A DNA stretch of 64,000 nucleotides from a virus. The DNA is taken from IMG/VR virus record IMGVR_UViG_3300020045_001434, positions 26,929-90,928 of that record, one strand, 5' to 3'. The first letter of the stretch is position 1. Each line of letters opens with the position of its first letter. This document shows, in pieces, positions 1 to 64,000 of this stretch. The notes below the pieces were generated by a model. The model did not search any database. It was not told the DNA's origin and saw only the letters and a program-made list of their open reading frames with translations. The position numbers and the translations under genes are program-made.

Positions 1-224
1 TGTCTGAAAACGTAACATTGGTAGATGTAGTATCATCTCAATTAAAATCTATTGGTTATAATAAAGAAACATCTACATTATATGTAGTATTTAAAAATAC
101 AGGAATTACTTATAAATATGATGATGTTCCTGAATCAGTGTATAATACTTTACTAACATCTAGTGAAGTAGGTAAAACATTTAATTCTCTTGTAAAAGGT
201 ATTTATTCATTTTCTAAAGTTTAA
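1..224 (+). CDS. KTSC-domain protein (5' end probably cut by the window edge)
   Basis: VVSSQLKSIGYN..LYVVFK..G..YKYDDVP..YNTLLTSSEVGKTFN..KG.Y fits the KTSC pattern. The frame is open back to base 1 ('tg tct gaa aac'), so the real ATG probably begins one base before the window. Confidence 0.85.
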   Translation, partial: SENVTLVDVVSSQLKSIGYNKETSTLYVVFKNTGITYKYDDVPESVYNTLLTSSEVGKTFNSLVKGIYSFSKV

Positions 225-227
225 TAT

Positions 228-1253
228 ATGAAAACAATATGTTTATATCATTCTGTTGATTTGGATGGTTGGATGTCTGCTGCTATAGTAAAACATTGGT
301 TTCTTGAAAATCTATCTGAAACTGATTCTTTTATATTAGATGGTATGAGAACTGATAAAGGTTATGAATTATGTATACCAAAAATTATAGATTTTGTAGG
401 TTACACTTATGGAGATAAAGTTCCAGATGTATCTCAATATGATAGAATCATTATGTGTGATATGTCATTACTTAAAGGAGTAATGGAACAATTACATGAA
501 GACCATACTAAAGAAATTATATGGATTGACCATCATTTAAGTGCTATTCGTGATAGTGAAACTCCACTTAAGTATAATGATTTGAAAGGTATTAGAGATA
601 CTAAATTTGCAGCTTGTGAACTTACTTGGATGTATTTCTTTGGTAATCCAATTGATAAATTCGGTGAAGTTGAAGAACAGAATCCTATGCCTGAAATAGT
701 TAGACTACTTGGTAGATATGACTGTTTTGGTCATAAAGGTACTGCTGAAGAAAAGAAAGTTTTGGAATTTCAATATGGTGCTAGAAATGCTATAAATAAT
801 TATGAAACTGCATATGATTTTCTAAAATATAATTTAGAAGATGATAGTAGTTATACAAAATTAGATACTCATATTATAAATTGTTTACATGTTCATGGAG
901 CAAGTATTTATGAATATCTTTGTCAAGATTCTAAACAAGTTTATAATACTAGAGTTGATATTAAATTAGATAATCTTGAAACTCAAGAATCTTATAAATT
1001 TGCTTTAATTAATAAAGAAAGATTTAATCCTATTAACTTTGGTATTGATTACCATAAAGATGGATATGACGGTATTGCTTGTTTTTGGTTATCACCTAAA
1101 GGTTGGCATTTTAGTTTGTATAATGATAATGGTCTTGTAGATTGTTCTCAAATAGCTAAATCATTTGGTGGTGGTGGACATAAAGGAGCTGCTGGATTTA
1201 TTTTAGGTAAAGATTCTTCTATAGATAGTTTTATTATACCTAGAAGATTATAA
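228..1253 (+). CDS. DHH/DHHA1-family phosphoesterase
   Basis: Motifs YH..DLDG, MCD, WIDHH and C-terminal GGGGHKGAAG. Confidence 0.9.
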   Translation: MKTICLYHSVDLDGWMSAAIVKHWFLENLSETDSFILDGMRTDKGYELCIPKIIDFVGYTYGDKVPDVSQYDRIIMCDMSLLKGVMEQLHEDHTKEIIWIDHHLSAIRDSETPLKYNDLKGIRDTKFAACELTWMYFFGNPIDKFGEVEEQNPMPEIVRLLGRYDCFGHKGTAEEKKVLEFQYGARNAINNYETAYDFLKYNLEDDSSYTKLDTHIINCLHVHGASIYEYLCQDSKQVYNTRVDIKLDNLETQESYKFALINKERFNPINFGIDYHKDGYDGIACFWLSPKGWHFSLYNDNGLVDCSQIAKSFGGGGHKGAAGFILGKDSSIDSFIIPRRL

Positions 1254-1255
1254 TT

Positions 1256-1720
1256 ATGAATACATTAAAAAATAAGACTACTTTTAGACCTATGACAATA
1301 GCATTTGATTTTGATAATGTTATTCATAAATATAGAAATTCTTGGGGTAATGGTGAAATATATGATGAATTAGAAAGAAGTGTTTTACTTCAAATAAGAG
1401 ACCTTTTAAATATGGGACATTATGTATTTATTCTTTCAACTCGTTCAAGATTTAAAATTAAACATCATTTTGAATATCTACAAGATACTAATTTTGAATA
1501 TACTAATATGATTAATGATATTGATACTTCAATAATACCTTTTAAATTTGAAACATTTTCTATATTTAAAAAGTTTTGGAATAAAAAATATATTTGTGGT
1601 ATATGTAATCATAAAGCTGTATTTGATGTATTAATTGATGATAGAACTATTACATTTAATCCTATTAATCCTCCATCAATAGAAGATATATTAAATTTTA
1701 AACCTATAACATATATTTAA
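1256..1720 (+). CDS. HAD-superfamily phosphatase-like protein
   Basis: IAFDFDNVIH (motif I), ILSTR (motif II), K..FDVLIDDR (motifs III/IV). Confidence 0.75.
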   Translation: MNTLKNKTTFRPMTIAFDFDNVIHKYRNSWGNGEIYDELERSVLLQIRDLLNMGHYVFILSTRSRFKIKHHFEYLQDTNFEYTNMINDIDTSIIPFKFETFSIFKKFWNKKYICGICNHKAVFDVLIDDRTITFNPINPPSIEDILNFKPITYI

Positions 1721-1878
1721 TATATATTTGAATAATTATTAACTACTCACATGACTTGTAAGCTATTATTAACATGGTAGTCTTATAAGTCATTGACTTT
1801 TAAAAGATACTATCCTAGTGGTCAATTGTATGCTATTAGTGAACCTAATTTGGTCTATTTATAGGATATAATTTTATC

Positions 1879-1908
1879 CCTAGTAGGAGCAAGGGTGCAG
1901 GACATCCG
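1879..1908 (+). repeat. 30-bp dispersed motif, copy 1 (intergenic)
   Basis: CCTAGTAGGAGCAAGGGTGCAGGACATCCG; ungapped match to the four other copies. Confidence 0.9.
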
Positions 1909-1966
1909 TTGCAATATCATAGCATTAAAATTACATATAACTATACCAATGCCATGATATAAAGCG

Positions 1967-2011
1967 AAAGGTGAATCAATAGATATTATATCTAACGATT
2001 CACCTTTTTTT
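1967..2011. terminator. Intrinsic terminator between the convergent modules, possibly bidirectional
   Basis: Stem AAAGGTGAATC/GATTCACCTTT with an inner TAGATA/TATCTA pair, followed by a T-run. Confidence 0.8.
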
Positions 2012-2036
2012 AAAGACTTGCTAATGACTCAAATAT

Positions 2037-5000
2037 TTATTGAGCAGCATTAACTATAGGATTATACATACCATAATAACTAATACTAGAATTAAGATAA
2101 ACTTGTTTATGCCATTGTCTATATCCAGGAATAGATTTTTCTATATCTATACCTATTTTACTTTGACCAGCATACATACCTCGACTATAAACTCTTTCAG
2201 ATTCATCTCTCCAAGGATATGCAAATGTGTCATATATTAGATTACTAATAGAACCTATTTGTCTTTCCATTGGAACAGTACTTTGTTTAGTACGTTTATA
2301 GAATTTAGCCCATCCATAATAAGGTAACATATCTACATATTCAGTTTGTAATCCTGATACTAAATTTACAAGAGAACTATAAGGTTTAAGTACACTATCA
2401 TCTTCATCATCAGGGTCATAACCTTTACCAACTAAAAATAGTAAACCTGTTATAATTGTAAGATTAACAAACATATAAGCTGTACGTTTAAGATTAGCTC
2501 TTTCAACTGGACTTAAGTTGTTATATAAAAACTTATAGTTATGGAAGAAATCTCCATAAGCCTTAAATATATCAACAAAAGCTTTTAAAGCAGGATTCTT
2601 TATATGAGCATCTTTAGCTTTATAATATTCAGCTAAAAAAGGTTGTTTAAAGAATTTCATTGTATCAGTAAATGCTCCACTTCTATAATGATTTAATGCT
2701 TCATCGTGAGGTTGATTAGTACCTCTAGCTAATGGATTAATACTATACTTAACTCCCATGTATCTTATCCATGTAGGTCGCATCCATTTTCTAAATTGAA
2801 AAGCAACTTGACCTAACATAGTAGCTTGTAAAGCACCTTTATCAAGAGTATTATAAATACCATGAATAGATTGATTTAGATACTTTACTCTATCAATAAA
2901 ATAAGCTTCTACTTGACTAGTAATTAATGGATCTACAACAAGTTTACCAATACCTTCACCAGTTTCTTCAAATTTATACATATCTAATACTTTCGTATAT
3001 TTAGTATCAAATTTATTAGATGCTTCTTTTCTACGAGTATCATATATTTCATTGAATTTAGCAATAACCTCTTTAGGTATACTTCTATGATTCATTTCAG
3101 CCCAAACTTTAGCATGGTCAGTATATGAAAATTTATCTTTAGATTTAGATTTTTCAGTTTTTATAAATTCATCTAAACTTTCTAATAATTTAGTAGGTAA
3201 GATTTCTTTATAAATTTGATATTTTACATCACCAATAAATTCTTCTCTTGACATAATAGCTCCATCTACAAATCTATGAGAATGCATAAGAGTAAATAAA
3301 GTAGTATATTGTAACATATGTTCACCTGTAATTGTAGGCATATAAGCTAACATATCTGCAACATCTATAAATTTACTTGCACTACCTCTAGTTTCTCTAT
3401 CTATAGCTCCTTCTGTATGGTCATGATAAATGTCTGACATACGTTTAATAATAGCTACAAATTGATTAGGCATTGCATTAGGGTCATTGTTATGAACATT
3501 AGCAATGATTGTAGATATATTACTCATATAAGTATTAAATCCTTTACCAAATTCTTTACGATTAGCATATTCACCACCTTGATATTCAATAAACAAATCT
3601 GCCATACCTTTACTAACATTCTTTACACCACTATGAAAGTTAAACCACATAGTATTCATACTTGTTAATCTCATACCAGAACCAAGTATTTGGTCAAATA
3701 GATTACTAGTATTAGATTTTAAAGATATTACTTCATCAAACTTATTATAAGATTTATATGTTTGAGTATCTTTACCTGATTTAGTAGCATATACAATATC
3801 TTTATTTTTTAAAGTATTAGATAACATTGTTCTAGTTTTATCTAGATAATCTTTACCGGCTGAATCTCTAACTCTAGCTTTAAAGTTTTCACTACCTACT
3901 TCATTTCTAACAAGATTATATATTTGTTTAAAATCAGAATAAGATTTAATATTATATAGTTCTTCTATTAAAGCATTTAATACTGATGGTATATCATAGT
4001 TCATTTTATTTTGCATTTTAGCTGCAAACTTTTCTTTAACTACAGCATTATAAGCAAGTACATCTTCAAGTCTATCAAAACGTTCTACTCCAACTTCAAC
4101 ACCTTTATTTTTAAATTCTTGTAGTTTCTCATTAGCTTTATTCACAACATCTACTTGATATTCTTTTTGTGATTCTTCATGAGTCTTATAACGAATATTA
4201 ATAATATGTTTTACATCAGGAGCAGTAACATATCTAGATTGATAAAACCAACGTTTATTATTAAATACATCAGTTTCAATATGTTCTTCTTGTATATTAG
4301 TCCATCCAATAAACTTTTTAAATATATCTCCTATACTATGGCTAGTACTCATAAAAACATAAGGTGTAAAATCTTCATCAAATATTTTATCAGGGAATAC
4401 TTCTGCTACAATATTTTGAATAAGTCGTTTAGTATCTCTAAGAAATAACTTTTCTTGTTCTGATAAAACTGAATATTCAGCAGATTCATATTTACTAATA
4501 GGTATAACCTTTTGTATAGTTATTCCTGTAAATTCAGGAGTAGTGTACATATAGTTTATAGTTTTATAATAAGATTTAGTATCAAATTTACTAATTAAAT
4601 CTCCATCATTAATAACTATATGATGTCTTTTTTCAAACTTAGTTTTAAGTTCTTTATTAGCCCATAAACTTTGAGATATATAAACTTGCATGATTTGTTT
4701 ATACATTTCATTATCTGAACCATCAGGATGTTGTCTATCTATATTTTCATAATAACCTAATTTATTTTCATCTAATGAATCAATATCTTTAGCATAATGA
4801 CTAGCAGTTTTAGCATATAAATCTTTGATACCTACAAATTCATTATCCACTTGAATAAGAACATTATTACTTTTAGAGTTTAAATCTTTGTTAGTATAAT
4901 CATCAGATTTATCTAATTTAAGTATAACATCATGACTAGAGCCTTCTGATTCAATTGTAACAAGTTTATAGTAATTAAAATTATTATCTAATGACGCATC

Positions 5001-8000
5001 AACAAATTTAGAATCCTCTAAGAATCCTTTAAGTTGTTCTTTAGATAATTGTTTCATTCTACCAATAGAATTTTCTATATATGTAGCAGGATAAGATGTT
5101 GTGTCAATAGTAGATTTTTTAGTTACTGAAAATGGTGAAAATGTATCTCCAATATTACTACCTTTGAATACATAATCATATTTTAAAGTTATTTCACTAG
5201 CATAACTTCTTCCAGCTTTATACAATTGGGCAACATCAATGTATTTAGATTTAGCAGCATTAAACATTTTAATATCGTCATCTATTTTTTTCCAATCATA
5301 TTCAGATAATAAATTACCAGTTCTATGATTTACAAATTTACTTCTAATATAAGATTCTCTAGATTTATTATATTCTAATTTAGTACCTTGTTTAAGAGTA
5401 TCTTCATACTTCTTCAACATATCTTGAAGTTGTACAATTCTATCATTACGTTTACCTTGAACTTCAAGTCTAATTTCAGACATCATAAACATAGAGTTAT
5501 CAAGAAGTCCTACACCAGTTTGCCCCATAGAATCAAGTAGAGATTGAGTAGTAGTTATATCATCATTATACTGCATTACATGAATATATAAATCTGATAA
5601 TTCTTCCGGACTTAAATCAGTACTTAACTTAGCATCAGGAATAGTATTTAATGATTCATTGTACTCTTTAATTTTACCATATCTAGTAAGATTATTATAT
5701 TTACCATTACGACTATATGGAAATACAATATGAGCCATATATTCTTGAACTTTAGCAGATATAGCTGTGTTAAGATAATCAATAGCTTTACCAGTTTTAA
5801 TATCATCTACATTTAAGAAGTTACCATATAAAGGAGCACCACTACCATCTTTAGGAATATCTAATCTAATATTTTCAATAGTTCTATTAAAAGCTTTTAC
5901 CCATTTAAAAAGTTTATCAACTTCTATTTTGTTTTCATCATCTAATAAAGCATATTCTTCACTAGTAATATTAGGAACATTTATATTAGAAATAGCTAGA
6001 ATTTTATCTGCTGCATAAAACATTTTTTTATAATCATATAATTTTGCAGCAATTTGAGATTTATATCCAGCATTATTACTATTCATATATTTACCAATTT
6101 GTAATTGTAAAACATTTACACGTTCTACAGTACCATCAGGTTTATTAAATTGAATAAAATCAGTTTGAATATATTCAATAATCTTATGAAGTAATTGAAT
6201 ATTACTAGCCATAGCATCATCAATAGCATTTAATTGATTATCTGTTTCAGTCATTCTTTCAAGAGTATTCTGCATATCAGTAATAGCTAAACTGAATTGG
6301 TCAGGTCTAGTATTGTTCTCTCTTTTTAATTCATCAAACAAAGTTTTAGCTATAGAAGCAATTTCTAATTGTTTCTCTCTAAAATTATTAATATCCATTG
6401 TACTAGCATTAATAATATTTTTAGTTAGATGTGATTGGTCTAATATAGATGAACGTCTAATATTATCTTTCACTCCAATCTCAATATATTCATTAGATTT
6501 ATTACTAGTAATATTAGCTTTATAAATAGATTCTCCTACACCCATTTTAAAAATAGTTTTAATAGAATTAAATCTATATAACATAGACATATTTCTAACA
6601 AATGGAATTATAGCAGTATCATATTGTTCTTGAGTATATTTACTATCTGAAATACTATCTCCTACAATAGCAATATTATCATCTTCTGTAAGATTAATAG
6701 TTTTAAAGAACTCATGATTAAGTTTATCTAATGTTGTATATATAGTTTTATCAGATTTAAAATTACTTTTATAAATACTATTTTCACCAATATAAATAAC
6801 TTTATCTACAGAATCAATAATATCTTTAGCAGTTTCACTATGAGATTTATTAGATTTAGTTATAAGATTATTATATGTATATATATCTTTATTTACAGTT
6901 TCTCCTAAGAAATTAGTAGTTTTAGATTCTACAACATTATATAATAATGATGATTTCCTAGGTTCTGATTTAGTTTGACTATTATCATATATATGAATCA
7001 AATCTTTATAATATTGTTCTGATTCATTATCACCTTTATATTTAGCAATTACAGTACTATCTTGAGTTTGTTCATCTTGAGTAGCAAATTCATAAGGTAG
7101 ACTTTTAGTAACTGGAAAATAATAAACATTAGTACTACCAGGAATATCATATCTTTCAAGAACCATGACTTTAGTATTTGATATTTCAGGTATAGTTGTA
7201 GATACATATTTATATCTAGAAATATATGAAGTATCATTAGCTTCTAATTCTTGTACAATAATAGGATAAGCTTTTGCAGCATAAATACCACTATTAAATC
7301 CTAACGCTAAAGCATTCCCAAATTTATTTACTACTGGACTAATAGATTTATCTCCATGAAGTTGTGATTTAAGATATTTAGTCCATAATTCAATAGAATC
7401 TTTATCTAATTCATCATCATTCATTTGTTCATATTTACTTTCTAAATCTAATAGAGCTTCATTAGTTTTATAAAGTCTATTATGTTCAAGATTATCTTCC
7501 TCAGCAAACGTATTATAAGCATACGGGTTATTCTTTTCAGATTCTACTTGTGCTGAAATAATATCATATTCTTTAGATTTAGTAGTAAACAATGATGGGT
7601 CTATAATTTTAGATACATTAATACCCCATGCGAGACCATTAAAATAAAATGAATATCTAACTAAATCTCTAGCAGTTTGTCTAAGAAATGGATTCTCATT
7701 AAAAAACATATTCCTAAACGTTTGTTGAAGTTTAGCAATATCTTTAGAAGTATTAGACATATCTAGTTTATGATAACCATTCTTTAAAAGATTATTCTTT
7801 TCTAACTTAGGGTCGAATAATTCTAATAAATCAGTAATATTATTCTTATCATTAATATTATATTTTGAAGTAAAATTATTAATATGATTTTTAAGAAGAT
7901 ATACTTGATTAGCTACAGATAAATTTCTATATTCTTGTAATGATAAATTCTGAGTATCAACTTTAATATCTGAAAATATTGAGCTTGTAGGTGTTGTTGT

Positions 8001-11000
8001 TTGACCGTCACGAACAGCATTTTCAACTGGCACTACTTTACCTACAACTCTCAAACGTTCAATACTACGCATTAGAGGGCTGTTTGAATTACCATTGAAG
8101 AATGGAACACTATCATAAATATGTTCAGCAATTACAGTATCTAATATACGTTTATATATGTTCTTAGATGATTTACTATACATATTACCCGATAGTCCTA
8201 ATTCAGCCACTATACCCGTAACAAGAGCATTCATATTTGGATTTGAAGATAATAGTATCTTAGAAAATAGTTTAGTACTAAAATGATAATTATTTACAAA
8301 TTGAGATTCAAAATAAGGTAGACTACTTTTAGTAAAATCATAATCATCGGCTAGTGTTCCTTTAACTACATTGGGAAATACTGATTCCATTAAAGTTTTA
8401 TCTCCAACTTTTAAACCACTTTTAGGTATGCTTAATTTTACTTGAGCAAAGTTTTTAATATCACTATTACTATCAATTGCAAATTTACCTTTACGTAATT
8501 CACTATCTTCATGTTCACCTATTTTAAATATTGAATTGTATTCTTCTATAACCTCTTTAAGAATTTCTTCTTTACCACTAAGACTATTAGTAGAATCATA
8601 TAAATATTTAATATTTTGTTTCTCTTTAATACTAAATCCAGCTTCAGTTAATTGAGATTCAAATTCACTATAATCAATATATAGATTAGCCATATCACTA
8701 ATAAGTTTAATAGTAGTATAACTATCAGGTGAAGTACCTAACTTATCAGTTCTTAATACTAAAGATGATTTAGTAATTAAATTACTAGTTTTATCATATT
8801 GTTGATATAATTTAAATATAGATATTTGTTCATCTAAAAAGTTTACATAATCTATTATAGATTTAGTATCCTCATGTTGACTAACATCCATATTGTAAGT
8901 ACCATTCTTTATACTATTTGTATAAATATCATGAAGTTCGTCTATAGATTTATAAGCATTTTCATCAGTAATTTTAATCTTACCTTTATCAGTTGTAAAT
9001 ACACTAGTATTAGTAAATTCACTAACTTTTAAATTATCAAATAAACTTTGTATTTGAGATTGATTTTCTTCAAATAAAGTTTCTATCTGTAATTGTGTAT
9101 CTGCATCAGAAATATCATTTATAAAACTATATAGATTAGCTTTAAGATTATCAGTATCTTTAGCAAATTTAATAAGTTCTGAAAATACAATATCTGTAGA
9201 TATTCCAGTAGTATCATACATAAATATTTGTTCACCATTAATCATGGCTTTTTTCCATTTATCTACTTTAGCAGAAATAGCTCTAGCTTTAATATCTTCA
9301 GGATTATTAGAACTAGTACTTACTGTTACAGAAGTTTTATGTATAAATAAATCTAGTATAGATATAGCTTGTGGATTAGTAGTTAACTTACCAGTAAGCA
9401 AACTTATATTATTTAGATTATTTAATATACTAACTCTTGTATTATTTACAATATTTCTATAAGCCTTATTTTTATCAGCATATGAATCTGAACGTTTAGA
9501 TTCATTTATTAAAGATATAAATTTAGATACTATAGGTTGATGAATAATAAGATTAGAATATGCGAATGAATTAGGAGTTCTAGAATTATCTTTACTATAT
9601 AAATTTGTATTATGTGATACTGGAAGATTTGCAAGTAAATCTAATACACCACTAGTAGTACCATTTATATTATGCCCCATTTTCTCTTTTACAGCATCAA
9701 GAACATTTGCTGCAATTTCAGATGATTGTTCAGTAATATATTGACCTTGTATATTCTTCCAACTATTAGATTTATTATTAGCTAAATGAGAATTAAATAT
9801 CACATATCTAGCTTCTGAAGTTTCAGTAGCAGGTTGATATAACCATGATTTATTTTCATCACCAATTAATTCATTCAATACTTTACGATGTTCATGAATA
9901 TCTCCAGTAGGCATTTCAGATTCTGTAATAACTATTGGAATAGCAAATTCATTACTAACATTAGCATTAACTACACCTAATAATGAATAAGTATTTTGAC
10001 TAGCAATAACAATACCTTTAAGTTCAGCAACAGTTTTATTTAATGATGTGATTCTATTTCTATCTAATATATTTGTAAAGTTTAAAGTAGAATTAGATAT
10101 ACCCATTTCATTATTTATTCCTTGAGATACTTTAGATATATTATTAAATTCATTTACTTTCTCTCTAAATATATTAGAATCTTCACTAATAACTCTAGCC
10201 ATTAAAGAATCAATAATCATATTTTCTCTAGTTTCTTTAGTCATTTGTTGTAGTACTGGAAGTTGATTATATCCATCACTTACTTCTTTAGACATTAAAA
10301 AATCAGAAACTTTATTGTCATAATCATTATTAATAGATTCAATTTGATTATTCAAATCTTCTGTAAGGACTTTATTTCCTACACTTTTTTCTTTAGCTAA
10401 TAAGAATAATAAATTTTTAGTTTGAGCACTAGTTAAGTCTTTAGATTCTAAGAAATCTTTAATAGTAGTTTTATTACTAGGGTCTAAAGTTCTTTCGATA
10501 GCATCCTGAAGTTCTAATAAAAATTCATCATATTCTTTATTATAAGTATCATCTAAAGCATTATCATACTTATCAACTACATCTACTATACTAGAAGTAT
10601 GGTCTTGAGTGATATCTCTAATTTTAGATATAACTTCTTTATATTTAGAATCATTAGGATTATCTCTAATTTCATCCAATATATCTCTAGTAGTATTTAA
10701 AGCATCATCATGTAAATCTTCTAACTTAGATTTATATTCATCTCTAGCTTTAAAGATTAATGCTTTTCTAGCTAGTTCTAAATTATTATATTCATTAAGA
10801 AAATAAGTTTTTACATAATTAATACGTTTATTAGTTTCAGTATTATGAATATCTTTGTTTTTAGGATTAATATCATATTCGTAAGAAATAGGATATAATT
10901 GTCCATCAGCACGTTCATAAAGATGTCTAGTATAAATATAAATAGTATCAATATCATAATCCCAACCAGTACGTTTAGATAAGTGTTTTGGAACCATTAT

Positions 11001-14000
11001 CTGAGAAGAACTATTATTCATAAAACCAACTACTTCTGCAACAAACGATGATTGCATACCTTCATGAGGAATACGTGTAGCATAAACAGTTCTTGATTCT
11101 TTGGGAATTTTATTAATGTCTATCTTACGAATTTTATTTACTACACCTTTATTGTCAGTAACATATTCATAAGTAGCATATTTATCAAATCTACTATCCC
11201 AAATATTTAATACTATTTCAGCAGGTAAATTCTTACTAGGATTATTAGGGTCTGGTCTTTCAGCTCGAAGTTCCCAATTTAATTTATCTTGTTGTTCAGC
11301 AATAAATTCATCAGTCATAGACATCATACCTTTAGTACGGTATTCATTTATACTATCAAAACCTTCAATATCCTTTTCACCATATTTATAATCAATAGGT
11401 TGCATAAAAACATCAGGTAAAATAGTTCCATGTATCTGAGGAAGTTCAAGATTTACATTACTATTAGTAATAGATGCTTGAAGTATATTTTCAATAACTC
11501 CTTTAATAGTAGGATGATTTAATGACATAAGTTTATCATTACTATTTTCCATTGCAGAAAAAGCTTCCATTAAAGATATATCTTCATTGTTAGCATAATA
11601 ACGACGAATGATTTGTCTTACTTTATCAGTATCAATAAGAATATCTCCTTTACCATCATGTAGAATTTTACCATTCTTCATAGCACCAAAAGAATATATT
11701 AATCTATCTCTACCCTCAGCAAGAATATGATGAAGTGCAGCATGTCTATTTTCAAATAGTCCACGTTTACCTTCTTCATAATTATTAGTTCTACCTTTAT
11801 AAGGAACACCATTTACTTCAAATATAGAATCATTGTTTAGATTAACATCAGTTTTCTTATTTGCTTGTGTAGATATTTTACCACGTTTCTCCATAGTATG
11901 AGAAACTTGTTCTTGTTGTATTCTAAGATTATTACGTTTAAAACGAATAACATAATCTTGCATATTTACAGGTTTTCCATTAATAGTAGTATCAATAGTT
12001 TGAATCCCATCAACTTCTTTAGTTCTTAGTTCATAACCATTACTAATTCTATTACCAGTTTCTGTATCAACTTTAGTAAATATATCATGTAATCTAAATG
12101 TAGGTACTGAAAGTTTAGAACTTGATTTAAAATTTATTTGGTCAATTTTATTATCATTCATAAACTGAGTAAGAACTTCAAGTTTAGTTCCTATAAATAG
12201 TTTAGGAAATAGAACCATAGTACTATTTTTCTCTTGATAAGAACTAACATTACCAGTAAATAAACCATTAGTTTCAGTTTGTCTGCTATACATGAAGTAT
12301 TTCAACTGCTCTACAATTGTGTAGAAATCACTAGGATTTAACGCAGTTTTAGGGTCTGTGAGAGCATCAATATACTTTTTCATACCTTTGTAATGGTTGG
12401 TACTTTTAGCTCGTTTAATGAACTCCTCTACAGTTATAAAAGATAATCCATTACCAACTTCAATAGCATCACCATATTGAGCCATTAAAAATTCTTTAGA
12501 TAAACCTTTAGCATTAGAAAGTTCATCTAGCATATTAGATGCTGTCCATACATCTTCAACAGTTACAGAAGAATATGTTTCAGTGTCCATATTAGTAATA
12601 CCACTACGAATGATTTCACTAACACGTTTATTTATATCATCAAAATGTTTGTATTCATATTGACGACCATAAAGTAAATCTTCACCAACATTAATAGACG
12701 TAATATAATCATTAATGAAAGATTCCATCATAGCTTTATTATATTGAGCTATAACTTCTTTGTCTTTAGTTCTACTATAATCATCTTGTTTAGTAGAATC
12801 ATTAGTGTCTTGTTCTTCTAATGTTAGAATTGTTTTATGAGTTGATATAATATTAGCACCAGTCTTTCCTTTATTAATTTCTAGTTCAGATGTACCAGGA
12901 ACATAAGGAGGAATAGTATCTGTTATCATCATCATTAAATCTTTAGCAATACCTTGAGTATTATCAATCATATATTTTTGATTGTTCTCAATATATCCAT
13001 CTATAAATTCATAAACAATATTATCAAATACAGTTTTAGCTAATTGAATATCCTCATTTAAAAGTTTAGCAGTCATATAACTAGCTTTCTGTTCTGTAGA
13101 AAGTTTATTATATTCATTTACTGGAATTATATTACTATAATTACCATCACTATCAGTTTTAGAATTTACTATAATAGGATGAGTTTCTTTAGTTAGTCTA
13201 TTTACTAAAGCTATTAAATCTAATTGTGTAGATTCAGAACCTAAGTATTTTTTAGCATAATCTTCTAATGTAATCTTTTTACCATTAGAATTAAAACTCA
13301 TTCTAAGAAATTTAAAAACTTGACCAGTAGGAAGTCCTTTATCTAATATAATAGCTTTACCTTTAATTTCTTTACCATTATTATTGTTATCATATTTTGA
13401 CTTAGTAAATTTACCATTAAAATCTCTAACATTATGTAAAGTACCAGCATCACCTTTTTCTTGAATACCATCTTGTAAAGAAATACTTTTTACATATCTA
13501 GTACCTGATTCAGTAAAAGCATATTGATATTGTAACATTCCCTTAGAAGCTATTTGCATAGAAACAACTTCTCCCATAATAGTTCTTTTAAGAGCTGCTA
13601 TAGGTTTAGATGATTTATAGTTTTGTTCATAAGCTTTTTTAAGCTCATGATTATTAGCTATAAGTTTAGCAGGATTATCTAAATAGCTTTGTACATTAGA
13701 TTTAAGTGTTATAAGGTCTGCTGCATGAATAATACTATCTCTAACACCATTATTGAAAACTAATTCAAATGGTAAGAAAGGAGTTACTCCACTCATAGAT
13801 GGTAGATATAACATTGTATTATCATAGAACTTACTAATAAATTCTTTATTTTTAGATATAACATCTTGTTTAGGAAGATTTAATAAATATCTATATATAT
13901 CACTTAATGCTTTTTCATAAGTATCTGGATTATCAGATTCTAAATTATTAGATATTAATTCATTTACAGCAGGACTATTTACAATAGCTAAATATTTATA

Positions 14001-16907
14001 TGCCCCATTAGACATATGTTCTATATCTAATAATTTAGTTTTATCTTTATATTCTGTATGATTATAAAGTATATTACTTTGAGCATTATTATTAAAAGCT
14101 TCTATAACAGATTTAGTAGTATCTTTTATAGTATTATTTATCTGAGTATCATCATTTAAAATATTTTTTAAATCTTTAATAGACTTGATAGAACCATCTC
14201 TATAAATACCATTCTTTACAAGTAATGGAAAATAGAATTTACTATCATCAGTTATTTCAGATTCTGATTTAGCTACAATATTACCTAATTTATCTACCCA
14301 ACCTATTTCATTTAATAGATTTTTATAAGATACAAACATACCATTTTCATCAGTAAGAAAATGTTTAAGTCCAAACTTAGCATTTTGAATTAAGTAAGAA
14401 GCAGTTGAATCAGATGATGGAGTTGCCCATATACCTTTAAGAGAATTAGCTACAGCAATTAAGTCAGAAGTTAAGTCTGTAATCTTATCATAAGCTAAGC
14501 CAACACCATTATTTTTATTTTGTAAACCGCTATAACTTTCAGTACGAAGATTCTTTAAAAATTCTCCATTAACTCCAGTTACTTGTTGTTTACCTGATTC
14601 ATCAACTTTAAAATCAAATAAACCTATACCTGAATGATTCCATAAAAAGTCATTATGTTCAAGAATAGGACTATTAGTAAAATCTTTAAAATATAATTCA
14701 GCAGCAGCTTGGTCTATAGTTCCATTTGTAGGAGTAATTACTTTAGCAAAATCAGTCCAATAAGATGGTTTATGTGCCGACCATTCCATTTCTCTATTTG
14801 CATTACTATAAGATAGATTTATAGCATTAAAATATTTGAGAGCATTGTAATTAGCTAATTCTCTAAAACTTCCTTGCTCTTTAAAATACTTTTGAAATTT
14901 ATATTTTAGTTTAGCATCTTCTTTAAGATTCTTATATGCTGGAACAAATTTAGAACCATATTTCATAGTTACTAAATCTTGAGTTATATAATTAAGTTTA
15001 TCCATTATAAATGAAAACTCACTTCTATATAATTCTGATAGTTGAGAATCTTCTAATTGAGATGTAAAAGAATCTTTATCAGTAGCTAATGTTTTACCAG
15101 TTTTAAGTTGAATAGCTTGAAGTATATCTTTCATAGATATAACTGATTCAAGTTTAAGCTTACTTAATCTATCTTGAATCCATTCATATTTTTCTAATAT
15201 AGTTCTATTATTAAAATTAGTAGATTCTATATTTTTGGCAATACTATCAGTTCTATTAAAACCATGTTTAGGAGTACTAGATAAAATATCTTCTAAATAA
15301 TTAGAAGTATTTTCAAATGTAATCTGAGTACGTGAAACTAAACTTTCATAAGATATATTTTCAGCTTTGGAATTATAATTATTTTGAGTTCCACCTAAAG
15401 TAATACTACCATCAGGTTTAGTAAAAATAGTCATAGTTTTACTAATAGTAACTGGTAAGTTAGTACTAGCATAAAAACCATTCCATATAGCTTCATTAGT
15501 TTTTAATAGTTCTATAAATGAAGTTAATACTCCACCTAATTGATTTTGATTTACACTTTCTAATGTAGATATTTTTTGTTCTCTAGTAGTATTATTTGTA
15601 ACAGTACTAATAAATAAATTCCATACATCATCAATTGTAACAGGTTCTGATACACCAAATCTACTTTCTAAATCATTAGTATTTATAATAGATTCTAATG
15701 CAGCAGTATTCATATGTTGAGATAAAACAAATTTTATCTCTTGCATAACATTACGTTTTTGGTCAATCTTTAAAGCAGCTGCTCCACCATATTGAGCTCT
15801 AGATATTTCTGTTTTGATTTCATTACCATTATCATCAAAATCATCTATTTCTACTATACTATCTACACTATTAATATGAATACCATATTTTTGTAGTTGT
15901 ACTAGCATAGCATCATAAATAAATGGTCTAGTATTATTTTTATTTACTGTAAATAGACGTTCTAAAAGTAAATTATATTCAGCTTTTAAATCATTTATTT
16001 TATTAGCATACATTTTATTAGTTTCAGCTGAATTATTTCCGCTTAATTCTTTTTGCCATGTAGTTACTAAATTATCTCTAAATTCAGATATTTTAGTTTT
16101 AATAAATAAATCTATAGTTCTTTGTTGTAATTCAGTAGATAAACCTTTTTGTTTCTTATCGAATATTAATTGAAATTTATCATAATCTTTTAATATAATT
16201 GAAGCAACTAATTTACTAGCAAATTGAATTGTAGCACTATCATATTCACTTCCTAGTATAGAAGCTTTTCTAGTACTTACATCTAACATTTGATTATCAA
16301 ATAAGATATTATCTTTAGAACTAAACATCGAACCTTGTGATGTTAAAATAGAGTTACTATTTAAAGCAACTCTAGAAGTAATTTGAGAAGTATAATATAC
16401 ATTCTCTAATTTTAGAAATATAGTTTTGTTTGAAAGAATATTACTAATAAGATTATCAGAAGTAATATTTAGACTAGTAGCCAATTCATCTAATTGTAAT
16501 TTAGAATCAAATTGTACTAAATTAGTATTAGTAAGTTCATCTATATTAGAAGTTGTAAATACTTCTTTAGATGAAATACTAATTTTGGAAGGTTCATAAA
16601 GTTCATCTAAAACAGGAGTAATAGATGATTCTAAAACATTAATATCATCATTATAAAGTTTATTAAATTTGGCAATATCAAGAGTATTCATAGTTCCAAA
16701 CTTTACACGTTGTAAAAGTTTCCAATCTCCAAATACTGATTTAAAAGATTCAGAGTTATACGAATTGTATAACTCTTTAGTCTTTGTCCTTAACTCTACA
16801 CCTTTCAATCCGCTAGATTTTAATTGATTGTTTAGTGTTGTAAATAACGTACTATCCACATATCCAGTGCTATTGAATACTTGTGGAATTGTGCTACATT
16901 TAGCCAT
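2037..16907 (-). CDS. Giant virion-packaged DNA-dependent RNA polymerase (crAss-like), 4956 aa, with a long C-terminal extension
   Basis: TRIPHEGMQS...RTGWDYDIDTIYIY catalytic loop (DxDxD at 10947-10961). Located among the large cargo genes after the tail stabilization gene, as in crAss-like phages. Confidence 0.85.
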   Translation of the reverse strand: MAKCSTIPQVFNSTGYVDSTLFTTLNNQLKSSGLKGVELRTKTKELYNSYNSESFKSVFGDWKLLQRVKFGTMNTLDIAKFNKLYNDDINVLESSITPVLDELYEPSKISISSKEVFTTSNIDELTNTNLVQFDSKLQLDELATSLNITSDNLISNILSNKTIFLKLENVYYTSQITSRVALNSNSILTSQGSMFSSKDNILFDNQMLDVSTRKASILGSEYDSATIQFASKLVASIILKDYDKFQLIFDKKQKGLSTELQQRTIDLFIKTKISEFRDNLVTTWQKELSGNNSAETNKMYANKINDLKAEYNLLLERLFTVNKNNTRPFIYDAMLVQLQKYGIHINSVDSIVEIDDFDDNGNEIKTEISRAQYGGAAALKIDQKRNVMQEIKFVLSQHMNTAALESIINTNDLESRFGVSEPVTIDDVWNLFISTVTNNTTREQKISTLESVNQNQLGGVLTSFIELLKTNEAIWNGFYASTNLPVTISKTMTIFTKPDGSITLGGTQNNYNSKAENISYESLVSRTQITFENTSNYLEDILSSTPKHGFNRTDSIAKNIESTNFNNRTILEKYEWIQDRLSKLKLESVISMKDILQAIQLKTGKTLATDKDSFTSQLEDSQLSELYRSEFSFIMDKLNYITQDLVTMKYGSKFVPAYKNLKEDAKLKYKFQKYFKEQGSFRELANYNALKYFNAINLSYSNANREMEWSAHKPSYWTDFAKVITPTNGTIDQAAAELYFKDFTNSPILEHNDFLWNHSGIGLFDFKVDESGKQQVTGVNGEFLKNLRTESYSGLQNKNNGVGLAYDKITDLTSDLIAVANSLKGIWATPSSDSTASYLIQNAKFGLKHFLTDENGMFVSYKNLLNEIGWVDKLGNIVAKSESEITDDSKFYFPLLVKNGIYRDGSIKSIKDLKNILNDDTQINNTIKDTTKSVIEAFNNNAQSNILYNHTEYKDKTKLLDIEHMSNGAYKYLAIVNSPAVNELISNNLESDNPDTYEKALSDIYRYLLNLPKQDVISKNKEFISKFYDNTMLYLPSMSGVTPFLPFELVFNNGVRDSIIHAADLITLKSNVQSYLDNPAKLIANNHELKKAYEQNYKSSKPIAALKRTIMGEVVSMQIASKGMLQYQYAFTESGTRYVKSISLQDGIQEKGDAGTLHNVRDFNGKFTKSKYDNNNNGKEIKGKAIILDKGLPTGQVFKFLRMSFNSNGKKITLEDYAKKYLGSESTQLDLIALVNRLTKETHPIIVNSKTDSDGNYSNIIPVNEYNKLSTEQKASYMTAKLLNEDIQLAKTVFDNIVYEFIDGYIENNQKYMIDNTQGIAKDLMMMITDTIPPYVPGTSELEINKGKTGANIISTHKTILTLEEQDTNDSTKQDDYSRTKDKEVIAQYNKAMMESFINDYITSINVGEDLLYGRQYEYKHFDDINKRVSEIIRSGITNMDTETYSSVTVEDVWTASNMLDELSNAKGLSKEFLMAQYGDAIEVGNGLSFITVEEFIKRAKSTNHYKGMKKYIDALTDPKTALNPSDFYTIVEQLKYFMYSRQTETNGLFTGNVSSYQEKNSTMVLFPKLFIGTKLEVLTQFMNDNKIDQINFKSSSKLSVPTFRLHDIFTKVDTETGNRISNGYELRTKEVDGIQTIDTTINGKPVNMQDYVIRFKRNNLRIQQEQVSHTMEKRGKISTQANKKTDVNLNNDSIFEVNGVPYKGRTNNYEEGKRGLFENRHAALHHILAEGRDRLIYSFGAMKNGKILHDGKGDILIDTDKVRQIIRRYYANNEDISLMEAFSAMENSNDKLMSLNHPTIKGVIENILQASITNSNVNLELPQIHGTILPDVFMQPIDYKYGEKDIEGFDSINEYRTKGMMSMTDEFIAEQQDKLNWELRAERPDPNNPSKNLPAEIVLNIWDSRFDKYATYEYVTDNKGVVNKIRKIDINKIPKESRTVYATRIPHEGMQSSFVAEVVGFMNNSSSQIMVPKHLSKRTGWDYDIDTIYIYTRHLYERADGQLYPISYEYDINPKNKDIHNTETNKRINYVKTYFLNEYNNLELARKALIFKARDEYKSKLEDLHDDALNTTRDILDEIRDNPNDSKYKEVISKIRDITQDHTSSIVDVVDKYDNALDDTYNKEYDEFLLELQDAIERTLDPSNKTTIKDFLESKDLTSAQTKNLLFLLAKEKSVGNKVLTEDLNNQIESINNDYDNKVSDFLMSKEVSDGYNQLPVLQQMTKETRENMIIDSLMARVISEDSNIFREKVNEFNNISKVSQGINNEMGISNSTLNFTNILDRNRITSLNKTVAELKGIVIASQNTYSLLGVVNANVSNEFAIPIVITESEMPTGDIHEHRKVLNELIGDENKSWLYQPATETSEARYVIFNSHLANNKSNSWKNIQGQYITEQSSEIAANVLDAVKEKMGHNINGTTSGVLDLLANLPVSHNTNLYSKDNSRTPNSFAYSNLIIHQPIVSKFISLINESKRSDSYADKNKAYRNIVNNTRVSILNNLNNISLLTGKLTTNPQAISILDLFIHKTSVTVSTSSNNPEDIKARAISAKVDKWKKAMINGEQIFMYDTTGISTDIVFSELIKFAKDTDNLKANLYSFINDISDADTQLQIETLFEENQSQIQSLFDNLKVSEFTNTSVFTTDKGKIKITDENAYKSIDELHDIYTNSIKNGTYNMDVSQHEDTKSIIDYVNFLDEQISIFKLYQQYDKTSNLITKSSLVLRTDKLGTSPDSYTTIKLISDMANLYIDYSEFESQLTEAGFSIKEKQNIKYLYDSTNSLSGKEEILKEVIEEYNSIFKIGEHEDSELRKGKFAIDSNSDIKNFAQVKLSIPKSGLKVGDKTLMESVFPNVVKGTLADDYDFTKSSLPYFESQFVNNYHFSTKLFSKILLSSNPNMNALVTGIVAELGLSGNMYSKSSKNIYKRILDTVIAEHIYDSVPFFNGNSNSPLMRSIERLRVVGKVVPVENAVRDGQTTTPTSSIFSDIKVDTQNLSLQEYRNLSVANQVYLLKNHINNFTSKYNINDKNNITDLLELFDPKLEKNNLLKNGYHKLDMSNTSKDIAKLQQTFRNMFFNENPFLRQTARDLVRYSFYFNGLAWGINVSKIIDPSLFTTKSKEYDIISAQVESEKNNPYAYNTFAEEDNLEHNRLYKTNEALLDLESKYEQMNDDELDKDSIELWTKYLKSQLHGDKSISPVVNKFGNALALGFNSGIYAAKAYPIIVQELEANDTSYISRYKYVSTTIPEISNTKVMVLERYDIPGSTNVYYFPVTKSLPYEFATQDEQTQDSTVIAKYKGDNESEQYYKDLIHIYDNSQTKSEPRKSSLLYNVVESKTTNFLGETVNKDIYTYNNLITKSNKSHSETAKDIIDSVDKVIYIGENSIYKSNFKSDKTIYTTLDKLNHEFFKTINLTEDDNIAIVGDSISDSKYTQEQYDTAIIPFVRNMSMLYRFNSIKTIFKMGVGESIYKANITSNKSNEYIEIGVKDNIRRSSILDQSHLTKNIINASTMDINNFREKQLEIASIAKTLFDELKRENNTRPDQFSLAITDMQNTLERMTETDNQLNAIDDAMASNIQLLHKIIEYIQTDFIQFNKPDGTVERVNVLQLQIGKYMNSNNAGYKSQIAAKLYDYKKMFYAADKILAISNINVPNITSEEYALLDDENKIEVDKLFKWVKAFNRTIENIRLDIPKDGSGAPLYGNFLNVDDIKTGKAIDYLNTAISAKVQEYMAHIVFPYSRNGKYNNLTRYGKIKEYNESLNTIPDAKLSTDLSPEELSDLYIHVMQYNDDITTTQSLLDSMGQTGVGLLDNSMFMMSEIRLEVQGKRNDRIVQLQDMLKKYEDTLKQGTKLEYNKSRESYIRSKFVNHRTGNLLSEYDWKKIDDDIKMFNAAKSKYIDVAQLYKAGRSYASEITLKYDYVFKGSNIGDTFSPFSVTKKSTIDTTSYPATYIENSIGRMKQLSKEQLKGFLEDSKFVDASLDNNFNYYKLVTIESEGSSHDVILKLDKSDDYTNKDLNSKSNNVLIQVDNEFVGIKDLYAKTASHYAKDIDSLDENKLGYYENIDRQHPDGSDNEMYKQIMQVYISQSLWANKELKTKFEKRHHIVINDGDLISKFDTKSYYKTINYMYTTPEFTGITIQKVIPISKYESAEYSVLSEQEKLFLRDTKRLIQNIVAEVFPDKIFDEDFTPYVFMSTSHSIGDIFKKFIGWTNIQEEHIETDVFNNKRWFYQSRYVTAPDVKHIINIRYKTHEESQKEYQVDVVNKANEKLQEFKNKGVEVGVERFDRLEDVLAYNAVVKEKFAAKMQNKMNYDIPSVLNALIEELYNIKSYSDFKQIYNLVRNEVGSENFKARVRDSAGKDYLDKTRTMLSNTLKNKDIVYATKSGKDTQTYKSYNKFDEVISLKSNTSNLFDQILGSGMRLTSMNTMWFNFHSGVKNVSKGMADLFIEYQGGEYANRKEFGKGFNTYMSNISTIIANVHNNDPNAMPNQFVAIIKRMSDIYHDHTEGAIDRETRGSASKFIDVADMLAYMPTITGEHMLQYTTLFTLMHSHRFVDGAIMSREEFIGDVKYQIYKEILPTKLLESLDEFIKTEKSKSKDKFSYTDHAKVWAEMNHRSIPKEVIAKFNEIYDTRRKEASNKFDTKYTKVLDMYKFEETGEGIGKLVVDPLITSQVEAYFIDRVKYLNQSIHGIYNTLDKGALQATMLGQVAFQFRKWMRPTWIRYMGVKYSINPLARGTNQPHDEALNHYRSGAFTDTMKFFKQPFLAEYYKAKDAHIKNPALKAFVDIFKAYGDFFHNYKFLYNNLSPVERANLKRTAYMFVNLTIITGLLFLVGKGYDPDDEDDSVLKPYSSLVNLVSGLQTEYVDMLPYYGWAKFYKRTKQSTVPMERQIGSISNLIYDTFAYPWRDESERVYSRGMYAGQSKIGIDIEKSIPGYRQWHKQVYLNSSISYYGMYNPIVNAAQ

Positions 16908-16933
16908 AAGTTTTTGTTTGTTTGTTTATTTAA

Positions 16934-19900
16934 TTAGCAAAGTATTTCGTTGTTATCATCTCTATGATTTGCTTTCTCTGTAAAGATAAACTTATTATCT
17001 GACATAACCAAATCTGAACTTAAAATAGTTGAAGCCCTAGGTTTCCTTTGAGGTCTAACTTTTTCAGTTACTATTGGTTCAGTAATATCAGTAGTTTCAG
17101 TTGTTACTGTAGGAGTTACTTTAATAGTTTCATTTAATTGACTATAATAATCAGATAATATATCTTTAGCTATCTTAGTATAGTTTTCATTTGATACTTT
17201 AAAGTTATAACTAGAACCTAAAGCATTCACAATATTATTATACATTTTAATAATATAATCTATAAATTTATCTAAGAATGTTTCATTAGTTGTTTCTCTT
17301 TCATATTTATAAGAAGGTTTAACAACACTTAATACACTCATAATATATGGATTAGTCATATATGTAAATAACTCTTGAGCCATTTGATCACTAACAAATT
17401 CAGTATTATCTCCTTTTTTAGATATTCTTTCTAATTCATTTTTTACTTGACCTATAAAACCAGTAATAGTACTTTGTACAAATGTAATATCTTCTGTACC
17501 AAATATTTTTAATAGTTCATTAGCTGCTGCAACATTTGGTACTAAATCAGATTTGTAAAAATACTTATTAAAGTCATTTTCAAAAGATTCTATAAATTCA
17601 GATACTAGATTATTGTTTTTAGTAATTAAAGCTTTTTTAGCTATATCATCTAATTTAGAAAATTCAGTTATAGAAGTTAGAATAGCATGATAATGTTCAT
17701 GTATCATAGTAACAAAAGGATTATACATAAGATTCTTACTTTTGGCAGTTGCTATAAATCTATCTCTGTATGTCAATCTAAAATTAATAGTAGATGGTGA
17801 TACTGATACAGGAACTATATCTGCTAATGTGTCAGCAACATTTCGTTCACCATAATTTTCAATAGTAACATCTTCTTTAATTTCATCTCCTAATATTCTT
17901 TGAAGTTCTATAACTCCATTAGCTAAAGGTAATACTTCAGGATTAGTATATTGAATTAAATTAGATACAATAGCAATAGGATTTTCTATAATACCTTTTT
18001 GTATAGATGTAACATTTACTAAATCAATTCCTATTTTTAATCCTGCTCCATTTATTAAATCCAAATTACTAAGATTTTTAATATTACCATTTGAATCTTT
18101 ACGAGTAATAACATCTACATTATTATATAAACCATCAGTATCTAAAGCATATTTAATAGCTCCATTAGATGTTTCATTATTATATTCTACTCCAGTAATA
18201 GGGTCAATGAATGTAGATTCATTATTAGCGAATATCATTTTACCTTTTTCATCATATTTATTCTGACGTAATAGATTATTTATAGGTTTATATACTTCAT
18301 GATTTAAAACACTATTTATAAAATCATCACTATAATTAGCAACAGCTTTATCAATATTATCATTCATACTAGATATATCAACATTTACATTATTCAAATC
18401 TCCTAATGCTGAACTAATAGCTTTATTATAAGATTCTTTATCTAATATACCATTTTTAGTATATTTTGCTGCTAACTTAATTGGATTTATTGTTAGATTA
18501 TATGCTTTAAATTCTTTACCTCTAACACCTAATTCTTCTGTAATAACTATTTTATGAAATATAAATTCATCTACTCCAAAAGCTGTAGTTTCAGGATTTA
18601 AACTTTTAAATTTAATAGTTTGTTCTAATGAAAGTCCATCTTTAGATTTAAAAATATCATGAGAAAAATAAGGGTATGATGCTGAGTCATTAGAACCTTG
18701 TCCTATAATAATAATATTAGCTAATCCTGATTGAGATATAGATTCTTTAAGTGTAGTAGATATAGTATCACGTCTATCTTGAACTTCAGTTGCTGCGCTA
18801 CGAATGTCATTGTCCCTCGCTCCTACTTGGTATGTATAAGCTGGACTAACTAATTCATTAACTTGTTTGATATTATCTAAAATAGTTTTAGTAACCCATT
18901 TAATAGCTTTAGGATTACCAGTACTGGTTTTATTATAATCAGCACCATCTCCTACATTAGTATAACTCTTTTCTAATGTATTAGTCTTTAATGGAAAATG
19001 AGATACTCTACCATCAGTACTAGGGATAAGCATATACATACCTTCTTTACCTGATTGGTATATCTTAGATAATTCAAAATCATTATATATTTCTCCAGTT
19101 TCAGCATTCTTTAAAATACCATTTTTATATATAATAATTGGGACACTACTTTTACCATTAACTACAGATTGTGTGATACTATCTTTAATAGATTTAAACT
19201 TTGCTTTATTAGGTTTAATTAATATAGATGGCATTGATATTTCAGATATAGCAGCTTTACTAGTTTTTGATTCAGCAAGTAAAGATTTTGTGTTATTATA
19301 CTTATCTAATTTATCTTTAGTAATAGTATCAAAATTATTAATATTATTTGTAATAGTATTATAAGAAGGTTTAAAAGAATCTATATAATTAATATGTTGA
19401 CCATAAAACATTATATTTAATACAGCTTCAATTGTAGGAATATTATGTTCTAACGTTGCATTATTATCTTTATTAGTTATATTAAACAAGTCTATAAGTT
19501 CTCTAATAGAATTAAATATTTCAGAATCAGTATTTTGAATATCTTTAATAGCTTGATAATACCTATCTTTAGAATATTGTTTATCCTTATCACTTCTATT
19601 AGTTGAATCTTTAGTTAGTTTATGTTTATATAATTGTTTTAAAGATTCTAATATACTTAAATCAGTATTAGCAAATTTAGTTTGTAATAAAGTTTTAAAT
19701 CTAGGATTATCAATCAAATCTTTAAATCCTTTATAATCATCGTTATTATTTACTAAAGTCAAATCTCCATAGTTATTAGCTATATTAGACATAATAGCTA
19801 TAGGTATTGGGAGTAAATCATGTATAACTTCTATTTCGTTTTTACTATTTAATTGTAAAGTTATATTATCATTAGATTTAATTTGAGATATAACATCATA

Positions 19901-22900
19901 AATAGTATTAGATTCTTCAGTTATAACTCCATCAATCATTTCAACATCTAAGGCTGTAGGATTAATTTCAGTGTATATTAAAGAAGTATTTTCTAATTGT
20001 TCAGTAGAATATTCGTTTAATACTTTAGATATATAATTACTACTATCAGATTTATTATATTTACTATCAATATTAATAGCATTAAATTGATTTAGTAAAT
20101 GATAATATCTACTACGATTATCATATCTAGCGCCTTCAATATTAGCATCACTCCATTCAATATATTCTCTAATCTCACCTTTACGATAAGGCATTAAATA
20201 ATTAGGATTTTCAACTTCACGATTTATAGTTTGTTTACCTTTAGGAGTATCAATTGTCTCGGTAGTAGTTATTAATTTATCAGTATCAATATAAACATTA
20301 TTCCCACTATTAGTTCTTTCAATAGCTAATATATTATTTAATTGATAGTTTAAATCATTTTTAATAGCTTCAAATATATTAGGTAATGTAGCTAATAATT
20401 TATTTAAATCTTTAGGTTGTTTATTAGTATTAGCTTCTGAATCATTTTGAATATTATAAGAATCTATCACAATAGTAATAACATCTTTGAATGTAAGTTC
20501 ATATTCATTATTATAAGTTTTATACTTTTTAAAATCTAATAATTTTTGAACTAATAAAACTTTATCATTAATACTAGATAAAAGACTATCATATTTCTCT
20601 ACAGATAACGAAGCATTATTAATAAGTCCTAATATTTCACCAGATAAAACCCTAAGTTTAGGACTACTATTTTCAAGTATTGAAGCTGCTTTAGAAGTTA
20701 AACCTTTATGAGTATTTAATAATTGAAGTTCATTATTATTAAATATATCTTGCAAATAAGGTTTAATATTAGCAAATTCTTCATTAGCATTATAAGAAGT
20801 ATTACCTTTTTGAATATAAATTTTAGATAAATCTTCAACAGCTGCTTTAGTAAACATAACATCCCATAGTTGTTCAAATGTCCATCTATATTGAGAATCT
20901 AGAACTACTCCTTCAAGACTCTTTTGTTGAATGTAATTAGACACTAAAAACTCATATAATTTACTAATAACTAAACCATTAGTTCCATCAATATTATTAG
21001 TAAAACTAAATACACCACCAATCATAGACCTAAGATTTTTAAGTCCTTGATTTTGGTCAGCATCAGATTTAGATATTACATTATTGATTAAATCTAATAC
21101 ATCTGTATATCGTTTAGATAAATCATTTAATCCAGTAGTAGTTTTTAAATCTATACTTTCAGGGTCTTTAATACCTAACTTAGTTTTTAATGGTGTAATA
21201 CCATCCGCAGCTATACCATCGAAAGCACTATCTGATGGTTTGAAAGTTATTATAGAATTATCATTTTGAGTATCATAAAATATTTCTCCACGATTATTAG
21301 CTATTTGAACATTACTAAGAGCTTTAGTATTAATCATTTTATTAGCTAAACTAGCAGGTTCTATTTTAGATATTTCTACTATAGATTTAGTACTAGCATT
21401 ATTATAAGTTACATCAATTGGAATAATACCAACTTCAACAATATTAATATCTATATTAGGAATAAGTTTCTTTAATAAATAAGCATAAGTGTTTACTTGT
21501 GTAACAAATTTAGATAGATTAGATACTCGACTAAAGAATTTATTAGTTTTAAGTTGTTTAGATGTTTTTATATCGTATATATAGACATTATTGTTACTGT
21601 CTAATAATAGTAAGTCAATAGTCCCTGCAACCCCTGACAGCTTGTCAAATAGCTTTATATTTGATGCTAGTACTTTTAAACCTTTAGCATTAAATTGTTG
21701 CTCTAAGCTCTCTAAATAGCTTATAAAATTATCGAATACTTCATTATTTGTAAAACCATAACTACTATTACTTTTAAGATTAGTTTTATCAGTAAAGAAA
21801 TCTCTAATTAAAATATCAACTTGATTACCTACATCACTTCCTCTATCATGTTTATTAGATTCAGAAAATGCTTGTCGTTCTTCAACAGACATTTCATCCA
21901 TTTTTAAACTACTAGCACTAGATGTATTTTGAACAGTTTCTCCTTTATAATTATATTTATGAGTAGCTTCATTAAATTCAATACTATTAGATAATTTTTC
22001 TATAGCTCTTGAAAGTTCTGTATCTACAAATTTTCCTGGAAGTGTTTTACTTACATTATTAATATTTACATCAGTGTCTTTTCCATTAATCTCAAGTATA
22101 ACAAATTTGTTACCTTTAAAACCTTTAATTGGATAAGTAATTTGTGTCATACCTTTACCAGACTTAGCATAAACATTATCTCCAACATTAAAAGATTCAT
22201 TATTATTAGATAATGTTGTAACTATATTTGTAGCATCCCCAGTAGAGGCGAGGGTAGAGGAGATTCGTTGCTCAACTTCAACTTCACTTGTTACAATAGT
22301 TTCAGATTCAACTGGTATATTTTCTTCAGTAGTAATTTCAGGTTTAATAATAGTTTCTTGAACATTACTAACATTAGAATCTTTTTCACTATCATTCTTA
22401 ATAGTTGCTACAAATTCTCCTTTACGTTTTTCAGCAAGATTTCTAATAGTTTCTGATACAGTAATTTGTTCTTTAGAACCTAGTTTATTTATCTTACTAT
22501 CAAGATTTTTATTGTTAGATACATAACTACTTAATAAAGTATCAACGTCTTCTTTAGTTTTAGTCTTAGCTAGTTCAGATTGAAAATCAGATATAAATCT
22601 ATCATTCTGAGATTCTATAGCAGCTTTATAAGCTTTTTGTTCATTAGCTAAACCATCTTTAGAGTTATAATATTTTATATCAGATTCTAAAGAATTATTT
22701 TCATTACGTAAAACTTCAACTAAACTAGACTTATCTGTAAATATATTTCTAGCTTGTTTTTCAGTATTTAGTATATGGTCAACATCATCTTTATAAGATT
22801 CTTTATTAGGTAATGAATTTATAGTTTGTTCATGTAAAGCATTAGTATCAAGAACTTGTTTTTGTTTATTAGCTATATCTTTATCAATAGCTAATAATAT

Positions 22901-25018
22901 TGGTTCTTGTAAAGATAATACTTCTAAATTAGATATTTTATTACGCATACCATGTTCAGTACTAGTATCTAAAGCATTAGCTTCTTGACGTAAATGTTCC
23001 AACTTAGTAGCTTTAGTTAATCTACTAACACTAAGAGTTGATATTTCAGTTTCTAAACGTTCAATATTTTTATTATGTTCTGTATTAAGATGATAGTATG
23101 CTTGAGCATCTGTAGGAAGATTATTTAATGTAGCTTGTACATCCATATCAATATCCTTTGGAGTTACATCATCTTTAGAAAACTTATTGATACTTTGAGT
23201 ATTCAATTGTATTAAAGTTTTAGCTAATGCAATTTGCATATTAGTGTGTCTATCAAATTCTAAATCTCCAGTTCTAACTTTAGACAGTTCTTCTGAAAAT
23301 AATTTATTACCACTATTTAATGATGATGCAACTTCTTTAATAGTATTCTGAATATCTTTTGTAAGACCATATTCATTTACGAAAGAAGCTAACGATGGAT
23401 CTTTTAAATCCATGTTAGCCATATTATTCAAAGCATCTATTGTAAGTTCAGAATTACCTGATGATGCAGATTCATGTAGTAGTCGAGCTTTTAATTTATT
23501 TACAGCAACCTCAGCAGATAGTTTAGAAGTTTTATCTCCATTACCCATATATCTAGCAATTTCTTTTATAGAATTTGTAGTATTACTCATACTTTCTACA
23601 AAATCATTTACTGTATTTTCAATGTATTTATGTTCTGATTTATCAAAGAATTTATTTTTAGTAGCATGATAAACTTCAACTCCACCTTCCATTGCTACAC
23701 CACCTAAAGCTCCACCAATAAAAGATTCCCAATTCTTAGCAACTTTATGATGTTCTAGTAATCTACCTAGTAATGTAGAATTATCTTCTTTTACAAGACC
23801 TCTATCTTTTAATGCTTGATGTTTTCCCTCAGACATAAAGAAGTCCATAAAAGTTTCATCAAAACCTTCTGACATACTAACTTTAGCAAAGTCACCAAAT
23901 TTACTAAGTATTTGTTTATTGATAGTAGAACCAAAAGTTTGTGCTGTTAATCCATCCCCTACTAATTCTTTAAGTTTAGAATTTTTAAATAATTGACTAT
24001 CTATTCTACCTCTAAGACCTTTATCAATACTACCCAATGTTTTACTAAATGTCATCCATTGAACCATATCAAATATAACATTAGCATGAGAATATAAATA
24101 TCCTTTATGTGCAGTATCAGCAGCTAATGATTTAGCTTCTTTATCTCCTAGTATATCTTTATAAGTATTATAAGTATTATCATATTCTCCATAGGCAGAA
24201 CGCATACTATCAAGATTACGAGAAGCTATTGCAGGTAAAATAGCATCCATAAATAAATTACCTTTACCTGCAATTTTAGAACCTCTATTTATAATATTAC
24301 TATACTCTAAAGCTCCTTTTCCACTCATAGCAAATCTATCAGCAATAGCCCCAAATTCTCCTAGTCTTGCAACTTTAGATAACCCAGAAATATCACTAAC
24401 AGCTGCTGCTAATCTTCCAGCTCTAGTTGCAACATTAGCAAATTCTAATAACTTCATTTCTCCCATTACTGGTAGAAGTATAGTAGCACTAGATACAATA
24501 CTAGGAGTAAGTCCTGCCCAAAATGTAGCATCAGTCATAGCTGCGCCAACACTATTCATTTCTCTAGCATCTTGAGTTTTATAAATAGGAGCGTATTCAT
24601 TACCCATTTCAGTAATATTATTACCTAATTCTTCTACAAAATTTCTAGTGAAAGCATCTTGTGTCCCTGTAAGTTTATCAATTATAGATTTAGGATTTAC
24701 AATAGCTTCTCCTACAGTTCCTATAGCTTCTATTAAACCTCCAGTTAATTCAGTAAGAGCATTAACTCCAGCTTTACCTGTAAGTTCCCATCCAGTTTGA
24801 TTCTTTGCAACATTTTCTCTAGTTTCATCAAAATTTAATGGAGTCATTAATTTATTAGGATTACCTTCAAAAAACTGTTTATCATATCTCATAGTAGGAG
24901 TATTTTGAGTAACAGATTTATAAGCTGATTCTCCTCTATGAATATCTACAGGTTTAATTGAATTTAAATAATCACTAGTAGATGTTTGTATTTGTGGGTC
25001 AGTTGTATTTATTGACAT
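16934..25018 (-). CDS. Giant virion cargo (ejection) protein, 2694 aa, with internal SH3-like and PD-(D/E)XK domains and a C-terminal zincin motif
   Basis: Gly/Ala-rich hydrophobic N-terminal segments; GTIDLLLLD...YDIKTSK...QVNTYAYLL; MIHEHYHA...QELFTYMTNP; adjacent to the RNAP gene. Confidence 0.75.
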   Translation of the reverse strand: MSINTTDPQIQTSTSDYLNSIKPVDIHRGESAYKSVTQNTPTMRYDKQFFEGNPNKLMTPLNFDETRENVAKNQTGWELTGKAGVNALTELTGGLIEAIGTVGEAIVNPKSIIDKLTGTQDAFTRNFVEELGNNITEMGNEYAPIYKTQDAREMNSVGAAMTDATFWAGLTPSIVSSATILLPVMGEMKLLEFANVATRAGRLAAAVSDISGLSKVARLGEFGAIADRFAMSGKGALEYSNIINRGSKIAGKGNLFMDAILPAIASRNLDSMRSAYGEYDNTYNTYKDILGDKEAKSLAADTAHKGYLYSHANVIFDMVQWMTFSKTLGSIDKGLRGRIDSQLFKNSKLKELVGDGLTAQTFGSTINKQILSKFGDFAKVSMSEGFDETFMDFFMSEGKHQALKDRGLVKEDNSTLLGRLLEHHKVAKNWESFIGGALGGVAMEGGVEVYHATKNKFFDKSEHKYIENTVNDFVESMSNTTNSIKEIARYMGNGDKTSKLSAEVAVNKLKARLLHESASSGNSELTIDALNNMANMDLKDPSLASFVNEYGLTKDIQNTIKEVASSLNSGNKLFSEELSKVRTGDLEFDRHTNMQIALAKTLIQLNTQSINKFSKDDVTPKDIDMDVQATLNNLPTDAQAYYHLNTEHNKNIERLETEISTLSVSRLTKATKLEHLRQEANALDTSTEHGMRNKISNLEVLSLQEPILLAIDKDIANKQKQVLDTNALHEQTINSLPNKESYKDDVDHILNTEKQARNIFTDKSSLVEVLRNENNSLESDIKYYNSKDGLANEQKAYKAAIESQNDRFISDFQSELAKTKTKEDVDTLLSSYVSNNKNLDSKINKLGSKEQITVSETIRNLAEKRKGEFVATIKNDSEKDSNVSNVQETIIKPEITTEENIPVESETIVTSEVEVEQRISSTLASTGDATNIVTTLSNNNESFNVGDNVYAKSGKGMTQITYPIKGFKGNKFVILEINGKDTDVNINNVSKTLPGKFVDTELSRAIEKLSNSIEFNEATHKYNYKGETVQNTSSASSLKMDEMSVEERQAFSESNKHDRGSDVGNQVDILIRDFFTDKTNLKSNSSYGFTNNEVFDNFISYLESLEQQFNAKGLKVLASNIKLFDKLSGVAGTIDLLLLDSNNNVYIYDIKTSKQLKTNKFFSRVSNLSKFVTQVNTYAYLLKKLIPNIDINIVEVGIIPIDVTYNNASTKSIVEISKIEPASLANKMINTKALSNVQIANNRGEIFYDTQNDNSIITFKPSDSAFDGIAADGITPLKTKLGIKDPESIDLKTTTGLNDLSKRYTDVLDLINNVISKSDADQNQGLKNLRSMIGGVFSFTNNIDGTNGLVISKLYEFLVSNYIQQKSLEGVVLDSQYRWTFEQLWDVMFTKAAVEDLSKIYIQKGNTSYNANEEFANIKPYLQDIFNNNELQLLNTHKGLTSKAASILENSSPKLRVLSGEILGLINNASLSVEKYDSLLSSINDKVLLVQKLLDFKKYKTYNNEYELTFKDVITIVIDSYNIQNDSEANTNKQPKDLNKLLATLPNIFEAIKNDLNYQLNNILAIERTNSGNNVYIDTDKLITTTETIDTPKGKQTINREVENPNYLMPYRKGEIREYIEWSDANIEGARYDNRSRYYHLLNQFNAINIDSKYNKSDSSNYISKVLNEYSTEQLENTSLIYTEINPTALDVEMIDGVITEESNTIYDVISQIKSNDNITLQLNSKNEIEVIHDLLPIPIAIMSNIANNYGDLTLVNNNDDYKGFKDLIDNPRFKTLLQTKFANTDLSILESLKQLYKHKLTKDSTNRSDKDKQYSKDRYYQAIKDIQNTDSEIFNSIRELIDLFNITNKDNNATLEHNIPTIEAVLNIMFYGQHINYIDSFKPSYNTITNNINNFDTITKDKLDKYNNTKSLLAESKTSKAAISEISMPSILIKPNKAKFKSIKDSITQSVVNGKSSVPIIIYKNGILKNAETGEIYNDFELSKIYQSGKEGMYMLIPSTDGRVSHFPLKTNTLEKSYTNVGDGADYNKTSTGNPKAIKWVTKTILDNIKQVNELVSPAYTYQVGARDNDIRSAATEVQDRRDTISTTLKESISQSGLANIIIIGQGSNDSASYPYFSHDIFKSKDGLSLEQTIKFKSLNPETTAFGVDEFIFHKIVITEELGVRGKEFKAYNLTINPIKLAAKYTKNGILDKESYNKAISSALGDLNNVNVDISSMNDNIDKAVANYSDDFINSVLNHEVYKPINNLLRQNKYDEKGKMIFANNESTFIDPITGVEYNNETSNGAIKYALDTDGLYNNVDVITRKDSNGNIKNLSNLDLINGAGLKIGIDLVNVTSIQKGIIENPIAIVSNLIQYTNPEVLPLANGVIELQRILGDEIKEDVTIENYGERNVADTLADIVPVSVSPSTINFRLTYRDRFIATAKSKNLMYNPFVTMIHEHYHAILTSITEFSKLDDIAKKALITKNNNLVSEFIESFENDFNKYFYKSDLVPNVAAANELLKIFGTEDITFVQSTITGFIGQVKNELERISKKGDNTEFVSDQMAQELFTYMTNPYIMSVLSVVKPSYKYERETTNETFLDKFIDYIIKMYNNIVNALGSSYNFKVSNENYTKIAKDILSDYYSQLNETIKVTPTVTTETTDITEPIVTEKVRPQRKPRASTILSSDLVMSDNKFIFTEKANHRDDNNEILC
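18801..18830 (-). repeat. 30-bp dispersed motif, copy 2 (inverted, intragenic)
   Basis: Reverse complement reads CCAAGTAGGAGCGAGGGACAATGACATTCG. Confidence 0.9.
22238..22267 (+). repeat. 30-bp dispersed motif, copy 3 (intragenic)
   Basis: CCCAGTAGAGGCGAGGGTAGAGGAGATTCG, followed by TTGC as in copy 1. Confidence 0.85.
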
Positions 25019-25022
25019 AATA

Positions 25023-27581
25023 TTATTGTTGACTTATAGCAAATGAATTAATAATTCCTTGATGTACTTCAGTAGACATTCCTTCAATATTAGCTTTAGT
25101 AGCTCCTAGTTCAGTAACAATATCGTTTATATCAGATACTCTAAATTTAGGACTTACTGTACCTTTACTAAGATTCCTAATAAAAAATCTATGTTCTCCT
25201 TTATTTCCAGTAACTGTAACTTCTAGATTATTATCAGGAAGTGGTACTTTTATAACAGAAGCTACATGATTTTTATCACTTTTAATTTGTTCTAATTCAT
25301 CATATATACTTAATCCTCTAGTAGATTTAATATCTTCTCCATATTTTCTAGCAAGTTTAGTGGCGGTACTTAATGCTTCTGAACGAGTTACAGGACTTCT
25401 AAATCTAGGAGCTTGACTATTTAAATCTTCAATATCTGATTGTTTTACTAAAGACTCATTACCTTCATATCTAACAATTATTGATTTCATCTTTTGTCCA
25501 ATAACTGTTCCAGTATCATTTTTCTTATCTAATACTGGATATGTAATTTGATAATAATGACCACCATCTTTTTTAAATCCATTCATTATAGCTTTACTAA
25601 TATCAAATGAAGATAAATTATAATTATCAGATTCAAGATTATCTTTAATCCTACTAATGTCTACACCTAGAGCATTAAAGTCTACTTGATTTCCATTAAT
25701 ATCAGTTAAAGCTCCACTAAGTCCTGATTGAATTATATTTTTATTTAAGTTCATATTTGTAGGACTAGCATCTCCAGTATGATTAACTACAGTCATAGGA
25801 ACTACAAATTTCTCAGGATCATTATCTTTTACTTGATCAATAAGATTATATCGTTGTTTATCTAATCTAGCAAATAATTGTTTTTTACCTTGTGCGGATA
25901 ATGCAATATCTTTAGAAAATTGTTTATATATATCTTCATTAGATTTAAATAAATCATTAGGTTTTATATTGGATAATACATATTGACCTATAATTTTAGT
26001 TCGCCTTTCAATATCTAATGGTTGTTTATTATTAGTTCTAGTATCAGCAAATTGTAATTTAGTTAATAATTCTTTTTTAGTTATACCTCCTTCTACAAAT
26101 GTAGTATAAGCATCAGTTCCAGGTAATGACCAAGCTTTCCTAACAATAGATTTTCTTTCATTATCATCAATATTATTCCATCTATTTTGAGCTATAGAAA
26201 CTGCATTATCTTTTGCATTACTTAGTATTTTATATTGAGCTAACAATCCTCCACTAAGTTTTCCAGATTTATTTAAATTATCTAATACATCGTATTGTTT
26301 AGATAAATCGCTATTAGGATTTACTAAACTATTAGCTAATTCAATTGTATTGCTACCAATATCATTAGAACTAACATTATTAACCATAATCTTTTTAGTT
26401 TGGTCTTTTAATAAATCTAGAATATGATTATCAAAATAATGTTTATCTTGTTTAGTACCACGTTCTTCAAATGTATCCGCATATTTTATAATGGCATCTT
26501 TTTGTAATTTTGAAGTAGTATTATAGTATATATTTTCTAATACATTAGTAGGTTGACTAAACAATTGAGTTCTACCTTCATTAATAATATCTTGATTAGC
26601 TAAAAGCTTTTCATAAGATTTATTAAATTGAGCAGAACTAATTTCATTATTTTCATATTTTTGTTTTAATTCATTTACAGTATTTTGAAAAGTAGGACTT
26701 AATGTTGCAGATAATTCATTCTCAAATTTACTACCAATTCCATGAGCCAGTACACTAACATCTTGACTATTAACTTCAAATCTACCAGTATTTTTATAAT
26801 GACTTAATTCAGCAGTTTCTCTGAGTTTAGTATTAAAATCAACATCTGTAGCTAAATAATTAGAAGCCATTTCTTCAAGCCTAGCTTTACTAAGACTAGT
26901 AGTTTCTATTTTAGTTTCAGATTCTAAACTATGAGCTAAAACTCCTTTAATAACTGGATCGTTTATAAGTTCTATATCATTTCTATCTACATAAGTTTTA
27001 CCTCCAAAACTAGTACTAACAAAGGCTTTCATTTTTCCAGCAATTTCTTCAATACGTTTCTTTTCATCTTCAATATCAAGATTGCTTTGTGGAGTAAAAG
27101 TTTGTAATGCTTGAATAGTTCCATCTTTACCAACAGTACCTCCTTGTTTACTATAACCATACATAATCTTAGCTTTATAAAAATCTTTAGCTAATCTTAA
27201 TGCTGGTTCTTTTTCAGCACGTTTATCATACTCAACTTCCCAATTCTGTATAGTAGCAACATTTGATTGTAACGCTTTTAATTTAGAATTATTAGTTACA
27301 TGATTAGCAACATCCATAACTGTTCCAGTAGCATTATGCCAATCATCATTTTCTTTTATAGATTTAAAACTATCTTCAATATATACACTTTCTTCCTGTA
27401 ATATTTTATCGTCTAAATCTTTATTAATTACTGGCATACTATTTAATGCTGTATTTATTTTAGAAGCATTATCTTTAGCAGCCCAGTATCGTTGAGTTAA
27501 GGTATTACCAACTTCTTTTATAGCTTCAACTGGAGCACCTACCCTATCAGGAACTCCAGTTACAATATTTAATTTAGGCAT
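25023..27581 (-). CDS. Putative virion cargo/ejection protein
   Basis: 852-aa helical ORF between the other cargo genes; call rests on synteny only. Confidence 0.55.
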   Translation of the reverse strand: MPKLNIVTGVPDRVGAPVEAIKEVGNTLTQRYWAAKDNASKINTALNSMPVINKDLDDKILQEESVYIEDSFKSIKENDDWHNATGTVMDVANHVTNNSKLKALQSNVATIQNWEVEYDKRAEKEPALRLAKDFYKAKIMYGYSKQGGTVGKDGTIQALQTFTPQSNLDIEDEKKRIEEIAGKMKAFVSTSFGGKTYVDRNDIELINDPVIKGVLAHSLESETKIETTSLSKARLEEMASNYLATDVDFNTKLRETAELSHYKNTGRFEVNSQDVSVLAHGIGSKFENELSATLSPTFQNTVNELKQKYENNEISSAQFNKSYEKLLANQDIINEGRTQLFSQPTNVLENIYYNTTSKLQKDAIIKYADTFEERGTKQDKHYFDNHILDLLKDQTKKIMVNNVSSNDIGSNTIELANSLVNPNSDLSKQYDVLDNLNKSGKLSGGLLAQYKILSNAKDNAVSIAQNRWNNIDDNERKSIVRKAWSLPGTDAYTTFVEGGITKKELLTKLQFADTRTNNKQPLDIERRTKIIGQYVLSNIKPNDLFKSNEDIYKQFSKDIALSAQGKKQLFARLDKQRYNLIDQVKDNDPEKFVVPMTVVNHTGDASPTNMNLNKNIIQSGLSGALTDINGNQVDFNALGVDISRIKDNLESDNYNLSSFDISKAIMNGFKKDGGHYYQITYPVLDKKNDTGTVIGQKMKSIIVRYEGNESLVKQSDIEDLNSQAPRFRSPVTRSEALSTATKLARKYGEDIKSTRGLSIYDELEQIKSDKNHVASVIKVPLPDNNLEVTVTGNKGEHRFFIRNLSKGTVSPKFRVSDINDIVTELGATKANIEGMSTEVHQGIINSFAISQQ

Positions 27582-27608
27582 ATAATTTAATTTTATAGAA
27601 TTAATATA

Positions 27609-29858
27609 TTATTTTTTAATATAGGCTTTAGGTGTTGCTTTACCATAAATAGTACCTTGTGGTTGATTAAATGGAACTATAGAATTTTTAGTCATATAGT
27701 AAGATATTTCAGCATCGGATAAACCTTTGTTTTTTAGAGTATTTAATTTAGTTGTATTATCCATAGCATTAAGTTCATTACGATTAATACCATATTTAAC
27801 TTCAAGATTAATTAAATCATTTACTCCTTTAGGATTCATTGATTGATATAAACTAATTTGTTTATCTTCGGATACTCCTTGACGATAATTGGTTATAACT
27901 TTATCTAAATCAGAAGTTAATCCGGCAGTTATAGCTTGTTGATTATTTATGTCATCACTAGATTTAGCATATTGTGCTTGTTGGCTTTGTAATAATCCTG
28001 CTTGATTTTGAGCTTCAACTCCTAATCTACGACTAATATTAGCATTAATTATATTAGCATTTGTAGCATCTTCTTGCTGATTAACTTGTGACAATTCATC
28101 TATACTTTGATTTCTAGTATTTTGCATAACTGATGCAGCAACTTGAGGATTAGCAAAGTTTTGTTTAGCATAAGTATTTAAAGCTTTTTCACTTTCAGTA
28201 ATACCACTTCTAGTAGCTGACATATTTACTAAGGGAGTATCTTGTGTTTTAAGTGGTACATACATTGGAGTTTGTAACTTAGCCATATTTTTAGCAGCAT
28301 TCACGTTACCTAATAAATTAATTGCCGCTGATGCAGTCCCCATTATAGCTTGACCAGTATTTGATTGAGCAAATCTATCAGCTTTTTCACCAAAACCTTT
28401 AAGATTAAAAGATTTTTTAGTTTCAGTTATAGGAGTTTGAGTTTTAGTTGTACTAGATACTACTGAAGTAGGAGTACTTAATTTAGGTAAATTTACTTTA
28501 ACCATACTAGGAACTTTAGGAAATAATGTACTAGCTGAAACAGGAGTATCTTTACCTATAGCGTTATAGTCATTAAAATCAGAATCTTGAACTAACATCC
28601 CAGTAACATTATCTTTATGATATCCTCCCCATTTCATTTGAGGTTGACCTTGAGATTCTTCAATACTATTACTAGTTGTATCTTTAGGAGTACCATCTTC
28701 ATTATATAATCCCATTTGTTTACCAACTTGTAATTGAGTTTGTTCAAGATTATCTAATTGAGAATCTATTTGTTGTTTAATTTGTTCAAGATTATTAATT
28801 TTAGTTTTATTAGAACTAATTGCTCTAGCATTAGAATTAGCTTTTGGTATACTAGCAGATTTATTTAATGCAATACTTGATTTATCTATAGCTAATAATT
28901 TAGAACCAATTTGTTTTTCTATAGTAGCTTTTTGATTAGTTATTTCTTTAGCATCATCTCCAAAACTTCTACCAGTTTGAGGATTAACTAATTGATGAGA
29001 ATATATAAATTGACTACCATCAGGTTTTTGCCTAATCATTTCACCTTTTTCTACTTCAACATTTCCAGCATCTACTCCACCTTGAGCATGACTACGACCA
29101 TTTACTTGAATAACGTCTTCTGTTTTTTGTTGTAAATCTTGACCATCAGCAGGAATAGTCATTCCATTTTTACCACCATTTGCATAGAAAGAAGTCATAG
29201 GAGTATTGACACCAAAGTTTCTAGCACTTACTCCCTCAGCATCTAAACGTTGAGTCATTTGTATAGCATTATTTTTACTAGTTAAAGCATTTTGTTCAGC
29301 AACTTGTTTCTTTTGTGCAGAATTTTGAGCAAACATATTATATACCCCCATACCTAATTGAGCAACTCCTAATGCAGCACCTAAAAACATTTTAGGTTTT
29401 GGAATATTTTCTCTATATCCTGCGCCAATAGAATTAGTAACAGGATAATTAGTTTTCATAGCTTTATCAAACTCTTCTTTAGTAATATCTCTAGTTAAAG
29501 TTTCAGGATTATATAAAGCTTTTTCTTCAGGAGAAAATTGACCACTATCATAAAAGTTTTTATCTGTAGTATGAGTATATGTAGTAGGAATATCAGTTAT
29601 AATAGTTTTAGATTGTTTAGGTAAAGACTTGATATACTCATGAACAATACCTACTTTTTTATCAAATGCTGCTGCTCTAAATCCTTCTGGAGTTTGAGCA
29701 TATTTGACATTATTATCTGTCATATATTTTTTAGCAGCTTCCCAACCATTAGATAAAATATTATCTACATCTTTAGAGTATTCATCTAAATAATTATTAT
29801 TTTTATATCCCCAAAATTTATTATTTATAGGAGTTGCAAAATTAATTTTCTTAGCCAT
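27609..29858 (-). CDS. Putative virion cargo protein (crAss-like)
   Basis: GRSHAQGGVDAGNVEVEKGEMI...YS motif typical of crAss-like cargo proteins; Gly/Ala amphipathic segments; coiled coil. Confidence 0.65.
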   Translation of the reverse strand: MAKKINFATPINNKFWGYKNNNYLDEYSKDVDNILSNGWEAAKKYMTDNNVKYAQTPEGFRAAAFDKKVGIVHEYIKSLPKQSKTIITDIPTTYTHTTDKNFYDSGQFSPEEKALYNPETLTRDITKEEFDKAMKTNYPVTNSIGAGYRENIPKPKMFLGAALGVAQLGMGVYNMFAQNSAQKKQVAEQNALTSKNNAIQMTQRLDAEGVSARNFGVNTPMTSFYANGGKNGMTIPADGQDLQQKTEDVIQVNGRSHAQGGVDAGNVEVEKGEMIRQKPDGSQFIYSHQLVNPQTGRSFGDDAKEITNQKATIEKQIGSKLLAIDKSSIALNKSASIPKANSNARAISSNKTKINNLEQIKQQIDSQLDNLEQTQLQVGKQMGLYNEDGTPKDTTSNSIEESQGQPQMKWGGYHKDNVTGMLVQDSDFNDYNAIGKDTPVSASTLFPKVPSMVKVNLPKLSTPTSVVSSTTKTQTPITETKKSFNLKGFGEKADRFAQSNTGQAIMGTASAAINLLGNVNAAKNMAKLQTPMYVPLKTQDTPLVNMSATRSGITESEKALNTYAKQNFANPQVAASVMQNTRNQSIDELSQVNQQEDATNANIINANISRRLGVEAQNQAGLLQSQQAQYAKSSDDINNQQAITAGLTSDLDKVITNYRQGVSEDKQISLYQSMNPKGVNDLINLEVKYGINRNELNAMDNTTKLNTLKNKGLSDAEISYYMTKNSIVPFNQPQGTIYGKATPKAYIKK

Positions 29859-29895
29859 AATATATTGTGTTGTTATAGTTTAATATAAATAGTAA

Positions 29896-29929
29896 AGAGT
29901 ATAACTATTATTTCTAATAATTATACTCT
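29896..29929 (-). terminator. Hairpin/terminator downstream of the tail stabilization gene and micro-ORF
   Basis: AGAGTATAA-c-TATTA / TAATA-a-TTATACTCT stem. Confidence 0.6.
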
Positions 29930-29941
29930 AATTAAAATAGT

Positions 29942-29986
29942 TTAGCACTTCTTACCAGTACCTTTTTTTGGAGCTTTAGGTTTCAT
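29942..29986 (-). CDS. 14-aa basic micro-peptide MKPKAPKKGTGKKC (not in the ORF track)
   Basis: ATG-to-TAA frame read by hand, with genome-typical codons, filling the gap between the 30023 gene and the hairpin. Confidence 0.55.
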   Translation of the reverse strand: MKPKAPKKGTGKKC

Positions 29987-30022
29987 AGAACTACAATTTA
30001 GTTTATTACTTAAATGATTGAA

Positions 30023-33000
30023 TTATCTATTATCAGGTTTATATTTAATATATAAGTCTTGTAACATTAATCTAGGTTTATATGTGGTATCTCCTAGGTC
30101 TATCACACTCTTTTGTTTACCATCCTTACTATAGTATAGATTATCGAAAAACAATGTAACACAGACAAATGTACTCATTATTTTTGATATATCAAACCAT
30201 TCTTTATTGTGAGATATATTATTATCTAAATCTCCGACTAAAAAGTTTACAAAGCCATCTAAGAAAGGTTTATGATTATTTACAACATAATCATCAAGTT
30301 TATTAAATATCCACATTTCTTCTTTATAAACTCCACCACTTGTATCATAAAAATTATCATTTAAAAAGATACTCATTTCATCAGTACATTGAGTATCATT
30401 ATGAACAAATAATTTAGTAAATGATTTATCATATATATCAAAATTATTTATTAAGCATTTAGTATTCCAATAAATACTTTCCCAAAGTTTATTTATCCCA
30501 GGTTCTTCATTATAATAAAATGATAATATCATTTGATTAATTATATTATTTTGAGTATGTTTTAAATCACTATACTCTCCGGATACAGATTTATCATATT
30601 TAAATAGTCTTAATACAGTATTTCTAAGAACTAAAAAATAAGTTCTATTACGAGTATATAAACCATAGTAATATTTATAGAAATGAAACGAGTACCAATT
30701 TTCTATTTCAGGAACATAACTTAAAGTATAATCTTGACCAATAGAAAGTATTAATCTTTTAGTATCAATATCATAAGTTATAAAACAACCATCTCCAATA
30801 AATGGGTTATTACCTTTAAGATGTTCTTTAAACCAATTTTTATTTTTACCTTCACTAATAAGTTTTACATCATTATCTGTAACTAAAGATATTATACCTT
30901 GAACATTATCAATAGTCCAAAAACCTTTATCATTTATACCACAATTAAAATGACTTTCACAACCAATAAATCCATATTTAGTAGGTATTACTTCCACTGG
31001 TTGTCTATCAAATAATTCTCCACTACCTACATAAGTAGTACCTTCTTGATAATTAATAACATCTTTTACAGAAGCAATAGCTAAACCTAATTCTTGTTGA
31101 ATATACATATTTTTATAAGTAGATTCAATATTACGAATAGCTCCTCTATTATAAGGCATGTCGTAATAATCTAATGCTAGATATTTTCTAAATCCTAATT
31201 GATTAGATTCAGAATTACTTATTATTGATTTAACTATTCTAGAATTATATTTATTAGATGCTTTCTTACGTTCTAAATCATTTACTATATCTACTGGAGT
31301 AACTAAATTTTCATTATTCTGTAGATGATAAACTTTGTTATAGCCTTCTTGTTCAGAAGTTTTAATCGGGTTATCATATTTAGGATAAGTACCTTTCCAA
31401 TATCTAGCATGAATATTATATTTAGATTCAACTAAAAATCTAATATTATATTCAGTTTTAATAGTATCTAAATAAGGTTCATCAAATAATTTAGATGTAT
31501 CAAATACTGGGAGTTTAGCTATAGAATTAGGAGTATTAGGTACTAATCTTTTAAATCTAAGATAAAAATCTGAATAAAAAGTATCACCTTTAACTATTAT
31601 TATGGTATCAACTATTCTATTAATACTTGTACATAATATTAAAGTTTCTTCATATATGTTAGAATAATAATCTGTAGTAGGATTATATACATTACATCTA
31701 AATATTCTTTTAGCATTATCAGTATTTACTACTCCATTTTTAGCTACTGTAAAATTTGTAGAGTTATCTTCTAATTTTAGTTCTCTAGCACTTTCTTGAT
31801 AAAAATTATGAATTGCTATATTGTTATCCTCTAATAACTGTTGTTCTGATATATTACTATTAGCTATATATTTCTTTTCGTCAATAGTAGTATTATATGA
31901 TACCCATATAGAACTACCTCTAGTAGTACTGTAAGAACCACCTTTATAAATACCTTGTAAATAAGAAGCATAATATCTAGATATAACTTCTATTTTAGTA
32001 TTTGTAGGAAAATTAGAATTACGATTAAATAAATCTTCAAAACTATAAAATCTAACAGGATATTTATCTGTTTTTAAAAGACCATGATTAAAATAAGAAT
32101 ATTCACTATATTGTTGGTCGTCCCAATATACATAAGGATTACAAAACCAATATTTAGATAGTTCATCTACAACTCCAGCTTCTATAGTTTTTTGTAAAGA
32201 ACCTGCTGTAGCTAAACCTTGAGTATATATTTTAGAATTACTATTATTTCTTTCAGCTCTATGAATACACCAAAAACCTATATTATTATACATACTACCA
32301 AGTAATGCAATTATATTACTAGGAAGTTCTACTTCAATATCATTAATTGTATAATTTATATGTGTATCATCTGCTACAGCTGAATTTTCATCAGGTATTA
32401 AATAAGCGTAATCTAATATTGTAGCAGTACCATCAGTACTAGGAGTTATACTATTAACTACAACTTTAGCAGAACCTCTACTATAAGTACCACCACTTTC
32501 AGGAGAACTTATAAGTTTATATACATAACTTGTATTTGCTAATACTATTGCTGTAAGATTTCTAACTGTTATAACAACACTATTATTCGACATTATAGAA
32601 TATGTTGTTTCAGTATAACTTATAGTTGTATCAACACTAACAATTTTATTTAAAGTAAATATATGATTTAGATAGGCATTATCACTCGTAACTTTACAAG
32701 TAATTGCTGTAACAGTAGATGAAACTTTAGTTAATCCTCCAGATAAATTATTAGTATTTATAGGATAACTTCCAATAACATTACCTTTTTTATCTCCTAT
32801 AGTAAAATATAAAGCATATACTTCATTACTTTGAAATTTTATAAATTGTTTAGAATAAATATCTTTAGAATTTATATAATCTGTATTAGCAGGAGTAGTA
32901 AAATTTAAATTTGTAGTTACTAATTTTAAAGATAAATTATTAGCAATATTTTTAGCAATAGTATCAAATTGATTTATAACATTAGATTTTATATTAGCTC

Positions 33001-33934
33001 TATATAATCGATTATTCATTACATTGAATGATTCACTATTAGAATAAAATATAGATTTAATTAATGTTTCATCTAATGAGCCTACAGATAATATATTTGT
33101 ATTACTAAGTTTATAATTATTTATATTTGTAGATATATCTTTAGAAGTATATACTTTAAATGAAGTTCCATTATTATAAATTATGCCTATTCTAAAAAAT
33201 ATATAATTTAAATCTAGATTATCAAAAGTGTATAATATACCATTAGTAGTAATAGTATTTGGAGAAGAACCATCATTACCATCATAAGTCATTACACCAT
33301 CGTATATATAATTAGGTAATGAAAGTAAACTATAATTAGTATATTCATTACCTATTTTATAAGACACTGCTATTTGATAACTACCAGCTAAAAGACTACC
33401 TTTTATAATACTAGAACCTATTTTAGGAAATGATATAGTAGGATTTAAATCTATTTGATAATAGTCTACATTATTTAATGTATATATACTATTAATATAA
33501 ACATAATCTTTTATATTAATAATTTTATCATCCCATGAACCATCAACACCACAACCAAATATAATAATTAAATCTCCATTTTGATTATAACTAGTCGTAC
33601 CTCTAATAGGTTCATTAACTGAGAAAGTAATCTGAGGAATAATTATTGTATTTACTAATCTTTCAAAAGGTTCAGTTTTAAAATTAGTATCTATTACTTT
33701 TATACAAGGAGTTAGTACTTCGTTATATAGATTTTTACAGAATATAATAATACCTTTATCATAATTTATAACTCCTACAACAGTACTTAAGTCTATATCA
33801 CAAGATAACATTCCTGCTTCATTCATAGGAAATCTAAAAGTGTTATCTAAAACAACATTTTCAGCATATCTTAAATCTCCTGTTTGTGTAGCAGATGGAA
33901 CAGCATCTAAATTAAGTCCATTAGTTAGTTTCAT
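30023..33934 (-). CDS. Tail stabilization/muzzle protein (crAss-like)
   Basis: N-terminal GLNLD..P.....LRYAENV; 'GSLLAGSYQIAVSY'; C-terminal beta-propeller-like repeats and 'TLSY...NWYSFH'; synteny. Confidence 0.75.
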   Translation of the reverse strand: MKLTNGLNLDAVPSATQTGDLRYAENVVLDNTFRFPMNEAGMLSCDIDLSTVVGVINYDKGIIIFCKNLYNEVLTPCIKVIDTNFKTEPFERLVNTIIIPQITFSVNEPIRGTTSYNQNGDLIIIFGCGVDGSWDDKIINIKDYVYINSIYTLNNVDYYQIDLNPTISFPKIGSSIIKGSLLAGSYQIAVSYKIGNEYTNYSLLSLPNYIYDGVMTYDGNDGSSPNTITTNGILYTFDNLDLNYIFFRIGIIYNNGTSFKVYTSKDISTNINNYKLSNTNILSVGSLDETLIKSIFYSNSESFNVMNNRLYRANIKSNVINQFDTIAKNIANNLSLKLVTTNLNFTTPANTDYINSKDIYSKQFIKFQSNEVYALYFTIGDKKGNVIGSYPINTNNLSGGLTKVSSTVTAITCKVTSDNAYLNHIFTLNKIVSVDTTISYTETTYSIMSNNSVVITVRNLTAIVLANTSYVYKLISSPESGGTYSRGSAKVVVNSITPSTDGTATILDYAYLIPDENSAVADDTHINYTINDIEVELPSNIIALLGSMYNNIGFWCIHRAERNNSNSKIYTQGLATAGSLQKTIEAGVVDELSKYWFCNPYVYWDDQQYSEYSYFNHGLLKTDKYPVRFYSFEDLFNRNSNFPTNTKIEVISRYYASYLQGIYKGGSYSTTRGSSIWVSYNTTIDEKKYIANSNISEQQLLEDNNIAIHNFYQESARELKLEDNSTNFTVAKNGVVNTDNAKRIFRCNVYNPTTDYYSNIYEETLILCTSINRIVDTIIIVKGDTFYSDFYLRFKRLVPNTPNSIAKLPVFDTSKLFDEPYLDTIKTEYNIRFLVESKYNIHARYWKGTYPKYDNPIKTSEQEGYNKVYHLQNNENLVTPVDIVNDLERKKASNKYNSRIVKSIISNSESNQLGFRKYLALDYYDMPYNRGAIRNIESTYKNMYIQQELGLAIASVKDVINYQEGTTYVGSGELFDRQPVEVIPTKYGFIGCESHFNCGINDKGFWTIDNVQGIISLVTDNDVKLISEGKNKNWFKEHLKGNNPFIGDGCFITYDIDTKRLILSIGQDYTLSYVPEIENWYSFHFYKYYYGLYTRNRTYFLVLRNTVLRLFKYDKSVSGEYSDLKHTQNNIINQMILSFYYNEEPGINKLWESIYWNTKCLINNFDIYDKSFTKLFVHNDTQCTDEMSIFLNDNFYDTSGGVYKEEMWIFNKLDDYVVNNHKPFLDGFVNFLVGDLDNNISHNKEWFDISKIMSTFVCVTLFFDNLYYSKDGKQKSVIDLGDTTYKPRLMLQDLYIKYKPDNR

Positions 33935-33936
33935 AA

Positions 33937-34758
33937 TTATATAATACTATTACCGATTAATAATTTAAGAGCATCTTTAGCAGCAGGAGTCATAGCATTA
34001 CAACTATTTCTAGCAGATATTTTACTACGTTCATAACGCATTGCAGGATTAATAAATTCATTATTAGTTTGAAGAGATAATATAGGATGTTTATAACCTC
34101 TCATTAAAATATTTCTTAAACAATATTGAGATATAGATTCAATAAGATATTCATCATCAGGTATAATAGGAAATATACAATCTAATGTTTCTTCATATTC
34201 ATAAGGTAAACATCCTGCTAATAATTCACAAAATCCTTGGTCAATATTAGTTTGTAACCAACCATTACAAATTTTATATATATAATTTACATCAGGGTCT
34301 ATCCAAGTTCTAATATTTTCAGTAGTACCAGTCATTATTAAATCACCATTAGAATCTTTATATTCTACAATAGTATTTGGTATAGCTGCTTCAATAGTAG
34401 AACCTTCTTCAACAATATATCTATCTGCTATAAATTCTTCACCAAAATCTATAACTGAATGATTATATGCTCCTATATTAGATATTTTATCTTTATTAAT
34501 ATCGCTAAAATCTATAGTAGCTAATATACCATTAATCTTTACACCATATACTTTATCTACATAAGATGGTATAGCACATCTGCCATTATTAAAATCAATT
34601 AAAATATTTTCAAGTTTATATACTTGTTTAATACCTAATTCTCTAAGACAACTATATATCCATGTAGATACTTTAGTAACAAAATCATCAGATTGAATAT
34701 TATAATTACTATATATTCTTTCCACAATAATCTTAGAAGATACAAATTTGTTTATCAT
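33937..34758 (-). CDS. Tail tubular/ring protein
   Basis: FVSSKIIVERI...WI...L; FPIIPDDEY..E.I..Y; located directly upstream of the stabilization gene. Confidence 0.65.
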   Translation of the reverse strand: MINKFVSSKIIVERIYSNYNIQSDDFVTKVSTWIYSCLRELGIKQVYKLENILIDFNNGRCAIPSYVDKVYGVKINGILATIDFSDINKDKISNIGAYNHSVIDFGEEFIADRYIVEEGSTIEAAIPNTIVEYKDSNGDLIMTGTTENIRTWIDPDVNYIYKICNGWLQTNIDQGFCELLAGCLPYEYEETLDCIFPIIPDDEYLIESISQYCLRNILMRGYKHPILSLQTNNEFINPAMRYERSKISARNSCNAMTPAAKDALKLLIGNSII

Positions 34759-34762
34759 GATA

Positions 34763-35596
34763 TTATTTTTTAGGTTTTAATATATTTACATAAGGATACA
34801 TTGTTTTAGAATAATCTTCATGATATCTATATATGTGAATAATTTTATCAAATAGACCTGTTTTAGTATTATTTAGAAGTTCTGATATAGTATATATTTT
34901 AGTTAGTATTTTTCCGTAGATATTACCAAATGTACAAGGTACTAATCTATAAGGCGATTTATTGTGCAGTTTGGAGCTATGCTTTGACCACCTTAGCAAT
35001 ATAAAATCATCTCTATCTAAACCATTGTCTATAAGCCAAGCCTTGCCTAGAGGGTTGTTTCCGTCCTTTATTTGCTGTCCATTATCTATCAAATTCTGTT
35101 TAAACTTGATAGATTGCCCCCAATCAGGAATACTACTATCATAAGGAACTCTACCAATATAAACATTACCAAGTCTAGGATATTGAAAAGATTCTCCTTG
35201 TAATAAAAGTCTAGTTATTTCAAAATTAGTAGAATATAATACTACTTTAAAAATTACATAAGGTATCTTTTGATAGAATACATAACTATTTAATTTTATA
35301 GTAAGTTTATTTATAATATCTATTCTACTTAATAAATCATTATAATTACTAATAAACAATTGTTCATTAATATCTATGTTTATAAGTTCGATAGAAGTAC
35401 CTTTAATTTTTAAATTAATTATATCATAAAGATTAATATTATATTTAATTAAATAATTATAATCTTTATCTAATGTATAATAACTATTATATACTTGAGA
35501 TAATAGTATATGAATTTCTTTAGTAAGATTACTTATTTGATTACTACATAAACTTATAAATTCTTTATGATAATCATGAGTATTAAAATCTACCAT
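34763..35596 (-). CDS. IHF/HU-like conserved crAss protein
   Basis: LLQGESFQYPRLGNVYIGR..PDWGQS...W; synteny with the crAss tail module. Confidence 0.55.
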   Translation of the reverse strand: MVDFNTHDYHKEFISLCSNQISNLTKEIHILLSQVYNSYYTLDKDYNYLIKYNINLYDIINLKIKGTSIELINIDINEQLFISNYNDLLSRIDIINKLTIKLNSYVFYQKIPYVIFKVVLYSTNFEITRLLLQGESFQYPRLGNVYIGRVPYDSSIPDWGQSIKFKQNLIDNGQQIKDGNNPLGKAWLIDNGLDRDDFILLRWSKHSSKLHNKSPYRLVPCTFGNIYGKILTKIYTISELLNNTKTGLFDKIIHIYRYHEDYSKTMYPYVNILKPKK

Positions 35597-35599
35597 AAT

Positions 35600-37093
35600 T
35601 TATTCTTTTGTAACTTCTATATCTTTAGGTAATATACCAAATTCAACTTTTAATAATTCAGCTATAATAAAATTCAACATCTCATTAGGAAATGGAAGTT
35701 CTAAATCTTGATTATCACTAATACCATAATAACCAATAACTTCTTCGGGATTTTCCCATATTCCTTCAACTTCTATTTCATCAATAATTTCAGTAGAATA
35801 AATATTATCATAATTCATTATACGCTTAACTGTTATAGTATTATTATCATAAGTGTATAATCTAGAACACCTAGTAGGAGCGAGGGTATAGGACATTCGG
35901 AACATAACTTTAGAACAATAACTAAATAGTTTACTAGTATTAGCTATACTAACTTTAGTAAATGGGCTATCATTCTTAATATTCATTGGTGTAGGAATCT
36001 TTGTTGTACTAACAAAATCTACATAACGTTTATATAATGGATGTGTAACACTTGGTAATAAATTACTATTAACCTGCCTTTTATTTTTTAAAATATTACC
36101 TATATTATTAGTTGTAATATCTGAATATGTAGTAATTAAATAATTAATCAATTGATTAAATTCAGTATATGATGGAATACTCCATCCATCATTAATATCA
36201 ATTAACTTATTTGAATTATTTATAGCATACCAATTATATAATCTACCATATGCGTTAATCATTAATTCTTCTGTAGTTAGTTCATCTATAGGTATAAATG
36301 ATAAATCACTTTTGTTATAAACAGCACATGCTCCATCTACATCTATATTCCAATTTTCATTACTTAAATTTGTTGGTATTAATACACCATTTGTATAATG
36401 TGTTGTTTTTAAATTTGAAGTAGTCCAAACTTGAGAACCTATTTTTGTACCTGAATAAATATTTCCATCATAATCAGTATAAGCATTCGAAATAATAGTT
36501 CCATCATTTAATAAATCTTCATTAAAAGTAGTTTCTCGTACTAATCTAATAGAATATCCAAAATTCTTTACTGTAGGATAATTTATTAATATAGAAGTAT
36601 AATTATATAAAACAAATACAGTAGATGACGTGTCTATATTATCATTATTAGTATATAAATAAGAATAAAATCCTAAATTATTATATTCTCCCGAAGGATT
36701 TCTAGCCCCTGATGGTATAGCACTAAAATTAAATCTATCAACACCATATATAATAGGATTAATACTATCATTCCATCTAGGATGAGTATTTGTGTTAGAC
36801 GGTATTGTATTATATTTAGAATCATTAACTCCTTTTATCCATCGTCCATTTTCAATATGTCCCCATATATTATAAAGTTCATTTACAATAGCAGTTTCTT
36901 CAACTGGTGTTAATGTTATAAGTAATGGTATTTTATAATATCCTTGAATACCATTTTTATCTATACTTTGAATTATGTATTTAGCAAAGTAATCTTTAAT
37001 CATTTCTTTGATTCGTTCTTTCATAGAATGATTATCAGGTTGCCCAACAATGTGAGCAACCCGACTAGCATATTGATTTAATGTTTTAGACAT
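35600..37093 (-). CDS. Tail ring/adaptor protein with an inserted, circularly permuted FISUMP (Fib_succ_major) domain
   Basis: Ring-like termini (TLNQYASR...QSIDKNG; KIPTP...SPFT...IEVEGIWENP...LPFP) interrupted by FSAIPSGAR..GYSIRLVRE and then TDYDGNIY..IGSQVWTTSNL..YGRLYNWYA..GWSIPS. Confidence 0.75.
   Translation of the reverse strand: MSKTLNQYASRVAHIVGQPDNHSMKERIKEMIKDYFAKYIIQSIDKNGIQGYYKIPLLITLTPVEETAIVNELYNIWGHIENGRWIKGVNDSKYNTIPSNTNTHPRWNDSINPIIYGVDRFNFSAIPSGARNPSGEYNNLGFYSYLYTNNDNIDTSSTVFVLYNYTSILINYPTVKNFGYSIRLVRETTFNEDLLNDGTIISNAYTDYDGNIYSGTKIGSQVWTTSNLKTTHYTNGVLIPTNLSNENWNIDVDGACAVYNKSDLSFIPIDELTTEELMINAYGRLYNWYAINNSNKLIDINDGWSIPSYTEFNQLINYLITTYSDITTNNIGNILKNKRQVNSNLLPSVTHPLYKRYVDFVSTTKIPTPMNIKNDSPFTKVSIANTSKLFSYCSKVMFRMSYTLAPTRCSRLYTYDNNTITVKRIMNYDNIYSTEIIDEIEVEGIWENPEEVIGYYGISDNQDLELPFPNEMLNFIIAELLKVEFGILPKDIEVTKE
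35870..35899 (+). repeat. 30-bp dispersed motif, copy 4 (intragenic)
   Basis: CCTAGTAGGAGCGAGGGTATAGGACATTCG; 29/30 identical to copy 5. Confidence 0.9.
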
Positions 37094-37134
37094 AATCAGT
37101 ATAGTGTATAATTGAATAATAATTTTATAATTAC

Positions 37135-37142
37135 CAAAGATA
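37135..37142 (-). promoter_or_regulatory. Bacteroidota sigma-A-type -7 element (TAnnTTTG)
   Basis: TATCTTTG on the minus strand ~40 bp upstream of the 37093 start, with a TTG ~20 bp further upstream. Confidence 0.55.
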
Positions 37143-37191
37143 TATAAATATAATTAGTCTAGCAATAGTTATTATAATCTTTAACAATATA

Positions 37192-37812
37192 TTATTTACT
37201 TGTAATGTTCTTTATACTTTTAGATATAGATAATTGATGTTTCCAAATACAAGATTCATATTCTTTTTTAAAATTATATTCATAACAATATTCAAGACTA
37301 ATAAACCCGATAGGTCTTTCATCAGCATCTTTAATAAGAAATGAATAAGTTGAAAATACATTTCGTTTAATACAATCTTCTTTATATACTCCATCTAACA
37401 TTTTTAGAGTAGGTATATCAATATTATAACATCTACCATCAGTAAGTAATCTATGATATATATAAGTTATATAATTAATTATTTGAAATTGATATTTAGA
37501 TATATAACTAATACCAATGGAAGTATCATAATCTTCTGCTACTACAGTAAATTTATCAATGGATAATCCATTTTTATAATAATCTCCATTATGAAGATAA
37601 GCAATATAAACGCCATTAGCATTTAAATCATTTTTAATTTGACCACATATATGAGTTAATCTCATAAAGAGTTCACTTCTATCTATAGGTGAAAGTTGGG
37701 TATTATATTTTTTATTTTTTAGATAATACTCTTTGAACCATATAGCACAAAGAGTAAATATTTGACTCACAGTTATAATAATTAAATCTCTATATAATGC
37801 TCCATTTACCAT
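37192..37812 (-). CDS. Membrane-anchored GAF-like protein, putative holin or lysis regulator
   Basis: One N-terminal TM segment; LNANGVYIAYLHNG and FLIKDADERPIGFISLEY resemble GAF strands. Confidence 0.45.
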   Translation of the reverse strand: MVNGALYRDLIIITVSQIFTLCAIWFKEYYLKNKKYNTQLSPIDRSELFMRLTHICGQIKNDLNANGVYIAYLHNGDYYKNGLSIDKFTVVAEDYDTSIGISYISKYQFQIINYITYIYHRLLTDGRCYNIDIPTLKMLDGVYKEDCIKRNVFSTYSFLIKDADERPIGFISLEYCYEYNFKKEYESCIWKHQLSISKSIKNITSK

Positions 37813-37820
37813 AGCTTATA

Positions 37821-38114
37821 TTATTTTTTATATCCTATCTTCAAATAGTTTATTAAATATTTGATTATGTAATCATAAAACGCTACACTTAATAAGTATG
37901 TAGGAACTATCTGTTTTATTGTTAGTTCAGCGTAATAAAAAAATGATACACATAATATTATACTAATTGTCGAAGTTATTATTTTCTTTAAAACTTTACT
38001 AGATTTATAAACTAATTTATCAAGTATCTTTAATGTAAGATACGTTATAATAGTTATACTTATCATTAACGCTAAGTCAAAACTAGCAGTTAATTGTTGA
38101 AATATTTGTTCCAT
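37821..38114 (-). CDS. Putative holin
   Basis: 97 aa with 2-3 TM segments and a basic C-terminus. Confidence 0.55.
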   Translation of the reverse strand: MEQIFQQLTASFDLALMISITIITYLTLKILDKLVYKSSKVLKKIITSTISIILCVSFFYYAELTIKQIVPTYLLSVAFYDYIIKYLINYLKIGYKK

Positions 38115-38115
38115 A

Positions 38116-38472
38116 TTACCATTCTTTTAAGTTCCAATCTAATGTACTAGAACCTCCTCCAATTGGATTATAGGTTCTATCATTATTAAATTCATATATT
38201 TGATTATTAAAATAAAATAAAAATATATGTTTTGTATCAGGAGTATCTAATACACTTATGTCAGGTATTGATACATCTGCAACTGTACCTACTAATATTG
38301 GTACTTTAGAAATTAAATCATCGTCACAACAAATATGTCTTTCATTACCATTTTTATAAACATATACGTGTCCATTAAGTCTACTATAAATATAAGTTTT
38401 AGTATCATCAGGAGGATATGTAAAATCAGGTAGTGTACCTAAACGTATTCTTTTAATATCAATACATGACAT
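38116..38472 (-). CDS. Hypothetical tail-associated protein
   Basis: Closely packed ORF in the tail fibre cluster. Confidence 0.5.
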   Translation of the reverse strand: MSCIDIKRIRLGTLPDFTYPPDDTKTYIYSRLNGHVYVYKNGNERHICCDDDLISKVPILVGTVADVSIPDISVLDTPDTKHIFLFYFNNQIYEFNNDRTYNPIGGGSSTLDWNLKEW

Positions 38473-38478
38473 AATATA

Positions 38479-38895
38479 TTATTTTAAAAAGTGGTTTAGA
38501 ATTTGAGATTCAGCAGTATCAAATTCTACATTTTCAATTTTCTCTACATCTATGAGAAATAAATCAATTTCTATTTCTTCTAGCATATCTTTTTCATATT
38601 GTTCTTTTAGTTCAGTATGACGAAGTTGTTCTTCTGTAGATAACATTTTAATACCTTGATAAAAATTATTATCAGTATTTTCAATAAGTTTTAGAACTTT
38701 TTCTTCTAAATCTTTAAGTTCTTGTGAAACAGATTTATCTATAATTTTACTAGTAGAATCTAATAAATCAAAATTTCTAAATAACATAGTATTTAAAATA
38801 ATATTTTTAATTTTATTAGTTCCACAATAGTTTATTAGAATTATAACTTCTTGTAATAATTGTTTTACTTCTTTATTTGTTTTTGTAAGTTTCAT
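38479..38895 (-). CDS. Hypothetical helical protein (tail fibre cluster)
   Basis: Co-oriented ORF, acidic and helical. Confidence 0.55.
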   Translation of the reverse strand: MKLTKTNKEVKQLLQEVIILINYCGTNKIKNIILNTMLFRNFDLLDSTSKIIDKSVSQELKDLEEKVLKLIENTDNNFYQGIKMLSTEEQLRHTELKEQYEKDMLEEIEIDLFLIDVEKIENVEFDTAESQILNHFLK

Positions 38896-38910
38896 AAGTT
38901 TATTTATTTA

Positions 38911-39228
38911 TTATTCAACAATAGTAGCTGTTTTAAAATCTTCTTGAGTAAGTAAAAAGTTATATAAACCTTTAATACTACCATAAGAAGTAACAAATTT
39001 ATAAAAAGGTTCTTTTACTTCTCCAATAGGAGTTACATTATTAAAATAAAAGTTTTGTACTGGAACAATTGGATTAAGTCTTTGTAACTTAGTTTCATCA
39101 TTTAAATAAGTTTTTACTTGAATATTAGCAGTCTTATTATCTAAGTCTACATTATAACTACTTATTTCAATATAAGCGTTAGGTGTTACGATTCCATTAA
39201 GGAAATCTTTTGGTTGAGTTAAATGCAT
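38911..39228 (-). CDS. Tail fibre-associated small protein (chaperone-like)
   Basis: 'G...PNAYIEI...Y..L.T..DF..A' pattern often seen downstream of fibre genes. Confidence 0.45.
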   Translation of the reverse strand: MHLTQPKDFLNGIVTPNAYIEISSYNVDLDNKTANIQVKTYLNDETKLQRLNPIVPVQNFYFNNVTPIGEVKEPFYKFVTSYGSIKGLYNFLLTQEDFKTATIVE

Positions 39229-39258
39229 AATAATTGTTTTAGTTGTTTGTATTAATAA

Positions 39259-40542
39259 TTAATTAGTAAGTATTGTTACTCCTTGTGATTGCATACTAGC
39301 GACTGCTGCATTTGAAGCACTTGTTCTGGCTCCACAATTGCCAGTAAGAGAAATATATCCTGTATTATATCCTGAATTAATAGTTCCCCATGTTTTTGTA
39401 TTTAAATCTATTAAAAGACTATCTACCATTTCACTAGTCATAACATTAGGTTTTGGTGAAATTATTATTTGTATAATTTTACTTCCAACCCATGATTTAC
39501 CCGGAGTTGAATTATATGTATAATTACCATAAATACTTTGTAGATATAAAATAACTAATTCAGTAGATGCCGATGATATATTCCATGAAATAGAATTATA
39601 TCCAGTAATTCGAATATCTGAAATATTTATAGGAAGAGTTGGCATAGAACTTATTGTGTTTCTTCCATAAATTCCTAATATTTTAATTGTTGATGGTAAA
39701 GAAGGAATAGATGATATTGTATTATAACCATCTATAAGTAAACGTTCAAGTTGTGTGGAAGATATATTTGGAATAGAACTTATGGTATTATATCCTGCTA
39801 TAGTAATTTCTTTCATTCCCGATGGAATATTTGGAATAGATGATATCGTATTATACCCGCCGATTTCTAAATATTGGATACTAGAAGGAAATGATGGAAG
39901 TGATGATATTGTATTATAACCTCCTATAGAAAATAATTTAATTCCATTTCCATATGAAGATATATTATTAATTGTATTATAACCATCTAATTTATAATGT
40001 AATAGTGTTAATGGCAATACAGGTATATTACTTATAGTATTTAGACCATGTAATTCATAAAAAGTTATATAATCTGATAAAGCATCAGCACCTGTATTAT
40101 GTAATGTATTATTTCCAAGCATATTAAAATAATCTAAATAACTTAATAAACTAAGTCCAGTACAACAAGGGGCATTTAAAAAATTAGCATCATACGAATT
40201 TATCTTAGTTATTGATACGAAATTTATATAACAAGTTGTTGAACATTTAAAATATATAGTATTTATTCCATTATTAAGAGATTTACTTATAGACTGACCA
40301 GTAGTACCATTACTATCACTATAAAAATATCCACCAGTAATCTTAATATATTGTTGTCCATTAGAAGTAACTACTAATGTGGCAACTCCAGTAGCAGCAC
40401 CAGTAGGAACAAAACTGATAGTTTCAGTACCATAAGTTTCTTTACTCCAAAGTAATTCATTACCTAAGTAAATTTTATCTACTTGATTAGTACCAAGTTT
40501 ACAGTCATTAAGTATTGATGTAGCTAATTTTATATCCCCCAT
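39259..40542 (-). CDS. LRR-repeat tail-tip adhesin (putative receptor-binding protein)
   Basis: N-terminal KLGTNQVDKIYLGNELLW fibre-docking-like motif; ~9 repeats of ~21 aa (IxxLxIxGYNTISSIPxLPxx); C-cap 'SEMVDSLLIDL...ISLTGN'. Confidence 0.7.
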   Translation of the reverse strand: MGDIKLATSILNDCKLGTNQVDKIYLGNELLWSKETYGTETISFVPTGAATGVATLVVTSNGQQYIKITGGYFYSDSNGTTGQSISKSLNNGINTIYFKCSTTCYINFVSITKINSYDANFLNAPCCTGLSLLSYLDYFNMLGNNTLHNTGADALSDYITFYELHGLNTISNIPVLPLTLLHYKLDGYNTINNISSYGNGIKLFSIGGYNTISSLPSFPSSIQYLEIGGYNTISSIPNIPSGMKEITIAGYNTISSIPNISSTQLERLLIDGYNTISSIPSLPSTIKILGIYGRNTISSMPTLPINISDIRITGYNSISWNISSASTELVILYLQSIYGNYTYNSTPGKSWVGSKIIQIIISPKPNVMTSEMVDSLLIDLNTKTWGTINSGYNTGYISLTGNCGARTSASNAAVASMQSQGVTILTN

Positions 40543-42953
40543 TATCCTACTATTAAATAAATTGTTGAAGTATTGATAGTTCCTGCATTTACTAATGCTG
40601 TATGTCCAGCTTGAGTAATTTGTACAGTATAAAATCCATTAGATTTACCAATATAGTTAGTTGCATTAATATCACCACCAACTCCAATACCACCACTAAC
40701 AACCAATGCGCCAGTAGTAGATGAGGTTGATGCGGTTGTCTTTGTTATAACAATATCTCCACTAGGTTTGAAATACATATAATCACTAGTACCATAAACC
40801 CCCAATAATAAATATCCATCACTACGAGAATTTATTGACCAGTGCTTACCATTAGTAGCAGTATTTTGTAAACCTAAAATAGAATTAGTGGAATTAATTA
40901 TTTTTAGTATAGTTCCATCATCACTAATCAATGAATTTACCATACTACTGCCATTCCATTTTGGTAAATAGTTAGTGGATAAATTATTTGTTAGGTTTCC
41001 TGAATGATAAAGTTTTTTCCAAGTTGAGTAATTTGTGCCATCAGAATTTCTAAATGAGAAGTTAGAATCATCAATAGCAAATTGAAAATTTAATTCATTA
41101 CGATTTGACCTAGCCGATTGAAATTGTATAATTGAACCATAACTCATTCCAGATGGAGCATTAACCCAGCTGCCTATGTCTGAATAATTACTAATAACTC
41201 CTCCTCCAGTTATTGAATTTGCATTAAGCCCACTAACTGGCCTTATAGATGTAGCTTTATCTGAAAACTCAGCATTTAAATTTCCAACCATTGTAGTACT
41301 ATTCACAGTTAATGGGGCTGTTCCTGTTTCTACTGTTGATTGAAATTGAGTTGCATTAACTGTAGAAGCAAAAGTTGCTGCTCCTGAGCCACTAAAATAT
41401 AACTCATTTCTTCCATCTGATTCATTTCTTATTTGAAATCCAGTGTTACTTAATCCACTTATTACATTTGCAATAGAATATTGTTTCACGCCGATTTGAG
41501 AACCTTGAATATATATTATTCCAGAACTTCCAATTTGATTATTAGCATGAATTTCATAAAACGAAGCAGCATTAGTAGTGGATAATCTTTGGTTTTCTAT
41601 AGGTTGAAAATCGCCAGTGTTATTATTAGCTGCACTACCAAATGTCCTTGTAGGTAGTGGAGTATAACCTAAAGCTGTAGTAACTTGAGTTTCATTTATA
41701 CCAGTAAGATAACCATAACTAGTCCAAGGTGTTCCAGTAACAAATAAACCATAATTACCTAAATCATTAGTAAATTGAGAAAGTAATGTAGGTTTAGAAG
41801 TTAGAGAATTATAACTTTTTTCAGATAAATCATTAAGATTATGATTATGATTACTTTGAGAAAATGTAGAATTATCAAATATTAATCCAGTACCATTCAT
41901 TTTTAGATAACCAGTACTAGTACCAACAATTAAATCTAAAATAGATTTATTATTATGGGTATGTGAATTAGTTATTAAAGATGCGCCATTAGTGCTTATC
42001 CAATTAGTATTACTATCGTAAATAGTTTTTAATTCAGCAGTAAATATAGAAGTTATAGAATCTAATTTAGCTTTTAAAGTATCTGTAAATCTATTTACAT
42101 CAGCAACACTTTCATAAGATGCTGCTATTTGACTAGATGTCATTAAAGAATTAAGTAAATCAGGGTCTGAAAGTTTTACATAATCAGCATTAGTTCCGGT
42201 AGTAATAGCTTTATATAAAGCCCACTTTGTATCACCATCATCTAATACAAAAATATTTGTAGGGAGTTTAGTAATATTAAAATTATTCCTAGCATCAATA
42301 TTTGCTACAGTAAATTCTGAATATCCACTAACATATAAATCATATAATTTTTTAAGAGTATCTCCGGCAGTACTTACACCACCTTTAAGAGTTGTTATTA
42401 ATGATGCAGCAACACCTTGCATTTCAGGAGTAAATCCTAGAGCTTGTTGTTTAGCATTCCAATATATTTTTTCAGCAGCAGTAACATAATTATCATCAGG
42501 ACCTCTTTTTACTTCGACATAAGTATTTAAATAAGTTTTAGTAACGTATTCTACTAATGAAGGTATTTCAGATTTAGTAGCATAAGTATTAATGATATTA
42601 TTACCATCTCTATCATTAGTAGAATTTAAAGCATAATCAACATGTTTAATTGCAGTATTACCATTTATAGATACATAATCGCTAGTTTTCATATAACTAG
42701 ATATATTTAGAACAGTATCTAAATTATCAATTATATTAGCATCTATATGTTTTCCATATTTAGGAGCTATAGTATTAGCTCCTGATACTAACCACTTGCT
42801 ACCATCTAATGATGCGACTAATCTCGGAGTACCATTATTAGCAGTAACATATATACCATTAAGTTCAGTATTATTTGGGTCTAATACAAAATGGATTCCT
42901 TCTAAATCATTAGGATATGATAATGGTAATCTAGCAAGTTTATTAAATATCAT
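40542..42953 (-). CDS. Tail fibre protein
   Basis: Mosaic fibre motifs (DTLKKLYD, HTHNNKSILD, HNHN, LSQFTND, VTTALGYTP, TGTAPLTVNSTT.V.NLNA, STTTGALVVSGGIGVGG); C-terminal TQAGHTAL...TIYLI. Confidence 0.85.
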   Translation of the reverse strand: MIFNKLARLPLSYPNDLEGIHFVLDPNNTELNGIYVTANNGTPRLVASLDGSKWLVSGANTIAPKYGKHIDANIIDNLDTVLNISSYMKTSDYVSINGNTAIKHVDYALNSTNDRDGNNIINTYATKSEIPSLVEYVTKTYLNTYVEVKRGPDDNYVTAAEKIYWNAKQQALGFTPEMQGVAASLITTLKGGVSTAGDTLKKLYDLYVSGYSEFTVANIDARNNFNITKLPTNIFVLDDGDTKWALYKAITTGTNADYVKLSDPDLLNSLMTSSQIAASYESVADVNRFTDTLKAKLDSITSIFTAELKTIYDSNTNWISTNGASLITNSHTHNNKSILDLIVGTSTGYLKMNGTGLIFDNSTFSQSNHNHNLNDLSEKSYNSLTSKPTLLSQFTNDLGNYGLFVTGTPWTSYGYLTGINETQVTTALGYTPLPTRTFGSAANNNTGDFQPIENQRLSTTNAASFYEIHANNQIGSSGIIYIQGSQIGVKQYSIANVISGLSNTGFQIRNESDGRNELYFSGSGAATFASTVNATQFQSTVETGTAPLTVNSTTMVGNLNAEFSDKATSIRPVSGLNANSITGGGVISNYSDIGSWVNAPSGMSYGSIIQFQSARSNRNELNFQFAIDDSNFSFRNSDGTNYSTWKKLYHSGNLTNNLSTNYLPKWNGSSMVNSLISDDGTILKIINSTNSILGLQNTATNGKHWSINSRSDGYLLLGVYGTSDYMYFKPSGDIVITKTTASTSSTTGALVVSGGIGVGGDINATNYIGKSNGFYTVQITQAGHTALVNAGTINTSTIYLIVG

Positions 42954-42984
42954 ATTAAGAAGTTTTAGAATATATAAGTAATAG

Positions 42985-43023
42985 ATAAATAGGTATCTAA
43001 TAAATTATTAAATACCTATTTAT
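42985..43023 (-). terminator. Hairpin/terminator after the capsid operon
   Basis: ATAAATAGGTAT / ATACCTATTTAT stem just after the 43028 stop. Confidence 0.65.
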
Positions 43024-43027
43024 AAAA

Positions 43028-43945
43028 TTATGCTCCTACTATAATAGATGGAGATGCTTTAAGGTCTACTAAGAAAGCTAAGATAACATCATATACAGCC
43101 GCTTTAGCACTATGAGGAATATAAATGTCTAGAGTCTTAACAAAACCAGCAGAATTAGGAAGTAATTTTCTTTGACCAATAGTATTTTGAGTTTCAATAG
43201 TAATAATGTCATATGCTGTTTCAGTAGGGTCAGCAATAAAATTACTGTTAGCATACATATCATTATCCATTTCTGTAGCCATAATGTAACCACTATTAGC
43301 AGCTAATTCACGTTCAAATTTTACAGCATCTGCACCGGTAACAGCTAAACTAGAACCATTAACTTTAGTAAGAACCCACCAACGTAAATCTCCTACTAAG
43401 TCAATACGATAAAGTGTATCATTTAAAGTATATATTGAAGATGTTTCAGCAGTATGTGCTACACTAGCAAAAGCTTTACCTACACCAATTAAAGTCGCCA
43501 TAGCAGTTTTAAATGCAGCTTTAACTTCAACAACTGTAACTACGGTACTAGCTCCAATAACTTCAACATTTACAATATCTACAGTATTGAAAACATTTTT
43601 ATCTTTATCAAATTTCTTAACTATAATACCACCTTGAAATTGATTTGTAAATGAATCTACTCTAGCATTACCAGTTGGATAAGTGATAGAATATGTTGGT
43701 ACTACATTAGTAGCTGAACCACTAAGTTGACTACGAACATTAAATTCATAAGGATTTAATTGGAAGTTCTTAGTAGAACCATTGCCTAAAGAATTTACAA
43801 ATACAAATGGAGCTTCTGTACTAGGACTTTGTGGAGTAACCAAAAAATCACATGCAGTTCCATTAGGATTGATTAAACCTAAAGCTCCTTTAGCAGTAGG
43901 ATTTAATGCGGTAACCAAAGAATTGGCAATCATCATTGTTCTCAT
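43028..43945 (-). CDS. Virion structural protein (auxiliary capsid protein-like)
   Basis: Ala/Thr/Val-rich beta protein downstream of the MCP, with high-expression-type codons; synteny. Confidence 0.5.
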   Translation of the reverse strand: MRTMMIANSLVTALNPTAKGALGLINPNGTACDFLVTPQSPSTEAPFVFVNSLGNGSTKNFQLNPYEFNVRSQLSGSATNVVPTYSITYPTGNARVDSFTNQFQGGIIVKKFDKDKNVFNTVDIVNVEVIGASTVVTVVEVKAAFKTAMATLIGVGKAFASVAHTAETSSIYTLNDTLYRIDLVGDLRWWVLTKVNGSSLAVTGADAVKFERELAANSGYIMATEMDNDMYANSNFIADPTETAYDIITIETQNTIGQRKLLPNSAGFVKTLDIYIPHSAKAAVYDVILAFLVDLKASPSIIVGA

Positions 43946-43956
43946 ATAAATATGTT

Positions 43957-45006
43957 TTAATTATTTTGTTGTTCTTTTTGAGAATTAATTTTAAAAGTTT
44001 CATCTTTAAGAATACCACTTAAATTAGTAGTAGCCATATCAAGAATTTCATCTGTAATTTCTACATCTGTCATTTGATTAATTCGACTATCTATTAATCT
44101 AGGATATTTAATATACTCTAAAACTACATTAGTAAAAGCAAATGTAGAATCAGTTCTAAGAGAAACTTTATTACCTTGTATAATACAAGTAGGGTTTAAA
44201 TGATTGTTCTTTGAAAGAAAATAATCATTATTTATATTATTATTATTTTGAGAAGATATTAAATCTATTTTTTTGTTATTATAACAAACATATAATAATG
44301 TATCAGTTATAGGTTTAAAAACATATTTAGATATTATAGTATTACTTACAGATACATTTGTAGATGCTTCTTTTAAACAAGCTACTATCTTTTTATTTAT
44401 ATCTCTAGTAATAAATATTAAACTTTTAGGATAATATTCATTATTATAATTTTCATAATAAGTATCTATATTATATTTAGATTTAAAATACTCTTTAATA
44501 ACATTAAAATAGTAAAATGAACTTTTATCAGATTTAGATAATTGTCCAAATATTGGAACTCTAACATGAGTAGTATCTGTAAAAGTATAATCTATTATAG
44601 TACCATCAAAAACTATAGTACTAAAATCTATAATAGTTTTATATTCTGACTCAGATAAAGTTTCTTTAAGCAAACCTTTTCTATTATATTGAATATTACC
44701 TTTAGAAGTTATATAATGTAAATAGTCTGATGGTAAATTATAAAACTGTTCCCCATTACTAACATACACAAGTGGATTAAGTTCTCGTTTTAGTGATTTT
44801 AAATCATCATATCTTTTTATAGATTCTTCAAATCCTTCTTGTTTACTATTTAGTTTAGGGGAACATCTTTGTTTTACTATAGTAAGCAAAGCATCGTTAC
44901 ATGCCATATCATACTGTTCAGGTCTGATTGATTGCTTACGATTACTATTTAATTGTTGTAGTCGAGCATCTAAAGCTATGTGCAATGAATTTACAGTACT
45001 ATACAT
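43957..45006 (-). CDS. Head-tail ring/connector protein (crAss conserved)
   Basis: LQQLNSN...PEQYDMACN...GFEESIKRYDDLKSL...LPSDYLHY...YIKYP...EILDMA pattern. Confidence 0.65.
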   Translation of the reverse strand: MYSTVNSLHIALDARLQQLNSNRKQSIRPEQYDMACNDALLTIVKQRCSPKLNSKQEGFEESIKRYDDLKSLKRELNPLVYVSNGEQFYNLPSDYLHYITSKGNIQYNRKGLLKETLSESEYKTIIDFSTIVFDGTIIDYTFTDTTHVRVPIFGQLSKSDKSSFYYFNVIKEYFKSKYNIDTYYENYNNEYYPKSLIFITRDINKKIVACLKEASTNVSVSNTIISKYVFKPITDTLLYVCYNNKKIDLISSQNNNNINNDYFLSKNNHLNPTCIIQGNKVSLRTDSTFAFTNVVLEYIKYPRLIDSRINQMTDVEITDEILDMATTNLSGILKDETFKINSQKEQQNN

Positions 45007-45012
45007 AATTCA

Positions 45013-46053
45013 TTATTTTCTTAAAGATTTATATTGATTTAAGTATTTAGTGACTTCTGCTTTATTTAAAGGATTATTAAAAAACTTTACAGTATCTAAT
45101 AAATCTCTACCTAATATATTAGATGTATTTGCAGTTTCCACAATTTCATTGTTATCACTAATTCTAAGAATACCTTGATTGATATATTTCTTAATCTGAG
45201 ATTGAACTTTTAAATCTTTATCTTCTGCAATAGCTAAGAAATCAGCAGAGTGTTCTTTAGCATATCTAAATACAGCAAGATAAGTATCTTCAAAATTATC
45301 ATCTGATTCATCCATTTCATCAAATGTAAGTACATTCTTAATTATACAAATGCTACTAATCAAATCTTCACCACCATCTTGTAATTTTAAAGTATTAAGT
45401 TTATTAATAGCTTCAAGTTCTAATTTAGCAGAAGTCATTTCTCTACCTTTAGAAATCTTTTCATCATATAAGAAAAATCTAATATTAGGAGATTTATTAA
45501 TATCATCAGTAGTATTAGATACAGAAGATGAATTAACAGCGATAACCCAATACAAATAATCTTGATGATTATCAAATTTAAAATATTGGTGATAGTCAAT
45601 AGGAGTAATAGCCATATTAGCAAGAATATGATTTACTATATCTTTGTCACTATTAATAACTTTTTTAGGTTTCGATTCTTTATCAGTAGGTTCTATGATA
45701 GTATATTGTTTATAATCTTCAATATATTTATCAATAAAAGGTTTATGTACTAAACTCTCTCTGTCAAAAGTACGATTTAAATCTAGGTTTAAACCAGTAG
45801 CCGGAATAGCTATTTGTTTAGAAGATATAAAATTATACTTTTGTTGTTCCCATTCAGAGTTATTTTTATTATTACCAATAATTAATGGAAGAATAAAATC
45901 ACAAAAAGTTTCATGAGCAAGGATACTATTAGCAACATTGCTAACAGTTCCTAATGCTCTAGATTGAGTTGCATAAGCTGCCTTATTGATTGTTTCAAAA
46001 ACAGATGTAGCTAACTTAAATTTTATAGTGAGTTTTTTATTTACACGTAACAT
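45013..46053 (-). CDS. Conserved crAss-like protein immediately downstream of the MCP
   Basis: Synteny; C-terminal 'LG..LLDTVKFFNNPLN' motif. Confidence 0.55.
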   Translation of the reverse strand: MLRVNKKLTIKFKLATSVFETINKAAYATQSRALGTVSNVANSILAHETFCDFILPLIIGNNKNNSEWEQQKYNFISSKQIAIPATGLNLDLNRTFDRESLVHKPFIDKYIEDYKQYTIIEPTDKESKPKKVINSDKDIVNHILANMAITPIDYHQYFKFDNHQDYLYWVIAVNSSSVSNTTDDINKSPNIRFFLYDEKISKGREMTSAKLELEAINKLNTLKLQDGGEDLISSICIIKNVLTFDEMDESDDNFEDTYLAVFRYAKEHSADFLAIAEDKDLKVQSQIKKYINQGILRISDNNEIVETANTSNILGRDLLDTVKFFNNPLNKAEVTKYLNQYKSLRK

Positions 46054-46095
46054 ATTTTAAATATTTAGTTTATTATTACTTTATTATTTATTTTC

Positions 46096-47592
46096 TTATT
46101 TGCGATACATAGCAAATGAAGTAGTAGGATTAAGCATATTAATACCTTGAGAGCAAATAACTTCATAAGTAGCAATATCTTTAGTAGTACCTAAAAGATT
46201 TCCAGCACTAGCACCCCATTCAGCAGGTAGAGGAGACATACCTTTATAAATACCTACTTGAAATTCACGACCTTCTTCATATACAAGTTGAATGTTACGA
46301 GTATCCCCAAGAGTATCATCTGATACAGTAGAGTGGTCAAGACAAATAGCACTAAATGAATCAGCAGGTAAACCATCAATAGTATTACCATTTTTCTTTT
46401 GCATTTCAGCAAGAGAACCTTCATCAAACATGTTTACTTGTTTAATAGTAAAAATAGTACCATCTTGAAGTTTATACTGATTAAAGTAAGAGCCATAACG
46501 AAGATAACCATTAGTACCATCACCAATAACTTTTTCACCTAATGCTTGGAAATAGTTATTAAATTTAGCATCACGTTCTAAAGATTTAGAAAATTCACGA
46601 GTAAATCCTTTACCACAATAAAGAATCTTTTCACCAACACTATCACCAATACGATTAGCATTAACGTGGTCATGAATCATATCTAACAAATTCTTAGTAA
46701 AGTTAGAATAATCAAAATCATTACCCGCAGCAGAAATTTGTTCTAGAACACCAGCACCACGTGGAATAGGCTCATTTGATTCAGGGTCTTTAAGAGTAAT
46801 AACTCCATTAGCATCACGATTATATTGAGAACGCCATAAATCTTCTTCAAGAAGTTGTTTACGTTGAATTTCCCATTTCTTCATTTGATAAGGAATCCAT
46901 TTCTTAGTTTTAGTCATATTACCATTTTCATCCTTAACATCAAACTCAACGTCTAATACTTTGTTAGAGATATTACCAGCAATATTTTGAGAAAAACGAT
47001 GGAAACCAAATTGATTAGTAGCTTCATTAAAACTAGATTTGTTATCACGAGTACCATCAGATTTAGAAGCAGCAATAGTAGTAGTAGCTAATGCCCAGAA
47101 GATTCCAGCAGCAAAGTTAGTAGCAGGAATACCACGACCAGTTTGAGAAACCCATGTGTAAGTAAATGTACCACGACCAGTATTTTTACCTTCACTTTGA
47201 ATACGAACTAATGATTTACCATCAGGAGCAAGAGCACCATATTGGTATGGAAACCAGTTATCTTCCATTTCTACAATAATTGCTGCACCATTAGCACCAA
47301 CCATTCCATTACCATCAGCTGTAGAAATAAGTCGTCTAACCTGAGAAGTTAGTTTATCACGACCCATAATTTTCCATTTATACTGAGTATCAGCACCACC
47401 TAAAGCACGTTTATTGATACTAGACATTTGTCCCTCAGTCATAGTAAGAAGTGGAAACTTATCACTATCTCTACCCCACAAATAAGTAAACGCCTGATTA
47501 AGTTGTGGCGCACTCATAAGTTTAAAATTAAGTAACGTATTTTCATCATGATAAGTTGATGAATCATACTGTACTGAACCGATTTCTCTCAT
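46096..47592 (-). CDS. Major capsid protein
   Basis: 498 aa; KFPLLTMTEG, SQYNRDANG..PIPRGAGVLEQI, YGSYFNQY, NMFDEG; follows portal and scaffold genes; high-expression codon bias. Confidence 0.85.
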   Translation of the reverse strand: MREIGSVQYDSSTYHDENTLLNFKLMSAPQLNQAFTYLWGRDSDKFPLLTMTEGQMSSINKRALGGADTQYKWKIMGRDKLTSQVRRLISTADGNGMVGANGAAIIVEMEDNWFPYQYGALAPDGKSLVRIQSEGKNTGRGTFTYTWVSQTGRGIPATNFAAGIFWALATTTIAASKSDGTRDNKSSFNEATNQFGFHRFSQNIAGNISNKVLDVEFDVKDENGNMTKTKKWIPYQMKKWEIQRKQLLEEDLWRSQYNRDANGVITLKDPESNEPIPRGAGVLEQISAAGNDFDYSNFTKNLLDMIHDHVNANRIGDSVGEKILYCGKGFTREFSKSLERDAKFNNYFQALGEKVIGDGTNGYLRYGSYFNQYKLQDGTIFTIKQVNMFDEGSLAEMQKKNGNTIDGLPADSFSAICLDHSTVSDDTLGDTRNIQLVYEEGREFQVGIYKGMSPLPAEWGASAGNLLGTTKDIATYEVICSQGINMLNPTTSFAMYRK

Positions 47593-47616
47593 AATTGTAA
47601 TTGTTTAATTGTTTGT

Positions 47617-48936
47617 TTATTTAATAACTATTTGTGCTTTACCAGTAGCTAATTGTTCATCTATAGATTTACCTGAACTAGCTTGTTGACTACTCTTAAG
47701 AGTTCGTACTATTTTTTGACTATCCTTAAGTCTAATAACATTACGCATAACTTTTTCAAGACTAGTCAAATCTCCACCAGTTAAGTTTTTGATTCCTTGA
47801 ATAAGAAAATTATCTGTTTCAGACATTCTCTTTTGTTCATCAATTTGAGCTTGACTAAGATAACTGCCATTAGATTCAGCTATAGGTTTATAAAAATATT
47901 CAAAGATTTGATTACGGGAAATATTTTCTTTTTTACCATCTCTTTCAATAATTAAACCAGTAGAAGGAATCATAATATTATTAATTTTTCCTTCCTTTAC
48001 AATTTTATCATAAAGTGAACCTTTAATTCCTTTATCAATAATATTACCTTTAGCATCATAACCTACTCCATAATATGTTTCAGCTTCTTTAATAGCTTCC
48101 AATTCTTGTTCTCTCAGTAATTGAGCACCTTTAGAATCATTATCTAATTGGAGTTGCTTAAGTTTATTTAATGAATTTAAAGCATCTTGATTTAGAGTTT
48201 CTTCATTCTCAGAGAGTCTAACAAATCTATCTGCATCAGCTTCACTATTACCTACAGCAACATAATAATCTTTAATAATTTGTTTTAGATTATCAGAAGA
48301 CATATCTTCTGTTATAACTAATGTTTTGTAATCCGTTTGTTTAGTAAAATTATCTAACGAACCATGTTTAGATTTATAAGAATACATTTCAAATAAATCA
48401 GGATTGTTTTGAAATATAGAATTAAGAGCTTCATCTTTACCTTTAGCAAAATAAATATCTCTAACTGCTATTTCTCTTTCAGCTAATCCTTCAACACCAT
48501 CTTTAAATACTAATGGTTTACCATCTTCTCCTAATAATTCTAAACCTGATACTTGAGATATAGATTCATGAATATTAATTAGTGAGTTATCAGTATTGTC
48601 ATTATTATCATCAGAATCTAATTGGTCTGCTGTATAAACAATTTTACCATCCTTAGTGGCATTACCATTTTCATCTAATATAAAATCTACAAGTCCATCA
48701 GGAGTTTCAATAGATACTATATTATCAGTGCTATTGACAGGAATAATATCAGTTTTAATTTCAGTAGACTCGTCAGTTTTAATTTCAGTTTTAATTTCAG
48801 TTTCAGGGACAATTTGTTCAGTTGGAACATCATTTGTAGGAATAACTTGTTTGTCAATAACTACAGAAAATCCACCTTTAGGTTGACCATTATCTCCTAG
48901 CTCTTCTTGCAACATAAATGTTTTTGGAAATCTCAT
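47617..48936 (-). CDS. Acidic scaffold-like protein
   Basis: Acidic, low-complexity N-terminus; lies between portal and MCP. Confidence 0.6.
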   Translation of the reverse strand: MRFPKTFMLQEELGDNGQPKGGFSVVIDKQVIPTNDVPTEQIVPETEIKTEIKTDESTEIKTDIIPVNSTDNIVSIETPDGLVDFILDENGNATKDGKIVYTADQLDSDDNNDNTDNSLINIHESISQVSGLELLGEDGKPLVFKDGVEGLAEREIAVRDIYFAKGKDEALNSIFQNNPDLFEMYSYKSKHGSLDNFTKQTDYKTLVITEDMSSDNLKQIIKDYYVAVGNSEADADRFVRLSENEETLNQDALNSLNKLKQLQLDNDSKGAQLLREQELEAIKEAETYYGVGYDAKGNIIDKGIKGSLYDKIVKEGKINNIMIPSTGLIIERDGKKENISRNQIFEYFYKPIAESNGSYLSQAQIDEQKRMSETDNFLIQGIKNLTGGDLTSLEKVMRNVIRLKDSQKIVRTLKSSQQASSGKSIDEQLATGKAQIVIK

Positions 48937-48965
48937 ATTCTACTTTATTTAATAGTTTAATAATA

Positions 48966-48973
48966 CAAATGTA
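48966..48973 (-). promoter_or_regulatory. Bacteroidota sigma-A-type -7 element upstream of the scaffold/MCP operon
   Basis: TACATTTG on the minus strand 30 bp upstream of the 48936 start, with a TTG ~20 bp further upstream. Confidence 0.6.
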
Positions 48974-49036
48974 ATAATTTATTTTGGTATGACAATATAT
49001 ATAATAGTATATTTTATCAGTATTTGAAAAATATTA

Positions 49037-49075
49037 TAAGTAATAGAATTAAAAGTACATTAATCCTATTACTTA
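49037..49075 (-). terminator. Hairpin/terminator after the portal gene
   Basis: TAAGTAATAG / CTATTACTTA stem, followed by a T-rich tract on the minus strand. Confidence 0.6.
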
Positions 49076-49083
49076 GAAATTAG

Positions 49084-51495
49084 TTATTTAGCAATATTAG
49101 ATTTAGAAATATCATTTTGAACTTTCTTAGCTTTAAGAGCATATTCTTTATATTTTAAATCCATTTGCATTTGTTTATATTTAGCATCTAATAGACCATT
49201 ACCAACTTCTTCTTCATTAGATATATATCCATCAGCATTAGTGTCAATAGCTAAACGTTTATCCCAAACTAATAATTGTGTTTCTTGGTCAACTAATGCT
49301 TTTTGAAGCATACCATCATTAGTAAGTTGAATTTCTTTAAGTTTATTATCAGCTTTGAATTGTTCAGTTTGTTGCTTAGTTTGTTCAATTTGTAATGCTG
49401 ATTGTTGTTCAATTTGAGCCATTTGTTCCTTATATATCTTATTAGCCTTAGATACCTTTAATATCTTACCTCTAAGCGACTGTAAGTTATCATTTAGAAT
49501 AGCTTCTGTAGCCATTTCAAACTCTCCATTCTGAGCAGCACTAAAAGCAACTTCTTTCATAGCCTTAAGTTTTTCATCTAATAATCTACTATTCCCAACA
49601 TTGATGCCTATATTCAAGCTCATATGCTCCATAGGGTCAACTGCAACGGTGTTATGCGCTCCAGTAGATTCATCTATAAATGAACCTTGTTTACCTTCAC
49701 TCCAAGCAACTTTAGAAGTATCATAATTAGCAAGATAATCTTTAGCTCTAAAAAGATTAAACATTTCTAATGACCAGTTGGATGATATAGTAGCTTGTTC
49801 CATACTATTTTCAGTAACACTTTTACCTTGATAACCTGGTTGACTACCCATACGACTAGGTGTCATATTAGATACTTCCCAAGCATCTTGTTTAAGTGTT
49901 CCTAATAGATTCATTAATGTAGATACAAAATTAAAAGTTGCTGTAGTAGCAATCTCTCTCATACTTTGTACCGCATTAGGATTGACTTGACCATCATTAA
50001 ATGCTAATATAGAACTAGCTTCCATATGAGAAAGTCTTTGTTCAATTGACATATTAGCATCATCAGTAAGAAAACTTTGAGGTATAAGTAATATACTTTT
50101 CCATTTCTGAATAGCTTTCTCAATTTGATAATGATATATTCTAGCTAATGCCATATAAGTATTAACTCTATATGGGATAGGTTTCTTTTCACTATCTCTA
50201 TGAATACTACTTAATCCATTATAAGGAGATTTACAAATATTCAAATTAGTAAACTTTTCTCTTTGAGTATCTATTGGTCTAAATTTAGTATATATAGCTT
50301 GAGCTTCATTAGATGTTCCTTGACCATAACCAATAATTTCTCCTTGCCACATTTCTTGAATCCAATCATATTTAATAGATATATCTCCACCATCAGTATC
50401 TAATATATAATCTCCAGCAACAACTGTTTCTTGAGTACTACCATCAAGAGCAAGAAATGTAAGATATCCAACTTTTACTTCAGTCTTAGCAACATAATGT
50501 ACTAATGAAATATTATCAGGATTATTAAAACCACTGTTATTAATAAAATCACTATTGATAACATTTTGATTATCTAAATAATCACTAGGAGACATACCAT
50601 TTTCAATACATCGACTCTTTAATAAATTAATTCTAACATCAGGATTTAAATCACTTCTAGTTATTGTATGTAAATAATCTCTATCTTTATCAGTTAGAAA
50701 TTCATCATACATATCTAATATAGTATATAAACTTCTACTAAATATTCTAACACCATAATCATCATCCTCAACATAAGTATTACTACTAGGGATTCTATAA
50801 TATTCTAATGGGGAAACAACTTCAAATAAAACATCATTTTTATGAACTTGTCTATAAGTATAAACTTCTTCACATGCCCACCAATAATAATATGCTTGAT
50901 TATATTTTACTTTAGCATCAATAACACTATTTAAAAGATTCAATCTTAGCTGAGCAGATGTAGCACGTTCATCATTCCATTCGCTAATATACTCATCTAA
51001 CATTGCTTCAATCTCAGGAACTTGTTTAGTTTCCTGACCAGTATCCATTGTCTTATTAAGTTCATTAATAAGTTTTTGACCCATAACTTCTAATACTTTA
51101 TTACCAAAAGTTTTATTTCTAAGGAATACTGTATCAGGATCATCAGTATATACTTGATAATTATTATAACTAGATATAAACTCTCCTAGATAATGGTCTT
51201 TAATAGGTTGTAGAAAATCTATCTCTCTAAGATTTTCAATAAGTTTTTCTTTTTTAATTTCATTTTCAGATATACCATGAGTTTTTAAAACATACTCATA
51301 CATTTTTTTATCAACTTTACCATTAGCCATATCTAAGAAAGTTCTAACCTTAGATTTGTCATTACATCCTACAGCTAGATTAACTACATAAGTAGCCATT
51401 TGTCTAGTCCAATCTTTAGTTTGTTTCTCTTTAGTAGAAACTCGTTGATTAGGTAATGTAGCTTTACCTAGTTTATCAGTTAACCCTATAGCCAT
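49084..51495 (-). CDS. Portal protein
   Basis: 803 aa directly after TerL; LPNQRVS..EK, WIQEMWQGE, KSPYNG, MTPSRMG motifs; C-terminal coiled coil. Confidence 0.85.
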   Translation of the reverse strand: MAIGLTDKLGKATLPNQRVSTKEKQTKDWTRQMATYVVNLAVGCNDKSKVRTFLDMANGKVDKKMYEYVLKTHGISENEIKKEKLIENLREIDFLQPIKDHYLGEFISSYNNYQVYTDDPDTVFLRNKTFGNKVLEVMGQKLINELNKTMDTGQETKQVPEIEAMLDEYISEWNDERATSAQLRLNLLNSVIDAKVKYNQAYYYWWACEEVYTYRQVHKNDVLFEVVSPLEYYRIPSSNTYVEDDDYGVRIFSRSLYTILDMYDEFLTDKDRDYLHTITRSDLNPDVRINLLKSRCIENGMSPSDYLDNQNVINSDFINNSGFNNPDNISLVHYVAKTEVKVGYLTFLALDGSTQETVVAGDYILDTDGGDISIKYDWIQEMWQGEIIGYGQGTSNEAQAIYTKFRPIDTQREKFTNLNICKSPYNGLSSIHRDSEKKPIPYRVNTYMALARIYHYQIEKAIQKWKSILLIPQSFLTDDANMSIEQRLSHMEASSILAFNDGQVNPNAVQSMREIATTATFNFVSTLMNLLGTLKQDAWEVSNMTPSRMGSQPGYQGKSVTENSMEQATISSNWSLEMFNLFRAKDYLANYDTSKVAWSEGKQGSFIDESTGAHNTVAVDPMEHMSLNIGINVGNSRLLDEKLKAMKEVAFSAAQNGEFEMATEAILNDNLQSLRGKILKVSKANKIYKEQMAQIEQQSALQIEQTKQQTEQFKADNKLKEIQLTNDGMLQKALVDQETQLLVWDKRLAIDTNADGYISNEEEVGNGLLDAKYKQMQMDLKYKEYALKAKKVQNDISKSNIAK

Positions 51496-51498
51496 AAA

Positions 51499-53889
51499 TT
51501 AATGTTTATTTAAACGTTCAAAAAATGTTCCTCTTGTTTGATTAGGATTTGGTTTATTAAAAAGTTCATATCGTTTTACAAATTCATCTTTTTTAAATTC
51601 ATACATAGCAAGAATCATTGTAGATATTCTATCCCAGTTTCCATCTATAGAAAACCTTTGGAACTCTAAACACAAAGGTAATGAAAATATTTCTTCTAAT
51701 CTAATAATAGGATTACTATCTTTATCTATACCTATGACTTCATTAATAAAATTTTTAATCATAGTAAGACCATTAAGTTTAGTATTACTATCTCCTACAT
51801 TCATACCTACTTTTAAACCTTTACCTCCAATAAGTAATGAATTTTCTAAGTATTCTGTAGGGTCAGTTAGAAGTCTATCTCCCATTTTCCATACTTTAAA
51901 ATTACTTATAGTTTCACCACGATTTGATTCAACTAATACAGAACAATTCCATCTTAAACAAGCTAACAATAAAAGATTATCATTATCTTTCATAGTGTTT
52001 AATCTACCAGTATATTCAGCTACTAATCTTTTACCACTGTAAGGAGATACTTCATTAGCTCTCATATATACTTGGAAACTATATAATGAATGTTTATCAG
52101 TAACTTCACTTCTAGTTTTATCTACACCATAAGGGTCACAAACAATAAAATATAAATCTTTAGTTATAACACCATTAACTGTATAAGGAGCATAATATTC
52201 TCTAACACAACCATGAACATCTGTAGCATTAGTATGAGGAACATCTAAAATAAAATCATGCCATCCAGTAGGAATAATTTTCTCTTGAATACATTGATCT
52301 TTATTTTTAAACTTTACAGTACCATTTTCTTTTACATACCAACCATCAGTATAAAATTGTTTAGTATAATCAGTTTTTAAATCTCCAACATGAACATTTA
52401 ATTCAGGAGATGCAAAAAGATTTTCTACAGTATTGATGAAAGCTTCACTAGGTTTGTTAGCACGTTGAGCACAATGAATAGTATATTCTTCATTAGTCTT
52501 ACTTTTCTTAGCTCTATCTTTATCTTTCTTATCAATTATAAAAGAATCAAATAATAAAGAATTACCATCAACAATATATGGTTCATAGTTTAATACTTGA
52601 GGATGAAAAAATCCACATACATTATGTCGTTTATCATCATCCCAAACATTCTCAAAACATAAAGCATTAAGTTTAGATGGTTTATAATAAAGACCTTCAA
52701 ATGTTTGCCAGTTAGCACCTTTAGTACCACCAGTTCCCCATACATTAAATACTCCAATTGATATAGCCCCTGATTCAAGATTTGAAGTAGTAATATCTAG
52801 AAACTCTTGAAGTTTAGGAGATTTACCGGATTCTTCACAATTAATAATAACAGCTTTTTTACCAACAGCACAAGAAGTATTTATACCAATTGCATAAGAT
52901 AAAACTTTACTTTTAAAACCATGAGGTTTATTACCATCATGTTTAAGTTTATAACCTAATTCTAAAGATTCTAAAGATTCACTAAGATACCCTCTTTTCC
53001 AATAAGTATTATTTTCATACCAATCAAGACAAGCTTTAGTCATATAAGTTAAAGCTCCTTTATCAGTAAGAAATTTAATATCTTGAGCAATATTAATTAC
53101 TGTAACAGTTTTATTAAGATTAACTACATTAGCGGTTTGATTACCTTTTTTATAAGAATATCCTTTACGACGAGCTTTAGCAATAATACTACTATGTTCA
53201 TTTAGATATGCCATTTGGTCTATTTTATAAGACCAATAATCACCATCCCAAAATCTAGGAAATGATTCCACAGTTTTAGTTCTAAATAAACCTCTTTTAT
53301 CTAAATCAGCACGTTCAGCATCATTAGGTGTACGTTCAATAATACCATAATTAAGATAACTATAATGGTCACCGGTAATATGTAAAGGATGTAATAATTT
53401 TTGTTTATTACCTTCTGTAGTAGTAGGATTAAAATAAGTTTTTATATCTTTAAAATAAAGTTTACAATTAGCAGTCATTCCAAACTTTCTTCGATAATGT
53501 TCTCTACCCCAAAAAGTTTTATAATCTACAGAATCTTTTTCATAAAAACAATAAGTTTTATGTTTATCATGAAAACTAGCAACTTCTGAAAATACATCTA
53601 CACCAATAAAAACAAAATCTATATTTTGTAATATACCCCCAGAGTTACCAACTTTAAAATCATTATCATCATCTATCCAATTTCTACCAATATTATCATT
53701 ATATAAAGTATTCAAAAAAGGATAATTAGATTTATCAGATATAACATAATCTATAAAAGGTAATGATGTTAGTTTAGAAGATTTATCATAACCATAACTA
53801 TCTTTGCGAAATTCATCACTTTGAGTTAGGGCTATAAGATTCAACGCCATCATCTCCTTCCATGCTAGATTCAAATTCGTTTGCTCCAC
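51499..53889 (-). CDS. terL: Terminase large subunit
   Basis: Walker A-type KARRKGYSYK, Walker B INCEESGK, WGTGG, and RNase H-like DPY...ESNRG...NWDRIS. Confidence 0.92.
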   Translation of the reverse strand: MEQTNLNLAWKEMMALNLIALTQSDEFRKDSYGYDKSSKLTSLPFIDYVISDKSNYPFLNTLYNDNIGRNWIDDDNDFKVGNSGGILQNIDFVFIGVDVFSEVASFHDKHKTYCFYEKDSVDYKTFWGREHYRRKFGMTANCKLYFKDIKTYFNPTTTEGNKQKLLHPLHITGDHYSYLNYGIIERTPNDAERADLDKRGLFRTKTVESFPRFWDGDYWSYKIDQMAYLNEHSSIIAKARRKGYSYKKGNQTANVVNLNKTVTVINIAQDIKFLTDKGALTYMTKACLDWYENNTYWKRGYLSESLESLELGYKLKHDGNKPHGFKSKVLSYAIGINTSCAVGKKAVIINCEESGKSPKLQEFLDITTSNLESGAISIGVFNVWGTGGTKGANWQTFEGLYYKPSKLNALCFENVWDDDKRHNVCGFFHPQVLNYEPYIVDGNSLLFDSFIIDKKDKDRAKKSKTNEEYTIHCAQRANKPSEAFINTVENLFASPELNVHVGDLKTDYTKQFYTDGWYVKENGTVKFKNKDQCIQEKIIPTGWHDFILDVPHTNATDVHGCVREYYAPYTVNGVITKDLYFIVCDPYGVDKTRSEVTDKHSLYSFQVYMRANEVSPYSGKRLVAEYTGRLNTMKDNDNLLLLACLRWNCSVLVESNRGETISNFKVWKMGDRLLTDPTEYLENSLLIGGKGLKVGMNVGDSNTKLNGLTMIKNFINEVIGIDKDSNPIIRLEEIFSLPLCLEFQRFSIDGNWDRISTMILAMYEFKKDEFVKRYELFNKPNPNQTRGTFFERLNKH

Positions 53890-54436
53890 GTAGTACAGAT
53901 TTATTAGATTTTTGTTTATTAACTAGAACTTCAAATTCAGCAATACCTTTAGGTATATCAGAAATTGTTTTCATAACTTTATTTACTGTATTAGATAAAT
54001 CTATAGGTTCACCATCTTTATCTTTAAAATCAGATTCTTCAAGTTCATTAAGTCTATCTATATAAGCTTTTAAACTTTTAGCACTAACCTTTAATGCTTT
54101 AACAGCAGAATTTACTAAGTCAGTAATTATATCATACTCTAGTTCATCAATTACATACTTAAGAATATCTTTATGATTCTTAGGAAACTCATAATCTTTG
54201 GGTAAGTTAGTATTTTTAAAAGCATATTCGTGAGCTTCTTTATTATTAAGTCCATGTTTTACACAATATCCACTAGAGTTAGTAATGAAATCTAAATACT
54301 TATAATATTCTTTAGACAATGTTTTACCTTTAGAAGTATCTAATTCATATATCTTAGCTAGTAATGGATACTTTAATAATTCAATTACATTTAATTGTAG
54401 TTGATAGTTGTTGTCTATTGTCCAAATATGTATCAT
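53816..54436 (-). CDS. Conserved protein upstream of TerL (possible small terminase)
   Basis: Helical 206-aa ORF overlapping the annotated TerL start. Confidence 0.45.
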   Translation of the reverse strand: MIHIWTIDNNYQLQLNVIELLKYPLLAKIYELDTSKGKTLSKEYYKYLDFITNSSGYCVKHGLNNKEAHEYAFKNTNLPKDYEFPKNHKDILKYVIDELEYDIITDLVNSAVKALKVSAKSLKAYIDRLNELEESDFKDKDGEPIDLSNTVNKVMKTISDIPKGIAEFEVLVNKQKSNKSVLRGANEFESSMEGDDGVESYSPNSK

Positions 54437-54798
54437 TCAATTGTAATTTTAAAACATTTCATAAAACATTTAAATATCCATTCAGTAATATATGCTTTAG
54501 ATTCAGCACATGGATTATTTTCTGAAATATGTTCAAATATAAAATCCACAGAATGAGATACTTCATGAGCAATAGTACTTATTTTAGGAATTTCTCTAAA
54601 GGCTAATAAAGAAGTTGATGCTCCTTTAGAATTAATAATATTATAATAATGTAAAGCATCCATACTATTACCCCATTTATCTATTATAATTTTATTAGTA
54701 TCATTATCTGTAAAATGTTTAGTTATATTACTTAAATCACTATCAACAGCAATAGCTATATTAATAGGAAATGTATCATTTGTAAATTGTTTAAGCAT
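54433..54798 (-). CDS. Small zincin-like (HExxH) protein
   Basis: IAHEVSHSV...ESKAY. Confidence 0.6.
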   Translation of the reverse strand: MLKQFTNDTFPINIAIAVDSDLSNITKHFTDNDTNKIIIDKWGNSMDALHYYNIINSKGASTSLLAFREIPKISTIAHEVSHSVDFIFEHISENNPCAESKAYITEWIFKCFMKCFKITIE

Positions 54799-54799
54799 A

Positions 54800-55204
54800 C
54801 TATAGTACTGAAATGATTATACCTAGTACAGCCCCTAAAGTAGTTGTACGCCAAAATGCAGCCCATCTGTGCGACTTATTTGCTGACTGTATTGATTCAT
54901 CTAACTTTGTATTTAAAGTCGCTACCTTGCCCTCTGAGATAGTTAATTTCTGCATTAGAGCATTACTAACTAATTTATAACTATTGATATTATCATTAAG
55001 TTCATAAATAACTTGTTTATCTATAGTAGATGATTCTTTACATGAATCTCCTTGAACAAATATAATAGCTATTTTACGATTCTCAGATTTAGTATAACCT
55101 ACAATAGTATCATTATTAATTATGTAATTTTTTTGAGATATAGCTGGTAATGCTATCATCAGAAATAATACTAGGAGTACTATAGTTTTTAATAGTTGTT
55201 TCAT
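54800..55204 (-). CDS. Secreted coiled-coil protein with C-terminal hydrophobic anchor (spanin-like partner)
   Basis: Signal peptide, coiled coil and hydrophobic C-terminus; overlaps the upstream gene by 89 bp; near the endolysin. Confidence 0.45.
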   Translation of the reverse strand: MKQLLKTIVLLVLFLMIALPAISQKNYIINNDTIVGYTKSENRKIAIIFVQGDSCKESSTIDKQVIYELNDNINSYKLVSNALMQKLTISEGKVATLNTKLDESIQSANKSHRWAAFWRTTTLGAVLGIIISVL

Positions 55205-55508
55205 AAGTAATTGTTTTAGCAGATTTTAATTTATATAAAGAATCTAGTTTAATATTATTATATGATATAACTTTAGTTTGATAATTAATTATCATTTGTA
55301 AAGAATCTGATACATGATTATCTGTAGGATATAAAGTACCATTTAAATATTTAGTATATAATGTATCTTTAATTTTAGTTTCTTTATATATACTAATAAC
55401 TTTAGGAATACTAAATAATACAATTAATAAACCTATTATAATAAATACTTTATTTTTTATAGATAAACTATTATATATAGCTTTAATAAAATCTTTAATC
55501 TTTTGCAT
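55116..55508 (-). CDS. Inner-membrane spanin-like protein
   Basis: N-terminal TM segment followed by a helical region; directly after the endolysin. Confidence 0.45.
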   Translation of the reverse strand: MQKIKDFIKAIYNSLSIKNKVFIIIGLLIVLFSIPKVISIYKETKIKDTLYTKYLNGTLYPTDNHVSDSLQMIINYQTKVISYNNIKLDSLYKLKSAKTITYETTIKNYSTPSIISDDSITSYISKKLHN

Positions 55509-55514
55509 AATAAA

Positions 55515-55958
55515 TTATTTAAATGGTGTATATACTTTACGACCTTTTACAATAGTCATACGAAGACATTGTCTACGATTATTTAATTCATTATAACTAA
55601 CATGTACCCAAGCAGGTTGTTTACTATCTCCAGCTTCCCATATCATTTGATCAAAAATAAAATTATCTTTAATTAAATGAAATAGTTTAGCATTATCTAT
55701 TGTATAAATATCAGCAGCCTGACCTTTACAATGTTGTGATAATGGAGTAGATGTTCCACCTTGGTCATGATTAACAGCAAGAGAACGAAATCCTGAATTG
55801 ATAGTCATACTAGAACCAAATATTTCTCTAACTGGTTGTAGAACTTTAGTTGCTAATAATGTCATATTTCTAATCTGAGTTTGATTAGGAATATTGGGAG
55901 CTTTAGAAGATGTTTCTAAAAATTCTTCTAGTGTAAAATTTTTACTTAGTTGTGTCAT
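55515..55958 (-). CDS. Endolysin, peptidase M15 family
   Basis: LSKNFTLEEF, NSGFRS, SQHCKGQAAD, WVHVSY. Confidence 0.9.
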   Translation of the reverse strand: MTQLSKNFTLEEFLETSSKAPNIPNQTQIRNMTLLATKVLQPVREIFGSSMTINSGFRSLAVNHDQGGTSTPLSQHCKGQAADIYTIDNAKLFHLIKDNFIFDQMIWEAGDSKQPAWVHVSYNELNNRRQCLRMTIVKGRKVYTPFK

Positions 55959-55960
55959 AA

Positions 55961-56947
55961 TTATAAGAATTGTAATGTACCTTGAGTTTCAGTATTAGAA
56001 AGTTTAAAATCTCCAAGCATTAGTTTAGCATCATTAACAAGATAATCAATATTATATATTTCAACTTTTTCATCCCAATTATCTCTAGGCATCCACTTTT
56101 GTTCTATGGGTCTAATATGACATAATACTAAACCATTAAAATTATATCCAAATGTACTAACTAAATAAGCATAAGTTGATAGTTGCATAGTATAATGATT
56201 ACCAACACTATCTGCTAAATGAGTAAGAGGATATTTAAAAGTATCTACAGATGGTTTCCATTTATTTAAATCTAGTAAACCATCAATAGTTTTTTCATAA
56301 TATCCAGCATCAAATCTAATAGGAGCTTTATTAGTTTTCCAATCGACAATTATAAATTTATTAGTTTTATGATTAATACAAAGAATATCTATCAATCCGC
56401 TAATACCATATAAATCATCATATACTCCAATTTCAGCATAAACATAATATCCTTGCTTAGATAGTTCTTCTAATATTTCAAATATATCAGGATATTTTTC
56501 TTTAAGCCCTGTTTTAGCTAATTCAGTTATTTTAAGTCTACCATAATTATGGTTAACCATTATATCATCAACAGTATAAATTTTACCATCAATATAACCT
56601 CTAGCATTTTTTTTATAACTAGTACTAAGTTTAACAGCATCTTCTAAAAAATTATGTTTTTTAGTTCCAAATTCACAAGCATCATCTGTTATCTGTCCCC
56701 ATTCTTTTAATAGTTGATAATCAGTTTTACCTTTATAAATAAGATACTTAGGATGATTAGCATTACGACCAATATTAGCACATATCTTAGCTATCTTTTT
56801 AAAATCTTTCTCAGGACAATATTTACCTATAACAGTTGTAGTACTAGTATAAGTAAATCCTAATTCATTAGTGTACTTATGATGTTCTTCATCAAAATAA
56901 ATAGTACGACCTTTAGGTATTAATGTATCTCTCAATTTCTTTTTCAT
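55961..56947 (-). CDS. PD-(D/E)XK nuclease (crAss conserved)
   Basis: FDEEHHKY, GTKKH, YAEIGV, SGLIDIL, VDWKTN, YTMQLSTYA. Confidence 0.85.
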   Translation of the reverse strand: MKKKLRDTLIPKGRTIYFDEEHHKYTNELGFTYTSTTTVIGKYCPEKDFKKIAKICANIGRNANHPKYLIYKGKTDYQLLKEWGQITDDACEFGTKKHNFLEDAVKLSTSYKKNARGYIDGKIYTVDDIMVNHNYGRLKITELAKTGLKEKYPDIFEILEELSKQGYYVYAEIGVYDDLYGISGLIDILCINHKTNKFIIVDWKTNKAPIRFDAGYYEKTIDGLLDLNKWKPSVDTFKYPLTHLADSVGNHYTMQLSTYAYLVSTFGYNFNGLVLCHIRPIEQKWMPRDNWDEKVEIYNIDYLVNDAKLMLGDFKLSNTETQGTLQFL

Positions 56948-57357
56948 TTAATTATATTTAATGAAGTTTCAACTAAAGGAGGATTTTTAATAAGTTTCTT
57001 TTTTTCAATATTATTATTTATAATATCGTGAATTTTATCCTCAGTAATAGAACCTTCATTTAATATATATGTTAGTATTTCTTGTCGAGATTTATTAAGT
57101 CTTAAATGACCTAATGTAGGAATAGTAATATATTCAATATTATTTTTACAAGCATTATCTATAGATTCAGATTGAGATTCAAATATACATTTATACAAAT
57201 TATGTTGTTGAGATTCATCTAGAGTTCTAAATTCATCTATCCAAGTATTAATAAACTCTTTAGAGTATTTTCTTTTATTATCAATTTTTAGAAGAGCTAT
57301 TCCATTAATAACTCTTCTACTAATTTTTTGTAATAATGTATAATCAAGTCCTTTCAT
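56944..57357 (-). CDS. IHF/HU-like DNA-binding protein
   Basis: Helix followed by 'ITIPTLGHLRLN' arm motif; synteny. Confidence 0.45.
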   Translation of the reverse strand: MKGLDYTLLQKISRRVINGIALLKIDNKRKYSKEFINTWIDEFRTLDESQQHNLYKCIFESQSESIDNACKNNIEYITIPTLGHLRLNKSRQEILTYILNEGSITEDKIHDIINNNIEKKKLIKNPPLVETSLNIIK

Positions 57358-57360
57358 AAA

Positions 57361-57834
57361 TTATGGAATAATTACAGATTTGATAGGTTCTACAACTTTA
57401 TCAATTTGAGGTTGAGTAGCAATAAGATATTGAGATTCATAAATATAATAAGCATTAATTTTATATTTAGGAAGCATTGCAACATTAGCTACACCTTTTT
57501 GGTCATGTTTAAAATCTTCAATAACTCTTTCTAAATCAAAGTCATCATTAGTATTAATAAAACTTACTGGTGAACTATAAGAATTAAATATAGCTGCTTG
57601 ACCAATTAAATCATTACCAAATTCAGATTCTACTTTATCAGATACTTTGGCAATAATTTTATCTGATTTACCAAGCTCAGCAAATAATTCTTGAAATGTA
57701 GGATTACCTTTAGCAATTTCAGTTCTTAAATTAAGTCTACTTAATGATTGAATAATTAAAGCTGATACCGTAGTAGTAAGAACAATTAAAATAGAATTAC
57801 CATGTAGTCTTACATGTTCAGTTACATTTTTCAT
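57361..57834 (-). CDS. Hypothetical protein, first gene of the late module
   Basis: ORF with typical codon usage and an upstream promoter motif. Confidence 0.55.
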   Translation of the reverse strand: MKNVTEHVRLHGNSILIVLTTTVSALIIQSLSRLNLRTEIAKGNPTFQELFAELGKSDKIIAKVSDKVESEFGNDLIGQAAIFNSYSSPVSFINTNDDFDLERVIEDFKHDQKGVANVAMLPKYKINAYYIYESQYLIATQPQIDKVVEPIKSVIIP

Positions 57835-57873
57835 ACATTTAATATTTTATGTTTATGTTTAAAAATTATACTG

Positions 57874-57881
57874 CAAATATA
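57874..57881 (-). promoter_or_regulatory. Bacteroidota sigma-A-type -7 element heading the late module
   Basis: TATATTTG(CAG) on the minus strand 40 bp upstream of the 57834 start. Confidence 0.6.
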
Positions 57882-58008
57882 ATTAAATAATTTGAATATA
57901 CTATTATGTATATACATATTTTATTGTATAGGCTTATTTATTATTTGTAAGACTGTAGCAAGACAATATTATGTAATTGATACATTATATATGGTAAACT
58001 AACGAATA

Positions 58009-58038
58009 CCTAGTAGGAGCGAGGGTATAGGATATTCG
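58009..58038 (+). repeat. 30-bp dispersed motif, copy 5 (intergenic, within a hairpin at 57997-58044)
   Basis: CCTAGTAGGAGCGAGGGTATAGGATATTCG; AACTAACGAATA-CCTA pairs with TAGG-A-TATTCGTTGGTT. Confidence 0.9.
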
Positions 58039-58197
58039 TTGGTTAATTTTAAGTTATTCTCCTAATAATAATACTAAAAGTATTAGTTATACCTTTATTA
58101 ATAATTAATTTAAAATGAGAAGAACTTTTATTAAAATCTATATTATTATTTGTAATAACCATTTTATACATTTTATTACATTGGGGGAATTAATTGG

Positions 58198-58439
58198 TTA
58201 GGTGATACTCGTGTAATTAATTTAGGTGATTGTATATGATATATAAATTACTTAGGAGGACTAGTAATAATTATTTTATAATGGATAGTATATGGAACTA
58301 ATTGTTTAGGTTGAATTAGTGGATATTTTAGGATAGATGTAAATTACTTAGGAGGACGATATTGAGTGTGTGTATGTAGAGTAGGAGTATCTACTAGAGA
58401 CCCCCGCCACTTCGTTTATTTTTTGAAGTACCCCCGCCA
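58198..58439 (+). repeat. Cluster of short direct repeats in the divergent non-coding region
   Basis: TAAATTACTTAGGAGGAC at 58244 and 58340; ACCCCCGCCA at 58400 and 58430; TTAGG at 58198, 58222, 58252, 58306, 58328 and 58348. Confidence 0.8.
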
Positions 58440-58627
58440 TGTTTTTGAGTGATATAATATATATCTCATCTTGTAGGTGTAAGTATTCTAATCTAAATTG
58501 GAATTAAATTGACTAATCTTGTCATTGTAATTGGAATACAAATAACACTACTACAGTCACTACATTTATTATTAAACATTATACTTTAATTTAAACCTCA
58601 CGATGTATAGGTAATCGTTTCAATCTT

Positions 58628-58783
58628 ATGAGTAAATCAACTAGAGCTATTCTATTAAGTCTAGCATGTATTGCAGTGTCATTATCATCTGTTGGTATGT
58701 ATCGTGAAGTAAAGGTATTAGTTATACTAGTATCATGTGTAGTAATCATTACATCATTAGTAGTTAAACATTTAAACAAATAA
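58628..58783 (+). CDS. 51-aa two-TM membrane protein (not in the ORF track)
   Basis: MSKSTRAILLSLACIAVSLSSVGMYREVKVLVILVSCVVIITSLVVKHLNK; packed head-to-tail with the next genes. Confidence 0.65.
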   Translation: MSKSTRAILLSLACIAVSLSSVGMYREVKVLVILVSCVVIITSLVVKHLNK

Positions 58784-58788
58784 TCATT

Positions 58789-58962
58789 ATGAAAACATTA
58801 AGAACACTTATTGTAGTTATTATAGTATTAGCAATATCATATAGTTTATATGCTTTACTGGAATCATCATTTACTAAAACAACTATTGCTAATATGATAG
58901 TAGCATTAGGAGTTATGGTATTAGTAGTATTATTCATTATCGGTTCAACATCAAATAAATAA
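58789..58962 (+). CDS. 57-aa two-TM membrane protein (not in the ORF track)
   Basis: MKTLRTLIVVIIVLAISYSLYALLESSFTKTTIANMIVALGVMVLVVLFIIGSTSNK. Confidence 0.7.
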   Translation: MKTLRTLIVVIIVLAISYSLYALLESSFTKTTIANMIVALGVMVLVVLFIIGSTSNK

Positions 58963-58988
58963 TTATAAACAATTAATAAATAAACATT

Positions 58989-59447
58989 ATGAAAACAATT
59001 CAATTAGTAGCAGCATTACGTTCAGCATCTTTACGTTCATTTGATAACAAAGACTATGGTAAATTATCAGTTAAACCTATATTTACTATAGATGAACAAG
59101 GAGTAATATCTAACAAAGATTTATTACAATTTCAAGACATGTGTATTAGACATTATATGTTTAATGATAGTAAATCATTATTAGTTACAGGTAATGTAGT
59201 ATTATTTACATTAGAATATCATGAATCAGGAGTAACATCTTATGTAAATGAAGATAAACAATTGAGAGCACATACTGTATCAGGATGGTATGTATCTAAG
59301 ATAGTACAAGCATTACCAGCAGATTTACGTGATGGTAGAGATATTATTGGAGAAGCTAATGTAAATGATTACAGTAGAGATATAAATACGTGTATTGTAA
59401 CAACATCTATGTGTGCTAGACCTGTAACATCAGTAAATATGTTCTAG
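58989..59447 (+). CDS. Putative early protein, paralog A
   Basis: Shares GN...FTLE......T.Y....HT.S and a terminal MF with the 59603 gene. Confidence 0.7.
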   Translation: MKTIQLVAALRSASLRSFDNKDYGKLSVKPIFTIDEQGVISNKDLLQFQDMCIRHYMFNDSKSLLVTGNVVLFTLEYHESGVTSYVNEDKQLRAHTVSGWYVSKIVQALPADLRDGRDIIGEANVNDYSRDINTCIVTTSMCARPVTSVNMF

Positions 59448-59455
59448 TAATAATT

Positions 59456-59499
59456 ATACAGAGTAGTATCATTAATTTGATATTACTCTGTATTTTTTT
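59456..59499 (+). terminator. Intrinsic terminator
   Basis: 16-bp stem ATACAGAGTAGTATCA / TGATATTACTCTGTAT plus T-run. Confidence 0.85.
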
Positions 59500-59510
59500 A
59501 ATGACCAACA

Positions 59511-59526
59511 CTTCCACCTATTCTTG
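59511..59526 (+). promoter_or_regulatory. 16-bp motif CTTCyACCTATTCTTG, copy 1
   Basis: Starts 12 bp after the end of the terminator T-run; repeated at 60224. Confidence 0.5.
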
Positions 59527-59602
59527 ACTAACCTTCTCCATGAATTTGAGTAGCTATTTGGTTACTATAAACAATAAGTATAAATTTATAAATTAAATTA
59601 TC

Positions 59603-60166
59603 ATGGCAGAAGTAAAAACAGTAACTCCTGAAGTTACAGAAGTAAAAGAAGTAGTTGCAACAACTCCAGCAACAATGGTATCTCTTGTATCACCTAACAA
59701 ACTTACTATTCATGGTTCAGTTGTAGCTATGTCTGAATGGAGAATTGGTTCACAAGAAGATGGAGCAACATTCAAACATGATACTCGAATCATTTCAGTA
59801 TCTGATTTGATGGAACGTGGTGTAGTACATGATGTATTCATTACTCGTAATCAGTGGAAAGAATATGGTTGTGAAGCTATAATCTTTGTAGGTAATGCTA
59901 TTACTTTCACATTGGAAGATTGTATTGCTAACAAAACCGGTTACAAAGCTACAAGTGATGCTGTAGTAATGACTGTACATACCAAATCGTACAAGGCATT
60001 TTACAAGGTAACATTTCTTGATGTAAATACATTAATCATGTTGCTTGGTGAAAAGGGTTTGGACTATCAATTGATTGGTATGATGATTGGTCAAATCAAT
60101 AATGTTCGTGCTAATAATTCACGAGCTTATGTTGTACCACAAGTAGCATCAAATGGAATGTTCTAA
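59603..60166 (+). CDS. Putative early protein, paralog B
   Basis: See paralog A; high-expression-type codons. Confidence 0.75.
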   Translation: MAEVKTVTPEVTEVKEVVATTPATMVSLVSPNKLTIHGSVVAMSEWRIGSQEDGATFKHDTRIISVSDLMERGVVHDVFITRNQWKEYGCEAIIFVGNAITFTLEDCIANKTGYKATSDAVVMTVHTKSYKAFYKVTFLDVNTLIMLLGEKGLDYQLIGMMIGQINNVRANNSRAYVVPQVASNGMF

Positions 60167-60172
60167 GTAATT

Positions 60173-60212
60173 AAATGATGATATACTGTAATAGGTATAT
60201 CATCATTTTTTT
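60173..60212 (+). terminator. Intrinsic terminator
   Basis: AAATGATGATATAC / GTATATCATCATTT stem plus T-run. Confidence 0.85.
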
Positions 60213-60223
60213 AATTACTTATT

Positions 60224-60239
60224 CTTCTACCTATTCTTG
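60224..60239 (+). promoter_or_regulatory. 16-bp motif CTTCyACCTATTCTTG, copy 2
   Basis: 15/16 identical to the copy at 59511, at the same offset after a terminator. Confidence 0.5.
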
Positions 60240-60399
60240 TATTTTTATCCGCATAATTATCTCTAAAATATTTAGTTAGTTTATCTTTATTATTAAAATT
60301 ACATCTATCTTTACATTTATCATTATATGTTAAAGATTGTTATATTTTCAATAATTATTTTTTTTATTCAATTTTTTTTATATATTTCTAAAGTATATA

Positions 60400-60680
60400 A
60401 ATTAACTATAAATTATACCTATAATATATAATATTTATAATAATTATAATAATTATTTATCTCAAATATAATATAATTTATATACTAACTAAGATAATAA
60501 TCTAAATAATAATTATTATACTATTTATACTAATAATTTTAAACTAACTAAGCTATCTCAATTTAATAATAATTATTATACTAATCTAAATATTAAAGAT
60601 ATATATAATTATTATACTATTTTTATACTTACCAATTAATATCAACAAACAACTATTTTTAATAATAATTTAATAATAAT
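60400..60680. repeat. Extremely AT-rich, G-poor region with ~60-bp periodic degenerate repeats
   Basis: AATAATAATTATTATACTA at 60505 and 60565 (partial at 60605); ACTAACTAAG at 60484 and 60543. Confidence 0.7.
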
Positions 60681-60684
60681 TCTT

Positions 60685-61464
60685 ATGAAACTTTATTTTA
60701 CTACAATTTTTGTATTTCTTTTATTACTAGTAGCAACTATTAGTAATGGTACTTTTTTATTAAATTATATTACTATTCAAGTAATTGAAAGTTATTTTGC
60801 TGTAATTATTTCTTTTATAGTTATTTTATGTTGTATAGAAGCTATTATAGAACGTACTCGTGAACGTATTACTAATACTATTGTAAATATTTTAGATGGT
60901 AATGATAAAACTAGAATCCGACTACATAACAATATTACTAGAGATATTGATGCTTTAAAAGAACATATTATTGATAAAATAGTTGATTTACATACTAGCA
61001 TTAATATTACTAATGATAAAACTCAAGCTGTTGAGAAATTACATAATGAAGCTCTTAATGTAAAACTTAATAATAGTCTTATTGAAACTCATAAAGTTCA
61101 TGAAGTACTTAAAGAAGTTTTTATGTTAGATGCTAGTATTGCTAAAGATACTAAACTTATTAAAGAAACTATTGGTATATTTAATAAAATTAGTGTTGAT
61201 GATTTAAGGAATGATTATGTTAGTACTTCAACTAGTGATACTACATTTAAAGATTTATCTAAAGGTTTAGAAGATACTACATTTGAAAAGAATCATGTTA
61301 TAATATTGGAAGGAATCCGTGAAGTAACTAATGAAGAACTATCAGATTTATATCCTGAGCTATTAGAAAAAGTAGAAGAACCTGTAAGAGAAATACTAGA
61401 CGAATCAGGTATTCCGATTATATATTCTACTGGAAAACGTAAAGAAAGAACTAGAAAGAAATAA
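60685..61464 (+). CDS. Membrane-anchored coiled-coil protein
   Basis: Two N-terminal hydrophobic segments, a helical body and a basic C-terminal tail. Confidence 0.65.
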   Translation: MKLYFTTIFVFLLLLVATISNGTFLLNYITIQVIESYFAVIISFIVILCCIEAIIERTRERITNTIVNILDGNDKTRIRLHNNITRDIDALKEHIIDKIVDLHTSINITNDKTQAVEKLHNEALNVKLNNSLIETHKVHEVLKEVFMLDASIAKDTKLIKETIGIFNKISVDDLRNDYVSTSTSDTTFKDLSKGLEDTTFEKNHVIILEGIREVTNEELSDLYPELLEKVEEPVREILDESGIPIIYSTGKRKERTRKK

Positions 61465-61803
61465 TTATTTTGTATTTGTGGGTAAGGATTAGTTGTTACT
61501 ACAGTCTCCTAAGTTATCTACCAAATATCTCAACAATTATTTTCTCCTCTATTTCAAAAATATATACTTATCAATTTTATTAAAATTACTATTAGTATGA
61601 CTAACTACAAATATTATTTTACATTAAATAGTTACAAATTCTTTAGTAATTTTAATAATATTTTCTTTAGTATACTTATAAAGTTATTCAAAATTATTAT
61701 CCTTTCGAACAAGTTTAAAAGCAATTTTACTATCCAATAGATATTTAATTTTAATATTATCTTTAATAAACTAATTATTATTCATACACTAAATTCAATC
61801 ATC

Positions 61804-62013
61804 ATGTCAAACAAAAAACAATTATTTACTAGAGAAGAAGTAACTTCTATAATATTATCAACATTATTATTTTAAGGTTCAAATAATAATCAAGGGTTAT
61901 CATCTATAAAAGGTGATAATTATGGAGAACAAGCTGAAACAATTATTTTAGTTAATGAATCTATTGAAGAAACTAATAAATCTTTAATTTCAGTTATATC
62001 ACAATTCAGATAA
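61804..62013 (+). pseudogene. 69-codon ORF interrupted by an in-frame TAA at 61873-61875
   Basis: MSNKKQLFTREEVTSIILSTLLF*GSNNNQGLSSIKGDNYGEQAETIILVNESIEETNKSLISVISQFR*; typical codons on both sides of the stop. Confidence 0.45.
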
Positions 62014-62018
62014 ATCTT

Positions 62019-62104
62019 TAATAATAGTAACATCAATTATAATTATGAATACCCTTCTTTCATTATAATTATCTAAAGCGTTAGATTAGATGTTACTATT
62101 ATTA
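62019..62104 (+). other. Predicted three-way-junction RNA structure
   Basis: Perfect 16-bp outer stem enclosing two inner hairpins. Confidence 0.5.
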
Positions 62105-62139
62105 TTTAATTATTAGTATAAACTCATAAAACAATTAAT

Positions 62140-62652
62140 ATGAAATCATTTAAATTATTATTATTTTCACTATCATTATGTATAACTTTATTAGTTATTT
62201 ATATTGTTCAATTTGTAACCCCTTACAAATTATTATTTCGAGAATGGTTTGAATTATGTTATTTAGTATTATTTTTAGTATTATTTATTAATAGTTTATT
62301 TTGTCTAATAATTAAATGGATAATAAATTATTATATTACTTCTAAATTAGATAATATTCAAACTATAATTACTAATACTAATACTAATACTAATACTAAT
62401 ACTAATACTAATACTAATACTAATAAAATTCCAAAATTTGTATTTAGTAATATCGCTGAATGTATGCAATTTGAACATACATTTATTCCGGGTAAAGCTA
62501 TTGTAATAGATACTAGTAAATATAAAGTTATTCATAAATTTAGAACTGATTTATCTCATAAAGATATTTATGGAATTAAATGGGATTATTTATATTTAGA
62601 AGGTAAAGGTATTCTTGAACAATGTAATAATATAAATGATTCTAATAAATAA
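62140..62652 (+). CDS. Membrane protein with a (TN)9 linker
   Basis: Two TM segments followed by an in-frame (ACTAAT)9 tract. Confidence 0.65.
   Translation: MKSFKLLLFSLSLCITLLVIYIVQFVTPYKLLFREWFELCYLVLFLVLFINSLFCLIIKWIINYYITSKLDNIQTIITNTNTNTNTNTNTNTNTNKIPKFVFSNIAECMQFEHTFIPGKAIVIDTSKYKVIHKFRTDLSHKDIYGIKWDYLYLEGKGILEQCNNINDSNK
62371..62424 (+). repeat. Perfect hexamer microsatellite (ACTAAT)9
   Basis: Read directly from the sequence. Confidence 0.95.
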
Positions 62653-62657
62653 TAATT

Positions 62658-62882
62658 ATGCAAATAACTAAAGAAGATTTATCTCTAATTTCAGATGCTA
62701 GTGATTATGAAACTATAACTTTATCTATTGGCAAAGTTCAAGTTACTAGTAATGAACATACATGTACTGATTGTATATTCGATAAAGCCCTTAATTGTAA
62801 ACTAGAAATACTTGAAACTGATAAATCAGAAAATTGTTTTGATGTTTGTAATAATAATAAATTTATTCATATAACAGATTAA
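62658..62882 (+). CDS. Small Cys-rich protein (CxxCxF...C...C...C)
   Basis: CTDCIF..LNC..NCFDVC. Confidence 0.6.
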   Translation: MQITKEDLSLISDASDYETITLSIGKVQVTSNEHTCTDCIFDKALNCKLEILETDKSENCFDVCNNNKFIHITD

Positions 62883-62884
62883 TT

Positions 62885-63163
62885 ATGTTAGATAAAACAA
62901 CTCATAGGAAAACTTATGTTCCTCAAATATTATTTCTTACGAATGACCAAAAATTTAGACTTCAAGATAAATTAATTGAAGACTATAAAAAAGGTTTCTT
63001 TGATAAATTTAGTAATACTAAAGAAACTATTTATAGTATTATTGGTAAATTATATGAAAATATTAATTTATCAGACTTTGAAATAGTAACTCTTAAAGCT
63101 AATGATTATATTAGAGATAATAAATTTAGATTACCTTTATGGTATTATAGTACTAATTTTTAA
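62885..63163 (+). CDS. Hypothetical protein
   Basis: Closely packed ORF. Confidence 0.6.
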   Translation: MLDKTTHRKTYVPQILFLTNDQKFRLQDKLIEDYKKGFFDKFSNTKETIYSIIGKLYENINLSDFEIVTLKANDYIRDNKFRLPLWYYSTNF

Positions 63164-63173
63164 ATAACTTATT

Positions 63174-63329
63174 ATGAAGAAATATTGGCAACCTTTTATA
63201 GTAGTTTTATTTATATCTTGTGTATATGCATTAGGTTATTTTCATGGTAATAGTACAGCTACTAAAATATATATTAGTCCTAATGATACTATATCTAAAA
63301 CAGATACTAGTTATATTTTTGAATACTGA
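63174..63329 (+). CDS. 51-aa single-TM protein (not in the ORF track)
   Basis: MKKYWQPFIVVLFISCVYALGYFHGNSTATKIYISPNDTISKTDTSYIFEY. Confidence 0.6.
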   Translation: MKKYWQPFIVVLFISCVYALGYFHGNSTATKIYISPNDTISKTDTSYIFEY

Positions 63330-63673
63330 CTGAATTTATATAGATACGCACAATTTTGGATTGTGTATGTTCCAATTAAACTAATTATTAATAATACGAT
63401 TAGTTATATTGTTTTACTATAAGTTAGTATTATTACAAATAATCATATACATCTCGCTCATGTAGTGATTCTCAAATATTAGCAGGCTAAACATTGAACC
63501 TGATATAATTTTACGTGATGTAGCATTATATAAAGATACTAGCAGTAATGTTAGAATTGTAGTTACCTTGAGAAAGTAATGCAAGATAGAGTACCTATAC
63601 TACGATAATGTGTTCTCAGCTAGACCCTACTAATAATATAGAGGGTGCTAAAACTTTAAAAACAAATAATAAT

Positions 63674-64000
63674 ATGTTTAAAAAATGTAAAGTTGTTATG
63701 CTTTCAACTAATGAAAAAGCACATTATGGAGATTTATTCATAAATGAATATAATCATTTAGAAATATTTAATAGACCTTTTGCTATTTTTGATAAACAGT
63801 ATCTTTATATTACTTCTGATGAAGAAATTAAATCTAATGATTGGATGTATTCTAAAATGGATGGTTATCCTACACAATGGGATGGAAATTTATCTGAAAC
63901 TAAAAATCCTAAAGAATATGGTTATAATAAAATTATTGCTACAACTGATAATTTAATAATAGGAAATTATCAATTTATTAAAGGATATATACCTAATACA
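63674..64000 (+). CDS. Phage hypothetical protein, truncated at the window end
   Basis: MFKKCKVVMLSTNEK...QYLYITSDEEIK.NDW...KIIATTD; frame open to the window edge. Confidence 0.7.
   Translation, partial: MFKKCKVVMLSTNEKAHYGDLFINEYNHLEIFNRPFAIFDKQYLYITSDEEIKSNDWMYSKMDGYPTQWDGNLSETKNPKEYGYNKIIATTDNLIIGNYQFIKGYIPNT

Follow-up and report, generated by a model that had tools for sequence, protein, structure and literature searches.

The GC-rich word dispersed through this crAss-like phage genome is, in our reading, the form taken here by a DNA recognition signal whose positions are conserved among crAss-like phages and that is read by a co-evolving factor, an interpretation to which we assign a probability of roughly 0.45. 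The stretch studied (the window; 64,000 nt) comprises bases 26929–90928 of a genome that is complete at 90,928 bp and carries terminal repeats of 121 bp, and the G+C content counted, 26%, is close to the approximately 25% given by the original prediction. With respect to other Crassvirales, the motif is a low-copy, longer, Crevaviridae-like version.

Five ungapped 30-bp copies had been proposed, at window positions 1879, 18801, 22238, 35870, and 58009, and all were found there; the whole genome, however, holds eight, the other three lying to the left of the window. Likewise, the recurring word is ungapped as described, but its conserved length is about 34 nt, and similarity among copies ends at about 35 nt. 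The unit, CCTAGTAGGAGCGAGGGTnnAGGAnATTCGTTG, is non-palindromic. Five copies lie on the + strand and three on the − strand (strand order +--+-+++), four within genes and four between them:

Genome 6798, + strand: motif copy inside the UDG-like gene
Genome 16687–16720, − strand: intergenic motif copy
Genome 26854–26887, − strand: diverged intergenic motif copy
Window 1879–1912, + strand: intergenic motif copy in a convergent spacer
Window 18797–18830, − strand: motif copy in the cargo-like gene
Window 22238–22271, + strand: motif copy in the cargo-like gene
Window 35870–35903, + strand: motif copy in the tail ring protein 2 gene
Window 58009–58042, + strand: intergenic motif copy in a divergent spacer
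Window 58001–58040, + strand: hairpin in which the flank AACGAATA pairs with motif bases TATTCGTT

The word family is discrete: in the position weight matrix (PWM) scan that had been called for, eight whole-genome matches scored 42–57, nothing, not even a decayed copy, fell between 8 and 42, and shuffled genomes reached 14 at most. A 17-nt core pattern with at most two mismatches was matched 5 times in the window, as against 0.02 expected from shuffles. The copies at 35870 and 58009 are indeed identical at 29 of 30 positions, and the two intergenic copies in the window do stand at both ends of the late block. The G+C content of 55–60% claimed for the motif was an overestimate, as G+C makes up 50% of the 30-mer at 58009 and seems only slightly higher in the remaining copies. 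Differences between copies affect all four bases. Copies on the − strand have AATGA (3/3) as against AGGA on the + strand (5/5), a split that has a chance of 1 in 56, uncorrected for how many positions were compared; the copies of the relative cr127_1 show no such split by strand. Even spacing of the + strand copies, here and in cr127_1 (P about 0.004–0.009, non-independent and uncorrected), is a weak hint at a genome-wide structural role, but it fails for the − strand copies here and for G010, another relative.

Selection acts on the DNA of the motif itself. The four intragenic copies, which occupy both strands and more than one reading frame, are spelled with very rare codons, in the bottom 0.01–0.2% of 20,000 random 12-codon windows (percentile 0.2 for the copy at 18797 and 0.01 for that at 22238), the codons concerned (TCG, AGC, AGG, CGA, TCC, ACC, CTC, GCC, and GGG) having 1–8% usage. 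In the ring and UDG-like genes, protein and codon alignments with homologues run ungapped across the motif, and the ring-gene copy overprints a conserved protein segment without gaps. In the R1 contigs, which share 72–75% nucleotide identity with this genome, the copy in the divergent spacer survives where the surrounding spacer no longer aligns by blastn. Rare codons, ungapped overprinting, and survival in an unalignable spacer thus argue for constraint on the nucleic acid, as originally predicted, although a detail of the argument advanced for it needs correcting: the two encoded peptides RISSTLASTG and RMSYTLAPTR are not dissimilar, because they share the motif frame and have 6 of 10 residues in common.

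The comparison was extended to G002 (86% capsid identity) and to cr127_1, G007, and G010 (46–50%); among close relatives, it covered the copies other than those at genome 6798, 16704, 26854, and 28807, and an IMG/VR search for early-region relatives via the DUF932 protein gave matches of 25–32% only, closer homologues being present in the protein collection. The R1 contigs retain the ring-gene and divergent-spacer copies, and G002 has exactly three diverged copies, of which the ring-gene and divergent-spacer ones are anchored by blastn. cr127_1, G007, and G010 contain 10–11 copies each (those of G007 and G010 were catalogued by k-mer searching, which may have missed some), every genome with its own word, located in or beside the UDG-like, cargo, and ring genes, in the spacer 3′ of the RNA polymerase gene, and upstream of the late operon. 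The conservation in relatives that had been asked about thus extends, by gene position, down to 46% capsid identity. Mean pairwise identity is 0.80 among the copies of this genome and 0.75 among those of cr127_1, as against 0.38 between positional counterparts, so that the word changes in concert within each genome. Because relatives carry their own versions at several shared places, the motif is a selected DNA signal, in agreement with the cis-acting site family first proposed.

A shorter core, CC-N(1-2)-GTAG-RR-G, occurs 11 times here (0.7 expected), 13 times in G007, 17 times in G010, 34 times in prototypical crAssphage, and 5 times in phi14:2 (1.2 expected). De novo searching of prototypical crAssphage (BK010471) found 31 copies of CCCGTRGAGG on both strands; TACGGGGGAG is absent from that genome. 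An exact scan of IMG/VR with the 30-nt degenerate pattern returned zero matches and the 17-mer matched a single IMG/VR contig, judged unrelated (51% GC); the 18-nt core had zero exact matches in 185,579 bacterial and archaeal genomes, and GenBank phages gave no blastn match to the divergent region. Matches in public runs came from wastewater, sediment, and aquatic metagenomes, no RNA data set being listed among them, with strain variants among the contigs of four runs.

Within the window, the copy at 1879 lies 125 nt beyond the stop of the virion RNA polymerase homologue gene (2037–16907, − strand; 4956 aa) and 159 nt beyond the stop of the last + strand gene; the polymerase was so identified because its DYDID aligns with the DFDID motif of phi14:2 gp66. 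The convergent spacer around this copy folds far above shuffles (z = −6.6), and G007 and G010 also have a copy directly 3′ of the RNA polymerase gene, in reversed orientation relative to that at 1879. The cargo-like gene (16934–25018, − strand; 2694 aa) holds two copies. At 18797, the sense strand of the gene is the purine-rich strand, and the homologue in cr127_1 has a counterpart at 42050 (−). The copy at 22238 is antisense to the gene and has counterparts, identically oriented relative to the gene, in the homologues of cr127_1, G007, and G010; a G002 copy at 35919 (−) is assigned to this site by contig coordinates only, its flanks giving no blastn match. In the tail ring protein 2 gene (35600–37093, − strand), the copy at 35870 is antisense, spans residues 397–408, and lies 270 nt upstream of the start of the following gene; it aligns ungapped with homologues, its rare codon CGA is retained in 4/4 close relatives, and its counterparts are in R1, G002, G001, G007, and G010, with the corresponding copy of cr127_1 falling just beyond the ring gene. 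Finally, the copy at 58009 lies upstream of both the first late gene, whose ATG (57834, −) is 175 nt away, and the first + strand ORF, which is 585 nt away, with counterparts in the matching spacer of R1 (L013), G002, and cr127_1. A host-type TAnnTTTG element lies between this copy and the first late gene, and such elements were also found, separate from the motif, near some copies.

The hairpin predicted at 58009 was recovered, with an 8-bp stem formed with the flank and a DNA fold of −9.1 kcal/mol (z = −5.05), and a similar one accompanies the copy at genome 26854 (z = −3.2). The other six copies have no shared structure, so a common hairpin, being present in only 2/8 copies, was ruled out as the shared feature; the 58009 hairpin is not retained in R1 or G002, nor, on inspection, is pairing between boxes B and C of the motif retained in R1. 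Rfam gave nothing on the window at the gathering score and nothing at E ≤ 5 on the G007 and G010 pieces or the divergent spacer, the tRNA/tmRNA scan returned zero matches, and consensus folds were weak on both strands (−12.1 and −7.6 for G007; −2.8 and −5.8 for G010). A structured RNA family or tRNA-like element was rejected for want of an Rfam match, a tRNA, or a fold common to the eight copies.

One could nevertheless envision an element acting at the RNA level, in which sense and antisense copies pair over about 34 nt to form RNase III-type processing sites or sRNA targets. Inverted pairs do occur within single transcription blocks (genome 6798/16704, 26854/28807, and 45742/49166) and, in cr127_1, at distances of 160–570 nt, and the strongly folding convergent spacer would suit such a role. 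However, the two copies that form the in-gene pair here mismatch at many sites, so the pairing is not preserved; unpaired singletons exist, the G007 stems show no compensatory change in our reading, and the Rfam and folding results above are negative, all of which makes this explanation very unlikely. A selfish or neutral GC cluster, spread or homogenized by gene conversion and without function for the phage, would account for a GC-rich word that is very uniform within each genome and occurs in both orientations in a 26% GC background; the intergenic copies of G007 have extra GC hairpins reminiscent of REP elements and GC clusters, and an adjacent inverted pair in the cargo gene of cr127_1 has private variants in common, as local conversion would produce. 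On the other hand, the set is discrete, the gene positions are common to distant relatives, costly rare codons are retained in essential genes, and 34 nt of homology is probably marginal for recombination. The ring- and UDG-gene copies show zero indels against homologues, which also eliminated mobile insertions such as MITEs, REP elements, mitochondrial GC clusters, and Rickettsia palindromic elements, and no terminal repeats or target duplications were found at the copies; we regard a functionless cluster as improbable. Diversity-generating retroelement repeats were set aside as well, there being no match to a reverse transcriptase family among 50 early ORFs and the differences between copies spanning all four bases. 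Still less probable, and in our view very unlikely, is a word that imitates a host sequence or serves as its decoy (a repeat belonging to a recombinase or inverton, a CRISPR repeat, or part of an rRNA or tRNA) and whose dialects track the host. Lengths of 28–37 nt are typical of CRISPR repeats and inverton arms, and the cr127_1 word includes a 10-nt stretch complementary to what we take to be the 3′ tail of Bacteroidota 16S rRNA, a lineage-specific match that we set aside as coincidence; yet the 18-nt core is missing from the bacterial and archaeal genomes searched, its only IMG/VR match is the contig judged unrelated, no tRNA or Rfam match was obtained, and a decoy would not be expected to keep conserved positions within the genes of a phage.

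Alternatively, the copies could be phage-specific promoters or operators for the giant virion RNA polymerase or for a modifier of the host polymerase, marking the borders of temporal classes in the manner of the 23-bp promoters of T7-like phages. In copy number (8–12) and in the concerted change of word and genome, the sites recall the promoter sets of phages, and several sites fall at module borders (the divergent early/late spacer, the small-ORF/replication and head/tail borders, and the convergent junction). If the pyrimidine strand is read as sense, a start codon follows 30, 40, and 46 nt after the end of three copies (genome 16720 and 26887; G001 24611), and in cr127_1, G007, and G010 copies end 30–49 nt before the gene of a primase homologue. 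Orientation, however, matches transcription at only about 5/8 sites here and about 25/39 in four genomes by our tally, which counts against the use as virion RNA polymerase start sites that had been suggested; short spacers show both orientations directly upstream of genes, two copies lie deep in the 2694-aa gene, kilobases from any start, the pairs in cr127_1 would be convergent promoters 160–180 nt apart, and prototypical crAssphage has its 31 copies on both strands. Moreover, the AT-rich middle promoters of phi14:2 are unrelated to the motif, phi14:2 virion-polymerase transcripts have no common motif, and the first late gene here already has its host-type TAnnTTTG element. A Bacteroidota or phi14:2-type host promoter was itself rejected, the motif having neither a −33 TTG-type nor a −7 TAnnTTTG box. 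We therefore consider promoters or operators unlikely, if still deserving of attention.

Mixed orientation with respect to transcription and the lack of a shared fold argue for reading on DNA. Under a DNA recognition signal, one sequence-specific trans-acting factor, most probably phage-encoded, would read the sites as DNA and co-evolve with the word, contacting it at three boxes (CCNAGTAG, GCGAGGG, and ATTCGTT) spaced by roughly one turn of the helix. The two IHF-like genes named as candidate readers found no support, in that 0/10 tested small late ORFs match IHF/HU in Pfam or PHROGs, and the same databases gave no HNH, GIY-YIG, recombinase, or other site-specific nuclease among the 50 early and replication ORFs. 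As to function, we suggest, doubtfully and with low confidence, that fixed positions of the genome are marked in a strand-specific manner, as opposed to individual genes being controlled, the putative mark being a nick or a priming or loading point for replication, recombination, or genome entry. A broader and quite speculative extension is that the Crassvirales share an ancient genome punctuation, in which a phage enzyme would mark strand-specific CC-N-GTAG-RR-G sites, for example by nicking, and marks in the packaged genome might serve as entry points for a single-strand-preferring virion RNA polymerase or a strand-displacing replisome. If true, this would explain both the missing early promoter motif in phi14:2 and the lineage co-evolution of the word.

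crAss-like phages are among the most abundant viruses in animal guts and wastewater, and to our knowledge the start of their transcription and replication is largely not understood. The signal described here is so strong that essential virion and replication genes take on rare codons to accommodate it, and these codons, taken with kept positions and concerted rewriting, point to a dedicated protein–DNA recognition system at the center of the phage life cycle. Eight sites with three boxes offer a convenient handle for pull-down of the reader, the word would be usable as a lineage marker, and comparison with the roughly 30-copy crAssphage version may reveal the purpose of the signal.

The promoters of the T7 group number about 10–17 per genome; these 23-bp words are almost identical, co-evolve with the cognate polymerase, often lie within the 3′ end of the gene before them, keep to conserved map positions, and all point with transcription. 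The motif differs from them in its mixed orientation and in its copies deep within a giant gene. Chi, Ter, parS, and DNA uptake sequences, which are words of 8–23 nt with known readers, resemble it in nucleotide-level selection within coding sequence, meaningful orientation, lineage dialects, and a dedicated protein reader, but they are cellular and shorter and none has its sequence. The motif of prototypical crAssphage (BK010471) is likewise GC-rich against an AT-rich crAss background, occupies both strands, falls within genes as well as spacers, and belongs to a family whose dialects differ between lineages; its core, CCCCGTAGAGG, is matched at window 22238 by CCCCAGTAGAGG. It occurs 31 times, however, as against 8 here, where the strand order (+--+-+++) is not an alternation and even spacing is confined to the five + strand copies. 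phi14:2 and genus VI have middle and late promoters that are AT-rich (A-tract, CTTGAC, and TAnnTTTG), with about 10 matches per crAss-like genome, upstream of RNA polymerase, IHF, and portal genes and in some cases in coding regions (bioRxiv 10.1101/2020.03.07.982082). In phi14:2 (NC_021806) we read such AT-rich promoters upstream of g070, g075, and g108 and found no GC-rich repeat family by k-mer search; these host-type elements thus differ from the GC-rich word described here. Nick motifs are known from T5, phiKMV-like phages (CGACxxxxxCCTA/CTCCGG), and tf/LUZ24-like phages (TACT/RTGMC), with words of 9–19 nt in a few to 14 copies and, in all described systems, every site on one strand (PMC3517423). 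In contrast, the word here is 34 nt long and split 5+/3−. In both, however, a non-palindromic word occurs in few copies at fixed places regardless of coding, with positions similar among related phages and the word varying slightly between relatives, and the last bases of the pyrimidine strand here are CCTACTAGG, which resembles CCTACTCCGG of the phiKMV nick consensus (CCTA/CTCCGG; PMC3517423), a likeness that weakly hints at a genome-wide structural role.

All five copies of the GC-rich word reported in the original prediction lie where it placed them, and the 17-nt core, at up to 2 mismatches, matches 5 times in the window against 0.02 expected from dinucleotide-preserving shuffles. Similarity stops outside about 34 bases when the copies are aligned with their flanks, so the family holds with a unit of about 34 conserved bases rather than 30. 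The record is a complete virus genome (90,928 bp, with direct terminal repeats of 121 bp) of which the window covers bases 26929-90928, and a search of the whole record together with a position-weight scan raises the total from five to eight, adding two perfect-core copies from the search and a diverged eighth from the scan. Genome-wide, the scan gave eight matches scoring 42–57; because the interval from 8 to 42 was empty and shuffled genomes reached at most 14, we regard the family as discrete. Four copies are intragenic and four intergenic; of the latter, one precedes the DUF932 gene, another the last three rightward genes, and the convergent and divergent spacers have one each (genome coordinates refer to the whole record):

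window 1879-1912, + strand, convergent spacer
window 18797-18830, - strand, cargo-like gene (2694 aa)
window 22238-22271, + strand, cargo-like gene (2694 aa)
window 35870-35903, + strand, ring gene
window 58009-58042, + strand, divergent spacer
genome 6798, + strand, UDG-like gene, perfect core
genome 16704, - strand, intergenic, perfect core
genome 26854-26887, - strand, intergenic, diverged

The phage is crAss-like, and its capsid gene (498 aa, window 46096-47592) has its top GenBank match in cr127_1 (NC_055886; Crevaviridae, Kahucivirus) at 46% identity; near-identical DNA in public runs comes mostly from wastewater metagenomes. Rightward genes begin near genome 85.5 kb, cross the terminal repeat and continue to 28.6 kb; the leftward ones extend from 84.8 kb to 29.0 kb. 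The left arm encodes DNA polymerase, helicases, ligase, ThyX, a UDG-like protein and DUF932. Its single 768-aa polymerase is matched by each half of the cr127_1 polymerase (12271-15205), which is annotated as two CDS with a 620-nt gap between them, a candidate intron or intein. A 4956-aa ORF (window 2037-16907, - strand) aligns with the catalytic segment of gp66, the RNA polymerase of phi14:2, with DYDID opposite the catalytic DFDID, and is thus the virion RNA polymerase homologue; gp66 is less than half as long. The ring gene (window 35600-37093, - strand) encodes tail ring protein 2 with a Fib_succ_major (FISUMP) domain inserted at residues 217-338; homologues in relatives are ORFs of about 230-250 aa, consistent with absence of the insert. 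Where the two gene arms converge, the spacer (window 1721-2036) has a predicted fold much more stable than its shuffles give (-89 kcal/mol, z = -6.6), and at its end a hairpin precedes a T-run. The divergent spacer holds a direct repeat, AATTACTTAGGAGGAC, at window 58243-58258 and 58343-58358, 100 nt apart. Besides the word, about 85 nt of non-coding sequence is conserved there (window 58366-58452), including two ACCCCCRCC boxes; relatives R1 and G001 align with this block but not with the spacer around it. It has no Rfam match and may be part of an early promoter or an origin, or a small RNA.

Selection falls on the nucleic acid, as originally proposed, and acts at the level of DNA. Codons used by the four intragenic copies account for only 1-8% of usage for their amino acids, and their mean log codon frequencies fall at the 0.18, 0.22, 0.01 and 0.06 percentiles of 20,000 12-codon windows drawn at random from genes of this phage; the copies are split between both strands. 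The ring-gene motif aligns gap-free with its homologues, and all four close relatives retain the rare Arg codon CGA, which makes the ATTCG box, even though AGA is the choice two codons downstream. The UDG-gene copy is likewise gap-free against cr127_1 and G010, its peptide shifting together with each lineage's DNA word. The dissimilarity of encoded peptides cited in the original argument does not extend to the two antisense copies, which share a frame by chance and so encode similar peptides.

Among close relatives, the ring-gene copy persists in the R1 contigs (72-75% nucleotide identity), which also have a divergent-spacer copy in a spacer with no blastn match to this genome, its synteny resting solely on a protein match further on. 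G002, a 36-kb IMG/VR record (capsid identity 86%) spanning the region of three copies here, carries three copies and no more, all of them diverged. Blastn anchors two, at the ring-gene and divergent-spacer sites; the third is assigned to the cargo gene from contig coordinates only, its flanks lacking a nucleotide match. The ring copy is also present in G001 and G005 (79%), together with one in a late-operon spacer.

The whole genomes of the more distant cr127_1, G007 and G010 each carry a GC-rich word of their own, with 10 copies of a 32-nt word in cr127_1 and, from k-mer-based catalogues, about 10 in G007 and 11 in G010. GCGAG-GG and ATTCGT boxes are common to cr127_1 and this phage, and the words of G007 and G010 share the CC-N-R-GTAGG box. 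With simple ORF calls and flanking genes mapped by blastp, copies recur inside the UDG-like gene (this phage, cr127_1, G010) and inside or just past the ring gene (all), with identical orientation at each; inside the cargo-like gene (4/4, as an inverted pair here and in cr127_1); directly 3' of the RNA polymerase gene (this phage, G007, G010; orientation flipped); upstream of the late operon (this phage, R1, G002, cr127_1); and upstream of the primase homologue (cr127_1, G007, G010; absent here). At this last position our phage has, left of the window, a hairpin and T-run that look terminator-like by inspection (genome 13890-13930). In cr127_1, two back-to-back inverted pairs (28708/28869, in a spacer, and 42050/42230, in the cargo gene) surround 160-180 nt segments containing short tandem repeats, and both members of the cargo-gene pair have private variants in common.

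Copies have changed in concert: paralogues average 0.80 identity in this genome and 0.75 in cr127_1, against 0.38 for positional counterparts across genomes and 0.34 for non-counterparts. In most copies here the word closes with ATTCGTTG; in R1, G002 and G001 that stretch reads ATTCGGT. The core CC-N(1-2)-GTAG-RR-G is over-represented here (11 observed, 0.7 expected), in G007 (13, 1.1), G010 (17, 0.8), prototypical crAssphage (34, 0.8) and phi14:2 (5, 1.2); in cr127_1 (2, 0.7) the box is replaced.

Several identities were rejected. No known RNA or tRNA matched. A common fold is ruled out: the predicted hairpin at 58009 exists, but only the genome 26854 copy also has one, each formed with extra flank, and copies from G007 and from G010 give weak consensus folds whichever strand is used. 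Intergenic copies in G007 have extra hairpins; by our reading of the aligned copies, its stem is not maintained by compensatory change. The gap-free ring and UDG alignments and the lack of similarity past the unit exclude an insertion or mobile repeat, and a DGR repeat is excluded by copy differences that are not adenine-specific and the lack of a reverse transcriptase among early ORFs. Nor is this the published crAss-like promoter: the phi14:2 middle promoters that precede g070, g075 and g108 are host-type and AT-rich, and the study of them reports no motif for virion-polymerase transcripts (bioRxiv 10.1101/2020.03.07.982082). Open-access literature held no description of this signal.

We favor, at a probability of roughly 45%, a family of DNA-level sites for one co-evolving trans factor. 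The three conserved boxes lie, by our count, about 11 and 13 bp apart and so would fall on about one helix face, as in a protein footprint of about 34 bp. Co-evolution with a single trans-acting reader would give the concerted change; homogenization would do so too. A function-less homogenized repeat is improbable. By our tally about 5 of the 8 sites here, and about 25 of 39 across four genomes, have the pyrimidine-rich strand as sense, and in short spacers either orientation occurs just upstream of start codons. This mixed orientation argues against a simple promoter or RNA signal and favors reading on DNA. RNA pairing or processing seems quite improbable. Location at module borders, and the presence of copies 30-49 nt ahead of start codons, leave transcription control viable; a promoter or operator is an unlikely candidate. 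Host mimicry is scarcely credible; the 18-nt core was absent from 185,579 prokaryote genomes searched.

The trans factor might mark the genome as a whole in a strand-specific manner, for example with nicks or with points for priming or loading; this is its most likely action in our view, though at low confidence. Even spacing is seen among the + strand copies, five here, and likewise in cr127_1 (P ~0.004-0.009, the two genomes not being independent and many tests having been run), though it fails for - strand copies and for G010, and the pyrimidine-strand end, CCTACTAGG, is close to the phiKMV nick consensus CCTA/CTCCGG (PMC3517423); both lean weakly toward such a mark. Against a nick, early and replication ORFs held no nickase candidate, and known phage nick sets have all sites on a single strand (PMC3517423), whereas copies here occupy both. 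Prototypical crAssphage (BK010471) carries CCCGTRGAGG 31 times on both strands, alternating modestly above chance (21 changes in 31, P ~0.02); compared with that motif, the present family has fewer copies of a longer word, in a Crevaviridae-like lineage.
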